IMG/VR virus record: IMGVR_UViG_3300025450_000016
Reading direction: 5' to 3' (one strand)
DNA: 64,000 bases
From: a virus
Shown: piece by piece, positions 1 to 64,000 of the stretch
Position numbering within the stretch: position 1 is the stretch's first letter
How the letters are laid out: every line of letters starts with the position of its first letter
Notes under the pieces: generated by a model
What the model saw: the letters and a program-made list of their open reading frames with translations, nothing else
What the model was told of the DNA's origin: nothing
The model's database searches: none
Position numbers and translations under genes: made by a program

Positions 1-355
1 TTGTCGTGTAGCCCGTATCATCAGTATGTTCCAGGGCCTGTAAATACTTATGACCAAATAAACTGTTAAAATACGAGCGGTAAACGTCGGTATTCAGCAA
101 CTTGCTGTTGCACACATCACATTCGGGCAAGGTTTCTCCGGCCATCATACGACGGCGCACACTTTTCATATGTTCACTGTTCCAATGCTCATCCAATGAA
201 ATAGGTATGTACTTGCCGGTACCCGATGTAGTATCAATGTACTGTTGAAAATTCTGCGCAGGCTCTCTTGACGCACAACACATTCTACGCTCAGTTTGCG
301 GGCTGAGATAGGTATGAGTCCAAGGTGCCATACAAAGTGTTGCTGGTTTATCCAT
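1..355 (-). CDS. N-terminal twitch-domain radical SAM protein, partial (runs off the window start; not in the ORF track)
   Basis: ATG at 355 overlaps the stop of the 348..1313 ORF. It reads MDKPATLCMAPWTHTYLSPQTERRMCCASRE...WNSEHMKSVRRRMMAGETLPECDVC, the same CxxPW..CC..CxxC N-terminal Fe-S module as its neighbours. The CxxxCxxC core would lie outside the window. Confidence 0.8.
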   Translation of the reverse strand, partial: MDKPATLCMAPWTHTYLSPQTERRMCCASREPAQNFQQYIDTTSGTGKYIPISLDEHWNSEHMKSVRRRMMAGETLPECDVCNSKLLNTDVYRSYFNSLFGHKYLQALEHTDDTGYTT

Positions 356-1313
356 TTATAAATTCCATTAAGGGTTCGACTATTGACTGGTAGAACGATA
401 CATCAACAGCAGATCTATTGTGAAACAAACTGGAATTGTGCGCCATTTTGTCTCGAGTTTCTTGACTGTATCCTTGCAGCTGATAATTTTTTATCTGTTC
501 GTACACTAGATCCAATCGGTTGAGTTTGAAATCGTATGACTCGTCGAATAAATTACTGTATGTTTCAAACCCCGAGCGTTGTAAAAAATCCAATGTACCA
601 ACTCCGCCCAGCATCACAAACGGTTGTTGTAATGCTAGAGGTTTCATTGTTTTTTCTGTGACAAATATTTCGTCTGTGTTCATTTGTGTTTCTACCACTA
701 TGTTGATTTCTGTACGATTGTACCACGCAGGATTTATGTAACGATCCCATCTATCCCAATACTCTTTGTGTCCGGGGCTGTCGTGTTCAATATCGCCATC
801 GATACGCACTCCACGATCAACATAACTGTATAGTCCTTGCTCCAAGATTGGAGTAAACTTGTTGTATATATCGTCTCTAAAAGGTCTAGCAAAATTCATC
901 ATCAGCAAAAACTTTTTGTCTGGTGTGTAGGTACGTTCTACTGTGTAGTTGCTCAATCGATTTTCGTGATACCAAAAATACAACGGAACTTCCAAGGTAT
1001 TTGGTGGAGTATTTGTGCTCTCTGATCCAACCACGTGCAACACCGTTGTTTCAGTATGCGACGAACTGCTTTGTTTTTCCAACAGCGACTCAAACACCAA
1101 TCGATAACCATCCCCGACCAATTGATCAACAGTTGTTTTATTTTTGTGATATTGATAATGATTGCACACAAACAAGGTTGATTGTTTGTCGTATGCACGG
1201 TGCGGATCATAGAATTCAAAATCAAAAGCCTGACCAATTATACTACGATACTCTAATAAGGTTATCTGTGTATAGTTGTTGTGATCCCAAAAACCAACCA
1301 GTTTAATCTTCAT
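348..1313 (-). CDS. putative glycosyltransferase (GT10/fucosyltransferase-like C-terminal domain)
   Basis: IVVET..FVTEKTMKPL..QPF..G..L..L...GFETY..LFDESYD motif, shared with 10181 and 11238; resembles the GT10 'TEK' donor-binding motif. Confidence 0.55.
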   Translation of the reverse strand: MKIKLVGFWDHNNYTQITLLEYRSIIGQAFDFEFYDPHRAYDKQSTLFVCNHYQYHKNKTTVDQLVGDGYRLVFESLLEKQSSSSHTETTVLHVVGSESTNTPPNTLEVPLYFWYHENRLSNYTVERTYTPDKKFLLMMNFARPFRDDIYNKFTPILEQGLYSYVDRGVRIDGDIEHDSPGHKEYWDRWDRYINPAWYNRTEINIVVETQMNTDEIFVTEKTMKPLALQQPFVMLGGVGTLDFLQRSGFETYSNLFDESYDFKLNRLDLVYEQIKNYQLQGYSQETRDKMAHNSSLFHNRSAVDVSFYQSIVEPLMEFING

Positions 1314-2520
1314 ATCCCATTGCTCTGGCTATTTCAGGGTGCGTGTCCAAGAAGTTTTGTTTGCGGTGTGCATCGGTACGTTGCATCTTAAACAAAAATT
1401 CCGATCCGTCGCTGCCTGAACCTAATTCAATGAAATTGATTATGTTGTTGATTTCTCGTTGATAATGACTGTTTTTCCAAAATGTAGTTTTTAATTTGTT
1501 TAACACCAGTTCATTGGCAGCCGGAGTCATACGTTGTATGCTCATATGATCAGGACTGTGCATCATATTGAAATAAATGTCTCCAAACCCTTTGGTGTCG
1601 GCCCAGTCTAGTAATTCATCCAAGTAATAGACATTTTGAATATTGACAGTAAAACACAACTGTGTGGTGATATTGGGTGTGTCAACACGTTTGGCAAAGT
1701 GTACATCGTCGATAATTTTATTTGCCAAATCCCACTTGGCCCCGTAGCGTTCATATTCAAAACGATCGCCTACGTTGTCAATACTGAACGCAATATCTAC
1801 ACGACCAAATTGATTCCAAATCTGTGTGTTTTCACTCAGTTCCTGCGTGGCATTGGTGTTGTAGTGTATGTCAATGTTCTTGCTGTAACCCAAGGCAGCC
1901 GCATATCTCAGTAGATCAAAATGCTCTTGTATCATCCAGGGTTCACCACCGGTAAATTCAAAATACTTGATGTTGGGCAATAGTTCACGTAGGTTGTCCC
2001 AGAAGATTGTTGTTTTGCGTGGCCAGGCACCGGCCTTTAGCCAGGTGTAGGCAATGTGACTCTTCTTATCAAAGTCTTTGGGCATATATGCTAATTCTTC
2101 TTCGGCCCACTTGCTGCTTGACCACGATCCACAAATACGACATTTGAGATTGCAGATGTTACCCAACTTCAAATCCACAAACCATAGCTGGTCAGGATTA
2201 TCGTTCGCCCAGTCAACCTTGTCGTACAAGTGCTTGAGTCTAACTTGACTATGGATGCGTTTGCTGTCGCGGCCGGCAGCTTCTTCATCCCAACAACGAC
2301 TACAGGTTGCTGGCTTTTCCCCGGCACGAAACTGTCTACGTAGATTTTGCATATACTCGCTGTGATATGCAGTTTCCAAGTTGGTTTCATTTAGATCGTA
2401 TTTTTTACCTGTGGCATCAACTATTTCCTCGTGTGCCATACAGCAAGGACGTGTAGTGCCCATCGGGCTGGTCTCAATGGAGATCCAAGGTAACATACAA
2501 ATTGTTTTAGGTAACGTCAT
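1303..2520 (-). CDS. radical SAM protein with N-terminal twitch/SPASM-like domain
   Basis: CMLPW..RPCC..CSRCW N-terminal cluster ligands; core CNLKCRIC; FTGGEP; YNTN; FSID. Confidence 0.92.
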   Translation of the reverse strand: MTLPKTICMLPWISIETSPMGTTRPCCMAHEEIVDATGKKYDLNETNLETAYHSEYMQNLRRQFRAGEKPATCSRCWDEEAAGRDSKRIHSQVRLKHLYDKVDWANDNPDQLWFVDLKLGNICNLKCRICGSWSSSKWAEEELAYMPKDFDKKSHIAYTWLKAGAWPRKTTIFWDNLRELLPNIKYFEFTGGEPWMIQEHFDLLRYAAALGYSKNIDIHYNTNATQELSENTQIWNQFGRVDIAFSIDNVGDRFEYERYGAKWDLANKIIDDVHFAKRVDTPNITTQLCFTVNIQNVYYLDELLDWADTKGFGDIYFNMMHSPDHMSIQRMTPAANELVLNKLKTTFWKNSHYQREINNIINFIELGSGSDGSEFLFKMQRTDAHRKQNFLDTHPEIARAMGYED

Positions 2521-3712
2521 ACCGCATTGCTTTTGCTATTTCTGGATGTGTGTCTGCAAAATTTTCTCCACGGATACGATCCAACTGTTTCATTTCCTCA
2601 CGGAATCTGACTCCGTCTTTGCTTTCAGCATTGTTGATAAAATCAATTATTTGATCAATTTCGCGACGGTGGCGGTCAATAAATTTGCCTGAGTTTAATT
2701 TTTCAATTACCAATTGTTTTGCTTCCGGCGGCATTGTACCAATACTCAAATAGGCCGCTTCGTGAACTAATCCAAAGTTTTCGTGATCAAAGTCTTGTTC
2801 GGCTATCCACGCACACAATTCCTCAAGATAATAAACATTTTGTATACTCACAGTAGGATTAACCTGTAGCTCTATATGTGGAAGACGAGCTTTCATTGCA
2901 CGAAATCTTTGTATGTTTGCATTGACTTCCGACCACTTGGCTCCTGAACGTTCTAGTTCAAAACGTTTGCCCAATCCGTCAATGCTAAATGCTATTTCAA
3001 CACGTTTGAAGTTTTTCCATAATTCTTCAGCACCTTCGGGGAATACAGTTCCATTGGTATTGTAAAATAAATGTTGATAACGACTGGAACCTGTGTCTAC
3101 GCTGTACTGCAACAGGTCAAAGTGTTCTTGAATCATAAAAGGCTCACCGCCAGTGAAATCTAAAAATTTAATCTTGGGTATCAAAGTTCGTACTTCTTCC
3201 CAAAATGTTGTACTGGTACGTGGCCATTCGCCTTCTACTAGCCAGGTCTTGCTTTGATGAGTTCGTCTTTCTTTGTATGGAACCTGCATTAGACTCTCCT
3301 GTGCCCACTTGCTGCTGATCATAGGACCACATATACGACATTTGAGATTGCAGATATTGCCCAATTTCAAATCCAAGTATAAAAAATGTTTAGGCACGAC
3401 AGTATTAAAATTTACCAAAGGCAACAGCATATTCATTTTCTGCAAATGATTAACACGTTTGCTGATTTTGCCCACAGCTTCCTCATTCCAGCAACGACGA
3501 CACGCTCGAGGTTTGCCACCATCAATGAATTCTTGTCGCAAATCTTTCATATAATTGCTGTGAAAGATTTCCATTATACTGTCGGTAGCAAGATTGTATG
3601 GAGTGCCATCATCACGTTTGATTACGTCCTCGCTAATGCAACAAGGGCGTACTGTGCCTACTGTGTTGGCAGCCAGACTGGTCCAAGGCAACATACACTT
3701 GTGATCAGCCAC
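2507..3712 (-). CDS. radical SAM protein with N-terminal twitch domain (close paralog of 1303..2520)
   Basis: CMLPW..RPCC..CRRCW; DLKLGNICNLKCRICG; FTGGEPFMIQEHFDLL. Confidence 0.92.
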   Translation of the reverse strand: MADHKCMLPWTSLAANTVGTVRPCCISEDVIKRDDGTPYNLATDSIMEIFHSNYMKDLRQEFIDGGKPRACRRCWNEEAVGKISKRVNHLQKMNMLLPLVNFNTVVPKHFLYLDLKLGNICNLKCRICGPMISSKWAQESLMQVPYKERRTHQSKTWLVEGEWPRTSTTFWEEVRTLIPKIKFLDFTGGEPFMIQEHFDLLQYSVDTGSSRYQHLFYNTNGTVFPEGAEELWKNFKRVEIAFSIDGLGKRFELERSGAKWSEVNANIQRFRAMKARLPHIELQVNPTVSIQNVYYLEELCAWIAEQDFDHENFGLVHEAAYLSIGTMPPEAKQLVIEKLNSGKFIDRHRREIDQIIDFINNAESKDGVRFREEMKQLDRIRGENFADTHPEIAKAMRYDVT

Positions 3713-5030
3713 CGTTTAATTCCTTAAATTCAGGAAATAAATCCCAGAAACATTCATTTCGTACTGCGTCTAGTTTGGCAGTTTCTTCTACAAACCGTGG
3801 CCAATGTTTGGTACCATCAGTGCCGCGCATTAGACTCAGTAAACTTTGATATCCTGTGGTAGCACGACGCAAACTGTCTTGTGGATCTAACCACTCAATA
3901 TGACGTTCATATGCCGGATAGATGACACGCTGTTTAAACTCCTCCGGGAAGATATCAATTCTATACCATTCGGGACTTTGGCAAATGTTGATATTCCAAT
4001 CCTTGGCTTGAATCAATCCCAACCGAGTCCATTCCTGATGGAAGTCCAGCACGTGTAGTACATTCATTGAGCTAACAGTTGAGCTTACATAAAAATCCAC
4101 GTGTGGCACTTCTGCCATCATACGTTCGCGGTTTTCTACTGTTTGACGCCAGTCTGCACCTTTGCGTATAAGTTCTGCTTGAGGACCCATACCATCTAGA
4201 CTAGCACCTACTGAAACATTCTTAAAGTGTTTCCAATATTCAAACACGTGCTTGTCTTTGTAACGCATTTCACTGAAGTTTGTATTGTATTGAATACGTA
4301 CATCAGTTTTGCCGGCATCAATTAGCTTTTCTAATAAAGCATAATGCTCTTTCATAATTAACGGCTCGCCGCCAGCAAAGTAAACCTGTTCTAGATACGG
4401 AACGTGCTCAAGCATTTGCTCTTGCATTGCATCCTCGTCTCCTGCAGCGTACTCCACTCGTGACATATCACGACCAAGCACATCTGGAACGCGGTTATAT
4501 AACTTAACGTGATCGTTGTACCAGTTGCTACTGAAAATAGGACCGCAGGAACGACAGCGGAAATTGCAGAGATTACTAAAACGCACATCCCAATACCTAA
4601 TCTTGAATTCAGGATGTGTGCCATCATCTTGTGTCGCATTTGTTTCCTTAATTAAATGTCCGTAGTTACGATTACTATCGTTACGCATACTAAACGCACC
4701 GTGCCGCTCTTGCTCGTAGCACTTGGTACATTCTTTACTGGGTTGATCTGCAAGCATATTGACACGCAACTGCCGGTACCGGTCTTGGTTCCACACTTCT
4801 CGCATTGTGTGTTGACGTAAGTCGCCCACTGGATGCCAATAGTCAGCCAAACAGCAAGGATACACACGACCGTCTGGGAAGGCGTGCATATGAGTCCAAG
4901 GCAACATACAGAATGTTTCGCTCTGAGTCAAGCGATGCCACTCTTGTTCTGTCAATTCTGTGCGTTCAATGAAATAAGGCGCACGAGCATTGTAGTCGTA
5001 ACCCTTGTTGTAAAAATCTTGTTTGCTCAT
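3705..5030 (-). CDS. radical SAM protein with N-terminal twitch domain
   Basis: CMLPW..YPCC..CTKCY; CNFRCRSC; FAGGEP; YNTN; ASLDG. Confidence 0.92.
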   Translation of the reverse strand: MSKQDFYNKGYDYNARAPYFIERTELTEQEWHRLTQSETFCMLPWTHMHAFPDGRVYPCCLADYWHPVGDLRQHTMREVWNQDRYRQLRVNMLADQPSKECTKCYEQERHGAFSMRNDSNRNYGHLIKETNATQDDGTHPEFKIRYWDVRFSNLCNFRCRSCGPIFSSNWYNDHVKLYNRVPDVLGRDMSRVEYAAGDEDAMQEQMLEHVPYLEQVYFAGGEPLIMKEHYALLEKLIDAGKTDVRIQYNTNFSEMRYKDKHVFEYWKHFKNVSVGASLDGMGPQAELIRKGADWRQTVENRERMMAEVPHVDFYVSSTVSSMNVLHVLDFHQEWTRLGLIQAKDWNINICQSPEWYRIDIFPEEFKQRVIYPAYERHIEWLDPQDSLRRATTGYQSLLSLMRGTDGTKHWPRFVEETAKLDAVRNECFWDLFPEFKELNGG

Positions 5031-6376
5031 AACGTGTTGTACCAGCCTGCCAAGGCAGGAAATGTTGCTGTGAAGTTTTTACCGCGACGCTGGTCATACT
5101 GTGTATAAAACTTCTTAAAGTCTTGTTGTAGTACTGATTGTTCTGCAGCATCTGCGTGTGGTGTTTTGACCACATCCAAATAGTCAATCAAGCGTTGCAG
5201 TTGATTGCGTTCATACTCGTGCAAGAATTCGTCATTGCTGTTTGTGTCTAACCAATCTTGCAAGCGAATTTTGTAGTGTGTTCGTAATACATCTGGAAGA
5301 ACCAGTGGACTTTGAAAACTTGGAAATCTTAAAATATTTAGCGAGAAACTAGGGAAGTTCTTTCCGTACTCACGTTTCCAATTCATACAGCACTCTAAGA
5401 AACTGTCTAGTGTGTCTAAACACAAGGCATTGATAGTACACATCACGTGGAAGCCACGTAGTTTACCTGAGTCCATAATCTTTTCACAGTTGTTGGCCCA
5501 GTCGTCCCAGACAAGTCCATCGCGTATGTATTCGGCTTGTAGACCGATGCTTTCATTACTGGTATATAAGTCAACAGTGACTCCATCAATGGCTGCTAGC
5601 AAACGATTTACGTCTACATCAGTACCTAGGTTACTGTTAATAGCAAGACGTGTAGAACTCTTGCCTTTGTTAGTTTTAAACCATTCAATTAGTTTCCAGG
5701 TCTCTGGCGACATAAGTGGCTCACCGCCAGTGATACGTAATTCTTTTAATGTTCTGTGTAGATCTGTTTCCCACCATTTGTGAAATGCTTCTACATACGG
5801 GTTAACTTCGCCGAAGCGATAAAGTTGACTGCTATCGTGAGGGTGAGTAAAGTGGTTGCGGCCGTCGCTAACCAATTGGGTGTATGGCCCGTGTTGCTTA
5901 AGGTCACGTACCCAGCTACTACTAAAAGCAGGGTTGCAGTAGCTACAAGCAAATTGACAGGTACGGTCAAACGCGATTTCAAGTGTTTGTAAATCCACAT
6001 CTTCTTCTGCAGGAGTGTTGTAAGCAAGATCCAAATCCTTATCATCATATATAACAGTTTTGTACACACGGTCACTGATGTTGTCGCGACCAATGTCTTC
6101 AATCTTCCAACAGTATTCGCAACCGACAGGACGTTCGCCCCGTTGCATTTGAGCACGTTCTGATTTCTTTTTAGCGGTATTATGTAATGCCTTGGGATTG
6201 GCACGTACTTCGTCAACACTAACCTGATGTGGCAACGGGTGATGGCAACTAGTAGTTTGCCCTGACCCTAACCATATAGTAGCATTGTACCATTTGGCTC
6301 CGCAGAAGCTTTCCGACTTGATGTCGATCACCCGGCGTTTGTATTCTAAATCGGTTTCATTGTTAATTCTGGGCAT
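5027..6376 (-). CDS. radical SAM protein with variant N-terminal Fe-S domain
   Basis: CGAKW..SCHHP..CEYCW; core CQFACSYC; ITGGEP. Confidence 0.9.
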   Translation of the reverse strand: MPRINNETDLEYKRRVIDIKSESFCGAKWYNATIWLGSGQTTSCHHPLPHQVSVDEVRANPKALHNTAKKKSERAQMQRGERPVGCEYCWKIEDIGRDNISDRVYKTVIYDDKDLDLAYNTPAEEDVDLQTLEIAFDRTCQFACSYCNPAFSSSWVRDLKQHGPYTQLVSDGRNHFTHPHDSSQLYRFGEVNPYVEAFHKWWETDLHRTLKELRITGGEPLMSPETWKLIEWFKTNKGKSSTRLAINSNLGTDVDVNRLLAAIDGVTVDLYTSNESIGLQAEYIRDGLVWDDWANNCEKIMDSGKLRGFHVMCTINALCLDTLDSFLECCMNWKREYGKNFPSFSLNILRFPSFQSPLVLPDVLRTHYKIRLQDWLDTNSNDEFLHEYERNQLQRLIDYLDVVKTPHADAAEQSVLQQDFKKFYTQYDQRRGKNFTATFPALAGWYNTL

Positions 6377-7748
6377 AGTATCGGCATTCGTTCCAAAATT
6401 CCCGCATCTCTGGGAAAGTTTCTAAAAAGTCGGTGTTGCGTCGTTGATCGTGTTCGTGGAAAAATCTATAAAAATCTGCACGTTGTAGTTTAACATATCC
6501 TGGATCCAAATTGCGACCTTCCTTCATCCAATCAATATCGCGGCGCATACGTTGTACTTCGTAGTCCTTGAATCCGTGAAATGGATCTTCGGCAGTTTCC
6601 AAATTCAGTTCCATCCAGTCAGCCACACGTTCCAATACCCCCACGTAAACTTCAGGCAAGATTTGTAAACTTTGCCAACGCGGTTGACGTAGTAACGGAG
6701 TATCAAACCAAACACGTTGATATGTGGTACTGTGCGTTCTGCGTAGACTCAAAATATAATCTAGCTGTCGTTGTAAACCCAATACGCTTAGGTTATTCAT
6801 TGTGATAATAAATGTAAGACTGTTGCGATAAGGAACTTCTGTCAGGTAACGTTCAACATAGCTGACCAGACGATTCATATTCAAACCGTTGCGTATGTAT
6901 TCTGCGTGAGCTGGTATACCTGAGTCTAAACTCACGTACTGCATAAAGTGTTCAATTTGAGTTGAACACAAGCGTTTTACATAATCTAGATAGCGTTCAA
7001 ACAATGCTGGTTCTACGCTGAAGTTTGATGTCACATTCAGGTGCAATTCAGGATTAGGCAAGGCCAACACATAGTCAAATACCTTGAATGTGTTACGATC
7101 CATCAGGGGTTCGCCACCGGTCATACGGAAATGTTTCAGTTGCGGATAAAGTGTAGGCCACCAGGCCCAAAATGCATCAACATAAGGATTATCTTGGGAA
7201 TGAGGAATAGGCCTGTTGCGACCAACAAAATGGCTAGCATCGTTATGAACAGTACTGGTTGGGTATCCGCCAAACCTATCAACTTCTTGCTGCCAGCTAC
7301 TACTAAACTGGGGACTACAATAACTGCATTTGAGATTACACGCATGATTAAAGTTAACTTCGACGTACGACGGAACAACGTCGTCTTCATTTCCGGCACT
7401 GGATCTAATAGGTTCATAATCTTCTGCTGCCCAAGGCTCTCCTGATCTATAATGTCTATCGCTTAGGTTACCCAAGTCTTCTTGTGTCCAGCAATAGCTA
7501 CATTCTTGTGGACGTTCGTCTTTGAGCATAATAACACGTTGCTTTTTCTTATGCTCGGTATTGTGTAATGCACCCGGATTGTCTTTTAATACTGCGGGAT
7601 CAATTTGATGCAAGGGCGGATGATAGCAACTGTTGTTGAGTCCTGTAGGCAAGTGTAGACTCACCTGTTTCCATTTGGCCAAACAGAGTGCTGGTCCTAA
7701 TTTTTCTTTCATCTGCTCAGCGGCAGACATAAAGTCGCTTTTACTCAA
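6363..7748 (-). CDS. radical SAM protein with variant N-terminal Fe-S domain (paralog of 5027..6376)
   Basis: CLAKW..SCYHP..CSYCW; core CNLKCSYC; MTGGEP; shares the NPYVxAFxxWW block with 5027. Confidence 0.9.
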   Translation of the reverse strand: MSKSDFMSAAEQMKEKLGPALCLAKWKQVSLHLPTGLNNSCYHPPLHQIDPAVLKDNPGALHNTEHKKKQRVIMLKDERPQECSYCWTQEDLGNLSDRHYRSGEPWAAEDYEPIRSSAGNEDDVVPSYVEVNFNHACNLKCSYCSPQFSSSWQQEVDRFGGYPTSTVHNDASHFVGRNRPIPHSQDNPYVDAFWAWWPTLYPQLKHFRMTGGEPLMDRNTFKVFDYVLALPNPELHLNVTSNFSVEPALFERYLDYVKRLCSTQIEHFMQYVSLDSGIPAHAEYIRNGLNMNRLVSYVERYLTEVPYRNSLTFIITMNNLSVLGLQRQLDYILSLRRTHSTTYQRVWFDTPLLRQPRWQSLQILPEVYVGVLERVADWMELNLETAEDPFHGFKDYEVQRMRRDIDWMKEGRNLDPGYVKLQRADFYRFFHEHDQRRNTDFLETFPEMREFWNECRYYAQN

Positions 7749-8458
7749 ACCAAGTTTCTCTCTTTAAGGTTAGCAATAAGGTATTTGACAAATTCTGTAT
7801 GCGCTTCAGGACCGGGATGGGTTGGATCGGCCCAGCTGTCAATTTCGCCAGCAATCTTGTGCGGAGTTTGTAACACTAGGTTTTGTTTGTCGATCATATC
7901 ATACAAGTGTGAATTGACTCGCAGATCTTTTAACTCTCTCACAGAACAAAACAGGTATGGCTGATTCATTGATTTTAATACACCTTGCAGTCCTATAATT
8001 TTGGTAAGACTTCTATGATAATGGCTTTCATAATCGGTATGATTGTAAAATTCGTCAAACAGTTGTTTGACGCTTTCACCTTCGTTATTGATGTAACCGC
8101 AACCAAATACCCAATCCTTTTCCACATAGTCTTGATCGTTTTCAGGCCAAATAACTTTGCTGGGCCAATCATTCTGTCGGCTTTGATATAGGCTGGTGTA
8201 AGTAGTATCAGCAAATTTGGTGATGTCTCTGACTTTGATATCAAACCGTCTAAAGTCGCACCACATGACCATTACTAGATCGTATTTTCTTTGTGCTAAC
8301 TCGGATATGGTAGTGGCATAGATATATTCGTTACCTGCTCCGGCCTGTGCAAGATTGATAATATCGCACTCGATATTTTGTTCCAGTTGCTCTTGTAGTA
8401 TATAAGGCCACGATCCAGCACCTCTAGCAACACTGGGTCCATTGACTAAAATTTTCAT
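7745..8458 (-). CDS. SGNH/GDSL-like hydrolase or acyltransferase
   Basis: N-terminal LVNGPS (block I), INLAQAGAGN (block II), C-terminal DPTHP (block V). Confidence 0.7.
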   Translation of the reverse strand: MKILVNGPSVARGAGSWPYILQEQLEQNIECDIINLAQAGAGNEYIYATTISELAQRKYDLVMVMWCDFRRFDIKVRDITKFADTTYTSLYQSRQNDWPSKVIWPENDQDYVEKDWVFGCGYINNEGESVKQLFDEFYNHTDYESHYHRSLTKIIGLQGVLKSMNQPYLFCSVRELKDLRVNSHLYDMIDKQNLVLQTPHKIAGEIDSWADPTHPGPEAHTEFVKYLIANLKERNLV

Positions 8459-9355
8459 TTAAAATCTCCTGGGTAATTGTGGGCCGGCCCATACACGGCC
8501 AAGTGGTTGTTTGGTCATTATCATTTCATTCACTGTATTGGTCCACTCTACTGTATTGCTGTTAATTTCTATTTCAGGTGCTACCGTATTCAAGTACAAC
8601 AAGTATTCGGCTGGCATTGGATGTGTGTTGGTTCTAAATAACAAACGCTTGCTGAATTGATGTTTTTCGTTGATCTCTACCTTGACACGATTGTCGACTC
8701 CACTAAAGTCCTGCTGAACAAATTGTTCCCACGTTGGCCAATTGGCGCCACGTAAAACTGTGTATTCTTGTTCAAGTCCTTTTATGTCTACATACCCCTT
8801 GCGACTGTACCAATCAAAATTGAATATTGCTTCGTATACGCTGGGTTTAACTGCAGCTAGTTCGTTGGCGTATAGTGTGGTTATTTCGTTGTCTATACTA
8901 AAAATTTTAAAAATATTATCATCAGGTACATTAAACGGCACTATACTAAAAAACTTGTACTCACAGCCAATTGAATCCAGTACAGCTTTAGCCGCAGACA
9001 AGTGTGCCATATCTCGAATTAGGTAGCCGGTGGGGTCGGCAAATTTTGCAACAAAATCTTCGCTGTAGGTTGTTTGATTATAGATACTACCCGGAGTAAT
9101 CCATTGTTCACTTGCAACCCAACGGTCCTCGCGGCCTATGCTGCTCCACATAATCATCACAACATCATCCCGGGTGATACGGTTACGTTTGTGGCATTCC
9201 ATTAGGCTATAAAAAATAAAACTATTGCCTGCACCATCTTGTCCCCAATTGGAATACGATTTGTACTGACGTCCCACTATGTCGGCCCAGGTTGGATAGT
9301 ATATGCTGTTAGTAAAGCTACAGCCAAATGCAAAGAATCTTTGATCTTGTTTCAT
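8459..9355 (-). CDS. SGNH/GDSL-like hydrolase or acyltransferase
   Basis: FAFGCSFT, NWGQDGAGN, IMWS, C-terminal NTHP. Confidence 0.7.
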   Translation of the reverse strand: MKQDQRFFAFGCSFTNSIYYPTWADIVGRQYKSYSNWGQDGAGNSFIFYSLMECHKRNRITRDDVVMIMWSSIGREDRWVASEQWITPGSIYNQTTYSEDFVAKFADPTGYLIRDMAHLSAAKAVLDSIGCEYKFFSIVPFNVPDDNIFKIFSIDNEITTLYANELAAVKPSVYEAIFNFDWYSRKGYVDIKGLEQEYTVLRGANWPTWEQFVQQDFSGVDNRVKVEINEKHQFSKRLLFRTNTHPMPAEYLLYLNTVAPEIEINSNTVEWTNTVNEMIMTKQPLGRVWAGPQLPRRF

Positions 9356-10191
9356 TTTGTAATTACGTTATTGTAATGTAAAACTATGCTTTCGTCATCC
9401 TTGGCTGTGGGGCACATAGTACATACACGATGTGGTCGACCATAATTGTTGAGGAATGCTGCAATTGCCTCATCTGGGCTATCGGGTGTAATGTACTGCC
9501 CGCGATATGGTTTCCACGCCGGATCTGTTATGCCAAAACGATCTAGTGTTTGTTCTAACCCGCCCAACGTACTACACTTGTACAACTTGCCCTGAAACAT
9601 CAGCGGACATTTTTGTTGCATACAAATTTCAAACGATTCTGCTGGATTACTATTAAACGGCATCATATTTGGATAGTCGTTCTTATAGTACTTGATAAAT
9701 GTCAGTGGGCGATTGACTTGAAATCGCAGGCCGTTTGTGGTCTTGTAACGATAGATGCCAAACTCGTACACAGGTTCCCATTTGTACATTGAAAATATTT
9801 TGCGTATCACTGCTTCTACACGCTCACTGTGTTGATGTGCAGTAATCTTAAAAACAAAGTTACCCACTTCGTGTGCTGTTTCTAATACATCCAAGTGTCG
9901 GTCCAGCAGTTCACCGTTGGTACTAAAGCGTATGGGACTTGTAGGCAACAGTTCTCTTAGTCCACGTATCCATTGCTTGAGCTCGGGATTGATCAAGGGT
10001 TCGCCGCCCATGATGCCAAAGTCTTCGATATCCATACGTGGCAACCAAGATTCAATTTCTCTGCGACCGTCCTCCCATTTGACATAACCTGTGTGCTTTA
10101 GGTCAGCGTAATTGCTGCACCCAAGACAACTTAGATTACAGAATTGTGTAACCATCATTTCTACAAACGGCAAGTGGTGTTTAGTTGTCAT
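9352..10191 (-). CDS. radical SAM protein with C-terminal Cys cluster
   Basis: CNLSCLGC near the N-terminus; MGGEP; STNG; C-terminal C..C..GKLYKC...CTMC. Confidence 0.9.
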   Translation of the reverse strand: MTTKHHLPFVEMMVTQFCNLSCLGCSNYADLKHTGYVKWEDGRREIESWLPRMDIEDFGIMGGEPLINPELKQWIRGLRELLPTSPIRFSTNGELLDRHLDVLETAHEVGNFVFKITAHQHSERVEAVIRKIFSMYKWEPVYEFGIYRYKTTNGLRFQVNRPLTFIKYYKNDYPNMMPFNSNPAESFEICMQQKCPLMFQGKLYKCSTLGGLEQTLDRFGITDPAWKPYRGQYITPDSPDEAIAAFLNNYGRPHRVCTMCPTAKDDESIVLHYNNVITK

Positions 10192-11248
10192 TTACAAAGA
10201 TCTTTTCTACAGTGGTAGTAGTCAACGACAAAAGTGTTTGATAGTTGTGCTCAAATATTTCTTGCATATCTGCAAGTGCTCGGGCCATTTCAGCCGGAGT
10301 CCAACGACTTATTGTTTCTAATAATTTACTAACTTCGTGAATACGATTGGCTAATCCGTACTCGTCGTATCCTTCATCCCAATACTTGTTAAAAGTACAA
10401 AATCCTAAACGACGAAGATTGGCCAAATGATTGCGAGGAGTAACTGAAACAAAAGGTCTACGTGCAATCATTGGTCGCCAGGTCTTTTCAGTACAAAAGA
10501 AAACACCATCGGCCATATAAGTTTCGTGTGCCACATCAACAAAAATTGAATTGTAATAATTCAGTATGTTTAAATTGTTAGGCATCTGTATAGGATAACA
10601 ATCTTGACTTTGGTTGATGTAGTTGCCTTTGCCAGAGATAAACTCCACGTCCTCGGCAATGGTTCTAGGGCAGTCTTGTAAAAACGCAACCACCTCAGGC
10701 AATATGTCACAACCAAACTCAACCAAATCTTCTAGTCCCACGTAATCAACAAGGTCCTCGGATTTTCTCAGATAATGTGTGCCTATTCCGCAATTATAAG
10801 TTTGCAAAGTTTTGTCTGCGTAACGACTGTGTAACAATGCAGCTGTCCATAATCGGTTCCAGTTACTTTTGCCAACAAAATGACCAAAATGATATGTTGG
10901 AGCAAATTCTGGTGTGACAGGATTTTGTCTTATCCATCCACGTATGCGAGTCAGTTCATACCAGGCTGTGGCCACACGTTGTATCTGATACGATTCATGA
11001 TTCTCCAGCATATTGCCAGTGCGTATGGTAACACGCTGTTTGGCATAACCGGTATGATCGCAAAATCTATCTAGTACATTGTATAGACCATTGGCTCTAA
11101 ATGATGCTGCTTCGGGAGTGATGTCAATCACAATGTTTTGATCGTTTTTTAAACAATCGTACATATAGTGTACCAGGGCATCTTTTAACCAAGTCTTGTA
11201 GTCGCTGCCGGCGGCCACACGATATGATCCAGTTGTTTCATTCAACAT
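10181..11248 (-). CDS. putative glycosyltransferase (GT10-like)
   Basis: DVAHETY..FFCTEKTWRPM..RPF..LRRLGFCTF..YWDEGYD. Confidence 0.55.
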   Translation of the reverse strand: MLNETTGSYRVAAGSDYKTWLKDALVHYMYDCLKNDQNIVIDITPEAASFRANGLYNVLDRFCDHTGYAKQRVTIRTGNMLENHESYQIQRVATAWYELTRIRGWIRQNPVTPEFAPTYHFGHFVGKSNWNRLWTAALLHSRYADKTLQTYNCGIGTHYLRKSEDLVDYVGLEDLVEFGCDILPEVVAFLQDCPRTIAEDVEFISGKGNYINQSQDCYPIQMPNNLNILNYYNSIFVDVAHETYMADGVFFCTEKTWRPMIARRPFVSVTPRNHLANLRRLGFCTFNKYWDEGYDEYGLANRIHEVSKLLETISRWTPAEMARALADMQEIFEHNYQTLLSLTTTTVEKIFVNDN

Positions 11249-12191
11249 AATTTATGGTTTTTGAAAACTTTTTTTCGATTAGTAAATTGTAATTGTGATC
11301 TAGTATTGGTTGCATATCAGCGTACATTTGTGCCAGCTGATCTGTTGATCGAGACGATAGCGTATCAATAAGATCGAGAATCTTAGTATATTTATGTTTA
11401 ATTCCGTAGCCATCATAGTCTTCATTCCAGAAGCTGCCAAATGTTCTAAAGCCCATTTGTCTTAGATGTATCAGGTGGCATTTTGGTCCCATTGTTATAA
11501 ACGGTTTTTTTAACAGCATTGGGCGAATGGTTTTTTCTGTGGGAAAAAAATTACGTCCATTCACAAAAGTTTCAGCCACTATGTCTATTAGAAAGTCTTG
11601 ATAAAAATTGGCCAATTGTTCTGTGTGCTGTTGAGTTGACACCCCAATGGTGTAACCATCTTGATTTTCAATTTGTACAGGGAAATGATCGGCGGCCAAT
11701 AAAAAGTTCCGGGCCGATGGCAAATCAATTTCAAACAATCGTTGCATTTCAAATAACCGGCGGTCAACATCGTCGTGTGGATTAGAACGAAAATTAATTA
11801 CAGATTTGTCTGCGTGGTTAATTTGCAAATGCCCAGCAATGCCCATACGATTCCACGTGGCTCGATTATACAATGCACCAAATATTTTTCGACGATTCCA
11901 AACCTGATACGGTGTATAGTCTGTGTTGCCAGTGGTATAAAAGAATCTAAAAGCCGAATCGTGTACACGTATTTGATAAACCGGGTGATACTCAACCACG
12001 TTACCAGTCACAATAGTTACCGATTTGAATCTAAAACAATCCAGCAGTTCGTATATGCCCAGGGATTCCAAACACCCACCTTCGTAGTTGGTATTTAGAA
12101 TAATATTTTGATCTTGATTGCGAGCCAAAAAGGCAATCAGCTCCAGCCGATTGAATATATGGTTATCGTTGATGTTTAAAAATAGCGTCAT
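11238..12191 (-). CDS. putative glycosyltransferase (GT10-like)
   Basis: DIVAETF..FFPTEKTIRPM..KPF..LRQMGFRTF..FWNEDYD. Confidence 0.55.
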   Translation of the reverse strand: MTLFLNINDNHIFNRLELIAFLARNQDQNIILNTNYEGGCLESLGIYELLDCFRFKSVTIVTGNVVEYHPVYQIRVHDSAFRFFYTTGNTDYTPYQVWNRRKIFGALYNRATWNRMGIAGHLQINHADKSVINFRSNPHDDVDRRLFEMQRLFEIDLPSARNFLLAADHFPVQIENQDGYTIGVSTQQHTEQLANFYQDFLIDIVAETFVNGRNFFPTEKTIRPMLLKKPFITMGPKCHLIHLRQMGFRTFGSFWNEDYDGYGIKHKYTKILDLIDTLSSRSTDQLAQMYADMQPILDHNYNLLIEKKFSKTINYVE

Positions 12192-13084
12192 TCCCTTGCC
12201 ATTGGTCCTTTATTTTTAAAATTACTACGATAGTGATATTTAAAAAAACGACTTTCCTCTGCATCCATATCCACAATAGGCAGACTCAAACGCATACGCA
12301 ATTTGTCTCCGATGTCTCGGCACTCGTCGGCGCCGTGGTCTTTGTATTGCAGCCATAGCTCTGCCAAGGCATCAAAATTTTGTACTTGGCGATAATCCCA
12401 GTCTCCCAGCATTGTCATATATGTGCCAAGACGTGCACCATATATGGCCCAAAAGCCATTGTTGGCATCTGCACCCACTGTTTGCCACACACACAAATGA
12501 TCGTAGTTGCGATTGTTAACCTTGCTTTCAAACTCCAGTAGGCTTGGCTTGGCTCCACGATCTAAACACATTTTAACACCTTCTCTAAATCCGGCACGCC
12601 AGGCTTGAAAAGGAGTGCCGTTGGGATAGGTGGTTGAATAGCAGTCGGCCATGGCCCAGTAGTTGGGATAAAAACAAAACTCCACATCGTTTTCTGCTGT
12701 GCCATCTGAGTTTTCGTGAGTACGCATTGCATAAACAAATTCTTTGGTCCAGCAACTCATACCACCGTTGCCGTACATCAATCCATTAACAGCGTTGCGA
12801 GCCCGCCAACGAAAAACGCAAGAGTCATTAGTATCATTGAGGGCCAATTGGAGATTGAAGAATTCAGGATCAGGAATGTTATCCCCATCGATAAGAACAA
12901 AACGGTCTGTGTCGCTAGCGTCTGCAGCCGCTTTGTGAGCGGCGTCACTGCCTTTAACTCCGTCCACTCTTTTGGCCCACGGAACCATGTTTGAGATTTG
13001 TATCCAGAATTCTTCTTTTCTTGGTTCGTCATAGGTTAAAAATATGCAGTCTAAATCTGCAATGTCAATTATTTTTGTACTCAT
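12188..13084 (-). CDS. GT-A fold glycosyltransferase-like protein
   Basis: DCIFLTYDEP, RVDGVKGSDAAHKAAA, DxD motif (LIDGDN), YGNGG. Confidence 0.6.
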   Translation of the reverse strand: MSTKIIDIADLDCIFLTYDEPRKEEFWIQISNMVPWAKRVDGVKGSDAAHKAAADASDTDRFVLIDGDNIPDPEFFNLQLALNDTNDSCVFRWRARNAVNGLMYGNGGMSCWTKEFVYAMRTHENSDGTAENDVEFCFYPNYWAMADCYSTTYPNGTPFQAWRAGFREGVKMCLDRGAKPSLLEFESKVNNRNYDHLCVWQTVGADANNGFWAIYGARLGTYMTMLGDWDYRQVQNFDALAELWLQYKDHGADECRDIGDKLRMRLSLPIVDMDAEESRFFKYHYRSNFKNKGPMARE

Positions 13085-13430
13085 AATATTCAGTTTCTTG
13101 TGCCGTTTCGTTTTCTTCCAATATTAGTCCTGCGTGATTTTTTACCACACAATGGCCTTTTGTGCCACGTTTCAATAGCACTCGGTACTTGTTGTCGGGG
13201 TCTTTTTTTACCAGTTTGCCATCAACTACAGTATATAAAAAATATGTATTGTAGATAGATTTATCAACCACTATGTAATTGCCAGACTCGGGGTGGTTTT
13301 GCATCGAGCAACCGACAATGTCTCCAAGCTCGTCATAATAAAATCTATGTTCAATCACCGGCACTGGTATTTCCTGTGCGGCCATTACTGCGTTAACTTC
13401 TTCCCAAAATTTAATTTCTTCTGGACTCAT
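13065..13430 (-). CDS. hypothetical protein
   Basis: 121-aa ORF overlapping both neighbours in the operon. Confidence 0.7.
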   Translation of the reverse strand: MSPEEIKFWEEVNAVMAAQEIPVPVIEHRFYYDELGDIVGCSMQNHPESGNYIVVDKSIYNTYFLYTVVDGKLVKKDPDNKYRVLLKRGTKGHCVVKNHAGLILEENETAQETEYYEYKNN

Positions 13431-14271
13431 AGTATTCTATCAATTCTTTGGTTGCGTATTTTTTGTCATAGTAGTGAACTGGATGGTATTGATTTTGATT
13501 GTTAATACGTATCATATCACCATCACGTTCGGCTACCACTGTTTCTAACCAGCTACGTGCATCACTCCAATTTTGTATGCCTGACTTCATATGTACAAAA
13601 TTGATAAAATCCATTGAAGGAATAGTACATAGCTCTTCGCCAATCAACAACGCTGTTACTGCATAAAGCACATCGGTGCTGGGAGTTTCCTCTCGACAAT
13701 TTTTAAATAAGTCTCGAACTTCTGCCCAGTTACGGTATACTGTTTCTGCCAAGGCAAAAAAGTTAAACGCTTCTTGACTGTATCTAAAATACATCAAACC
13801 ATTGTACACATCCGGCAATTCGTTATCGTCAAAAAATTGTCGATATTTTCTTACATCACTGGGTTTTCCCTGGTAGTTTTTACATCCTGTGCTGAGCACT
13901 ATATTGCGTAGTCTAAAAGCTGGCCACCAGTGATCTATACTGCCAGTAAACAACAAATCACTTTCTAGTTTGACAGTTTCTTTAAATGGCGATAGACGTA
14001 GTGCTTGATATTCATTAGCCAGTTTCCAATTGCTGGAAGGGTCATTATTATCGGTGGGCAAATCAATAATATAATCAAAAGTATTACGATGAAGGTCATT
14101 TACTTTCTCCCGTGTGGCCGCATCAACAATTACCGCATACCGGTTATTTTTCTGCGTTGCCTTGATGTTAAGAGCTTGCAGGTAAGCCAGCTCCAAATAA
14201 TCTACTGATGCTGTGTTCTGTGCAAACGTAACAAATCCTTGAGGTTCTCTACTCACACATGGTCTCCACAA
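13411..14271 (-). CDS. GT-A (GT8-like) glycosyltransferase
   Basis: SPFKETVKLESD (ExD variant of DxD), YNGLMYF, STD, FVHMK; paralog of 14249. Confidence 0.6.
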   Translation of the reverse strand: MWRPCVSREPQGFVTFAQNTASVDYLELAYLQALNIKATQKNNRYAVIVDAATREKVNDLHRNTFDYIIDLPTDNNDPSSNWKLANEYQALRLSPFKETVKLESDLLFTGSIDHWWPAFRLRNIVLSTGCKNYQGKPSDVRKYRQFFDDNELPDVYNGLMYFRYSQEAFNFFALAETVYRNWAEVRDLFKNCREETPSTDVLYAVTALLIGEELCTIPSMDFINFVHMKSGIQNWSDARSWLETVVAERDGDMIRINNQNQYHPVHYYDKKYATKELIEYYESRRN

Positions 14272-15094
14272 ATTGTTTAAACGAGTCAGTCAGCAGGTAA
14301 TCTTTATCTAATATATGCAGGCCTTGACGTGGCAGAATTGATGTTGTTGGATAAGTTCCATCTGACGACAAGGTATGGTTAATTTTTAACAGACTACCGA
14401 CAGGTTCTATAGATTCAATTTCGTGATAGATACTGAGCATTGTCCAAGGAATACTTTCTGATTCGTTTAGGCAGTAGCCGTTTAATATATTGTTTGCTAT
14501 GGCAAACGCATAATCATTTCTAAATCGATCGGTGGTTATATTATACAGAGCTCGATAATATCTGTAATTTCTTTGTATGCGTCCCACTAGATCAAACAGC
14601 ATACGACTGCGTTCACGTTTTCTAAACAACACCACTGTGGCCCATACAAAAGGTAAACTGGTATTGCCCATGACATCGTTATCATTGCCGGATGTTGATT
14701 GATTATGATGCATCAATTGATAATCAAATTCTGTTTCAAACAAGGTATTGATACTGCGGTCCAACACAAGATAATCGGTATCCAACAATACAGTTTCATC
14801 GTACGGGCTTAATTCATAAGCCAAGTATCGACCAAAATTGCGCCAGGCTATGGTTTGATTGTTGATAGCACCACGATAATTTACCTGTCCAGCATCGGGA
14901 GTCAGTCGAATGATGTGATCGTATGCAAAGGTAGGATTGCTGTCCAAATCTGTCACAATGGTCACAGGTAATCCTAGATTGTGTTGTATTAATCGACTGG
15001 ACTGATCGGCTATGGCAACATAATCTACTTTTTCGGTATTAAAGGCAAATACCAGTACGCCTCTAGACACGTCGGATACGTCGGAGTTCTGCAT
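14249..15094 (-). CDS. GT-A (GT8-like) glycosyltransferase
   Basis: SPYDETVLLDTDY (DxD), WATVVLF, FRNDYAF, LHILDK. Confidence 0.65.
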   Translation of the reverse strand: MQNSDVSDVSRGVLVFAFNTEKVDYVAIADQSSRLIQHNLGLPVTIVTDLDSNPTFAYDHIIRLTPDAGQVNYRGAINNQTIAWRNFGRYLAYELSPYDETVLLDTDYLVLDRSINTLFETEFDYQLMHHNQSTSGNDNDVMGNTSLPFVWATVVLFRKRERSRMLFDLVGRIQRNYRYYRALYNITTDRFRNDYAFAIANNILNGYCLNESESIPWTMLSIYHEIESIEPVGSLLKINHTLSSDGTYPTTSILPRQGLHILDKDYLLTDSFKQFVETMCE

Positions 15095-15383
15095 ATTGTT
15101 GATGCCAGGTATTCATTACCTGCTGATAGTGTTCGGTGGCCATTTCAAGAAATGCCTGCTGATTGATTTTTATTGGATTACCGTAGGTATCTTCCAAAAA
15201 TAAACTGTCCGGATCTCCGCGCCAGGTTGATACAAAAGCATACAATTCGGGTGTAATTTTAAACAGTCCGCCGTTGCAGGCCATATGTAAATCGGCCTGT
15301 ATTTTTTCCCGTAAGATTTTTTTATTGGCCTGGTAGTTGGTAGCACGACGTACTTCGGTTGTAAGTTTTTCGATTTCGTTCAT
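15063..15383 (-). CDS. hypothetical protein, first gene of the modification operon
   Basis: 106-aa ORF directly downstream of the sigma70-type promoter. Confidence 0.75.
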   Translation of the reverse strand: MNEIEKLTTEVRRATNYQANKKILREKIQADLHMACNGGLFKITPELYAFVSTWRGDPDSLFLEDTYGNPIKINQQAFLEMATEHYQQVMNTWHQQYAELRRIRRV

Positions 15384-15391
15384 GATAGAAT

Positions 15392-15426
15392 AAAAGGTGT
15401 AGATAGTTATTATACTATGCTACACC
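15392..15426 (-). terminator. probable intrinsic terminator of the tail-fibre transcript, overlapping the promoter
   Basis: Minus strand GGTGTAG-c-ATAG [TATAATAA] CTAT-CTACACC followed by TTTT, just past the stop at 15449. Confidence 0.6.
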
Positions 15427-15437
15427 CTTAAGGTCAA
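15409..15437 (-). promoter_or_regulatory. sigma70-type promoter for the GT/radical SAM operon
   Basis: Minus strand TTGACC (15437-15432), 17-nt spacer, TATAAT (15414-15409). Confidence 0.8.
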
Positions 15438-15448
15438 CCTGGTTGGGT

Positions 15449-16402
15449 TTAAGAAACGCTGACTGATCCCCAGCTAGCGCCTAAGAAATTGGATTCTGGG
15501 TATACCACGTCGATGCGATGATTCCAACTGACGTTAAAGTCTTTGTTACCAAAGTCGGATACTAATGCACCCATATGCACATACATTTTGAAATAAATTA
15601 CACTTCCGGCGTCGCCGTGACTGCCTTGTGTACCGTTTGAATACACATTGACTGCTGCCCAGTCGCCGCTGTATGGATAGTTGCTGCTGGTTATGTACAC
15701 AATTGATTGCTCAGTGGTGCCAGTGTTGTAGTATCCAATACTGGTGTTGTTGACAGTTTGGCTATAACCTGAACCGGTTCTACCGCCGTTGCTGTGAGCA
15801 CCGTAGTTGTTGATACTGCCAATGCAATTGATCAATGTGGTCAAGTCGCCGGCACGGCCATGGCCGCCATTGTTGGTAACGCTGGTAGTTACAAAGTTTA
15901 ATTTGCCGCCGGCATTGAAGAAATAACGTGCAGCATCAGCGCCGCCGCTGAATGTCACTGTGCGAACAGCATAATAATCTAAAGCAGCCGAAGTTGAACC
16001 AGAATTTGGGTTGAATGTGTACCCAGAACTTTGTGATGTGCTACCCTGGCTGGCGTAATTTAAACGATTGTCGTACAAGGTGCCCAATGCAGTTTGCAAA
16101 GCTGACATATAGGAAATTGTGTTACCTTGCACTACTGGAGTAATTAGTGCAGGATTTGGACTGCTAGTACCACTTTGGTGTTTGGACATATTGTTGACTG
16201 TGGTCATCAATGTTCCCCACTGTGTAGCTGTTACGTTGGTACCAGTGCTAGCTGACTGTGTAAAAGATTGTCCGTATCCAGCATCGCCATATCCAATTCC
16301 CCAAACTGCGTTCAATTGACCGCGGGTGGTTGATGGATTAGCGCCGACTAACGTGTTATTAAAGTCGCCTTGTGTAATTAGTCCGCCTTGCTGATATGCC
16401 AT
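15449..16402 (-). CDS. virion structural or tail fibre-associated protein
   Basis: S/T/G/N-rich; WGIGYGDAGYGQ and ARYFFNAGG motifs typical of jumbo-phage fibre-associated proteins; located in the tail cluster. Confidence 0.6.
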   Translation of the reverse strand: MAYQQGGLITQGDFNNTLVGANPSTTRGQLNAVWGIGYGDAGYGQSFTQSASTGTNVTATQWGTLMTTVNNMSKHQSGTSSPNPALITPVVQGNTISYMSALQTALGTLYDNRLNYASQGSTSQSSGYTFNPNSGSTSAALDYYAVRTVTFSGGADAARYFFNAGGKLNFVTTSVTNNGGHGRAGDLTTLINCIGSINNYGAHSNGGRTGSGYSQTVNNTSIGYYNTGTTEQSIVYITSSNYPYSGDWAAVNVYSNGTQGSHGDAGSVIYFKMYVHMGALVSDFGNKDFNVSWNHRIDVVYPESNFLGASWGSVSVS

Positions 16403-16419
16403 TTTATTTCCCTTTGTAC

Positions 16420-18153
16420 TTACGAATTTATTTTAACTATTGCTTCAATTATACCTTCACCCTCGTATGTTTTGTCAACCAAACTGCGTCCAATAACATT
16501 CCAAGGTGTTAATTCATGTGCTTGTCCGGCACGGGCTAACCCATTTCCGGCACTGACTAAACGACTGCCCTTGGCAATTAAACCAACGGCTCTTACAGGA
16601 ACACGTCCGCTCATTGCAATCGGTGGATGAGTAGCATCTGTGCCAGCAGTTGAATTCATTAAGTAAGCTGCATTAGTACTTATGACGCCAAACACTTTAT
16701 CGCTTAAATCAGCTACCACTTTAGTAATTTCTGCCGGGCCACCCATCTCTACCACAGTACCTGGCTCATATTCTGCGTCGGCTTCAAATCGTTCGGCTAT
16801 GTCAGCGTACTGTGCTTGAACTGATCTACCATACACAATATTAAATTGGTTGTTTTGAGTACCCAAATTGTAAAGTAGTGTGCTGGTTGGCACAATATTG
16901 CCTGTAACTGCGGTTGTTCCGTTCAACGTAGCATTGGTAAATGCCGCTGTGCCTGTTGCTGTCAACGCACCGCCAACAGATAAACCGCCGCCGATGATTG
17001 CAGAATTGACCTGAGCCACGTTGCCATATATGGTTCCCCAATAAGCGTTGGTAGCACCCAAATTGATAACTAAATTGGATGCTGGGGTCAAACTGTTGGT
17101 AATGGTCACTGTGGTAAATTTGGCCACGTTTGGCGTTATCAAACCAATTGGGGTATTTTGAATACCGCCGCCACTGACTGTTAAACTGCCACCCGATGTT
17201 GTGGCAATTTCTGAACCGTTGTATGTGGCATAACCAGTTAAATTTATAGTGCCGCTGGCGTTTAGATTGACAACATTACCCAAATTGGTAATATTTGGCT
17301 GGCTAGCCGTTAAAAGTGTACCGGTAAATCCTTGACTTGCACTGACCGAGCTGGCTGTTACTCCAGTGGCTGTTACACTGGTAGCAACCACGTTACCTGT
17401 CAGTGTGCCGTTGAGATTTGGACTGTTGACTGCTGTTGCTGTTACTGTGCCAGCTGATAATGTGGTACCAGTGATATCTGCAGCAACCAAACCGCCTGTG
17501 GTTGTTCTTTGTACCAATGTACTTGCTGTGGCGGCGGTGTCTTGAGTGTTTAATCCCAGTGCTGGTACATTTGTTGTGCTGAAATTTAAACCAGGTTTAA
17601 CATTACCAAACCCGGTTACTGCTGTTTGAAAAGGAACATCGTGTGATAAAATAGCGTAAATTGTACCGTTGATTTTGAACTGTACAACCACGTGTGTGCC
17701 CGACGATGTGTCAGTCATTGTGGCCGGGAAAGCACCTGTATCTGCTACACCCACTAGGGTTTGTGGACCAACTGTGATCCAGCTGGTACCGGAATATACT
17801 TTTAGCTGACTGTGTGTGGTATCAAACCATAAGTCGCCGCCCAGGGCACTTAGATCGCCCGGAGGACTGCTGAATGGGCTGGCAGTAGCACCAGTTGAAA
17901 TCTTCCAACTAGTACCGGAATATACTTTAAGAATGTTGTTTGTTGTGTCCCACCATAATTGTCCCTTGAGTGGGTTGGCTGGGCTGGTATTGTTGGAGAA
18001 ATTTTCCAACAATCTTACAAAATTGTCATTCAAAAACGCACCGTAGCCAGCGTAATTTTTGCCAATTAAAACTAAGCTGGTACTGGTATTATCTACTGTA
18101 CCGTCGCTGACAATAATTGATTCGCCGTCTGATTTGTTAATTGTATATGACAT
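16420..18153 (-). CDS. tail fibre with C-terminal intramolecular chaperone (peptidase G2-like) domain
   Basis: Shared fibre N-terminus (LIGKNYAGYG..LLENF..GQLWWD); T/V-rich shaft; C-terminal YADIAERFEAD..PGTVV..FGVIST..SGRVPV. Confidence 0.75.
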   Translation of the reverse strand: MSYTINKSDGESIIVSDGTVDNTSTSLVLIGKNYAGYGAFLNDNFVRLLENFSNNTSPANPLKGQLWWDTTNNILKVYSGTSWKISTGATASPFSSPPGDLSALGGDLWFDTTHSQLKVYSGTSWITVGPQTLVGVADTGAFPATMTDTSSGTHVVVQFKINGTIYAILSHDVPFQTAVTGFGNVKPGLNFSTTNVPALGLNTQDTAATASTLVQRTTTGGLVAADITGTTLSAGTVTATAVNSPNLNGTLTGNVVATSVTATGVTASSVSASQGFTGTLLTASQPNITNLGNVVNLNASGTINLTGYATYNGSEIATTSGGSLTVSGGGIQNTPIGLITPNVAKFTTVTITNSLTPASNLVINLGATNAYWGTIYGNVAQVNSAIIGGGLSVGGALTATGTAAFTNATLNGTTAVTGNIVPTSTLLYNLGTQNNQFNIVYGRSVQAQYADIAERFEADAEYEPGTVVEMGGPAEITKVVADLSDKVFGVISTNAAYLMNSTAGTDATHPPIAMSGRVPVRAVGLIAKGSRLVSAGNGLARAGQAHELTPWNVIGRSLVDKTYEGEGIIEAIVKINS

Positions 18154-18201
18154 CTTCTATCCTTTGATAATATTTATGCTAATATTATTCATTTTTGCGT
18201 C

Positions 18202-20151
18202 TTAAATTACTTTCTGTATGTAATACAGAGCGTAATAACTTGGTGTAATATCTACGGCTGTTGCGCCGCCAGCGTTTGCTGTACTGCCCGACAAAGTTAT
18301 GCTGTGTGTATGTACATCAACCGGTGTTAATGTAGTGGTTGTGGCCACTGTGATTCCTGTTGTTGCTGTTTGAGTCTGGCTATTTCCAGAATCTGCGTTT
18401 AATCCGCCGGCACCTGTGTTGCCGCCACCTGCGTGTAGTGTTTGCGGTGTAGCGTAGGTGTGTGCGTGTCCAGCATCTGATACCACTGATGTGGATGTGG
18501 CAGTATGATTATGAGCTCCCGCTCCACTAGTAGTAGCTGTGATAGCATTGATACTGTGCGAGTGAGTTGGCATTTGTGTAGCTGTCAGTGTCACTGATGT
18601 GTTTCCACCAGTTGAGCCGGGGGTATAAGCGCCGCCAGCTGCAACAACAAACCGATCAACTAAATTTACTGTACCACCTTGGCCATTACAAATATGCCAG
18701 CCAAACGGAATAGTGTTGCCACTGTACATAATGATAGCACCAGTTGGCAACAAACTGTGTACAAACTGTGTGCTGGCAATTGAATCATTTTTTGTTGCTA
18801 CGTTTACGGTGGTTGCTAACGAATTTACTAAATTGGTGTTGGTAAACACATTGTTTGTACCAGCTACACCAGACACATTACCACCAGTGGCCTGTATGTT
18901 AGCAGTGGTCAATTGGCCAACTGTTCCGTTGGTTGCTGTTACTGTTGCCAAATTGGTAGCACTACCGCCGGTGATTTGTGCATTGGCAGTTGAGAAATTT
19001 GTGGCTGTTTCATTTACCACTGTGCTGTTTGTGATATTTACACTACCACCAGTGATTGCAACATTGCCAGATGCAAAATTGGCAATTTGTGCTGTGTTAG
19101 AATTTAAATTTGTCAGTGTGGACTGTGTGGCTGATAATGCAGTTAGTCCTGTTGCAGAGCCACCAGTTACAGTAACATTACTTGAGTTTAGATTTGTAAC
19201 CAAAGCTGTGGCAACTGTTAAATTGGTTAGATTGGCTGTGCCACCAGTGATTGCAACATTGCCAGATGCAAAATTGGCAACCTGTGCTGTGGTAGCAGAT
19301 AACGTTGCTAGTCCGGATACGGCGCCACCTGTAATTTGTGCGTTGACTGTGCTGACTGTGGTAGCTTGGACATTGGTCGATACCACGTTGCCAGTATGTG
19401 TGCCAAAACTGTTGCCGGTGACATTGCCAATGACATTTCCTGTCAATGTTCCGCTAATGGTTGATGCTATCACATTTCCTATAACTGTAGCAGCTTGAAC
19501 TGTGGTTCCTGCTACATTGCCTGTTAAATTACCAACCACGTTGGTGTTTATTGTTGCGCCAGCAATGGTATTGTTAATGGTAATTCCCGGATTGATTCGC
19601 GGAAATCCTGTGGCGAATCCCGAAGGAGTAAAAGATGTGTCGGTGCTAAATGTTGCAATAACAACGTTACCGTATTGCAATTTTAATATGTTGTGCGATA
19701 GCCCTGATGTACCTGCATCATCTACACTGACCGGAATAGCACCACTTACACCTTGTGCTTTTGTGTAGATCGGACCAACAGGTTTAAACTGCCCCTGGTC
19801 CCAAATACTCATTTGGTTGGTTGTAGTATTGAACCAAATGTCGCCATCTTTTGATATAGCGGGTTGAATACCCGAATTGGTAACACCTGATACTGGAACG
19901 TAACCCTGTGTTGTATAAACTTTTAAAATTTGATTGGTTTTATCAAAATACAGCTGACCTTGCAAAGAAATACCACTTGGAGATGTTGGGCCAGCAAAAT
20001 TTTCCAGTAAGTGTACTAGATTTTCGTTAAGAAGAGATCCATATCCTACAAAATTAGGACCAGGCAATGTCAACGCAGTGGTGGTATCTACTGTACCATC
20101 TTGTATGGTAATTAAATTAGTACCGTCTGCTTTAGTAACTGTGTATGGCAT
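18202..20151 (-). CDS. tail fibre with C-terminal tail-collar domain
   Basis: Same N-terminal domain; LPTGAIIMYSG..GWHICNG..NLVDRFVV..QMPTHSH..HTH..PSYYALYYIQK (collar plus HxH repeats). Confidence 0.8.
   Translation of the reverse strand: MPYTVTKADGTNLITIQDGTVDTTTALTLPGPNFVGYGSLLNENLVHLLENFAGPTSPSGISLQGQLYFDKTNQILKVYTTQGYVPVSGVTNSGIQPAISKDGDIWFNTTTNQMSIWDQGQFKPVGPIYTKAQGVSGAIPVSVDDAGTSGLSHNILKLQYGNVVIATFSTDTSFTPSGFATGFPRINPGITINNTIAGATINTNVVGNLTGNVAGTTVQAATVIGNVIASTISGTLTGNVIGNVTGNSFGTHTGNVVSTNVQATTVSTVNAQITGGAVSGLATLSATTAQVANFASGNVAITGGTANLTNLTVATALVTNLNSSNVTVTGGSATGLTALSATQSTLTNLNSNTAQIANFASGNVAITGGSVNITNSTVVNETATNFSTANAQITGGSATNLATVTATNGTVGQLTTANIQATGGNVSGVAGTNNVFTNTNLVNSLATTVNVATKNDSIASTQFVHSLLPTGAIIMYSGNTIPFGWHICNGQGGTVNLVDRFVVAAGGAYTPGSTGGNTSVTLTATQMPTHSHSINAITATTSGAGAHNHTATSTSVVSDAGHAHTYATPQTLHAGGGNTGAGGLNADSGNSQTQTATTGITVATTTTLTPVDVHTHSITLSGSTANAGGATAVDITPSYYALYYIQKVI
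19046..19280. repeat. 40-bp perfect direct repeat inside the tail fibre gene (19046-19085 and 19241-19280)
   Basis: CCACCAGTGATTGCAACATTGCCAGATGCAAAATTGGCAA occurs twice, 195 bp apart, encoding ANFASGNVAITGG on the minus strand. Confidence 0.9.
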
Positions 20152-20189
20152 ATATATTTTATCTTTGTTATTACTTATTTATCGTATTT

Positions 20190-21548
20190 TTACGCTGTTA
20201 ATGTCCAGTTGCCCGGGGTACTCCACCGGTGCGTTACCCATCCATCATTGACTGTGATGCTGTCGCCGCCGGTAAAAAATGCCGATAGTGCTTGATATTG
20301 CACTATCACTGTGCCTGATCCCCCGGTACCACCATTGGTATAAGAGCTGTGCATACTACCACCCCCGCCGCCACCAGTGCCATCCTGTCCATTTCCGCCA
20401 TTTCCCACACCGCCTCCGCAGTTGGCATTTCCGCCAGGTCCTGTACCACCGGGTCCTTGATTTCCGTAGCCACCACCACCGCCTCCGGCCAATTGAAAAG
20501 TCAGACCGCCCTGGGTTATGGTTAAACCAGTACCGCCATCACCGCCGGTATCGCCGTTGCTTTGATTTCCCGGGCTGTTGTAGCCACCGCCGCCGCCACC
20601 ACCAGCTTGTCCATAGCCTTGCCAAATACCAGTTCCGCCGCTATTTCCTTGTCCGCTTACACCCGAGCCGCCACCGTGCGTATTTACATATCCGCAACCA
20701 CCGCCGCCTGAGCCGCCATCGCCCACTGTTTGGTTTGGAGTTCCCCAGCCACCGTTGCCGCCACCAATGGCCAACAACGGGTTTCCAGTAATTACTGGAG
20801 CTGTCATTCTGGTATGCCATACCACATTTCCGTAGCGATCGTAAAGGGCTGCAGCAAATAGTGCTGGTCCGCCATCATTGAGTGCCTGTACAGTAATTGT
20901 TTGCACCCCAGCATTGACAAAAAACGAACCTGATCCATTGGTACTGCCCCAATCGTCGTTGCCAACCACATAGTTACCATCCACGTACACTCTGATATGA
21001 TTGTCAGCCGATGCTGTGATAGTATAGTAGCCGCTGGTAGCAACATTTACGATGTAGTCCACTGTGACCCACGAGCCCACTGGGCTTACAAAATCTTGAC
21101 TGGTCCAAACTCCATATGTGTTTAGAAATCCGTTGTATACTGGGTATGTGCCAGCGTAAACTGGTCGATCGACTCCGCCAATTACACTTGGTTGTGGTGT
21201 TATTCCAAAATAACTATTTTGTCCACTGGCGTTTGCGCCACCGCCTGCACCCACTGTGACATAGTGCGGTTGACTGACAGAAAGCTCAACATTGTTTTGC
21301 ATCACTACGCCGCCGGCTCCGCCACCGCCTCCGCCTTCCCAACCGTAGCCAACACCTCCGCCACCGCCACCGGCAACTACAATTACATTGGCAAACACAT
21401 TGGGTGGCCAAAATTGTTGCCACTGTCCATTCTTTTTATTCCAACCAGCACGTATGCTCGATGCGTGTCCAGCCGACGTATTCACATAAGGCGCAGCAAC
21501 TGATTGCCACACGCCATTGTTGTTGACAAATATTCCGCGGCCGGCCAT
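20190..21548 (-). CDS. glycine-rich virion protein with PA14/lectin-like beta-sandwich insert
   Basis: VAGGGGGG..GGGGAGG repeats flank YYTITASADNHIRVYVDG..NDGGPALFAAAL. Confidence 0.65.
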   Translation of the reverse strand: MAGRGIFVNNNGVWQSVAAPYVNTSAGHASSIRAGWNKKNGQWQQFWPPNVFANVIVVAGGGGGGVGYGWEGGGGGGAGGVVMQNNVELSVSQPHYVTVGAGGGANASGQNSYFGITPQPSVIGGVDRPVYAGTYPVYNGFLNTYGVWTSQDFVSPVGSWVTVDYIVNVATSGYYTITASADNHIRVYVDGNYVVGNDDWGSTNGSGSFFVNAGVQTITVQALNDGGPALFAAALYDRYGNVVWHTRMTAPVITGNPLLAIGGGNGGWGTPNQTVGDGGSGGGGCGYVNTHGGGSGVSGQGNSGGTGIWQGYGQAGGGGGGGYNSPGNQSNGDTGGDGGTGLTITQGGLTFQLAGGGGGGYGNQGPGGTGPGGNANCGGGVGNGGNGQDGTGGGGGGSMHSSYTNGGTGGSGTVIVQYQALSAFFTGGDSITVNDGWVTHRWSTPGNWTLTA

Positions 21549-21551
21549 TGA

Positions 21552-23126
21552 TTAACCTACCTGAAACCAGAAGTCGCCGTTGTTTCCGCCACTGGGTGGA
21601 TTAGGTGATACTGTATAATTAAATTTTTGTGCTGCAATAGCGCCAGTTACAAATGCTGTAGTAGCCAACTGTGTGCTGTTGGTGCCAGCAGGAGCAGTAG
21701 GTGCTGTGGGTGTTCCAGTAAATGCTGGACTACCAATGTTGGCCTTGAGTGCCAAGTCAGCATTGAGTGTGTTGATCAATGATGCTTCAAACGCTGAAAT
21801 TTGTGTAGACAATGCAGCATTTAATGCAGAACTGGTTGTATCAACATAAGCTGTACTGGCTATAACTGTGTTGTTGGAATTCAAAGTCGCTGTTGGAACA
21901 GTAGGTGTTCCTGTCAATGCTGCACTATTCAATGGCGCCAATGTTGGAATAGTGTTGTTGATGCTGACCACATTGCCTTGTAAAGTGGCAATTTGACCGG
22001 AAAAAGTAGCTACATTGGAATTTAATGCTGTGGATACTGCGTTGACGTTGGCGTTGATATTGTTTGTAGCTGTGTTTAAATTGGTTGCTGTATCTGACCG
22101 CAAAGTGTTGATGTTTGCTGTCAATGCGGCCACTGCAGAATTCAAATTGGTAGTGGTTGTTTGTGCCAACAATCCAATATTGGCGTTGAGAACCACAACG
22201 TTTTGATCAACGTAACTTTTATTTGTTACCGAATTTGGGTTACTGGCACTGGTCAACGGTATAGGCATTTGAGGAACGCCGTCGATGCCAGAAATTGACA
22301 ACGAGTGTGTGGTTCCGTTGATGGTATTGACATATACTTCAATGTTGCCAGAAAAATTGCGATTTTGTATAGTTAATGATTTGTTACCAAACGATAAACT
22401 GGCATCACCAAGTCGTAAGTTTCCGTTGACGCTGATATCTTGTGCAAATGTGCTGGCAATGTCTGTTCTGGCATAGTTGGCTGCTATTGCTCCGCCTAAA
22501 GCTAGGGCGTTTAAAGTTGTACCGTTTACAGTTACGAGATTGCTTAGATTGATACCAGGCTGTATGTCGCCAAAATGTGCAATGGCAGTTTGAGGAGTAA
22601 ATTCAGGGTCAAAGCTGGCAATGGAAATTCTATTGCCATTGGTATATGTGCTTACCACTGTGTGCCCGTTGCCGGCACTATCAAGTATGGTTTCAACTAT
22701 GTCGCCGCTTAGACCTTGTGTGGCCGAATAAGGAGGCCCTACAACTACCCACTCAGCACCGTCCCAAGAAAATAATTGTTTGTCGTTGATAGAATACCAT
22801 TGGTCGCCCAATTTGTTTTGAGTAGGAGCAGTTTGACTAACAGTACGTTCACTTACTGGTATCCAATTGGTACCATTGTACACACGTATTCTAAGATTGG
22901 CAGTATCATACCATAGTGTTCCTTTTAAAGGAGTGTATGCGCCATTTTTGTTGGGATCTTGTTCGCTGGCAAAATTTTCCAACAGTCTAACAAAGTTTTC
23001 GTTTTGAAATTCACCGTAGTTGGTATAATTACGACCAATCAAGGTCACGCCTAGATCGCTGTTGGTTGTACCGTCCAATAGGTCAAATAATTTAGTACTG
23101 TCGGTTGTGGTAATAGGGTAACTCAT
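21552..23126 (-). CDS. tail fibre protein
   Basis: Shared fibre N-terminus, coiled-coil-like shaft, two SxALTGTPTxPT..xxATTAFV repeats. Confidence 0.8.
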   Translation of the reverse strand: MSYPITTTDSTKLFDLLDGTTNSDLGVTLIGRNYTNYGEFQNENFVRLLENFASEQDPNKNGAYTPLKGTLWYDTANLRIRVYNGTNWIPVSERTVSQTAPTQNKLGDQWYSINDKQLFSWDGAEWVVVGPPYSATQGLSGDIVETILDSAGNGHTVVSTYTNGNRISIASFDPEFTPQTAIAHFGDIQPGINLSNLVTVNGTTLNALALGGAIAANYARTDIASTFAQDISVNGNLRLGDASLSFGNKSLTIQNRNFSGNIEVYVNTINGTTHSLSISGIDGVPQMPIPLTSASNPNSVTNKSYVDQNVVVLNANIGLLAQTTTTNLNSAVAALTANINTLRSDTATNLNTATNNINANVNAVSTALNSNVATFSGQIATLQGNVVSINNTIPTLAPLNSAALTGTPTVPTATLNSNNTVIASTAYVDTTSSALNAALSTQISAFEASLINTLNADLALKANIGSPAFTGTPTAPTAPAGTNSTQLATTAFVTGAIAAQKFNYTVSPNPPSGGNNGDFWFQVG

Positions 23127-23130
23127 AGTA

Positions 23131-23775
23131 TTATCCGATCGAGCTTAAATTGGTCAGGGTTTGAATTCGCACAGTATAATCAATTTGAATTAATCTATTA
23201 AGAGCTTTTTGCACTGGGTGGAATACCACGTGAGTCAATAACAATCCAGTGGAAGTTAGTCCGCTAGTGCCATTAATGCTGCGACCGCGCAGACCTAATT
23301 CGTCAAATACAAATTCGTTGTTTAGACTTTGGCTAACGTCAAAGTAATCTTGCCCGTTGGGCTCACCGTAGTCTAACAAACAGCTGACCAGAATATCAGT
23401 ATAAATTGTGCCAGGAATATGGCTCACTGTCATTTTGTTGTTGCTGGGATCTTTGTTGGCCACCGCAGTATCGTCAATCACTTTGGTATAAGTTGGATTG
23501 TATAAATTGCTGTTTTGTCCTGTGGTGTTGGTTGGCAAATAGGTAATAATGCCAGTGGTGTCTACGCTGGTACCACCATTGCCAAAATTCATTTCGTAAA
23601 TAAAGTTCTCGCCTTTGTTGGCAACAGAACTGGCCAATGCTCGACTAAAATTTTCATAGTGGATTGCATTGGGTTTATCAATGTAGACCTGCCCTGACTC
23701 GGGGTCAAAAATTTTGATATGACCACGTACATAAATACCAGACTGTTCATCTGGGCGTTTTTGTGTATTTTCCAC
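23131..23775 (-). CDS. baseplate wedge subunit (ORF track start 23817; probable start GTG 23775)
   Basis: GHIKIFDP..NAIHYEN..FDELGL..LLTHVVFHPVQK motifs. GTG at 23775 follows GAGG, and the late promoter motif at 23808-23814 lies inside the longer ORF's first codons. Confidence 0.6.
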   Translation of the reverse strand: MENTQKRPDEQSGIYVRGHIKIFDPESGQVYIDKPNAIHYENFSRALASSVANKGENFIYEMNFGNGGTSVDTTGIITYLPTNTTGQNSNLYNPTYTKVIDDTAVANKDPSNNKMTVSHIPGTIYTDILVSCLLDYGEPNGQDYFDVSQSLNNEFVFDELGLRGRSINGTSGLTSTGLLLTHVVFHPVQKALNRLIQIDYTVRIQTLTNLSSIG

Positions 23776-23813
23776 TTGTTTTTCCTCTAAATTTTGTTTG
23801 TTATCAGTATTTA

Positions 23814-26800
23814 TCACGGTGTTTTACCCCCGGCTGCAGTAACACTTGGACTGTTTTTCAAGAAAGCAACCTGCGCTGTTGTACTGTTGTACAAGCCTGT
23901 GCCATCTGTTGCTGTGCCGTATGGGCCTGGGCTGTACCAAATTTGTGATTTTGAAACTGTTGAACCGGCTGGTACTGTGATTTTTCCATCTACGGTTACA
24001 TTGCCCAAGATATAAGAACTCACAATGTAGCTGTCAGCTTCAACTCTGTTGATTTGCAGTTTGCTGGTTGAATTGCTAAATGAATCTTCGTCAAATCCGT
24101 CTGCAGTGTCAAAAAACTCAGGACGTCCTTGAGTGCCAATAATTGATCCGCTAGTAATAATGGCACCAAAAGAACGCTGATTTGATACTGTTTCAAGTGC
24201 TCTTAGTGTAACACTCACCGCAGTATTACCTTCAAATGCATAGGTTACGTTGCCAGCTGCCAGTACATTTGCAAACTTGGATGTAGCTATGTTTGCCGAC
24301 GATATTGGTGTGATATTTGATGTTGGGAATGTGGCAGAATACACATTACCTGTGGTAATATAAGTGTTGCCACCGCTGTCAAAAATATATGTGTGCAAAG
24401 GAAACGCTGTGTTGGCTGTCCAAGTTTTAGTGCCAGGGCCATAGACATTTCCGGTAACAGTATAACTGTTTCCGTTGTAGTAGGTTAGAACTCCAGGTTT
24501 TATTGTGGTACCAGGTTGCCATAAATCCACAGTGGTCAAACTGGTGATGATATCACCAACATTGACGCTTATGTTTGCTGTAGTTGTAATTCCATATGCA
24601 ACCACATCAGTTGCTTGGTAAGTTGTTGCCTGACTCAATGTTGTTGAGGTAACTGCGGTATTGGGAATCTGTTGTGTTGCACTAGAATCTACCACTCGAC
24701 TGCCGGCTGGATGTATGTTAGCTGTTGCGGTTCCGTCAACTCCGCGTCTAATTTGTGCCAAGGTATTGATACTGACTTGTTCAATTTGTGTTGGTGCTAC
24801 ATTTGCAAAATCTATGGCATAAACGTTACCAGTGGCCACATAAACATTGCCAACGTAACTGATCAAACTTCCAGCAGGTACTGTAATGTTTGGTTGCCAA
24901 GGAATAGGAGTTTCCAATGCATAGTTTCTCCAGTAAGCAATTTTTTCTCCGTTGATGAAAACAATGCCCGGTGTGCTGGATATCTGATTGGGGGCCGGCA
25001 AACGTGTAGCATCAACTACACTGATAGTTGTGTCGGTCATTGCTAAATCTTGGGCTAATGCTGTGGTTGATGCCGCGGCAATTCGATAATAAGATCTCTC
25101 GCTTTGCATATTATCAAAATATCTCCAAGCAATATTGTCAGTTTGATAAACACTCAAATTAAAACTGTCAAACATACGACCCGGTATTAATTCTTCGGGT
25201 GCGTGACTGACATAGCTGTTTACATAGCTGCCACCATCCACATACACATTGGCCATATCAATGCCCAGGTTGTCGGAATATTGACTTTGTATAATAGTAT
25301 CTACTGTGGTACCCAGGTATGTGTTGCCTTCAATGATCACCCCAGGATAATTTATTCCGTCGCTGATCAAACTCAAATCAACATTGCCGTTGTAGGCCAC
25401 AATGCGATCATTGGCATTGTCAAAGTCTGCGGCAGAAATTTTGACAATTTGGGAAGGAAAGTTGACTGTGTTTGTTACAGTATTTCCAGTGATCACGTAG
25501 TTGTTGCTCAATCTAAATAGATGTGTATCCAACACTATGACTGAGTTGGCTGCAATAGTTTGTCCCAAACTTGCACTAACATTGCTTGATATATTGCTCC
25601 AAAACACAAAAGTGTTTGGGTTGGTATATGTGGTACGGTCAAATTTGATATTGGTTTTGATGCTTCTGACCACGTTGTGTCCCGAATTGTTTCCGGTATA
25701 TTCGTTTCTCAGTATTGGGTTAACTATTGCACCCGCGCCTGTGCCGTTGACAACTATGGTCGGAGTCGATGTATAACCAGATCCAGGGCTGATCACACGA
25801 ATTTGATTGATCTGGCCGTATGAGTTAATGGATGCAGACAAATTGGCTCCGGTACCACCACCACCGGTAACAATAAGTTGCGGAGGCAAGGTGTAACCCG
25901 ATCCAGGGTTCTCTATGCTTACATCAACAATTTTGTAGGTGTAGTTGTTGGACCAATTTTGGTAGGTACTACTAGATAGCAAGGCAACGTCAGTACTTTG
26001 TGTTCCGTCTGGTGCTCTGTAAGTTTTTAAATTGGCGTCCCAGTATGCCGGCAGGTCAAAGTCTGTTATGTCTCCGGCATACGGATCATTGCGTTTGTAA
26101 TTGATAACAAATTCGCGCAGTATGGTTCTGTATGGTTTAACTTCGTTGATGTACTCTAGATAATAATCTTGGTTGTCTTTGATGTAGGCCGGGAAAGTTT
26201 CTAATTTTCTAATATCTTGTGTGGCCGATACAAAGCTGGTTTTAAATACCCAATCTAGATTTTTCTGTTCACTAAGCACATACTTGACCATTGAGAAGAA
26301 AATTTGATTGTAAGTCAACGCCAAGTCTTCAATGAAAATTTCTTTTTGCATTGCAGAAATAATTTGTCTCAATTCTTTGCTTGGAATAGCGCCAGTGGTG
26401 ATTTGTAAGGTGCCGTTTTGTATTCCCACCAATGTTTTGGTAAGGTCGCTGTTGATCTGATAAACTAAAAATTGTCCGTTACCACCATCCAACACTTTGA
26501 CAAACTGACCAGCTGTCAGTGACAATTTGCCCAGCTCAATGTCATTTTTAACAGTATAGTTGGGAGTGGTAGTTGGATTGTAAGCAGAATCATACCAATC
26601 AGCATAGGTCCAATACAAATCGGTTTTGTAAGTTTGTACTGTTGATACCGTAAATATGCCCACCGTGCCATTACAGCCCGACAGAGTGTATACTGCCCAT
26701 TTGCCCAAATTGGTGCTGTCTGATTTTACCAATACACGACTTTGACCCACAGTTAATGCCGTTGTATCAATGTAATTTAATTCATCAACAGTATCAACTG

Positions 26801-29800
26801 TTAAATCATATGCACCTGAATTGGCAGTAGGTACTGGTTCCTGGCTGAGCAAGGTTGTTAGTACTTTACGTTGTGTTACTGGATAGGTTAATAATTGTGT
26901 GTTGACCAAAGTAACATAGTTAATCAGGGCCAACGGCTGATCCACAAACATTGTTTGTCTTGGACGAATATTGATACCGTAGGCCTGTGCCGGAGTTAAC
27001 GCAGGATCAGGAACAACATTGCCAAATTTGTCAACCCCAGCAAGACTGTCAATAAACTTGGCCAATATTGCTGCAGGAATAACGCTGTCGGCATTGCCTT
27101 CTTGTACCAACGCATACTCGTTGTGTATTAAATCTGCATCAGGACTAAAACTGCCCAAATGCAATACAGTATTTTTTGCTACCAAGTATTGATTTACATT
27201 GTACAAGGCCACGGTGTCATTGCGTAAAAATGCCGCATATGGAATTCCTTGACTCAAAGGATTTTCAATGGCAGAAACAATACTGGAAACGCTGTTGTAT
27301 TTGCCGGCCGCTGTGTTGGCCACATCTCTGCCCGACACCCAGAAATAATACTTCAACTGTACTGATCCTGATTGATCAATGTATCCATATGTGCTGTAGG
27401 CGCTGTCATTGCTGTATAAAGGTGTACCCACGTCAGAATACTGACTTGGCGGTACGGTGCTTTCTACCCATTCGTAAACATCAATTGAGCTGCCAGGGAA
27501 TCGATTGCCCCATTGGTTTAATCTATAGATCAATTCATCTTGTTCGTAGTCTACGTAACGTACAGTATCCAAATTCCACCAAATTTTACCTACCTGAGCA
27601 GGCCCCCAGTGGTAATCGTTGTGTATGGTCAGACCAGGATTTAATGTAACATTACCGGCATTGTAAAGTGCTGGATCTTGTGTGCGTTGATAATCAATGT
27701 CTCTGGCAACAAAATTTAACACTTTTCCTTTGTTGGGATCAACATAGTCTATTGCAGCTAAAATATTGTTGTTGACTTTGTTGTACAAAAATGTTCGGTT
27801 GATGCTGTTGATATCAACTTGGGGTTCTTGATTTCTGATCACTGTCCAAGAATTATCTACAGCGTCATATTGGTATACTCCCCACTCACCTGTGTTGTAA
27901 TTATCAACCCAAACTTTATCGCCAGTGATCCATCCGCCGGGTGGTGTAACTGATGCAATACCAGAAGGTGTTGCCACTCTAACCGATGCAAATTTATATA
28001 CTGCACCATTGCCCTGTACCGGAGCCGGAATCAGTGCAACTAAGTTGGCCACGTTGGTAATGGCTATAACAACAGAATTGTTGTTGTTGATTTGAATTAC
28101 TTTGTACATTCCATCAAACACTGATGTGTTGTAGGTGGGCGACGAGGGATTCAAGTCAATATTGAAATTGTTTAACAGTATGTAATCACCAACCACAAAT
28201 GAATGTGTAGAATTGAATGTCAGCTGTGCGTAGTTGTCTAAATTGTAAGTGAGTGTGGTTGCTGTCAATCCGGTGTTGTTGATTCTAAACACATTCCATT
28301 GTTGATTGTTATCTTTGGCTACCCATACATAATTGCCCACTGTTACTGCTGGTGTAACGGTGTTGGTTATATCAAAAATAGTTGCGTCAACATCGTTGAC
28401 ATTGACATATCCAGCAGTTGGTAAATCTTGAGGATATGCTGTACCTGTTCTATTGTTGTACAGTGATGTGCTTACGCTGGACAAATTGCTGGCATTGTAA
28501 ACGTTAGACAATTTTAAATTGGCATCCAACTTCAAGTCCACAATGATATTGCCAGTGGAATAAGAATCAGTTGTTAATGTAAATGCCACAGGATTTGTTT
28601 TGAACACACTTTGATCTAGAATAAATTCTGTGTATTGATTTCTAGCTAGGTCACCGTACTGTCCAACGCGGAACGCCCATTCTTCGTAGGTGGTGATACT
28701 GCCGCCCACGTTGTTAAAGTTGGCTTTGGTCAATGCGCTGACAGAATTGATTGTGCCTTTTTGTTTGATATAACCCTGGTATAATTTTGTTTGATTTTGC
28801 ACAGATATACCTAGATCAGTCAAGTAAGGACGCTGTCTAAATCCTATTAGGCCAGCACTGAATGCCTGAAAATCTTCGCTGACAGGCGGACGATCGATAT
28901 CGTATATTCTTTCAAACTCTTGAGCATTTTGACCAAAGCTGGGCAGTAATCCAGTTTGAATATCAGATTTGCTGATACTGGTCCACTGCTGTGGATTAAA
29001 TGTTTCGCTGGCATCTAAATCAGTTTTGGTAACATAAATTTGATTGCTGTAGGTAACTATGTCGCCAGACTTGTAGTCTGTTCCTGGTTCCCACGTAACT
29101 ACTGTAAAGTCACTGTAGACAAATCCTGGAGCATCAAGTGCGCCAGTCCAAGCGCCAGTTTTAGATCCGGTCAATCGTAAACGATATTGACGACTGCCCA
29201 AACTTGGTACATAGATAATGTCGCCAAAGTCACTGACATTGTCCAAGATCAACACGTGCTCGTACTGTATCAAATTGAATTTGCCATAACACATTGGCGT
29301 ACCGTTGACTGTACTCACAACTGTTTGATTGCCATTGACAAAGTTTTCTTTTCTCAACACATTGAAATCATTGCTCTTGATGGTTTTATAATTTTGATCT
29401 AACAATTTACTGCTGTTTGGCAAATTGGTAATTTCGTCTACAACCATTTGAGTAGAATTGATAGTCACCGATGTGGCTGCTGGATTTAGTAAGATAATTG
29501 TGCCAATGTCCCAACCCTGTTGTGCCCAGTATAAAAATTCTTTGACACTCAATTTCCAATCACGCACCTCACTGAGATCGTAATCAAAGTCAGTAAACAC
29601 AAAACCTTGACTGGTCAAGTATCTTTGATAGCTGAATAAAAAGTCTGCCAACTGTTGTTCGTTTACAAATACTGTACCATATGGTATGGTCATTGTTTCG
29701 TTGGCGCTGTCTTGGTACAGGTTCACTGTTAGTCCATTGACAGTTACCACGTCAACTGATCTGCTTACCGCACTTGGAATAATGGTAAAATACGGATTGG

Positions 29801-32800
29801 TTGTATCGTATCCGGTTACGCTATAGCCTGCCTGAACATTTTCCACGATCACTGCGCTGTATGAAATGGATTTAACCGGAACCGATTTGTTTAGATACAA
29901 ATTGTAGTTTGCATCTGGAATAATTACGCTGGCATTTGTTGAACCCGGACTTGTTTGTTCCGCACTCACCGTCAAAATCTTTTTATCAGTGAACCCACCA
30001 ACTTTGTAAGACAGTTGCATATTCAAATGCATAAAATACTGATTGAACTTTGCTACTGGATCAATGCCAAGATTTTTAACGCTGTCAAAAATCCAATTGA
30101 TATAGCCGCTGGTACGTAACACAGTACCCGATGTGCTGTCGCCATTGACAGCCAACAATGTTGGAGTCAATTTTTGATTGTCGCTGTTGCTGAATTGTCC
30201 AGTTACTGAATTTCTATAGAAACGACTGGTGTCAATTTGTGTGCTGAAATATTTTGCTGGTCTAGTCAATGCCATAGCCAATTGCAATGCATAAGCATAG
30301 TCACTGCTTCTGCGCCAAGCTGTTTCTACTGGGCCTTGCTGACCCACGCTGAAACTGCCAGATATAGTTCTTTGATTGAGCCCTGCCATCAACGGAATCT
30401 CTGATGGTGATTTTAGATCGCCAATTTCGTTCACTGGAATAATTGATGTCAAGCCAGGTCTAGCAAATCTTGTATCGTAGTAGGGATTGCCTGCGTTCCA
30501 AATGTAGCCAGCTTCAAGATCTTGCCACAGAGTCAAGTTGTTTCCGGTGTACGGTGCTGGACCATAACGATCTGTCCACCAATTTGGTTGGCGACTGAAG
30601 CCCAACATTTCCCACGGATGCAGGTGCGGACTATCTGTGTCAAACCAGTAGTTGTAAATTGCTCGCCAAGTTCCTTGTAAAGGAAGTCCTGTCAGGCTGT
30701 CAGCCAGACCGCCATAGTTCCAGGTCCAGCTGTTGTTGGCGTCATACCAAGTGTTTGATGTGTAGTCAATTTTGTAATTGCCGACCCACTGTAAAAAGTT
30801 TTGGTTTAGAATTTGATTGAATTCTTCTTTGCTGTAGTCAGTATTTCTGAAATATCCGGGAATTGTATCGTAAAGGTTAATTTCATTGGTTGCGTAACTG
30901 GCTTTGATATTGTTAAAAATTCTTCGCTCAAGTTCTAGCAAAAAGTCGTCGCGGAAATCACCAAACGCCGGAGTTAAACTTCCGTCGTGTCCTCTAATAA
31001 CACGCACAGGAGTTTGATATGTGCTGTCAAGATAAATCTCTGGTTCAAACTTTGGGTGCAGTCCCAATTTGGTTGGTGTTTCCGGCACATAACAACCATC
31101 GGTATTAAAATAGTCTCTGATGGTCAGTGTGTCACCAAATGTCAATGAAACCATGATTTCAACTGCTGGACTCACTGTGCTGAATTGGTAGTCGCGTCCC
31201 ATTACCAATTGTTTATTGTTTAAATAGACCAATACTGCACGATTGCTCAATTTGGTTGTGTCAAAGAAACTGCTGATTTCGTAACTGGTTTGACGTGCAT
31301 TTAAAATAGAGTACACCGTGGTGTTGTAATTGCCACCTTGTGGTACCATATCACTGAAGTACCAAGGGAATGTGTTGTTTTTGACCAAATTGATACTTTG
31401 TAATATGGCATCAACACCGGTCACGGGATTTTTATAATCAATACCATTCAACGTGGTGCACAGGCCCAAAAATTTATTTTTAAAGCGTGTGTATTCTTTT
31501 CTTGCTGCCGTAATGCTGTCAACAAAATTGGCCGACGGATCGTTTAAAAAACTCATTGCATAAGTCAATGGCGCACTATGTTGTACCAGTGTGCCACCTT
31601 GCGCTTTTAAATATCTGTCTTGCGAAGGTGTTGATTCAGTTGCCCCAGTAACAGTATTTTCAATCAGTTTGTTATAGTGTGCTCGTAATTGGCCAAGCGT
31701 GATTGTTGTGAAATTTTCATTCAGTGGGTTTAGGTCCAAGTTCTGAGGAACTTCGTAGTAGCCTATACTGCTTGGTTCGTTGCTAAACACAGCAACGTCA
31801 ATTTTATCTCCAATGGCTGGCATCGATAAAAGATTAACAACATTGTATACACCATAGGTAGTTACCACATAGTCAACATCTCTGCGTAGCAATGTGTTGT
31901 TTAAAAAAACTTTGATGTATGGTACTGTGGCTTCGTTGTCGGGCGTCACATCAATTTGTACAAATGCTCTTTCTATACCTTGATCATCTGTTATCACGTA
32001 TCCTTCAAAGAATTTGGTAAACAGTTGATATTGTTGTGTTGGTTCAACACCTTTCACCCAGTTGTTTAATTTTGTTTGTGTGTCCAGTCCAGAATTTTTG
32101 ACCATATAGCCGCTGTTGCAGTTGTGTGTGGTCACGGTAGAATTTACTGTTGTGGTAAAAGTGTCTGTGTCGTAATAGTTTGAAAAAACAATATCGCCAA
32201 TGTTGTTGAAGTTTTGATATTGCAAGGCAAAACCCAATACTGCATCGGGTGTTCCTGTGCCGTGTTCGTAGCCAAACAACTGTGTACCAGCAAAGGTTGA
32301 CGCAGGATAAACGGTGGTATCTGCAAAGCTGTAGCCATCAGCATCTACCAGTTCAAACATTGGTGGCTGATTAAAATTGGTCTTGGCCTGACACAAATGC
32401 CATTGTGCGCCATCAAATCTATAGGTATTGCCGGTGTGTGTTCCTTGCGTGATCAACACGTTTTCGTATGCCAACACCGGGTCGTCGTTGGTTGGTATCA
32501 GTCTGATAAAGTTGGTGTGATTGATGGTTTCAAATAACACTTCCCAAATTTGGCCTTTGACTGTGTTATCATAGTCGTTGGCAAAAATAATACGCATACC
32601 AGGGTATACTGTGATTCCGTCCACTTGTGCAGTGATCTGGCCTTCAACTTGATTGAAAGCATCACTCTGTGCTTCGTTTGGATTTACACCAATGATTACG
32701 TCTACTGTTTGTTTGTGTTGGCGTCCGTAGTTGAACAACTGTAGGTTAGGTTCAAATTCAATAATAGGACGGCGGCCAAAAATATTTGGGCCGTAGTTGA

Positions 32801-34406
32801 TATCTGTTTGATTGTAACTGGCCGATGTGGCCAGTACATCTTTGTGGAACCAACGGTTACTGCGGCTCCAGGGATTGGCATCCTGGCTGGCACGATTGAT
32901 TGTAAAGTAATCGGGTGTAGTTGCTATATCTGCGCCAAATGCTTCGGGCACTATGCATTGCGACACTGGCACCAACACAATACCAGTTCCAACTCCTTCT
33001 ACATAATATTCACGGTTGGCATAATCAACCGGCACTACCATTGAATCAAAACGTATTTTTAATCCGTTGGTAAATGCAACGCCATTGGGACTGGTATATC
33101 CAACTCGTCCCAAGATATCATTTGCAATATCTATAGGAGTTCCGGCAGTATCAACCAATTTGATTTCGCCAATAAAGTCGGGATTGCTACTGTCTTGATA
33201 GTATAGATAATCCAAGTCGGCTGTAATCAATGGTACTCGATTGTACAAGTAGTTGTTGTCAACCCAGTAATAAAATGATGCGTAGGTTTTTCCTGACACA
33301 ATAAAAACTTTTTGTTGTTTATCTACAGTGGTCAAAGAAGAAATCTGTATTACTGAATCGGCACCGTTGTCAATGGGGGTCAGGCTAATTTGCCAAACAC
33401 CAGTACGCAGAGCAGGATCTACTATGGCTCCTGGTACAGAATATCCAGTGGCTTGTGCAGTATAGTCTGGCGGCAATAAGGGTGCAGTCCAGTTTTGATC
33501 GTCGATCTTGTTGTTAATAAACACCAGTGTTTTGCCGGCTTCAATTTTGACTCCGTCAATGCCTTCGGGGTATGTTCTTAAGAATTCGCTCAAGCGACGA
33601 TTTTGTATTTCAGTGTAATCAAATACCGCAGCTGCATCAACTTGAGAAGCTGTTCTCATCTGCAGGAAAAAATCCTGTGCTGTTTTTCGTGGCACGTTGA
33701 ATTTGACTGTGCCGGTATCGCTACCGTTGTTGACTACACCAAACACTTCTCTAGTGCTGATAGTTGGTACTGCTCGGTCGACACCGGTTAATCCGGGTTC
33801 GCTTTGTATCCAAAATTTAATGCCAGGTTGATTCAATTGAAATTCGTATGAACCACCGCGTGCCAAAATCAACTGCGGATTTTGATAAGTGCCAGCACCG
33901 CTAAATGTGTAACCGCCTACACCGGTATTTCTAGTCACAGCAAAGTTGCCGGCTAGCGGAACTTGATTGGAATAAATGTCCACAGCCGCAGGGCCATCAG
34001 GCAACCAATAATAATTTCCGTAATTTACAAATTTATCGTAATCAAATTTTCCGTCATAGTTGTAAATTTCTTCTGAGAACAAACGCTGATGGTTGTTTGC
34101 AAAACCGTTGTTGGTACTTACTGTGTTTAATAAGTCTATGTAGTCGGCAGTAAATAAAATATTTTTGTTGTTGTCATCTACTACAACTGTTGATTCCAGT
34201 TGATACTGCTTGCGTAATGCACTTGTTTCAGGAACATAGTTGTCACCCAGCTTGTAAGTGGGTGCAAAGGTTCTACCAATGTATCCGTTGAGTGGTCCAA
34301 TAACGCTGTCTTGTACCAACTGGTCCAGTGTTGCACCGGTAAAACGTTGGTTGGTTGTAGTTCTAAATACCTGAGGTAAAAAGTTTTGGGTATTGATCAA
34401 TGCCAT
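23814..34406 (-). CDS. giant baseplate wedge or structural protein (gp7-like position), 3530 aa
   Basis: Follows gp6. Contains DKFVNYGNYYW, YINEVKPYRT, GSGYT..PT repeats and carbohydrate-binding-like W....YxG..Y modules. Confidence 0.7.
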   Translation of the reverse strand: MALINTQNFLPQVFRTTTNQRFTGATLDQLVQDSVIGPLNGYIGRTFAPTYKLGDNYVPETSALRKQYQLESTVVVDDNNKNILFTADYIDLLNTVSTNNGFANNHQRLFSEEIYNYDGKFDYDKFVNYGNYYWLPDGPAAVDIYSNQVPLAGNFAVTRNTGVGGYTFSGAGTYQNPQLILARGGSYEFQLNQPGIKFWIQSEPGLTGVDRAVPTISTREVFGVVNNGSDTGTVKFNVPRKTAQDFFLQMRTASQVDAAAVFDYTEIQNRRLSEFLRTYPEGIDGVKIEAGKTLVFINNKIDDQNWTAPLLPPDYTAQATGYSVPGAIVDPALRTGVWQISLTPIDNGADSVIQISSLTTVDKQQKVFIVSGKTYASFYYWVDNNYLYNRVPLITADLDYLYYQDSSNPDFIGEIKLVDTAGTPIDIANDILGRVGYTSPNGVAFTNGLKIRFDSMVVPVDYANREYYVEGVGTGIVLVPVSQCIVPEAFGADIATTPDYFTINRASQDANPWSRSNRWFHKDVLATSASYNQTDINYGPNIFGRRPIIEFEPNLQLFNYGRQHKQTVDVIIGVNPNEAQSDAFNQVEGQITAQVDGITVYPGMRIIFANDYDNTVKGQIWEVLFETINHTNFIRLIPTNDDPVLAYENVLITQGTHTGNTYRFDGAQWHLCQAKTNFNQPPMFELVDADGYSFADTTVYPASTFAGTQLFGYEHGTGTPDAVLGFALQYQNFNNIGDIVFSNYYDTDTFTTTVNSTVTTHNCNSGYMVKNSGLDTQTKLNNWVKGVEPTQQYQLFTKFFEGYVITDDQGIERAFVQIDVTPDNEATVPYIKVFLNNTLLRRDVDYVVTTYGVYNVVNLLSMPAIGDKIDVAVFSNEPSSIGYYEVPQNLDLNPLNENFTTITLGQLRAHYNKLIENTVTGATESTPSQDRYLKAQGGTLVQHSAPLTYAMSFLNDPSANFVDSITAARKEYTRFKNKFLGLCTTLNGIDYKNPVTGVDAILQSINLVKNNTFPWYFSDMVPQGGNYNTTVYSILNARQTSYEISSFFDTTKLSNRAVLVYLNNKQLVMGRDYQFSTVSPAVEIMVSLTFGDTLTIRDYFNTDGCYVPETPTKLGLHPKFEPEIYLDSTYQTPVRVIRGHDGSLTPAFGDFRDDFLLELERRIFNNIKASYATNEINLYDTIPGYFRNTDYSKEEFNQILNQNFLQWVGNYKIDYTSNTWYDANNSWTWNYGGLADSLTGLPLQGTWRAIYNYWFDTDSPHLHPWEMLGFSRQPNWWTDRYGPAPYTGNNLTLWQDLEAGYIWNAGNPYYDTRFARPGLTSIIPVNEIGDLKSPSEIPLMAGLNQRTISGSFSVGQQGPVETAWRRSSDYAYALQLAMALTRPAKYFSTQIDTSRFYRNSVTGQFSNSDNQKLTPTLLAVNGDSTSGTVLRTSGYINWIFDSVKNLGIDPVAKFNQYFMHLNMQLSYKVGGFTDKKILTVSAEQTSPGSTNASVIIPDANYNLYLNKSVPVKSISYSAVIVENVQAGYSVTGYDTTNPYFTIIPSAVSRSVDVVTVNGLTVNLYQDSANETMTIPYGTVFVNEQQLADFLFSYQRYLTSQGFVFTDFDYDLSEVRDWKLSVKEFLYWAQQGWDIGTIILLNPAATSVTINSTQMVVDEITNLPNSSKLLDQNYKTIKSNDFNVLRKENFVNGNQTVVSTVNGTPMCYGKFNLIQYEHVLILDNVSDFGDIIYVPSLGSRQYRLRLTGSKTGAWTGALDAPGFVYSDFTVVTWEPGTDYKSGDIVTYSNQIYVTKTDLDASETFNPQQWTSISKSDIQTGLLPSFGQNAQEFERIYDIDRPPVSEDFQAFSAGLIGFRQRPYLTDLGISVQNQTKLYQGYIKQKGTINSVSALTKANFNNVGGSITTYEEWAFRVGQYGDLARNQYTEFILDQSVFKTNPVAFTLTTDSYSTGNIIVDLKLDANLKLSNVYNASNLSSVSTSLYNNRTGTAYPQDLPTAGYVNVNDVDATIFDITNTVTPAVTVGNYVWVAKDNNQQWNVFRINNTGLTATTLTYNLDNYAQLTFNSTHSFVVGDYILLNNFNIDLNPSSPTYNTSVFDGMYKVIQINNNNSVVIAITNVANLVALIPAPVQGNGAVYKFASVRVATPSGIASVTPPGGWITGDKVWVDNYNTGEWGVYQYDAVDNSWTVIRNQEPQVDINSINRTFLYNKVNNNILAAIDYVDPNKGKVLNFVARDIDYQRTQDPALYNAGNVTLNPGLTIHNDYHWGPAQVGKIWWNLDTVRYVDYEQDELIYRLNQWGNRFPGSSIDVYEWVESTVPPSQYSDVGTPLYSNDSAYSTYGYIDQSGSVQLKYYFWVSGRDVANTAAGKYNSVSSIVSAIENPLSQGIPYAAFLRNDTVALYNVNQYLVAKNTVLHLGSFSPDADLIHNEYALVQEGNADSVIPAAILAKFIDSLAGVDKFGNVVPDPALTPAQAYGINIRPRQTMFVDQPLALINYVTLVNTQLLTYPVTQRKVLTTLLSQEPVPTANSGAYDLTVDTVDELNYIDTTALTVGQSRVLVKSDSTNLGKWAVYTLSGCNGTVGIFTVSTVQTYKTDLYWTYADWYDSAYNPTTTPNYTVKNDIELGKLSLTAGQFVKVLDGGNGQFLVYQINSDLTKTLVGIQNGTLQITTGAIPSKELRQIISAMQKEIFIEDLALTYNQIFFSMVKYVLSEQKNLDWVFKTSFVSATQDIRKLETFPAYIKDNQDYYLEYINEVKPYRTILREFVINYKRNDPYAGDITDFDLPAYWDANLKTYRAPDGTQSTDVALLSSSTYQNWSNNYTYKIVDVSIENPGSGYTLPPQLIVTGGGGTGANLSASINSYGQINQIRVISPGSGYTSTPTIVVNGTGAGAIVNPILRNEYTGNNSGHNVVRSIKTNIKFDRTTYTNPNTFVFWSNISSNVSASLGQTIAANSVIVLDTHLFRLSNNYVITGNTVTNTVNFPSQIVKISAADFDNANDRIVAYNGNVDLSLISDGINYPGVIIEGNTYLGTTVDTIIQSQYSDNLGIDMANVYVDGGSYVNSYVSHAPEELIPGRMFDSFNLSVYQTDNIAWRYFDNMQSERSYYRIAAASTTALAQDLAMTDTTISVVDATRLPAPNQISSTPGIVFINGEKIAYWRNYALETPIPWQPNITVPAGSLISYVGNVYVATGNVYAIDFANVAPTQIEQVSINTLAQIRRGVDGTATANIHPAGSRVVDSSATQQIPNTAVTSTTLSQATTYQATDVVAYGITTTANISVNVGDIITSLTTVDLWQPGTTIKPGVLTYYNGNSYTVTGNVYGPGTKTWTANTAFPLHTYIFDSGGNTYITTGNVYSATFPTSNITPISSANIATSKFANVLAAGNVTYAFEGNTAVSVTLRALETVSNQRSFGAIITSGSIIGTQGRPEFFDTADGFDEDSFSNSTSKLQINRVEADSYIVSSYILGNVTVDGKITVPAGSTVSKSQIWYSPGPYGTATDGTGLYNSTTAQVAFLKNSPSVTAAGGKTP

Positions 34407-37400
34407 TATGCACCACCGCCTACTATCGAGTTAGAAAGATTTAAACTTGCTGCTGTAACAGCCGTGATAATATCAATTGTATCCACTGTGGCTGCGCTGG
34501 TAATAATTTCCCAAGGCTCTGCGTTGATTTGGAAATAGTTACCAAATACCAAATTGTTGTCGGCTGGCACAATCAATACGCTACTGATATTGGGCGCCAA
34601 GGTTGAATGCAGGTATGCAGCCAATTCTGAGAAATAAAATGTGTCACCAAAGTCCCAGTTTGCAATGTCAAAGTATGTGTTGATGGCCGCAACCACTTGA
34701 CTCTTGATTTCGTTGTCGGTCACGTTGACCGATGGATTTTTTACAATTTGAAATCTGGCTTGCAAGCTAGGATCTGCTTTGGCACCAAACAAGGGTTTGA
34801 ATTTGGCAGGATTGTAAACAATGCTGTCGCTCATTGCTTTGAATGAATCTAGGTTGTTGTAAGCCAATTCTAAACTGGTACTTGTTGGCAATTCTGGTTC
34901 AGAAACCACACCGGTCAAATCTCGCAACCAATTGATGTAACTCTTGGAATAGTCTGCTGTCAAGATATAAAGATCAATGATGTTGATTGGGGTTGGATCA
35001 ATTCTACTGCGACTTGGTGCGTTGTGCGTGTATTGGAAATACAGGCTGTCTCTAGTAGTGGCTGTGTTTGCCACTGTTTGGAACAGCTCAGGATTGCTGG
35101 GAACGTTTTCCATTTGTGTTTCAGGAATTTTTACATTGACCACAGAGTCGTTGACGTATCCGTCAACTTCAACCACAGAATCATAAATCTGCCAGATGTG
35201 ATCTCGTTCTAGCATACGATCAGAGTTGGGTTTAGTATTAATTTTCAATATTTTAATAGTGTCGTTGATGTTGGTACCAGTGGCACTACTGTAAACTTTT
35301 GACAAGGGATCGTAATAAAACTTGGTATGACCGGCGCTGGAGAACGAGTAAGTCAGTGTTTTATAACTCACGTTGTACAAGCCGTTTTGATATTCAAACT
35401 TTAACAGCCAATCTGAACTGTTGCCAATGTCGGCTGGTAAAATATTTTCCCAGGCCTGTGTCAATTGATTAAAACGTAAACCAAAGTTCACGTGTGCCTG
35501 AACCTGTGTAACCAATGTGGATACTAAACTGTTAGTAAAATCGTTTTTGTAAGCTGGAATTATTCCACCTTTGTCCAAGACTGCACCGGTTGGTACCACT
35601 GTGGCCAACTTGATCAAATTGGGGGTGTTTAAATCTGTACTGGCTACTACTGAGGAGACAGCAGCATACAAGTGTGTTGAATCAGTGGGCAATGCCACAT
35701 TTCCGGGTTGTAGTGTTTGAGCTGCGTCGAAGTGGTAATTGGATGGAGCGACAAATCGCAACAGCGCACCAGAATTCACATATTGCAAATTGCCTGTGGC
35801 TGATCCGCCCACAGCCTGCACGGTATTTGCCAATGTCAATGTACCTGAGCTGATTGCAGTACTGTTTGATGTTTGATGGAATGTCAATCCCGACACCGAT
35901 GTGATTGCCACGTTGGATACATTGGCCCAGGTATCGGCAAACACGTTGGCTGTAACTTGATAATTTTGTCCGTTGTATGACACCACAGTATTGCTGGTAA
36001 ACACAGTATTGGCTGTCCACTGCTGGCTGTCTACAGCGTCAATACGTGGGAAATTTTTGTAATAGTAATTACGCATTTCCGTACTGTTGATCATGGGAAT
36101 CACATCATTGTAAATGGTTGTGTAAATGTCGTTGCTGGTCAGGAAATCAAAGGTGTTTGATTGTGTTTTGGTGTTTGAAGAAATGATACCGTCATCACCA
36201 AAAATATTTGTGGTTGAATAACTGCCAGTTGGATCAATGGCATCCAAGTACAGGCTCACACCCGAACTGGTACGGTTAACTGCTTTGACTTTTTGTATGC
36301 CAGTAAAAGTGGTCAACGGAAATATGTTGTAATCCTCGCCAGTGATCATACGATTTTGTGTGTAATACTGTTGAGGTGCCAAGGCTTTGATGCTGGCCAG
36401 ACTTTGTGCCGCTGTGGCATTGGTCACTGTGTATTTCAAGCTGGCTGTGAATGTGATAGTTTCAATTGAGTTCTTGGCACTGATGTAAGGAAATGCCACT
36501 GTCACTAGAGCCATATCGTCCGGAGTTATACTGTAGGTGGAACCGTTGCACACGCGATAGAAAAATTTAAATAGGCCCTGCGGAATATTTGAGAAACTGC
36601 CGTCACCAAATACCAAGTTGACCTGATCGTTGTTGAGCGTGTTGATTTGATAAAGATTCTTGTCAACTTGTTGATTGTAAATCACGTTTACTCCGCCCAA
36701 AGCTGGAACTTGATCCCACAATTGGTTAGGCGATTGATCGGTATTTAGGCTATATAGCCAAGCATCGGTGTTGTTGACGTTGGTGCCAGGAATACTCACA
36801 TAGTTGTTGGGTATGCTGTTCTTGATATCAAATGTTGTGGCATTCAGTGTGCCCTGTTTGAAATACAAGAAAAATCCAGTGTTGACGCTGCCGTTGCCGT
36901 TGTTGTCGTTACGATACAGGATATTGAACTTGCCTACTGTGGTAGGGTCCGCTTCGTACACATAAGTTTTGCCCACTGTGGTTGCACTGACAGCTTCAAA
37001 GCTCAAAGTGTTGCCACGAACTGTGGTACTGAACTGTGCCACTGGCAAAGTATTTGTGTTGATGCCAATGGAATATTCTTGTGTTTCAATACCGTTGATT
37101 GTTTGTGTGTTGCCAGGTTTGCCAATCACTTGATTGGAAATCAATGCAGAATTCAGTACTGTGGTAAATTGTTCCAACCAGTTGTCGTTTGTGGTGTCGT
37201 TCCATAATATGGTGGCATTGGACAAGTCTTGTCCTGAGCTGTCGGTAATAGATTCTGTTGTGCTGACGCTTTCAATTTTTAACAGGCCATTTGAGCTGTT
37301 GGCACGTTTGGGATTGTAACTGAGCATACGAGCCAACTTCATGATGCTGTCTCGACGCTGTGCTGTGTCTATAAAATTTTCACGGGCATTTAGGTCAGTA

Positions 37401-37633
37401 CGGAAAGCTAAACTTTGACCCAAAAACGCAATCATATCTATCAATGCTAGATATTCTGAACTTTCTAGGAAATCGTTGAATGACTCGGGATAATAAACTT
37501 TGAGGTAGTTTATCATTGAGCTACGTAAGGTTTCAAAATCGTAGCTGGTAAAGTCTGCGTTGGTAAAAGTCTGATAAATCTTGGTCCAGTCTTGCTGAAC
37601 TAATAGATTTGTTTGACGTGTTGTTTGTGCCAT
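34406..37633 (-). CDS. gp6: baseplate wedge subunit gp6-like (probable start ATG 37633)
   Basis: DFETLR..YYPESFNDF.ESSE..LIDMIAF..ENFIDTA.RRDSI..LA.MLSYNP; FGDG; QNRMITGEDY. Confidence 0.85.
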   Translation of the reverse strand: MAQTTRQTNLLVQQDWTKIYQTFTNADFTSYDFETLRSSMINYLKVYYPESFNDFLESSEYLALIDMIAFLGQSLAFRTDLNARENFIDTAQRRDSIMKLARMLSYNPKRANSSNGLLKIESVSTTESITDSSGQDLSNATILWNDTTNDNWLEQFTTVLNSALISNQVIGKPGNTQTINGIETQEYSIGINTNTLPVAQFSTTVRGNTLSFEAVSATTVGKTYVYEADPTTVGKFNILYRNDNNGNGSVNTGFFLYFKQGTLNATTFDIKNSIPNNYVSIPGTNVNNTDAWLYSLNTDQSPNQLWDQVPALGGVNVIYNQQVDKNLYQINTLNNDQVNLVFGDGSFSNIPQGLFKFFYRVCNGSTYSITPDDMALVTVAFPYISAKNSIETITFTASLKYTVTNATAAQSLASIKALAPQQYYTQNRMITGEDYNIFPLTTFTGIQKVKAVNRTSSGVSLYLDAIDPTGSYSTTNIFGDDGIISSNTKTQSNTFDFLTSNDIYTTIYNDVIPMINSTEMRNYYYKNFPRIDAVDSQQWTANTVFTSNTVVSYNGQNYQVTANVFADTWANVSNVAITSVSGLTFHQTSNSTAISSGTLTLANTVQAVGGSATGNLQYVNSGALLRFVAPSNYHFDAAQTLQPGNVALPTDSTHLYAAVSSVVASTDLNTPNLIKLATVVPTGAVLDKGGIIPAYKNDFTNSLVSTLVTQVQAHVNFGLRFNQLTQAWENILPADIGNSSDWLLKFEYQNGLYNVSYKTLTYSFSSAGHTKFYYDPLSKVYSSATGTNINDTIKILKINTKPNSDRMLERDHIWQIYDSVVEVDGYVNDSVVNVKIPETQMENVPSNPELFQTVANTATTRDSLYFQYTHNAPSRSRIDPTPINIIDLYILTADYSKSYINWLRDLTGVVSEPELPTSTSLELAYNNLDSFKAMSDSIVYNPAKFKPLFGAKADPSLQARFQIVKNPSVNVTDNEIKSQVVAAINTYFDIANWDFGDTFYFSELAAYLHSTLAPNISSVLIVPADNNLVFGNYFQINAEPWEIITSAATVDTIDIITAVTAASLNLSNSIVGGGA

Positions 37634-37680
37634 ATTGTATCTTTGCCCTGTATTCAATATTTATCAGGGCAAATAATATG
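37631..37680 (-). promoter_or_regulatory. late promoter inside a hairpin that would sequester the gp6 translation start
   Basis: Minus strand CATATT-a-TTTGCCCTG [ATAAATAttgaata] CAGGGCAAA-gatac-AATATG; the 3' arm includes the gp6 ATG. Confidence 0.65.
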
Positions 37681-37685
37681 GTCAG

Positions 37686-38060
37686 TTAATTAGTGGTCAG
37701 GGTGTTTGAAGCGCGGTTAAAATTCAGGTTAATTACGTCGGTTTGATCTGTGGGTATATAGGCCAAGGTCAATTGTACCAAAAATCCATTTTCTTGCTGT
37801 GTCACAGCCACTTGCCCAATGGTCAATCTAGGATCGTACGTTACAATACGTTTGATATCGTCGGTGATCATCTGTTGTGTATCTTCAGTCAAGGGTTCAA
37901 ACAGCATATCCCAAATAATAGTGCCAAAATTTGGTTGCATTAGTTTTTCGCCCTTGCGTATGTTGAAATAGTTCAAGAGGTCTTGTTTGGCCAACTCGTA
38001 GTCGGTCAACGTGTATTTTTTGGGGCTATTTCTTGTGCTGAATCCGCGATATGTAATCAT
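37686..38060 (-). CDS. gp25: baseplate wedge protein gp25-like
   Basis: DLLNYFNIRKGEKLMQPNFGT.IWDMLFEP..YDPR. Confidence 0.9.
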   Translation of the reverse strand: MITYRGFSTRNSPKKYTLTDYELAKQDLLNYFNIRKGEKLMQPNFGTIIWDMLFEPLTEDTQQMITDDIKRIVTYDPRLTIGQVAVTQQENGFLVQLTLAYIPTDQTDVINLNFNRASNTLTTN

Positions 38061-38068
38061 AATAGTAT

Positions 38069-38734
38069 TTATTGACCTAAAACAGTAACAGCATAGCGGC
38101 CAGCATTGTAATAGATTTGCCCGGCTCCTATGTTGTGATATCTCCAGGCATAGGCACCGGTTCCGATCGGCAAAGTTGAGTGTGCGCTGGATCCTGCCCC
38201 TAACCCCCAGGCCACATATATCATTCCGGCTACAACATCAGCAGTATCTTGATCAGTTATGGCGTTGATCAAGCCCAATTGATAGTTCAAATCCAGCAAA
38301 CGTTGATAAGCCAAGTGCTCTTGTGCAGCTGGGCTAGTTAAAAATCCGTTCAAATTGGTAATGTTGTACAGATATGTTGCATAGGAATTGGTGGCATTTT
38401 TAACAGCAGTCTGACGCCAGCAGTTGCGGTAGTTTACACAACCTGACCCGTATGCTGTGTTGGATCCTGGTGCCAACAATCCGTACTGTTCCAGTATGGT
38501 TGTTTCAAATTGATATCGGCCCAACTCGTTGTCGTCACCAATCAAGGCGTAATTCCAAGCACTTTGATCGTACGCAATCTGTGCCAACAAATTGCGTATT
38601 TGTGCAGATGTCAATGCATTATTGCCGGTGGCCCAAGCCGGTGGGGCAATAGGTGCGTCGGCACGACCCAACCACGAATTTGGTAATGGGTTGGCTACTG
38701 CTACGCGACTGGCAGCTAAGATTCCAGCATCCAT
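38069..38734 (-). CDS. lysozyme-fold-like baseplate protein, possibly catalytically degenerate (probable start ATG 38734)
   Basis: IAYDQSAWNY..LGRYQF..FLTSPAAQE resembles the ES..NY..GxYQF muramidase pattern; directly downstream of gp5. Confidence 0.5.
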   Translation of the reverse strand: MDAGILAASRVAVANPLPNSWLGRADAPIAPPAWATGNNALTSAQIRNLLAQIAYDQSAWNYALIGDDNELGRYQFETTILEQYGLLAPGSNTAYGSGCVNYRNCWRQTAVKNATNSYATYLYNITNLNGFLTSPAAQEHLAYQRLLDLNYQLGLINAITDQDTADVVAGMIYVAWGLGAGSSAHSTLPIGTGAYAWRYHNIGAGQIYYNAGRYAVTVLGQ

Positions 38735-38735
38735 G

Positions 38736-40124
38736 TTATTTTGATCTCTTCCAAGGTTCGTGTGACGGTGCCACTGTACAGATAGAATCAAACGTGTCAC
38801 CTTCGGTCCATACGCCGTTGGTCAATGCCACATCTGGGTGCGGGGTTGTTGTAGGCGGTGTAGCCGGTGATGGAGAACCACCGCCACCATTGTTTAAGTT
38901 TACCTTGCTGCCATTCAGTGATATTTCTCCATCAGAGCTGGCGCTGAATCCATTGGCTGCCGCAAACGATCCTGTGCTCATTGAATGCAAGGTCATTGGC
39001 CCAATGGATTTAAATGATGCGCTGTCCATTGCATTTAGATTTATCTTGCCGTCGGTGTCTAAAGTAATACCTTTGCCACTGGCACTGATATGTACTGTGT
39101 CTCCCTGTATGTTTACTGCTTTGTCACTGTGTAGATTCAGTGTGCCTTTGCTGCGTACATTAAATCCACGATCTGCGTAAATGTTGATTTGTCCGTTGGG
39201 ACTGAACTCCACCCACTGATGCCCAGATGCGCTGGCAATGTAAAGCACTTGTTCAGTATCGTTCATCAAAATTTGGTGTCCACCTGAACTACGCAATCTA
39301 ATCAGTTGATCTGTGCCTTCGGGGTTGACTGGATCTCCGGCGGCTCCGTCATCCATTACAAAGCTGTGCCCGCCTTTGCGATATATAACTTCTTGGGTTT
39401 TACCAGGCACTTGATTGGTTGCAGTGGCCTTGCGACCCGGAGTGCTGATTCCGTATACATTGCTGGGCGATTCACGTAAACTACTAGAACTAATAGCGCC
39501 GCGTATTTTATCTCGATCAAGTCCTTGATTGAGCAGTATAGAAGTCTGTACATCGTGTGGGTAACGTGGAGTACTGGTCAGTGCATCTTTGGTAAAGGCC
39601 TTGGGATCGCTGGTGCTGTATTCTATCACCGGGACCACAGTATTGCTGGATATTTTACTAGCCAAGGCATCTGTGCTAGGAGCAGTTTTGTTACCAACAG
39701 CTCGACCCATCCCAGGAACCATATGGTGACTTGGTGTATCGTACACACAAGCAAACCAGTAACCGCGTCCTAAGTCGCCGGCCACAAAAGTGACCAATAC
39801 TTTGCAACCAATGTCGGGTGGTACCATCCACATACCGTAACTTTGACCGGCTGTGGCTGCAGTATTGGGTAAATTTTGTCTATCAGTTCCGTAAGTGGTT
39901 CCGTAAAATGGACTGGCATAGCTGACAGGAGTGTATTTGCCGTTGGGGTCGAATGTGCCGTCACGCTCGGGTATGTACACTTCCAGTTGTCCCATACGCG
40001 ATCCTTCCACGTGTCTGACCACTATGGCTTCGTATGGACCCGGGTCCACTGTCATTCCAGAATTTTTGCCATCGGCTTTGGTACTTTGATCTGCACCGGT
40101 TCGGCGTATTAGATTTGATCCCAT
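38736..40124 (-). CDS. gp5: baseplate hub/spike gp5-like (VgrG-like OB fold plus beta-helix)
   Basis: GPYEAIV..RMGQLEVYIP..YGMWMVPPDIGCKVLV.F; GHSFVMDDG, GHQILMND; beta-helix repeats; C-terminal PSHEPW. Confidence 0.8.
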   Translation of the reverse strand: MGSNLIRRTGADQSTKADGKNSGMTVDPGPYEAIVVRHVEGSRMGQLEVYIPERDGTFDPNGKYTPVSYASPFYGTTYGTDRQNLPNTAATAGQSYGMWMVPPDIGCKVLVTFVAGDLGRGYWFACVYDTPSHHMVPGMGRAVGNKTAPSTDALASKISSNTVVPVIEYSTSDPKAFTKDALTSTPRYPHDVQTSILLNQGLDRDKIRGAISSSSLRESPSNVYGISTPGRKATATNQVPGKTQEVIYRKGGHSFVMDDGAAGDPVNPEGTDQLIRLRSSGGHQILMNDTEQVLYIASASGHQWVEFSPNGQINIYADRGFNVRSKGTLNLHSDKAVNIQGDTVHISASGKGITLDTDGKINLNAMDSASFKSIGPMTLHSMSTGSFAAANGFSASSDGEISLNGSKVNLNNGGGGSPSPATPPTTTPHPDVALTNGVWTEGDTFDSICTVAPSHEPWKRSK

Positions 40125-42574
40125 TATGTGCCCTCACCCCATCCATCGTTTGGTATTTTTTCAGATCTTGCGGCTGTGCCATCGTCGGGGAAATCTTCAA
40201 CTTCGGCAGCTCTGTACAACGATCCGTCTTTGTATGTATTGCCCAGGCTGTCGGTAGTATAAGTATCCAATTCAGTATCATATCCGTTTTCGGCAATCTT
40301 TTGTTGATACGTGGCTGCATCACCGGCTGCACTGGACCCGTTGGTAGGCAGTAAACTTTTGAGATTGTCTTGTAATGTGCCGACTGCACCGCCAACTGCG
40401 CCAACAACTGCACCGCCAATGGTACTGCCCACTCGACCAAATGCTGAGCCTGCGCCCGATCCAGTACTGCCTGCACCAAATGCTTTGGCTGCATCGCTGT
40501 TGTTGTAACGAACCAAGTCCAACTCCTGTGTGAACACCCCATGACTGAATTTGTTTTTTATTGTTAAAATTTTGTACTGTCCACTAAAAAAACTGGTACG
40601 CATACCAGGCTTTGGATATACCAGACCTTGGTTGGTGATATCTATATCAATGTCTACCGGAGTGTTTACAGTAAGCGAGCAAACCACTTCTCCACTGTCC
40701 ATTTTGATATGACCATACTGTGCAGCGAATCGATCTTGTCCCAATGAAAGATAGTTGCCGGCACCTTTTATTCCCAATCCGCCCAGCAATCGATTCACAG
40801 TACCATTGATCAAACTGTTTACTGCACCAGTCACAATGTTTGTGGCTGCTGTTGCCAAACTGTTTTCCAACTGCCCCAACAAACTGTTATCTGTTGACAC
40901 TTGTACCGAATCAGCAGAAACAGCACCAGATCCGGTTTTGCTTGAGGGCGTTGGGGTATATAACCAATCGTCTTGTTTGATCAAGGTAGGATCGCCCACG
41001 ATAGTCAAATGCACGTTGACCATGTCGCCGGCTGCATTACTGTATACTGATTTCAATATGTCGGCACTTTGTTGTGCCGCTGGTCTGTTGATAATGTTTA
41101 AACCAACTGTGTTGCTTTGGTCGCCCACCACGCTGTGATATCTAACTGGTGTTGCTGACGGTATCTGTGCCAGCTGTGGAATAAATTGAGAAAGAAAACT
41201 CAAGCTCGGCATAAAACTTGGCAATTTGCTGGTTACTTCTTCGCTGTTGGTGTTTTTTGTAACCTGTGTGGCTGCATTTGTTTTGGTATATTTGTTAACA
41301 GCCGTGTAAAAAGTAGTATCAAACTGCAATTTAAAATCAATGATATCGGTATTTTTTCCTGTGTATATGTAGTTGTAAATCTTGGCTGTGTATGGTGTGC
41401 TGTCCGACAACTGTGGCAAGTCAGGATGATCTGTTTTCCAAGTTGGATACTGTAGTATTTTATAAGTCAGCTGTTTGCCATAGGTATTGCGTGTTTTATC
41501 GTAGGCCAGGAATGTGGATTTAGTCACTACCTTGAATGCGTTAAACACAGAAGTTTCTGTGCTTTCTTTTTTTTCAGGCTTTTCCAATCCCAGTTGTTTG
41601 TTGATTAGCCAATCGCTTTGTGCCAACACTTTGTTAATAATGTCAACGTAGGTAGTACCTTTTGGTATGTTAAAAGTGTTTTTGCTGAGATCAATGCCAG
41701 GAGCAACTGCGCCAGTTTTTTTAAAGCCATCGGGGTTGCCTTGGCTCAATGGGGTCAGCTGGTCTGACACTATACTGCTTTTGGCTATTTCTGGATCAAA
41801 TTCCCATTTAAAAACATCAGCTACTGTGCGTTTGCCATCAGTGACTTCGGCCTGATAAAAATCTGCCAATTCGCCAGCCACTCCTTTGGTAGGCGGTTTG
41901 GCATTGGGGTCTCCGTTGAAAAACTCATCAACTGTTCGAGCTGTAATAGACATATTGCGTGGAGTAGTGCGCAGTTCGTCGCTGTGTGCATCACCGGATC
42001 CGGTAGGAACAAATCCCAGTTTGTATTCGGTGCCCTTGGTACCAACACTGATTTTGCACTCAATGATTTTTATTGGAAAACGTTTTCTAAATATGTTGGC
42101 ATACTGTCGACCGATTGGATTGCCGTTGTCATCGTAGCCGGTAAAATTTAATTCTAACATATAGGGCTGTTGCAGGTAATTTTGAAATCCCGACGATGTT
42201 TGACTGGCCATCAGCAGGCTGTCAATCAAGGTAACTCCGTAGGGTTCAATGATGGTAAACGTACCTTCAATCATGTTGGTACTTTTGCTTTTTTTATTAA
42301 GTCCAATTACTGTTGTAAATTCAACATCTTGAATATAATAATTTAGGCCGGCTGTGCTGGGCAGTCGGCGATCTGGATATAGACCGGAATCTTCGGCGAC
42401 CACGTAGCTGTTTGGCCCCAACTGATAAGTGACAGCACTTTCAACTTGACTGGCAGTCAATGCATTGTAGTCTGCAACATCCAACCACCATAGGCTCCAA
42501 GTGTAGGTATAGCTGGCGTAATTGTGCAGGGGATTGGGTACTACACTAGTGGGAATTGGAGCTTGAACGGCCAT
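40124..42574 (-). CDS. baseplate hub protein (gp27-like position)
   Basis: NPLHNYASYTY, IIEPYG, LTIVGDP, FSGQYKI..FTQEL; lies between gp53-like and gp5-like genes. Confidence 0.55.
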   Translation of the reverse strand: MAVQAPIPTSVVPNPLHNYASYTYTWSLWWLDVADYNALTASQVESAVTYQLGPNSYVVAEDSGLYPDRRLPSTAGLNYYIQDVEFTTVIGLNKKSKSTNMIEGTFTIIEPYGVTLIDSLLMASQTSSGFQNYLQQPYMLELNFTGYDDNGNPIGRQYANIFRKRFPIKIIECKISVGTKGTEYKLGFVPTGSGDAHSDELRTTPRNMSITARTVDEFFNGDPNAKPPTKGVAGELADFYQAEVTDGKRTVADVFKWEFDPEIAKSSIVSDQLTPLSQGNPDGFKKTGAVAPGIDLSKNTFNIPKGTTYVDIINKVLAQSDWLINKQLGLEKPEKKESTETSVFNAFKVVTKSTFLAYDKTRNTYGKQLTYKILQYPTWKTDHPDLPQLSDSTPYTAKIYNYIYTGKNTDIIDFKLQFDTTFYTAVNKYTKTNAATQVTKNTNSEEVTSKLPSFMPSLSFLSQFIPQLAQIPSATPVRYHSVVGDQSNTVGLNIINRPAAQQSADILKSVYSNAAGDMVNVHLTIVGDPTLIKQDDWLYTPTPSSKTGSGAVSADSVQVSTDNSLLGQLENSLATAATNIVTGAVNSLINGTVNRLLGGLGIKGAGNYLSLGQDRFAAQYGHIKMDSGEVVCSLTVNTPVDIDIDITNQGLVYPKPGMRTSFFSGQYKILTIKNKFSHGVFTQELDLVRYNNSDAAKAFGAGSTGSGAGSAFGRVGSTIGGAVVGAVGGAVGTLQDNLKSLLPTNGSSAAGDAATYQQKIAENGYDTELDTYTTDSLGNTYKDGSLYRAAEVEDFPDDGTAARSEKIPNDGWGEGT

Positions 42575-42577
42575 GGT

Positions 42578-42877
42578 TTATAAACCCAATGCTTTTTTGA
42601 TTGTGGTAGCAGTGGGCACGTAAATGATGTTGGGTGCAAGAAAATTAAAAACAGGATCTTTAAGTACATCTGGATTACGCACCGCAAACACCCACCACAA
42701 GTTGCTGTCGCCATACAATTTGTGTGCCAGCAGATCGGGACGTAGGTTAAAAGGTGGGTCAATTTCGTATCTGGCATCGGTGCTGGCAGCAGGAATTGTT
42801 TTTCCAACCCATATGTCTAAAAATGGCCCCCACGTGCCGGTACCATTGTAAGGGCTAGTGTTTGAATATTTGGCCAT
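42578..42877 (-). CDS. gp53: baseplate wedge protein gp53-like (LysM-like)
   Basis: RPDLLAHKLYGDSNLWWVFA.RNP..L.DP..IYVP. Confidence 0.85.
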   Translation of the reverse strand: MAKYSNTSPYNGTGTWGPFLDIWVGKTIPAASTDARYEIDPPFNLRPDLLAHKLYGDSNLWWVFAVRNPDVLKDPVFNFLAPNIIYVPTATTIKKALGL

Positions 42878-43875
42878 TAAATAAATCCACCATTTTTATT
42901 GTTGCTGGCATACTGAGAACCGTGACTTGCACCAAACGCACTGGCTGGGTTGCCAGCACCAGGCGGATTGATCAATGAACCATTGGAGAAATCTTCGAGA
43001 CTGAAGTTTTGACTCTGTGCGGTACGACTGTAAACAGGTTGCAGAGACACTGAAATAGAACTGGTAGTTGGCAAGCGTGTGCTGTTTAATCTTGCACCGG
43101 TCAACTGTGGGTTGAAATTGGGCAAGCCTGGTTCAGGAATGTCCATATAGTCAACTTCAGCCGGCATAGTGTGACTGAAACTGGTGACCACACACGGCAC
43201 ATTGGGCAAATAGTATTGACCATATCCGTTCAAATAAACTATGGGCGGTGGGTTACCTACTAGGTCTGCTGGATCAGATCCAAAAAACATTTTAGTAACG
43301 CTGCGGAAGAAATAGATACAGGCCAACAGGTATTGACCTTCGTTGATGTTTTGCACAGTAAAATCGCCCGAGATTGAAATGGCCGACACTTCACTGCTTT
43401 CGTAATAGTATTGTGCGTAATTGTTGTGAGTTAATTTTTGCGAAGAATAGTTTGCAGTATGAGTTATCTGCACTTGTGGAGTATACGGAAAAACTACACC
43501 AACTCGTTGCGATCCGCCAAATAGCGCATTGGCTATGCCGGTCAAGGCAAAATCGCCACCGCCACCCGATCCATTGACTTCAGTACGCAACGGACTCAGT
43601 AAACTGTTGTTGGGATCGTTGTAAAAATAGTTTGCGCCAGCCGGTAAACTGATACGCACTCGCCAGTCCTGATTGGCATTAGGATAGGTAAATCTAGGTG
43701 CAGGTGCAGTTGTTTTGGTGCTGTACTTGAACATATCAGCCACGTTTACTGCATTGGATCTTGAACTCAATCCAACAGAACCCAACAGGCTTGAGCTTAT
43801 GGCCTGCCCGATCTGTTGCCCAAATGAGCCGTCTAAGCTGTTACCGGGTAGTGGTGCGTTAGGTAAAACTGGCAT
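42877..43875 (-). CDS. tail tube initiator or baseplate-tube junction protein (gp48/gp54-like)
   Basis: GVVFPYTP..F.RSVTKMFFG..PPPIVYL.GYG..VPCVVTSF; position in the baseplate block. Confidence 0.55.
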   Translation of the reverse strand: MPVLPNAPLPGNSLDGSFGQQIGQAISSSLLGSVGLSSRSNAVNVADMFKYSTKTTAPAPRFTYPNANQDWRVRISLPAGANYFYNDPNNSLLSPLRTEVNGSGGGGDFALTGIANALFGGSQRVGVVFPYTPQVQITHTANYSSQKLTHNNYAQYYYESSEVSAISISGDFTVQNINEGQYLLACIYFFRSVTKMFFGSDPADLVGNPPPIVYLNGYGQYYLPNVPCVVTSFSHTMPAEVDYMDIPEPGLPNFNPQLTGARLNSTRLPTTSSISVSLQPVYSRTAQSQNFSLEDFSNGSLINPPGAGNPASAFGASHGSQYASNNKNGGFI

Positions 43876-43896
43876 AAGTGTTCCTGTGTTATACAG

Positions 43897-43903
43897 TATT
43901 TAT
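43897..43903 (-). promoter_or_regulatory. gp55-type late promoter (ATAAATA)
   Basis: TATTTAT on the plus strand, 21 nt before the ATG at 43875. The same motif occurs at 18171-18177, 20176-20182, 23808-23814, 37658-37664 and 38066-38072. Confidence 0.7.
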
Positions 43904-43945
43904 TGATATCAATATGTGGGCATATAAAGATTTTTTTAAAAAAGG

Positions 43946-43975
43946 TTGACCTTGCGAAGATAATTATGTTAGTAT
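43946..43975 (+). promoter_or_regulatory. sigma70-type promoter of gp55
   Basis: TTGACC, 18-nt spacer, TAGTAT, with an extended -10 TG. Confidence 0.55.
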
Positions 43976-43999
43976 GTGCTAACTTTAAAGGAACTAGAG

Positions 44000-44884
44000 G
44001 TGCGCCATAACTATCTTAACAACAAAGACATTCTAAAAGAAATTCACAAAAGCAAAAATACCTATTGCTACTATACTGCTCCTGCCTACGCAGACTACGA
44101 TATGATTTTGCCAGCAGTATCAAAAATAAACAAAAAGAACATCTTGCAAGCACGTAAAGATCGTGCTGTGCGTTTGCAAAAGCTGGCGCACGAAGCAGCT
44201 ACAGCCGACGGCACCAAGCGCAAGATGGACGAATTTGAAATCAAGCTCAAGGACGTGCCTGACACCGATGTGGTATTCCGTGTCATGACATGGGATCATA
44301 TTCCAGTGGACGATGTCAAAAGCCGCAAAGCCGCTATCAAAGCCTACGAAGAAGAAGAGGGTGCTGTTACTCATTCCGAGTACGACGATGACACCTTGGA
44401 CATTGCCGGCAATACCAAATATGTCAAAGTTAATTTTCCGCCGTTTGAACACTACACAGTTACCGAAGAGGGCGAACCTGTATTGGTGGGACGTAGTCAC
44501 TGGCAAGGTGATTTTGTCAAGGGCAACTTCAGCAAAGATCACGGCAAAATGACTCCAAAATTGGCTCATATGTTTATCAAGCTGTGCGAACGCTATGCCA
44601 CTCGTAGCAACTGGCGTGGTTACACCTACAACGACGAAATGCGTAGTCAAGCATTGTTACAGTTATCACAAATTGGACTACAGTTTGATGAATCTAAAAG
44701 TCAAAATCCATTTGCCTATTACACAGCGGCCATTACCAACAGTTTTACACGTGTTCTAAATATTGAAAAACGTAATCAAAACTTACGTGATGACATTTTA
44801 GAAATGAACAACTTAACACCAAGCTACACACGTCAAGGTATGAAAATCAGTACCGGCAGCAGTGATGGTGGCTACGACGATTGA
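44000..44884 (+). CDS. gp55: late-transcription sigma factor gp55-like (ORF track start 43976; probable GTG 44000 after AAGGA)
   Basis: NYLNNKDIL; ERYATRSNWRGYTYNDEM; FDESKSQNPFAYYT..NSF.R.LNIEK. Confidence 0.9.
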   Translation: MRHNYLNNKDILKEIHKSKNTYCYYTAPAYADYDMILPAVSKINKKNILQARKDRAVRLQKLAHEAATADGTKRKMDEFEIKLKDVPDTDVVFRVMTWDHIPVDDVKSRKAAIKAYEEEEGAVTHSEYDDDTLDIAGNTKYVKVNFPPFEHYTVTEEGEPVLVGRSHWQGDFVKGNFSKDHGKMTPKLAHMFIKLCERYATRSNWRGYTYNDEMRSQALLQLSQIGLQFDESKSQNPFAYYTAAITNSFTRVLNIEKRNQNLRDDILEMNNLTPSYTRQGMKISTGSSDGGYDD

Positions 44885-44895
44885 ACAAATTAGTA

Positions 44896-44924
44896 TTGCA
44901 TTTACCAAAACAATCAGTTATACT
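44896..44924 (+). promoter_or_regulatory. sigma70-type promoter of gp47 (probably leaderless mRNA)
   Basis: TTGCAT-N17-TATACT; ATG 8 nt after the -10; no SD. Confidence 0.7.
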
Positions 44925-44932
44925 GTGTAACT

Positions 44933-45952
44933 ATGACAAACCTTTTTAAGAAGGCCGCAGTCTTCACAGACATACATTTCGGCTTAAAATCCAATAGTAC
45001 CTTGCACAACGAAGACTGTTTGGCCTTTGTCAAATGGGCCACAGCCAAAGCCAAAGAGGAAGGATGTGAAACCTGCATCTTTACCGGTGACTGGCACAAC
45101 AATCGTGCGTCAATCAATATTTTAACTCTGGGCTACAGTCTCAGAGCTTTGGAACATTTGAATGACAATTTTGACTCTGTGTATTTTATTCCCGGCAACC
45201 ACGATTTATACTATAGAGACAAGCGAGATGTGCAAAGCGTGGAGTGGGCCAAACACCTACCCAACATCAAGATTGTGAATGATTGGTTTACTCAAGGTGA
45301 TGTTACTATTGCTCCGTGGCTCATTGGTGATGACCACAAGCGTTTAAAAAAATTAACTGGTAAATATATGTTTGGGCACTTTGAATTACCAGGTTATTTG
45401 ATGAATGCCATGGTTGCCATGCCCGATCACGGTGATGTAGATCCCAAAAACGACCTCAAAGGTTTTGAACACGTTTATTCAGGTCATTTCCACAAGCGTC
45501 AAACCAAAGGCAATATTACCTATCTGGGCAACTGTTTTCCACACAACTATGCCGATGCCGGTGATGATGACCGCGGCCTAATGATTCTAGAATGGGACAA
45601 GCCACCAGTTTATCACGCCTGGCCTGATCAACCTATGTATCGTGTGTTCCAGTTGAGTGATGTGCTCAAGCACACCGAAGTTATGCTTAGGCCCAATATG
45701 CACGTAAGGGTAAATTTAGATATCGATATCAGCTACGAAGAAGCCACATTTATCAAAGAAACTTTTATTGACACTTACAACCTGCGTGAAATTACCTTGA
45801 TACCGGCCAAAACCACAGATCTAAGCGAATACGAAATACAAGGCAACATAGCATTTGAATCGGTGGATCAGATTGTGTTCGGACAACTGAATTCCATTGA
45901 AAGCGAGCAGTACAACAAAAATTTACTGTTGGACATTTACAGAAATCTCTGA
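44933..45952 (+). CDS. gp47: recombination endonuclease subunit (Mre11/SbcD-like)
   Basis: FTDIHFG, GDW, GNHD, GHFE, SGHFH metallophosphoesterase motifs. Confidence 0.93.
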   Translation: MTNLFKKAAVFTDIHFGLKSNSTLHNEDCLAFVKWATAKAKEEGCETCIFTGDWHNNRASINILTLGYSLRALEHLNDNFDSVYFIPGNHDLYYRDKRDVQSVEWAKHLPNIKIVNDWFTQGDVTIAPWLIGDDHKRLKKLTGKYMFGHFELPGYLMNAMVAMPDHGDVDPKNDLKGFEHVYSGHFHKRQTKGNITYLGNCFPHNYADAGDDDRGLMILEWDKPPVYHAWPDQPMYRVFQLSDVLKHTEVMLRPNMHVRVNLDIDISYEEATFIKETFIDTYNLREITLIPAKTTDLSEYEIQGNIAFESVDQIVFGQLNSIESEQYNKNLLLDIYRNL

Positions 45953-45955
45953 GTA

Positions 45956-46945
45956 ATGTATGCATTTGAGGATATCCGCAGACTAGAAATTGAGCCTACA
46001 AATCAGTGTCAGGCTCGTTGTCCTCAATGCTTACGCACCCCACCCGATGGTACAGTTAATAAATTCTTACGTGACGAACTATCACTAGATGTAATTCGCA
46101 ATCAAATTCCCGTCGGCTTCTGGGCGCAATTAACCAATATTAATTTTCAAGGCAGTACCGGCGACTGTATGGCACACAGAGACATTGTGAATATTGTGCG
46201 CTATATGAAACTGCATAGTCCGGCCCAAATAACAGTACACACCAATGGCGGACTTGGTTCCGCCGATACCTGGGCAGATTTAGCTAGAGTATTAGACCCC
46301 CACGACAAGGTTGTATTTGGCATTGATGGTTTAGCTGATACTAGTCCTTTATATCGCATAGGTGTTGACTTTGATCTTGCTATACGAAATGCCCAAACAT
46401 TTATTTCTGCGGGTGGACAGGCTGAATGGCAATATATTGTGTTCCAACACAATCAACATCAAATTGAACAGGCAAAGCAATTGAGTCGCGACTTAGGATT
46501 TCAAAAATTTTGGCTACGTAGCTCAGGTCGCTTTGAAGGCAAAGGTTATCAAGATGTTTATGATAAAGGTACGGTAACACACAGACTAGAGCCTGCCACA
46601 ATCAAAGTCAATTCCTACGTAGAAGGCGAATACAAACAGAATATTCAGACCACAGCAATTGACTGTGAAGCTATCGATACCAAATGGATTGGTATATATG
46701 CTGATGGTACTGTGTGGCCTTGCTGTCATTTAATGGGATGGCATCGTATTCCCAATTATGGTCTGAGTAATTTAATAAACAAAAAGAAAATCATTGAAGT
46801 AGTCGGCGATTACAGCCAAATTGATTTGCACACGCATACCTTAGACACTATTATTCGCAGTGACGTATTTCAAAAGAACTATGAGAAAAGTTTTACAAGC
46901 AGTCAACCAATACCAGTGTGTGTAAGCACCTGCAGACGACGATGA
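45956..46945 (+). CDS. radical SAM protein with C-terminal twitch/SPASM domain
   Basis: CQARCPQC; HTNGG; FGIDG; C-terminal C..DGTVWPCC..CVSTC. Confidence 0.9.
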   Translation: MYAFEDIRRLEIEPTNQCQARCPQCLRTPPDGTVNKFLRDELSLDVIRNQIPVGFWAQLTNINFQGSTGDCMAHRDIVNIVRYMKLHSPAQITVHTNGGLGSADTWADLARVLDPHDKVVFGIDGLADTSPLYRIGVDFDLAIRNAQTFISAGGQAEWQYIVFQHNQHQIEQAKQLSRDLGFQKFWLRSSGRFEGKGYQDVYDKGTVTHRLEPATIKVNSYVEGEYKQNIQTTAIDCEAIDTKWIGIYADGTVWPCCHLMGWHRIPNYGLSNLINKKKIIEVVGDYSQIDLHTHTLDTIIRSDVFQKNYEKSFTSSQPIPVCVSTCRRR

Positions 46946-48381
46946 ACACGCAAGAACTACGAGCCAACTTGGAAAAAGACTATAAGTTATTGGTATTTGC
47001 TGACTTTGCAGAAGTTAGCCACTCACCAACGGCTGCTTACAAGTTATTAGAAAGTGTACGCAAGGATGAGTTTGCCGACCGCGAGCGTATTGTATTCTAT
47101 GGTAATTACCCAGACCCGGAGTTGGTTAATCACGTGGCCAGGGCCAGAGAACTGTTGGACATTGGCGAGTTCTTTTGTATTTGGCAAAATGATATTTCTG
47201 ATGCCGGCATACCAGGAACAGGATACCAGGTCAACAGTGACACGTTTTGTCCATTGCTGTGGGGTCATTTAGAAGTTAGACACAACGGCGATGTATATCC
47301 TTGCTGTGTAAGCAAAGAGTTTATTGGTAACGGCAACGATAATACCTTAACAGAGTTATATCACAGTGATCAAATGAATCGTATACGTACAGAACTATTG
47401 TCTGGTGTGCAATCCAAGGGCTGTGAAAAATGTTGGCGTCACGAAGCTGAAGGCTTACAATCAAATCGCCAATGGCACATAGGCAAGAACAGCCGTGATT
47501 TTTACAGTACCTGGCACGATGACCTAAAAGTACGCAGCTTGGACTTGAAGCCCGGTAATGTATGCAATTTTAAATGCCGTGTTTGTAACCCAACTAGTAG
47601 TAGTTTGGTGGCCGAGGAAGTGAGACAAAGTCAACGACAACGTGGTATTAGTATTCCGGTGGTGGGCGATCGTTGGGCTGGCTACAATGAGTTTATGTGG
47701 GGCGAGCTAGATCGACTCATACCCGACGTAGAAAATTTAGATTTCTACGGCGGTGAACCGTTTTTGTTAAAAGAGTTAAAGACATTTTTACATTCGGCTG
47801 TGGCCAATGGTCACGCTGATCATATACGTTTGCACTTCAACACCAATGGTAGCGTATATCCCGAGGACTTGATTGATACTCTGCGACAATTTCGCGAAGT
47901 TGATGTTTGTTTGAGTATTGACAATGTGGGCATTCAATTTGAATTAGAGCGCGGTGGCACGTGGACAGCAGTTGAACAAAATATTTTACGATTCAAAGAG
48001 TTAACTGCCGATCCTGTGTTCAAAGTAAGCATATTCCCCACTGTCAACATACAAAACATTTATTACCTGGATCGTTTGTATGAGTGGGCCGACCAACACA
48101 ACATAATGGTCACTTTAAACTACTTGGATGATCCCGATTACCTGAGCATAGACTCAATGACTTCTGCGGCACGTGACTTGGTTGTTGATAAATATCAAAC
48201 TAGTTCAAACGAATCTTTGCGTAATCTAGCTCAAAGAATCAAATCAAGCGCCGGCAGCAACGGACAAAAATTTATAAAAACTGTGGCGTACTATGACCGT
48301 ATACGCTCACAAGACTTTACCAAGACTCACACAGAAATAGCTCAAGCGATGGGCTACACAGGACTCAACAATGATAACTAG
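46942..48381 (+). CDS. radical SAM protein with N-terminal extension and twitch domain (probable start ATG 46942)
   Basis: CPLLW..YPCC..CEKCW; CNFKCRVC; FYGGEP; ATGA overlap with the upstream stop. Confidence 0.9.
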   Translation: MNTQELRANLEKDYKLLVFADFAEVSHSPTAAYKLLESVRKDEFADRERIVFYGNYPDPELVNHVARARELLDIGEFFCIWQNDISDAGIPGTGYQVNSDTFCPLLWGHLEVRHNGDVYPCCVSKEFIGNGNDNTLTELYHSDQMNRIRTELLSGVQSKGCEKCWRHEAEGLQSNRQWHIGKNSRDFYSTWHDDLKVRSLDLKPGNVCNFKCRVCNPTSSSLVAEEVRQSQRQRGISIPVVGDRWAGYNEFMWGELDRLIPDVENLDFYGGEPFLLKELKTFLHSAVANGHADHIRLHFNTNGSVYPEDLIDTLRQFREVDVCLSIDNVGIQFELERGGTWTAVEQNILRFKELTADPVFKVSIFPTVNIQNIYYLDRLYEWADQHNIMVTLNYLDDPDYLSIDSMTSAARDLVVDKYQTSSNESLRNLAQRIKSSAGSNGQKFIKTVAYYDRIRSQDFTKTHTEIAQAMGYTGLNNDN

Positions 48382-56080: not shown

Positions 56081-58768
56081 ATGAATGATAATATTGATTA
56101 CGACCGGCTAGCAGCAGCTATTAGCAAAGCCTTGTCTGGCGGTGGCAGTGGTACCGGTGGTGCAACTGCTTCAACCGCTGCAATGAACCCAGCTGACTTA
56201 CAAAAGTTTTTTAAACAACTCAAAGACAATACCAATACCTGGGGCAGCGTAACCAAGTCTCTGGTTACCGGTCAAAAGAAATTTCAAGATTTAAGCTACC
56301 AAATTGAGTCGCTTGATAAAAAGATTGAAGAAATTGAGGATTCTTTTGACGATCTAGATGATGCAGCCAAAGATCAGGCACACGCATTAAAAGAACAACT
56401 AACACAACAACGTGAAGCCACAGCCACAGTACAGCGCGAAAATGTCGCACGTACAGCCACCGTTGAAGGTTTGACCAATTTTACCAAGTCTGTAGTAAGT
56501 GCGGCTGCCAGAACAGCTGGCAATTTTGCCAAAGGTTTACAAGACGGATCTAGTGCATTTAGTCTAGCTGGTGGTTTGATGGAAGGCGCCATTGATGGTG
56601 CCAAAGGCGGAATTGATGCTCTAGGCAACACAGTGGGTGCTGTTGGCACAGCATTTTCTGCAGTTCCTGGCCCAGTTGGTATGGTTGCCAAAGTGGCTGC
56701 CGTTGCAGGTCCTGCTATTGCCGGGTTGGGCGATGCGGCTGCTGCAGTATCCAAATTCTATGTAAACTACATGGTCAAAGAAGCCGAACAAACAGTTGCG
56801 GCTTTCAACAAAATATCTGCGTCTGGTGGTTTGTTTGCTGATGGTATGACCGGTATGCGACAGTCGGCTGGACAAGCTGGACTAACAGTCAAACAGTTTA
56901 GCGAGGTCATGTCGCAAAATGCTGAAAAGTTGGCAGCCAGTGGACTGGGTGTAACCGAAGGCGCTAAACAAATGGGTCGTGTTGGCAAGGTCATGAAAGA
57001 CACTGGCATCACAGATCAACTGTTAAAACTGGGTTACGGGTTTGAAGAACAGGCCAGCCTGACAGCAGATGTAATTGCACAGATGCGCCAGAGTGCTGGT
57101 GGCAAAGTCGGTGACAAGGCAGTCGCAGAAGAAACTCAAAAATACGCAGAAAATTTAAGAATAATTGCTGCCATTACTGGCGAAGACGCCAAAAAGAAAG
57201 TGGCTCAAGTACAACAGGAAAATGCAGTACTGGCTTTCCAAATTGAAATGGCCAAGAAAACTCCTGAGCAACGTGCTGCTATCAATGCCGCAATGGCAAC
57301 AGCCACAGAGCAAGAACGCAAGAATCTTAGAGATCGTGTGGCGTTTGGCGAAGTTATCAACAAAGAAGGTGCCATATACGAAGCCACAGTAGCCGGCGCA
57401 AAAGAAAAAGGCGAAGAACAAAAACGATTGTTGGACAACAACAATCTAACAACAAAAACCAATGCTGACTTGAATGCAAAATACGGCGATCAAATCAAGA
57501 AAAGTGTGTTGGCACAGAAAGATTTTGCTGTGGCTGGTATGGCCGCAGGCGGCACAATCGCCAATGTAAACAAAGCTCAACTTGACGTATTAAATCAATC
57601 AAATACCTATACCAAAGACGCTGTTGAAACTGGCAAAGACCTAGTAAATCAACAGCAGGCGTCCACTGACGACTTGACTACAAGCACCATTGATGCCTCC
57701 AAAGCAGCTCAGCAATTGGCGTTGGATATACAAGAAATGGTGCTGCCTCAATTGAGCAAGTTCAGCGAAGTTACTGCTCAGATTTTAAAAACCATGAGCA
57801 AGTATGTTAAAGAATTCAATGACGTGACCAACAAGCAAGATGAAGCCAACTGGAAAGTAATGGACTTTTGGGAAAAAATGGAATCGGGACTTGCACGAGT
57901 AGTTGAATGGGTGGGCACTATACTTGACAAATTGACCATGGGTGCATTTGGCAGTATCTTGAAGGGAATTTTTGGACAAGATATTGAAGACATCAAAGAA
58001 GAGCGTGTCAAAAAAGAAACAGAATATCTCAAAGAGCACGGCAGAGAAACAGGTCCAGCCGCTGAAGAAAAAACAAAAGCTGCTCAAACACCTTTCGTTG
58101 GCAAGAGCAACGAGTACTATGCCAAGATGCAAGCTTCTATCACCGAAGCCGCCAAAAAGGCCGGTGTAGCCAACCCCGAAGTGATAGGCAAACTGGGAGC
58201 GTCTCAAACCAGCTTGGAAACTGGCTACGGCAAACACATGGCCGGCAACAATGCGTTTGGTATCAAAGCCGATGCCAGCTGGACTGGTCCTGTAGCTGAA
58301 GTAATGACCAAGGAGTTTGTCAAAGGTGTAGGCATGGTCAATGTTATGCAAAAATTCCGTGCATACGACAAAGTAGAAGATTCAGCCAAAGACTATGTGG
58401 AGTTCCTGCAAAAAAATGGTCGTTACAAAGGAGTGTTGGCAGCCACAAACATCGACGATGCTATCAAAGCACAAGCCGCCACTGGTTATGCTACAGATCC
58501 CGACTACGGTTCAAAATTGTCTAGCATTACTAATACCTATGCTAACCAAGGTAATCACGGTGGTGCTGCTACCGGTGCATTTGTCAAAGCCACCCCGGGT
58601 GGAACCAGTATGAAATTGGCCGAAGGCGGACGTGATGAATTGGTTACTCCGTTGATCAATGGTCGTTTGCCGGGAATGGATGAATTGATTGACGCTGTAA
58701 ATCGTTTGGTACGAGTTTCGGAAGCACAGCACTCAACTTCGGAAAAGATCTTGTACGCAACAGCATAA
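56081..58768 (+). CDS. tape measure-like protein with C-terminal GH73 (FlgJ-type) peptidoglycan hydrolase
   Basis: Long Ala/Gln/Lys-rich helical region; SQTSLETGYG..NNAFGIKA..FRAYD..GRY..GYATDPDY. Confidence 0.8.
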   Translation: MNDNIDYDRLAAAISKALSGGGSGTGGATASTAAMNPADLQKFFKQLKDNTNTWGSVTKSLVTGQKKFQDLSYQIESLDKKIEEIEDSFDDLDDAAKDQAHALKEQLTQQREATATVQRENVARTATVEGLTNFTKSVVSAAARTAGNFAKGLQDGSSAFSLAGGLMEGAIDGAKGGIDALGNTVGAVGTAFSAVPGPVGMVAKVAAVAGPAIAGLGDAAAAVSKFYVNYMVKEAEQTVAAFNKISASGGLFADGMTGMRQSAGQAGLTVKQFSEVMSQNAEKLAASGLGVTEGAKQMGRVGKVMKDTGITDQLLKLGYGFEEQASLTADVIAQMRQSAGGKVGDKAVAEETQKYAENLRIIAAITGEDAKKKVAQVQQENAVLAFQIEMAKKTPEQRAAINAAMATATEQERKNLRDRVAFGEVINKEGAIYEATVAGAKEKGEEQKRLLDNNNLTTKTNADLNAKYGDQIKKSVLAQKDFAVAGMAAGGTIANVNKAQLDVLNQSNTYTKDAVETGKDLVNQQQASTDDLTTSTIDASKAAQQLALDIQEMVLPQLSKFSEVTAQILKTMSKYVKEFNDVTNKQDEANWKVMDFWEKMESGLARVVEWVGTILDKLTMGAFGSILKGIFGQDIEDIKEERVKKETEYLKEHGRETGPAAEEKTKAAQTPFVGKSNEYYAKMQASITEAAKKAGVANPEVIGKLGASQTSLETGYGKHMAGNNAFGIKADASWTGPVAEVMTKEFVKGVGMVNVMQKFRAYDKVEDSAKDYVEFLQKNGRYKGVLAATNIDDAIKAQAATGYATDPDYGSKLSSITNTYANQGNHGGAATGAFVKATPGGTSMKLAEGGRDELVTPLINGRLPGMDELIDAVNRLVRVSEAQHSTSEKILYATA

Positions 58769-58804
58769 CGTACGGTAAATATAGCATAAACAGAGAATAC
58801 ACAT

Positions 58805-60517
58805 ATGGCCGGTTGGAAAAAATACTTTAAAACCAGTAACTTACCCAGTAATATCAGTCCTTTAGGTGGTGGTCGTCTGCCAGATGCTGGCTATCGCAAC
58901 TATCAAAGTCAATTGCCGGAAGTTTACACCGGGCAACCAAATCGTGTTGAACGTTACAATCAGTACGAACAAATGGATATGGATTCCGAAGTCAATGCAG
59001 CTTTGGACATTCTAGCTGAATTCTGTACTCAAAAGAATTTAGAAAATAACACAGCATTTACAATCAAATACAAAGAACAACCCAGCGACAACGAAGTCAA
59101 CATCATCAAAGAGCAACTGCAACAATGGGTAGCACTTAACGAGTTCAACAGACGCATATTCAAAATTGTTCGCAACGTGTTCAAGTACGGCGATCAAGTG
59201 TTTATTCGAGACCCAGAAAACTTTAAACTGTACTGGACCGAAATGTCCAAAGTTACTAAAGTTATTGTCAACGAAGGCGAAGGCAAAAAGCCCGAGCAGT
59301 ACTTGATCAAAGATATCAACCCTAACTTTCAAAACCTAACAGTTACCGCAGTGGCCACAACAGATACCTATACGAATCACCCACAGGTGGGTGGCCCATC
59401 AGGCGCTTATGTACAACCACAAAGCCCATTTGGTGGTGGCTCACGTTTTAGTCACGCTAAAAACGAAGCTGCTATCAATGCTGAACACGTGATGCACATC
59501 AGCTTGACTGAAGGCCTGGATGTGTATTGGCCATTTGGTAACTCGGTGTTGGAAAACATTTTTAAAGTGTTTAAGCAGAAAGAACTCTTAGAAGACAGTA
59601 TCATTATCTATCGTGTGCAACGTGCTCCAGAGCGTCGTGTGTTCAAAATTGACGTGGGTAATATGCCAAGTCATATGGCCATGGCATTTGTTGAACGTAT
59701 CAAAAACGAAATTCACCAACGCCGTATTCCCACACAAACTGGTAACGGTGGAGCCACAATGATGGATGCCACTTACAATCCCTTGAGTACAAACGAAGAT
59801 TATTTTTTCCCACAAACAGCCGATAGCCGTGGATCCAGCGTGGACGTATTGCCGGGCGGTAGCAACCTGGGCGAAATCACCGACTTGCGATTCTTTACTA
59901 ATAAATTATTCCGCGGTTTGCGTATTCCAAGCAGCTACTTACCAACCACTGCCGAGGATGGTAGTCAAGCATACACAGATGGTCGCGTGGGTACAGCACT
60001 CATTCAGGAATGGCGATTTAACCAATATTGCCAACGCTTGCAAGCCATGGTTGCCGACAAGTTGGATTCGGAATTCAAACTGTTTATGCGTTGGAGAGGT
60101 TTCAACATTGATGGATCGTTGTTTGATTTGTCGTTCAACGAACCACAAAACTTTGCACAGTATCGTCAAGCCGACATTGACTCAGCTCGTATTGCTACAT
60201 TTACACAGCTGGAACCATTGCCTTATTTTAGCAAACGTTGGTTAATGAAACGTTATCTAGGTATGACCGAACAAGAAATCAGTGAAAATGAACAGGCCTG
60301 GGCCGAAGAACGTGGCGACACAGATTTGGCACAGCCAGATGCACCTGGATTGCGTAGTGTAGGCATTAGCCCCGGTGGTGTAAGTGCTGATTTAGAAGGT
60401 CTAGGTCCTGACACAGCAGGTGGCCCAACACCAGCTGGAGCCGGTCCTACAGGCGGAGCAATACCAGCTGCCGGCGGCGCACCTGGTGGTCCAGCCGGTT
60501 CAGCTAGCCCAATTTAA
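58805..60517 (+). CDS. gp20: portal protein
   Basis: LLEDSIIIYRVQRAPERRVFKIDVGNMP, EDYFFP, LPGG.NLGEI.D, LRIPSSYL; TAAATA at 58776-58781 upstream. Confidence 0.95.
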   Translation: MAGWKKYFKTSNLPSNISPLGGGRLPDAGYRNYQSQLPEVYTGQPNRVERYNQYEQMDMDSEVNAALDILAEFCTQKNLENNTAFTIKYKEQPSDNEVNIIKEQLQQWVALNEFNRRIFKIVRNVFKYGDQVFIRDPENFKLYWTEMSKVTKVIVNEGEGKKPEQYLIKDINPNFQNLTVTAVATTDTYTNHPQVGGPSGAYVQPQSPFGGGSRFSHAKNEAAINAEHVMHISLTEGLDVYWPFGNSVLENIFKVFKQKELLEDSIIIYRVQRAPERRVFKIDVGNMPSHMAMAFVERIKNEIHQRRIPTQTGNGGATMMDATYNPLSTNEDYFFPQTADSRGSSVDVLPGGSNLGEITDLRFFTNKLFRGLRIPSSYLPTTAEDGSQAYTDGRVGTALIQEWRFNQYCQRLQAMVADKLDSEFKLFMRWRGFNIDGSLFDLSFNEPQNFAQYRQADIDSARIATFTQLEPLPYFSKRWLMKRYLGMTEQEISENEQAWAEERGDTDLAQPDAPGLRSVGISPGGVSADLEGLGPDTAGGPTPAGAGPTGGAIPAAGGAPGGPAGSASPI

Positions 60518-60539
60518 TCAAAAAGGGTTAAATACTCAT

Positions 60540-60770
60540 ATGAATATTATGGAATTGTTTGACCCAGCACCAGAGGGCTATTACGACGAAAAGAGCGATC
60601 AAAGTACTCTTAAAATGTCAGATAGCCGTAAAACCCGACTGACATTGGCACACCTAAATCGGCTGAGAAAAAGTCACGACGTTCGTAAATTGGAACACGA
60701 AAAGAAGTTGGAAGCAGTAGCCAAACAATATCAACCTGCACCCGAAGCCGGTGCTCTTGCTGGATTATAA
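60540..60770 (+). CDS. small head-cluster protein (probable start ATG 60540)
   Basis: DSRKTRLTL.HLN.LR motif; TAAATA at 60529-60534, 5 nt before the ATG. The ORF-track extension overlaps the portal gene. Confidence 0.7.
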   Translation: MNIMELFDPAPEGYYDEKSDQSTLKMSDSRKTRLTLAHLNRLRKSHDVRKLEHEKKLEAVAKQYQPAPEAGALAGL

Positions 60771-60881
60771 GCAGTTTTCTGTAATAAATCTGTAAAACAC
60801 CTCAAAATATACCCATTTAACCCCAGAAATATACGTACTTTAGTAAATAACTAACAAAGCTATATTTTTAAGGGGTTTCTT

Positions 60882-61859
60882 ATGAACAAGTTTGAAAAGT
60901 TAATTGAATACATCATTAATGATGAAGATCAAAAAGCACGTGAATTATTTCACGACATCGTAGTAGAAAAATCACGCGACATATATGAATCTATCATGGA
61001 CGAAGAGTCTATGGAAGAAAACTTTGACCACCCAGCAGTTGCAGGTGATCAGGTTGAAGATATGGTCAAAGAAGTTGGAACCGAAGAAGCAATGGGTGAA
61101 GACGACGAAGAAGGCGCTGAGTTAGAGTTAGGCGGCGACGAAGAAGAATTCGGCGACGAAGAAGATCACGACGAAATCGAAGGCAATCCAGCTGAAGAAG
61201 AAATCGAAGACAAAGTAATGAACATTGATGCCAAGTTAGACGAGCTATTAGCCAAGTTTGACGAAATCATGGGCGACGAAGGTCACGGCGAAGAGCCAGC
61301 TATGCACAACGAACCAGAAATGGGCGCTGAGCACGGTGAAGAACCAGAAATGGCTGAAGAAATGTACGAAGAAGAAGTTGAAGAAGAGGAAGAAAAAGAA
61401 GAAGAGTCTAAAGAAGCAAAAAAGACTGAAGAATCTAAATCTAACCGTATCAAATCAACTTCTGAACTAATGCGTGAATATGTTGACCAAATTGGCGATA
61501 TCTACGGCGGTCAAGGCGACGCAGCCGAAGGTACAGCAGTTGGCGCAGCTGGCAAAAAAACTTCAATCAATACCAAAGATCCAGTAGGTCCAGGTGCTGA
61601 TTTTGGTGGTACACCAGTTAGAACAAAAGGCGCAGACAGCAATCAAGACGGTACTAGCCCAACAAAGGCAAGTAACGAATATACCAAAGGCGAAGGTACT
61701 ATCAAGTCTGGTAACGTAAACGTTCCAGGTGGCAAAGCAGCTCAGAAACCAACAGGTAAAGAGTACAGCAAGTCACACGACGCTGAAGGTAAAACAGTAG
61801 GTAACAACGGTTCCGTTCCAATTAACAAGAAGAGCGAAATCGGTGGAAAAGTACGTTAA
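60882..61859 (+). CDS. acidic prohead core / scaffold-associated protein
   Basis: Extremely Glu/Asp-rich; between portal and protease; TAAATA at 60844-60849. Confidence 0.65.
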   Translation: MNKFEKLIEYIINDEDQKARELFHDIVVEKSRDIYESIMDEESMEENFDHPAVAGDQVEDMVKEVGTEEAMGEDDEEGAELELGGDEEEFGDEEDHDEIEGNPAEEEIEDKVMNIDAKLDELLAKFDEIMGDEGHGEEPAMHNEPEMGAEHGEEPEMAEEMYEEEVEEEEEKEEESKEAKKTEESKSNRIKSTSELMREYVDQIGDIYGGQGDAAEGTAVGAAGKKTSINTKDPVGPGADFGGTPVRTKGADSNQDGTSPTKASNEYTKGEGTIKSGNVNVPGGKAAQKPTGKEYSKSHDAEGKTVGNNGSVPINKKSEIGGKVR

Positions 61860-61880
61860 TCGTATTAGATAGGAAACAAA

Positions 61881-62519
61881 ATGGCTTTGTATCTTAAAGA
61901 GAATTTGACTTTTGACCGTGCAGGGATCGTTGTTGAACACAGCGAATCCGCTGACGGCAAGAGTAAGGATCTCTATATGAAAGGGATATTCATCGAAGGT
62001 GGCGTTAAGAATGCCAACGAACGTGTATATCCTGTTCACGAAATTCAAAAAGCCGTGTCAACTATTAATGAACAAATCAAAGGTGGTTATAGTGTACTCG
62101 GCGAAGTAGACCACCCAGATGATCTAAAGATTAACTTGGACCGTGTTAGCCATATGATCACAGAAATGTGGATGGATGGCCCTGCAGGTTACGGAAAATT
62201 AAAAGTGTTGCCAACTCCGATGGGTAAACTGGTAGAAGCCATGATCACATCAGGCGTAAAACTAGGTGTATCATCACGTGGATCTGGTAATGTTAACGAA
62301 GGAAGTGGACACGTTAGTGATTTTGAAATCATTACCGTTGACATCGTAGCACAGCCTAGCGCACCTCACGCTTATCCAAAAGTCATTTATGAAGGCTTGA
62401 TGAATATGCGAGGTGGTATGCAGGTATTTGAAACGGCACGTGAAGCCGCTCAAGATCAAAAAGTACAGAAGTACCTGAAGCAAGGCATTGAAGCCTTAAT
62501 CAAAGATTTAAAACTATAG
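61881..62519 (+). CDS. gp21: prohead protease
   Basis: GIFI..KNAN.RVY, LGEVDHP, VSH, LGVSSRGSG, D.VAQPSAP.AYP. Confidence 0.95.
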   Translation: MALYLKENLTFDRAGIVVEHSESADGKSKDLYMKGIFIEGGVKNANERVYPVHEIQKAVSTINEQIKGGYSVLGEVDHPDDLKINLDRVSHMITEMWMDGPAGYGKLKVLPTPMGKLVEAMITSGVKLGVSSRGSGNVNEGSGHVSDFEIITVDIVAQPSAPHAYPKVIYEGLMNMRGGMQVFETAREAAQDQKVQKYLKQGIEALIKDLKL

Positions 62520-62531
62520 GAGAAATATCCA

Positions 62532-63647
62532 ATGTTAGATGCTATCAAACCATTGTTGGATAACGGAATTATTAACGAGGAAACTCGTACTGCAATTTCC
62601 GAAGCTTGGGAAGCTCGTATTACCGAAGCCAAAGAACAAGTACGTGCTGAACTACGTGAAGAATTCGCACAACGTTATTCACATGATAAAGCTGTAATGG
62701 TTGAAGCTCTAGACAAAATGGTTACAGAGTCTCTCACTGCAGAACTACAAGAATTTGCAGACGAAAAAAAACAATTAGCAGAAGACCGTGTTGCATTTAA
62801 ACGCACAATGGTTGAAAGCGCCAGCAAGTTTGATAATTTCATGGTAGCAAAACTATCAGAAGAAATTAAAGAACTACGTGCAGATCGTAAGACATACGAA
62901 GCAGCTATTGCCAAGTTAGAAAACTTTACAATCCGTGCGCTAGCAGAAGAAATCAAAGAGTTTGAAGCAGACAAGCGTGCCGTGGTGGAAACCAAGGTTC
63001 GTTTAGTTGCTGAAGGTAAAGCTAAACTAGCTGAACTACAAGCTAAATTTGTAAAACAATCTGCCGAGGCTGTTAAAGAGGCTGTTACCAGTTCGTTAGA
63101 GTCAGAATTGACTCAACTAAAAGAAGATATCCAAATTGCTCGTGAGAATATGTTTGGTCGTCGTCTATTTGAAGCATTCGCCAGCGAGTTTGCCGGTACT
63201 CATTTAAATGAGAACAAGCAGATCCGTGAGTTACAAGGTACTGTAAGTACTTTGGCTCAGAAATTGTCTGAAGCAGTATCAGCAATTGAAGACAAGAAAG
63301 CTCTAGTTGAATCAAAAGAAACAGAAATCAAGATTATCAAAGAGTCAGCAGAACGCAAAGAAAAACTTGCAGAAATGTTGAAGCCTTTGAACAAAGAGAA
63401 GTCAGCAATCATGCGTGACTTGCTCGAGAGTGTACAGACTGATCGTCTTCAGACTGCATACGAAAAGTATCTACCAGCTGTATTGAACAATTCCGCTGTT
63501 AAAGTTGTTGCTGAAAAGCAATCAGTTTTGACAGAGAGTCGTGCAGTAGTAACTGGTGATAAAACTGCTAAAACTGCCGTTGAAGGCCGAACAACAGAAG
63601 TGCAAACCAATGTTGTTGAACTAAAACGTTTAGCAGGGCTTAATTAA
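62532..63647 (+). CDS. gp22: prohead scaffolding protein
   Basis: Coiled-coil, Glu/Ala/Lys-rich; FGRRLFEAF; between protease and capsid. Confidence 0.85.
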   Translation: MLDAIKPLLDNGIINEETRTAISEAWEARITEAKEQVRAELREEFAQRYSHDKAVMVEALDKMVTESLTAELQEFADEKKQLAEDRVAFKRTMVESASKFDNFMVAKLSEEIKELRADRKTYEAAIAKLENFTIRALAEEIKEFEADKRAVVETKVRLVAEGKAKLAELQAKFVKQSAEAVKEAVTSSLESELTQLKEDIQIARENMFGRRLFEAFASEFAGTHLNENKQIRELQGTVSTLAQKLSEAVSAIEDKKALVESKETEIKIIKESAERKEKLAEMLKPLNKEKSAIMRDLLESVQTDRLQTAYEKYLPAVLNNSAVKVVAEKQSVLTESRAVVTGDKTAKTAVEGRTTEVQTNVVELKRLAGLN

Positions 63648-63672
63648 ACCCTAAAAGGAAAGAGGAATTAAA

Positions 63673-64000
63673 ATGACACAACAATTATTAGAAAGCCGTT
63701 GGGGCGAAACCAAAGAAGCCCTGTTAGAAGGCCTACAAGGTTCACGTCGTACAACAATGGGTGTGATCTTAGAAAACACTCGTAAAATGTTAGCTGAGAA
63801 CGCAACAGCTGGCTCAACACAAGCAGGTAACGTAGCTACACTAAACCGTGTAATTCTACCAGTTATCCGTCGTGTAATGCCAACAGTTATCGCTAACGAA
63901 ATCGTTGGTGTACAACCAATGACAGGTCCAGTTGCTCAAATCCACACATTGCGTGTTCGTTATGCTGATAGCGTTAGTGCTACAACATCAACAGACGGCG
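63673..64000 (+). CDS. gp23: major capsid protein, partial (not in the ORF track)
   Basis: ATG after GAGG; MTQQLLESRW..ILEN..LPVIRRVMPTVIANEIVGVQPMTGPVAQIHTLRVRY. Confidence 0.93.
   Translation, partial: MTQQLLESRWGETKEALLEGLQGSRRTTMGVILENTRKMLAENATAGSTQAGNVATLNRVILPVIRRVMPTVIANEIVGVQPMTGPVAQIHTLRVRYADSVSATTSTDG

Follow-up and report, generated by a model that had tools for sequence, protein, structure and literature searches.

A radical SAM-rich operon beside the tail-fibre genes of a freshwater jumbo phage: a candidate pathway for glycan assembly and tailoring

A freshwater jumbo phage that has not been cultured, with a genome of roughly 350 kb and a kinship to Ralstonia phage RsoM2USA, carries a long run of genes for glycosyltransferase (GT)-like, SGNH-like and radical SAM (rSAM) proteins, with tail-fibre proteins encoded immediately upstream. 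What would such a set of enzymes build, and on which acceptor? The stretch of DNA analysed, referred to here as the window, is 64,000 nucleotides long and represents bases 41735-105734 of a parent record of 133,207 bp (G000).

In the ORF list of the window, 17 minus-strand ORFs run from position 15383 to the window edge, each abutting or overlapping the next (successive overlaps of 32, 23, 20, 20, 4, 11, 11, 4, 0, 4, 14, 4, 8, 14, 11 and 8 nt). This agrees with a preliminary description of at least 17 genes with overlaps of 0-32 nt, and the gene order given there (hypothetical, two GT8-like, hypothetical, GT-A, two GT10-like, rSAM, two SGNH, five rSAM, GT10-like, rSAM) is correct. Public gene calls take later ATGs in place of the TTG starts at 14271 and 7748; the picture stays the same. 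In the parent record, the operon runs past the window edge with the rest of a 436-aa rSAM and then five more genes, encoding in order a 359-aa protein of no assigned family, a 271-aa SGNH-like protein (the third of the operon), a 491-aa carbamoyltransferase of the NodU/CmcH type (domains PF02543 and PF16861), a 188-aa protein of no assigned family and a 278-aa APS-kinase-like P-loop protein. Upstream of the operon there is just one gap, and it holds a putative sigma-70-like promoter, TTGACC-17-TATAAT (15409..15437, minus strand), which is a consensus match only and was the best site (11/12) in a scan of 19 kb. At the same position, the relatives L009 and L017 have TTGACA-17-TATACT and TTGACA-17-TAAACT. 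With this putative promoter of its own, the operon does not require co-expression with the fibre genes, a point against the acceptor favoured below. No transmembrane segments were found in any operon protein, and the arrangement is best explained as a self-contained transcription unit for about 22 soluble enzymes. Two conserved hypothetical proteins gave no family match: the first operon gene (15063..15383, minus strand, 106 aa) has orthologues in L009 (63% identity), L023 and RsoM2USA (gp354, 37%), and the other (13065..13430, minus strand, 121 aa) has one in L009 (42%).

Before fold and profile tests, Pfam or PHROG support was absent for the non-rSAM labels. The Pfam GT8 and GT10 models give no score on this genome, so that "-like" is the right word for both groups; the GT8, GT10 and SGNH sequence models all fall below threshold, which counts against a glycan reading. 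The two GT8-like genes are paralogues (blastp E 7e-8) located at 14249..15094 (minus strand, 281 aa, DTD motif, with an orthologue in RsoM2USA) and 13411..14271 (minus strand, 286 or 281 aa, ESD at the DxD position, with 1696 homologues, 0 of them named). The AF2 model of this family (pLDDT 84.5) matched glycogenin in Foldseek (E 5.6e-9), followed by LgtC, XXYLT1 and UGGT, and the family profile, from an alignment including 14249-15094, retrieved only glycogenins from the PDB. The pair is thus predicted to have a glycogenin/LgtC-type GT-A fold. The protein at 12188..13084 (minus strand, 298 aa, invariant D66-G-D68-N) had also been labelled GT-A, and this assignment is unproven. Its Pfam match to Glyco_tranf_2_3 is under the cut-off (E 0.0036), its profile found nothing meaningful in the PDB and no relation to the GT8-like family emerged from hhalign; in the ESM Atlas, the clusters closest to it are viral and bear the automatic name "Glycosyltransferase 2-like". 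It is here called putative GT-A-like, with orthologues of 61-67% identity in the relatives and 38% in RsoM2USA gp350.

The three GT10-like proteins are modelled as GT-B enzymes. The one at 11238..12191 (minus strand, 317 aa) has 594 homologues with Pfam matches in 0; every top Foldseek match of the family's AF2 model (pLDDT 93.1) is GT-B. On structural alignment with VIA-align, the model gave Z scores of 9.2 for T4 beta-glucosyltransferase (BGT), 9.0 for the HY126 GT (9iqz) and 7.6 for T4 alpha-glucosyltransferase, and of 8.8, 8.5, 8.5 and 8.0 for the four GT10 fucosyltransferases H. pylori FucT, FUT9, FUT11 and FT13. As Z scores no more than 1 unit apart are tied, the BGT match is no better than the FucT matches, and fucosyltransferases and phage DNA glycosyltransferases are, on the model, tied as nearest fold. 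That the model fits both equally well counts against a glycan-on-protein reading. E207, T218-E-K-T221 and P230-F231 are invariant in the family, and this E...TEKT...PF block is kept in both paralogues, at 10181..11248 (minus strand, 355 aa; 31% identity to the first over 308 aa, E 1e-40) and at 348..1313 (minus strand, 321 aa). The latter aligns with the family, most of the likeness being in the C-terminal nucleotide-sugar half (blastp matches to 11238, with 41% over 59 aa and E 7e-11, and to 10181). In BFVD, a relative of this GT-B family carries a fused UDP-glucose/GDP-mannose dehydrogenase domain, which favours a sugar pathway. The preliminary proposal would have been refuted by a lack of GT folds; of the six GT-like proteins, five (two GT-A, three GT-B) have such a fold by structure prediction.

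The operon contains seven rSAM genes by Pfam or NCBIfam, and six of these, together with two elsewhere in the window, belong to NF033640 (N-terminal twitch; cut-off 170 bits), which bears out the earlier twitch-rSAM label. The seventh is a short enzyme (9352..10191, minus strand, 279 aa; Pfam Radical_SAM E 4e-14) without the N-terminal twitch and with no NCBIfam equivalog; it has CNLSCLGC at residues 18-25 and is found in L017 and missing from L009. The six NF033640 members, all on the minus strand, are located at 6363..7748 (461 aa; E 2.1e-86, 290 bits; 76% identity to its L009 orthologue and 34% to RsoM2USA gp349), 5027..6376 (449 aa; E 6.2e-88; 79% to the L009 orthologue, 31% to 6363-7748), 3705..5030 (441 aa; E 3.4e-119, 398 bits), 2507..3712 (401 aa; E 1e-104; no orthologue in L009), 1303..2520 (405 aa; E 6.5e-100; 71% to the L009 orthologue, 45% to 2507-3712) and 2..355, the N-terminal 118 aa (twitch domain, SPASM E 5.4e-5) of the 436-aa protein whose full gene is G000:40779-42089 (292.6 bits; 73% to the L009 orthologue). 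In the product of 3705-5030, the SPASM match (41-105) precedes Radical_SAM (150-315), and its relatives form 1585 clusters at 50% identity (E<=1e-30); a protein identical to the product of 1303-2520 occurs on at least 24 public contigs. Invariant residues of the N-terminal-twitch enzymes are C41, C60, C101 and C104, then C155, C159 and C162, and GGEP; the CxxxCxxC motif, GGEP and the four further cysteines are kept in all six operon paralogues. Five of the rSAMs show 53-79% identity from orthologue to orthologue compared with 21-45% among paralogues, which argues for distinct, non-redundant steps. Peptide maturation is a common role of SPASM/twitch rSAMs, and SkfB is among the closest relatives of solved structure; both points count against a glycan reading.

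The SGNH label holds at the level of motifs, with the S, G, N and H blocks kept and a weak GDSL profile match. The proteins at 8459..9355 (minus strand, 298 aa, GCS...GAGN...THP; no Pfam match over threshold) and 7745..8458 (minus strand, 237 aa, GPS...GAGN...DPTHP; a faint DUF6071 match) fell into the same 19-member family on local HMM iteration. S9 and G7 are invariant in this family, N48 and H245 nearly so, and its profile weakly matched the GDSL protein 4rsh (E 1.9e-4). Three operon proteins keep the SGNH catalytic blocks. The gene at 7745-8458 lies directly upstream of a twitch rSAM, and in L017 SGNH-like and rSAM genes alternate.

The earlier proposal of a pathway that builds a glycan and tailors it by radical chemistry is supported by the GT folds, the SGNH blocks and NF033640 membership, and independently by the carbamoyltransferase in the operon, by an NDP-sugar module and by cellular loci. 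The module, encoded some 20 kb from the operon in the phage genome, is of the dehydratase/aminotransferase/deacetylase kind (two SDR epimerase/dehydratases, a DegT aminotransferase and a PIG-L deacetylase). In Bacteroidota, NF033640 homologues adjoin GT4, NDP-sugar epimerase, GDSL protein and Wzt-type ABC exporter genes. Of 80 genome loci, 14 have a carbamoyltransferase within 10 kb. Bdellovibrionota rSAM arrays are mostly without visible sugar genes, so the link of the family to glycans is recurrent and not universal. On the whole, it is probable that the operon's enzymes make and tailor a glycan: an oligo- or polysaccharide would be assembled in the cytoplasm of the infected cell and then heavily tailored. 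The GTs would add sugars from host pools and from the NDP-amino-deoxy-sugar module that the phage itself encodes, the SGNH-like proteins may add or remove O-acyl groups, and the carbamoyltransferase may O-carbamoylate a sugar hydroxyl. We infer that the rSAMs act on sugars in this operon; each conserved paralogue would abstract hydrogen at one particular sugar position, with the fully cysteine-ligated auxiliary cluster as a possible electron conduit, and the outcome could be a BtrN-like oxidation of alcohol to ketone, or a redox-neutral rearrangement or epimerisation.

The acceptor can be named with much less certainty. Virion fibre or other structural proteins are preferred to a host-envelope, DNA or small-molecule acceptor because the fibre genes are immediately adjacent, in a position kept in four diverged genomes, and because the operon has no membrane-bound protein and no lipid-carrier or export gene. 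In L009, L017 and the cultured RsoM2USA, the genes for tail and fibre are directly followed by a conserved core (hypothetical, two GT8-like, hypothetical, GT-A-like, one twitch rSAM); in RsoM2USA this is a reduced version of the operon, whose enzymes are the two GT8-like proteins, the GT-A-like protein and one twitch rSAM. The preliminary description was right that fibre genes adjoin the operon, whereas their S/T/N richness is ordinary for fibres and no sign of glycosylation. A glycan pathway with phage structural proteins as acceptor is the best overall explanation, and a tentative one.

It is less likely that the soluble GTs and tailoring enzymes act at the cytoplasmic face on undecaprenyl-linked O-polysaccharide or capsule precursors of the host, whose Wzm/Wzt or Wzx and ligase would export the altered glycan during a long latent period, blocking superinfection or sparing progeny from infected cells and debris. 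O-polysaccharide GTs are typically peripheral proteins, so that the absence of transmembrane segments is no argument against this, and cellular N-terminal-twitch rSAMs are found in polysaccharide loci of the Wzt type that also contain GT4, epimerase, GDSL and PhyH genes. The conserved promoter suggests transcription by the host polymerase, the latent period of RsoM2USA, 270 min (PMC8504454), would fit, and the alteration of host serotype by GTs and acetyltransferases of temperate phages (reviewed in PMC12619734) is a precedent. However, no initiating phosphoglycosyltransferase, flippase, polymerase, ligase or exporter was found in the operon or the 133-kb fragment, the conserved position after the tail-fibre genes speaks against it, and a lytic phage would be investing very heavily in remodelling the envelope.

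Rather improbable is a free, decorated oligosaccharide, aminoglycoside-like or Nod-factor-like, acting on the host or on competitors. The enzymes of the operon and genome resemble those that tailor aminoglycosides and Nod factors, with twitch rSAM (BtrN), carbamoyltransferase (TobZ, NodU), DegT aminotransferase, PIG-L deacetylase, GTs, acyl transfer and the APS-kinase-like protein; all operon proteins are soluble, and cellular rSAM arrays co-occur with PhyH and WelO5-type oxygenases typical of natural-product tailoring. The likeness is one of family-level names, though, no scaffold-forming enzyme (2-deoxy-scyllo-inosose synthase, chitin-oligomer synthase) or exporter was found, and the conserved place beside the fibre genes is left unexplained.

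Of similarly low probability is DNA hypermodification, in which the GTs would put sugars on a modified base and the other enzymes would tailor the DNA-bound glycan in evasion of restriction. The top matches of the GT-B model, to both T4 enzymes and to the GT of HY126, whose DNA carries arabinosylated 5-hydroxycytosine (PMC13326640), favour it, as does the known placing of diverse glycans on DNA by phage GTs (Pyle et al. 2024, cited in PMC12619734). Against it stand the tie with FucT and the lack of DNA-related neighbours around the cellular rSAM homologues; moreover, six GT-like genes of three families with seven rSAMs are more than has been described for any pathway of DNA glycans, and the thymidylate-synthase homologue retains the Asn of true ThyA (PFNIASY), so that no hydroxymethyl-pyrimidine handle is evident in the 133-kb fragment. 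Least probable is that peptides or proteins, in place of sugars, are the substrates of the rSAM array, virion residues being cross-linked or epimerised for instance, with the GT-like and SGNH-like proteins serving a separate function in the same operon: most SPASM/twitch rSAMs are peptide maturases, StsB, SkfB, PapB and WgkB appear as weak NCBIfam and PDB matches and the Bdellovibrionota arrays stand without sugar genes, but those matches span only the generic rSAM core or a generic Fe-S domain, a precursor-peptide-like gene, RiPP recognition element, leader peptidase and transporter are all absent, GT-like genes flank the single rSAM in the core of RsoM2USA, and the SGNH-like genes of L017 alternate with rSAM genes.

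NF033640, to which six of the operon's rSAMs belong, is an uncharacterised, very large and usually tandem family. It had been remarked that no characterised phage pathway is known to have so many rSAM enzymes; many rSAMs in a phage are nevertheless precedented, as Campylobacter phages CP220 and CPt10 carry 11-12 rSAM genes each (PMC2853527).

The first 15.4 kb of the window are occupied by 17 minus-strand open reading frames in which successive genes overlap by 0-32 nt under translation table 11, and the gene order proposed in the preliminary description agrees with this listing. An alternative genetic code was ruled out, every frame being open and tightly packed under table 11. The window corresponds to bases 41735-105734 of the parent IMG/VR record, which is 38% complete according to CheckV; for its 133,207 bp, this implies a genome of about 350 kb. 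In that record the operon runs past the window edge, where the rest of a 436-aa radical SAM (rSAM) protein is followed by a 359-aa protein with no assigned family and no usable match in the ESM Atlas, a 271-aa SGNH-like protein (N-terminus MIIVAGGDSF), a 491-aa carbamoyltransferase (Carbam_trans_N and Carbam_trans_C), a 188-aa protein with no assigned family and a 278-aa APS-kinase-like P-loop protein. The carbamoyltransferase is of the NodU/CmcH type, and both of its domains were matched without any mark of weakness in the 491-aa product, as read from public contigs identical to the locus. The two small proteins encoded within the operon (15063-15383 and 13065-13430) are conserved. A 405-aa rSAM protein of the operon recurs in identical form, with the gene order unchanged each time, on 24 or more public contigs that derive from several lake metagenomes; hence, the assembly is sound and the phage is common. 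A megablast search of the entire region against cultured phages gave no match.

Among the sigma-70-like sites of a 19-kb stretch, the best (TTGACC-17-TATAAT) lies in the sole gap that precedes the operon, and equivalent sites are present at this position in two diverged relatives. The operon probably forms a transcription unit by itself. Over 64 kb, a single copy of the T4 late-promoter word TATAAATA is seen where chance would give about three, so that the timing of expression cannot be read by analogy with T4. Judged by this count, T4-type late promoters are probably not used by the phage, despite its T4-like recombination and homing genes.

All seven rSAM proteins of the operon contain the CxxxCxxC motif. 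Six of them, together with two proteins encoded elsewhere in the window (46918-48381 and 52282-53586), are full-length members of NF033640 (N_Twi_rSAM, 'twitch domain-containing radical SAM protein'), a model of 398 positions with a curated cut-off of 170 bits; the eight proteins score 244.6-398.5 bits and cover model positions 1-397. The seventh, a 279-aa protein (9352-10191), scores 30.5 bits on this model; it lies outside the family and is an rSAM protein of another, unclassified kind. By Pfam, most of the large paralogues carry an N-terminal SPASM-type Fe-S domain (residues 6-105), which the Radical_SAM core follows (residues 117-315). The phage proteins are the same as NF033640 at the family level, with the same domain order, the auxiliary-cluster domain preceding the CxxxCxxC core, and they are unusual in copy number only. 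The NF033640-type family comprises 1585 clusters at 50% identity (E ≤ 1e-30) and includes tandem fusions of 800-1100 aa; tandem arrays and fusions are visible even around three distant representatives on contigs shorter than 5 kb. Literature searches found no characterized N-terminal-twitch member, and nothing relevant on phage clusters that combine rSAM and glycosyltransferase (GT) genes.

In an alignment of the eight twitch paralogues, C155, C159, C162 and G220-G-E-P223 are invariant, as are a few Arg, Asn and Asp residues and, in all eight, the cysteines C41, C60, C101 and C104 of the N-terminal domain (numbering of the 441-aa protein); no further invariant cysteine was found. From this, all ligands of the auxiliary cluster are predicted to be cysteines, as in BtrN, and a conserved thiol to donate a hydrogen atom would be lacking. 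This leads us to lean towards oxidation or rearrangement, rather than Cys-mediated epimerization, as the chemistry of these enzymes. BtrN and BlsE combine an rSAM core with one extra four-cysteine [4Fe-4S] site, as predicted for the phage proteins; NeoN, AviX12 and AprD4 are further twitch/SPASM sugar-modifying radical SAM enzymes. The spacing C-x18-C-x40-45-C-x2-C of the phage proteins presumably resembles that of the BtrN twitch domain, and BlsE is among their weak PDB matches. However, the twitch domain is C-terminal in BtrN-type enzymes and N-terminal in the phage proteins, and the sequence similarity between the two is confined to the generic core. The same holds for the best PDB match of the family (E 1.3e-7), and no close structure has been solved. 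Orthologous rSAMs are 53-79% identical between genomes, whereas paralogues share 21-45%; by this comparison, each copy appears to hold a distinct job.

None of the ten non-rSAM proteins of the operon gave a Pfam or PHROG match above threshold, and a loose Pfam scan returned nothing usable, so that the labels previously given to them needed testing. For the pair labelled GT8-like (13411-14271 and 14249-15094), the label is supported by the fold. The former has 1696 homologues, none of them named, and a profile of the two paralogues matched only glycogenins in the PDB (E 0.005). When the AlphaFold model of 13411-14271 (pLDDT 84.5) was compared with the PDB by Foldseek, glycogenin was retrieved with an E value of 5.6e-9 and a probability of 1.0, followed by LgtC, XXYLT1 and UGGT, and the GT8-like GT-A fold is confirmed at the level of the predicted model. 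The Pfam GT8 model (PF01501) found no match in the genome at E ≤ 10. The metal-binding motif reads DTD in 14249-15094 and ESD in 13411-14271, the last Asp alone being invariant.

The three proteins described as GT10-like (11238-12191, 10181-11248 and 348-1313) share an invariant E...TEKT...PF block, and the pattern E...x8...F/Y-x-TEK is similar to the GT10 nucleotide-sugar motif. There are 594 homologues of 11238-12191, none named; every top Foldseek and VIA-align match of its model (pLDDT 93) is a GT-B glycosyltransferase, the Foldseek result being marginal by itself (E about 1e-3). In VIA-align, T4 beta-glucosyltransferase (BGT; Z 9.2), the phage HY126 glycosyltransferase (9.0) and an OGT (8.9) are tied with the FucTs, namely H. 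pylori alpha-1,3-FucT (8.8), FUT9 (8.5), FUT11 (8.5) and FT13 (8.0). Neither the Pfam GT10 model (PF00852) against the genome nor the profile of the trio against PDB sequences gave a match at E ≤ 10. The model confirms the GT-B fold, and a GT10 affinity is no more than plausible. Resemblance to the GT8 (glycogenin, LgtC) and GT10 families is one of fold, with, in the GT8-like pair, an acidic motif at the DxD position. In a viral structure library, the GT-B family is widespread in uncultured Caudovirales, and a UDP-glucose/GDP-mannose dehydrogenase domain is attached to one of its members. The protein called GT-A (12188-13084) is a putative glycosyltransferase: D-G-D-N is invariant across its orthologues, Glyco_tranf_2_3 scores below its 27-bit cut-off (E 0.0036, 17.8 bits), and only automatic cluster names in the ESM Atlas say 'Glycosyltransferase 2-like'. 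Its family profile met only spurious ankyrin-repeat matches in the PDB, and hhalign of this family against the GT8-like family returned a probability of 0.2.

The SGNH label of 7745-8458 and 8459-9355 is supported at the motif level. These proteins and the 271-aa protein beyond the edge form one family, with 19 members in the loci at hand. An alignment of 16 sequences keeps the GxS serine, the GxGN block and the C-terminal His-Pro; G7 and S9 do not vary, and conservation of N48 and H245 is 90% or higher. Although no Pfam match above threshold was obtained, the profile weakly matched a GDSL protein (4rsh, E 1.9e-4), a lysophospholipase L1-like protein (9otv, E 0.016) and a xylan esterase (2waa, E 0.15), all listed matches covering block I only.

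Operons of different extent were found in related phages. On the viral contig L009, the proteins are 52-79% identical and the operon is shorter, without counterparts of the genes at 10181, 9352, 8459, 7745, 2507 and 348. The operon of the 359-kb contig L017 is longer, and its SGNH-like genes alternate one-to-one with twitch rSAM genes (460, 241, 449, 252 and 447 aa at L017:12861-20999). In other cases, two twitch rSAMs form one fused polypeptide (790-1106 aa; P0241-P0243). The only cultured phage found with operon genes is the Ralstonia phage RsoM2USA (MG752970.1, 344 kb), in which the orthologous genes form a mini-operon directly after the tail genes: gp354-349, all annotated as hypothetical, are in turn a small protein, a pair of GT8-like proteins, another small protein, a GT-A-like protein and a single twitch rSAM. 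Its core thus has one rSAM as against seven here, and its complete genome has two NF033640 members as against eight in 133 kb; no GT-B, SGNH-like or carbamoyltransferase homologue was detected in the 29-kb region examined. KVP40-like vibriophages carry twitch rSAM arrays of at least four copies with no detectable GT-like homologues. The phage operon, with proteins up to 66% identical, was also seen on seven MAG contigs (L018, L019, L020, L021, L023, L024 and L088) from bins assigned to Haliscomenobacter (148 and 183 kb), Legionellales, Pacearchaeota, Rickettsiales, Betaproteobacteria TMED41 and Polynucleobacter; these contigs are probably phage DNA placed in the wrong bins. A host in the Burkholderiales is hinted at by the Polynucleobacter bin and by the relative that infects Ralstonia.

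The distribution of the twitch family in cellular genomes was surveyed by a pattern scan of one genome per species, with a pattern derived from four closer paralogues. Eighty loci were returned, of which 6-7 are probably mis-binned phage contigs with the same operon. Bdellovibrionota MAGs account for 36, Bacteroidota for about 20 and Acidimicrobiia for 8, counts that may be biased by the search patterns. In ten long bacterial loci (98 ORFs, 20 of them radical SAM), the neighbours include 13 PhyH dioxygenases, 4 methyltransferases and two each of carbamoyltransferase, WelO5-type, epimerase, GT4 and GDSL proteins. Two loci were examined more closely: a Crocinitomicaceae locus combines an epimerase, a GT4, a GDSL protein, an rSAM, two PhyH proteins and an ABC ATPase of the Wzt type that includes the Wzt C-terminal domain, and a Saprospiraceae locus has four PhyH proteins, two rSAMs, a WelO5-like protein, a methyltransferase and an ABC ATPase. 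In contrast, the Bdellovibrionota loci usually hold 2-4 tandem copies with few recognizable sugar genes; in 14 further loci, mainly from this phylum (95 ORFs, 32 radical SAM), sugar genes were likewise few. Thus, the family is truly associated with polysaccharide loci in Bacteroidota, although this is not a universal rule. Carbamoyltransferase homologues, 31-66% identical, lie within 10 kb in 14 of the 80 loci, and a tailoring set of rSAM, Fe/2OG oxygenase, carbamoyltransferase and SGNH proteins recurs in bacteria and in this phage alike. A PhyH search of the phage genome gave no match, but carries no weight because control genomes likewise gave none.

The most economical reading of the operon, and one that we consider probable, is a cytoplasmic pathway that assembles and then tailors a glycan. 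A nucleotide-sugar module lies about 20 kb away, outside the window (G000:C1:13652-19762 of the parent record; L015:652-6762), in the order SDR epimerase/dehydratase, DegT aminotransferase, PIG-L deacetylase and second SDR, after which come a canonical thymidylate synthase (PFNIASY) and a GDSL-like protein. With the two NDP-sugar epimerase/dehydratases, DegT and PIG-L, the phage has the means to produce one or more unusual amino-deoxy sugar nucleotides. Searches of the 133-kb fragment for NTP_transferase and Sulfotransfer_3 gave no match.

As acceptors of the glycan, phage structural proteins are favoured, tentatively, on the basis of the conserved position of the operon after fibre genes, the all-soluble enzymes, none with a predicted membrane segment, the GT-A fold, which is that of the protein-priming glycogenin, and a precedent in mycobacteriophages, whose capsids and tail tubes carry glycans, as related in a citing paper (Freeman et al. 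2023, PMC10527164, as cited in PMC12619734). The 'moraphage' of that citing paper belongs to a different lineage, and rSAMs are not mentioned there. The fibre-like proteins lie upstream on the same strand, one of them with an intramolecular-chaperone-type match. Their richness in S/T/N, mentioned in the preliminary description, is real (31-36% against 18% in the enzymes) but is normal for fibres and is no sign of glycosylation. Chloroviruses and mimivirus encode virion glycosylation machineries of their own. In virion-glycosylating viruses, structural proteins receive their sugars in the cytoplasm from soluble virus-encoded GTs, with no lipid carrier involved, and the giant viruses also synthesize NDP-sugars; virion glycosylation in the present phage is a proposal. 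We know of no radical SAM enzymes, SGNH arrays or carbamoyltransferase in such systems.

Phage-encoded glycosylation is known for DNA, host O-antigens and, recently, mycobacteriophage virions, in no case with radical SAM chemistry to our knowledge. The main rival to structural proteins as acceptors, remodelling of the host envelope, would draw on a host lipid carrier and exporter and is unlikely; the Wzt-type neighbours in Bacteroidota are of a kind with it, but no initiating transferase, flippase or exporter was seen in the phage context examined. Hypermodification of DNA, to which the nearness of the GT-B model to T4 BGT might point, is improbable: no hydroxymethyl-pyrimidine handle for DNA glycosylation is evident in the 133-kb fragment, and the thymidylate-synthase homologue nearby retains the Asn characteristic of true ThyA. 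A free glycoside as the product would suit the soluble enzymes and is given the same low probability beside the conserved position after fibre genes. Radical chemistry on peptides or proteins without any tie to sugars, for which the sugar-poor Bdellovibrionota arrays might speak, is the least probable reading.

A wider and more speculative reading can also be framed, which we regard as possible but doubtful: the N-terminal-twitch rSAMs would be an unrecognized class of post-assembly glycan tailors, here used on a virus-made fibre or virion glycan. The class would span more than 1500 clusters at 50% identity in bacterial polysaccharide loci, Bdellovibrio-like predators and large phages, and the phage lineage would decorate its own glycan by means of at least six specialized rSAM paralogues, SGNH-like acyl enzymes and a carbamoyltransferase. 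If true, this would be the first radical-SAM-tailored viral glycan.

The preliminary description knew of no characterized phage pathway with so many rSAM enzymes, but phages rich in such genes were already on record: CP220 and CPt10, T4-like phages of Campylobacter, have 11-12 of them (Timms et al. 2010, PMC2853527). They resemble the present phage in being large and in having a module of several rSAM genes; however, no link to GT or SGNH genes was reported, and hosts and base composition differ. A tblastn search with an operon twitch rSAM did not find them at E ≤ 1e-5. Phages rich in rSAM genes and phage GT clusters are thus each already known; new are their combination in one conserved operon and the uncharacterized N-terminal-twitch family. 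More than 20 kb of a conserved, abundant freshwater lineage are given to five GTs with model-confirmed folds, a sixth GT-like protein and seven rSAMs, and hundreds of homologous clusters are known for the operon proteins. To solve the substrate of a single rSAM would allow thousands of genes to be annotated across bacteria, predatory Bdellovibrionota and phages, and could also reveal new sugar chemistry. Since the cultured RsoM2USA has a minimal core, the question is directly testable.

Two further regions of the window deserve mention. The structural block includes a 3530-aa ORF (23814-34406, minus strand) with patchy similarity of 24-36% to the 2540-aa gp361 of RsoM2USA. On the plus strand, a second rSAM cluster (43976-54019) contains two pairs, each of a C-terminal-SPASM rSAM followed by an N-terminal-twitch rSAM (45956-46945 with 46918-48381, and 51288-52292 with 52282-53586), together with a gp47-like Metallophos gene (44933-45952), a gp46-like SMC/AAA_23 gene (49559-51328) and three genes for proteins without assigned function (43976-44884, 48371-49504 and 53576-54019). 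Directly behind this cluster lies a gene for a SegE-type GIY-YIG homing endonuclease (54050-54478, plus strand; Pfam E 4e-32).
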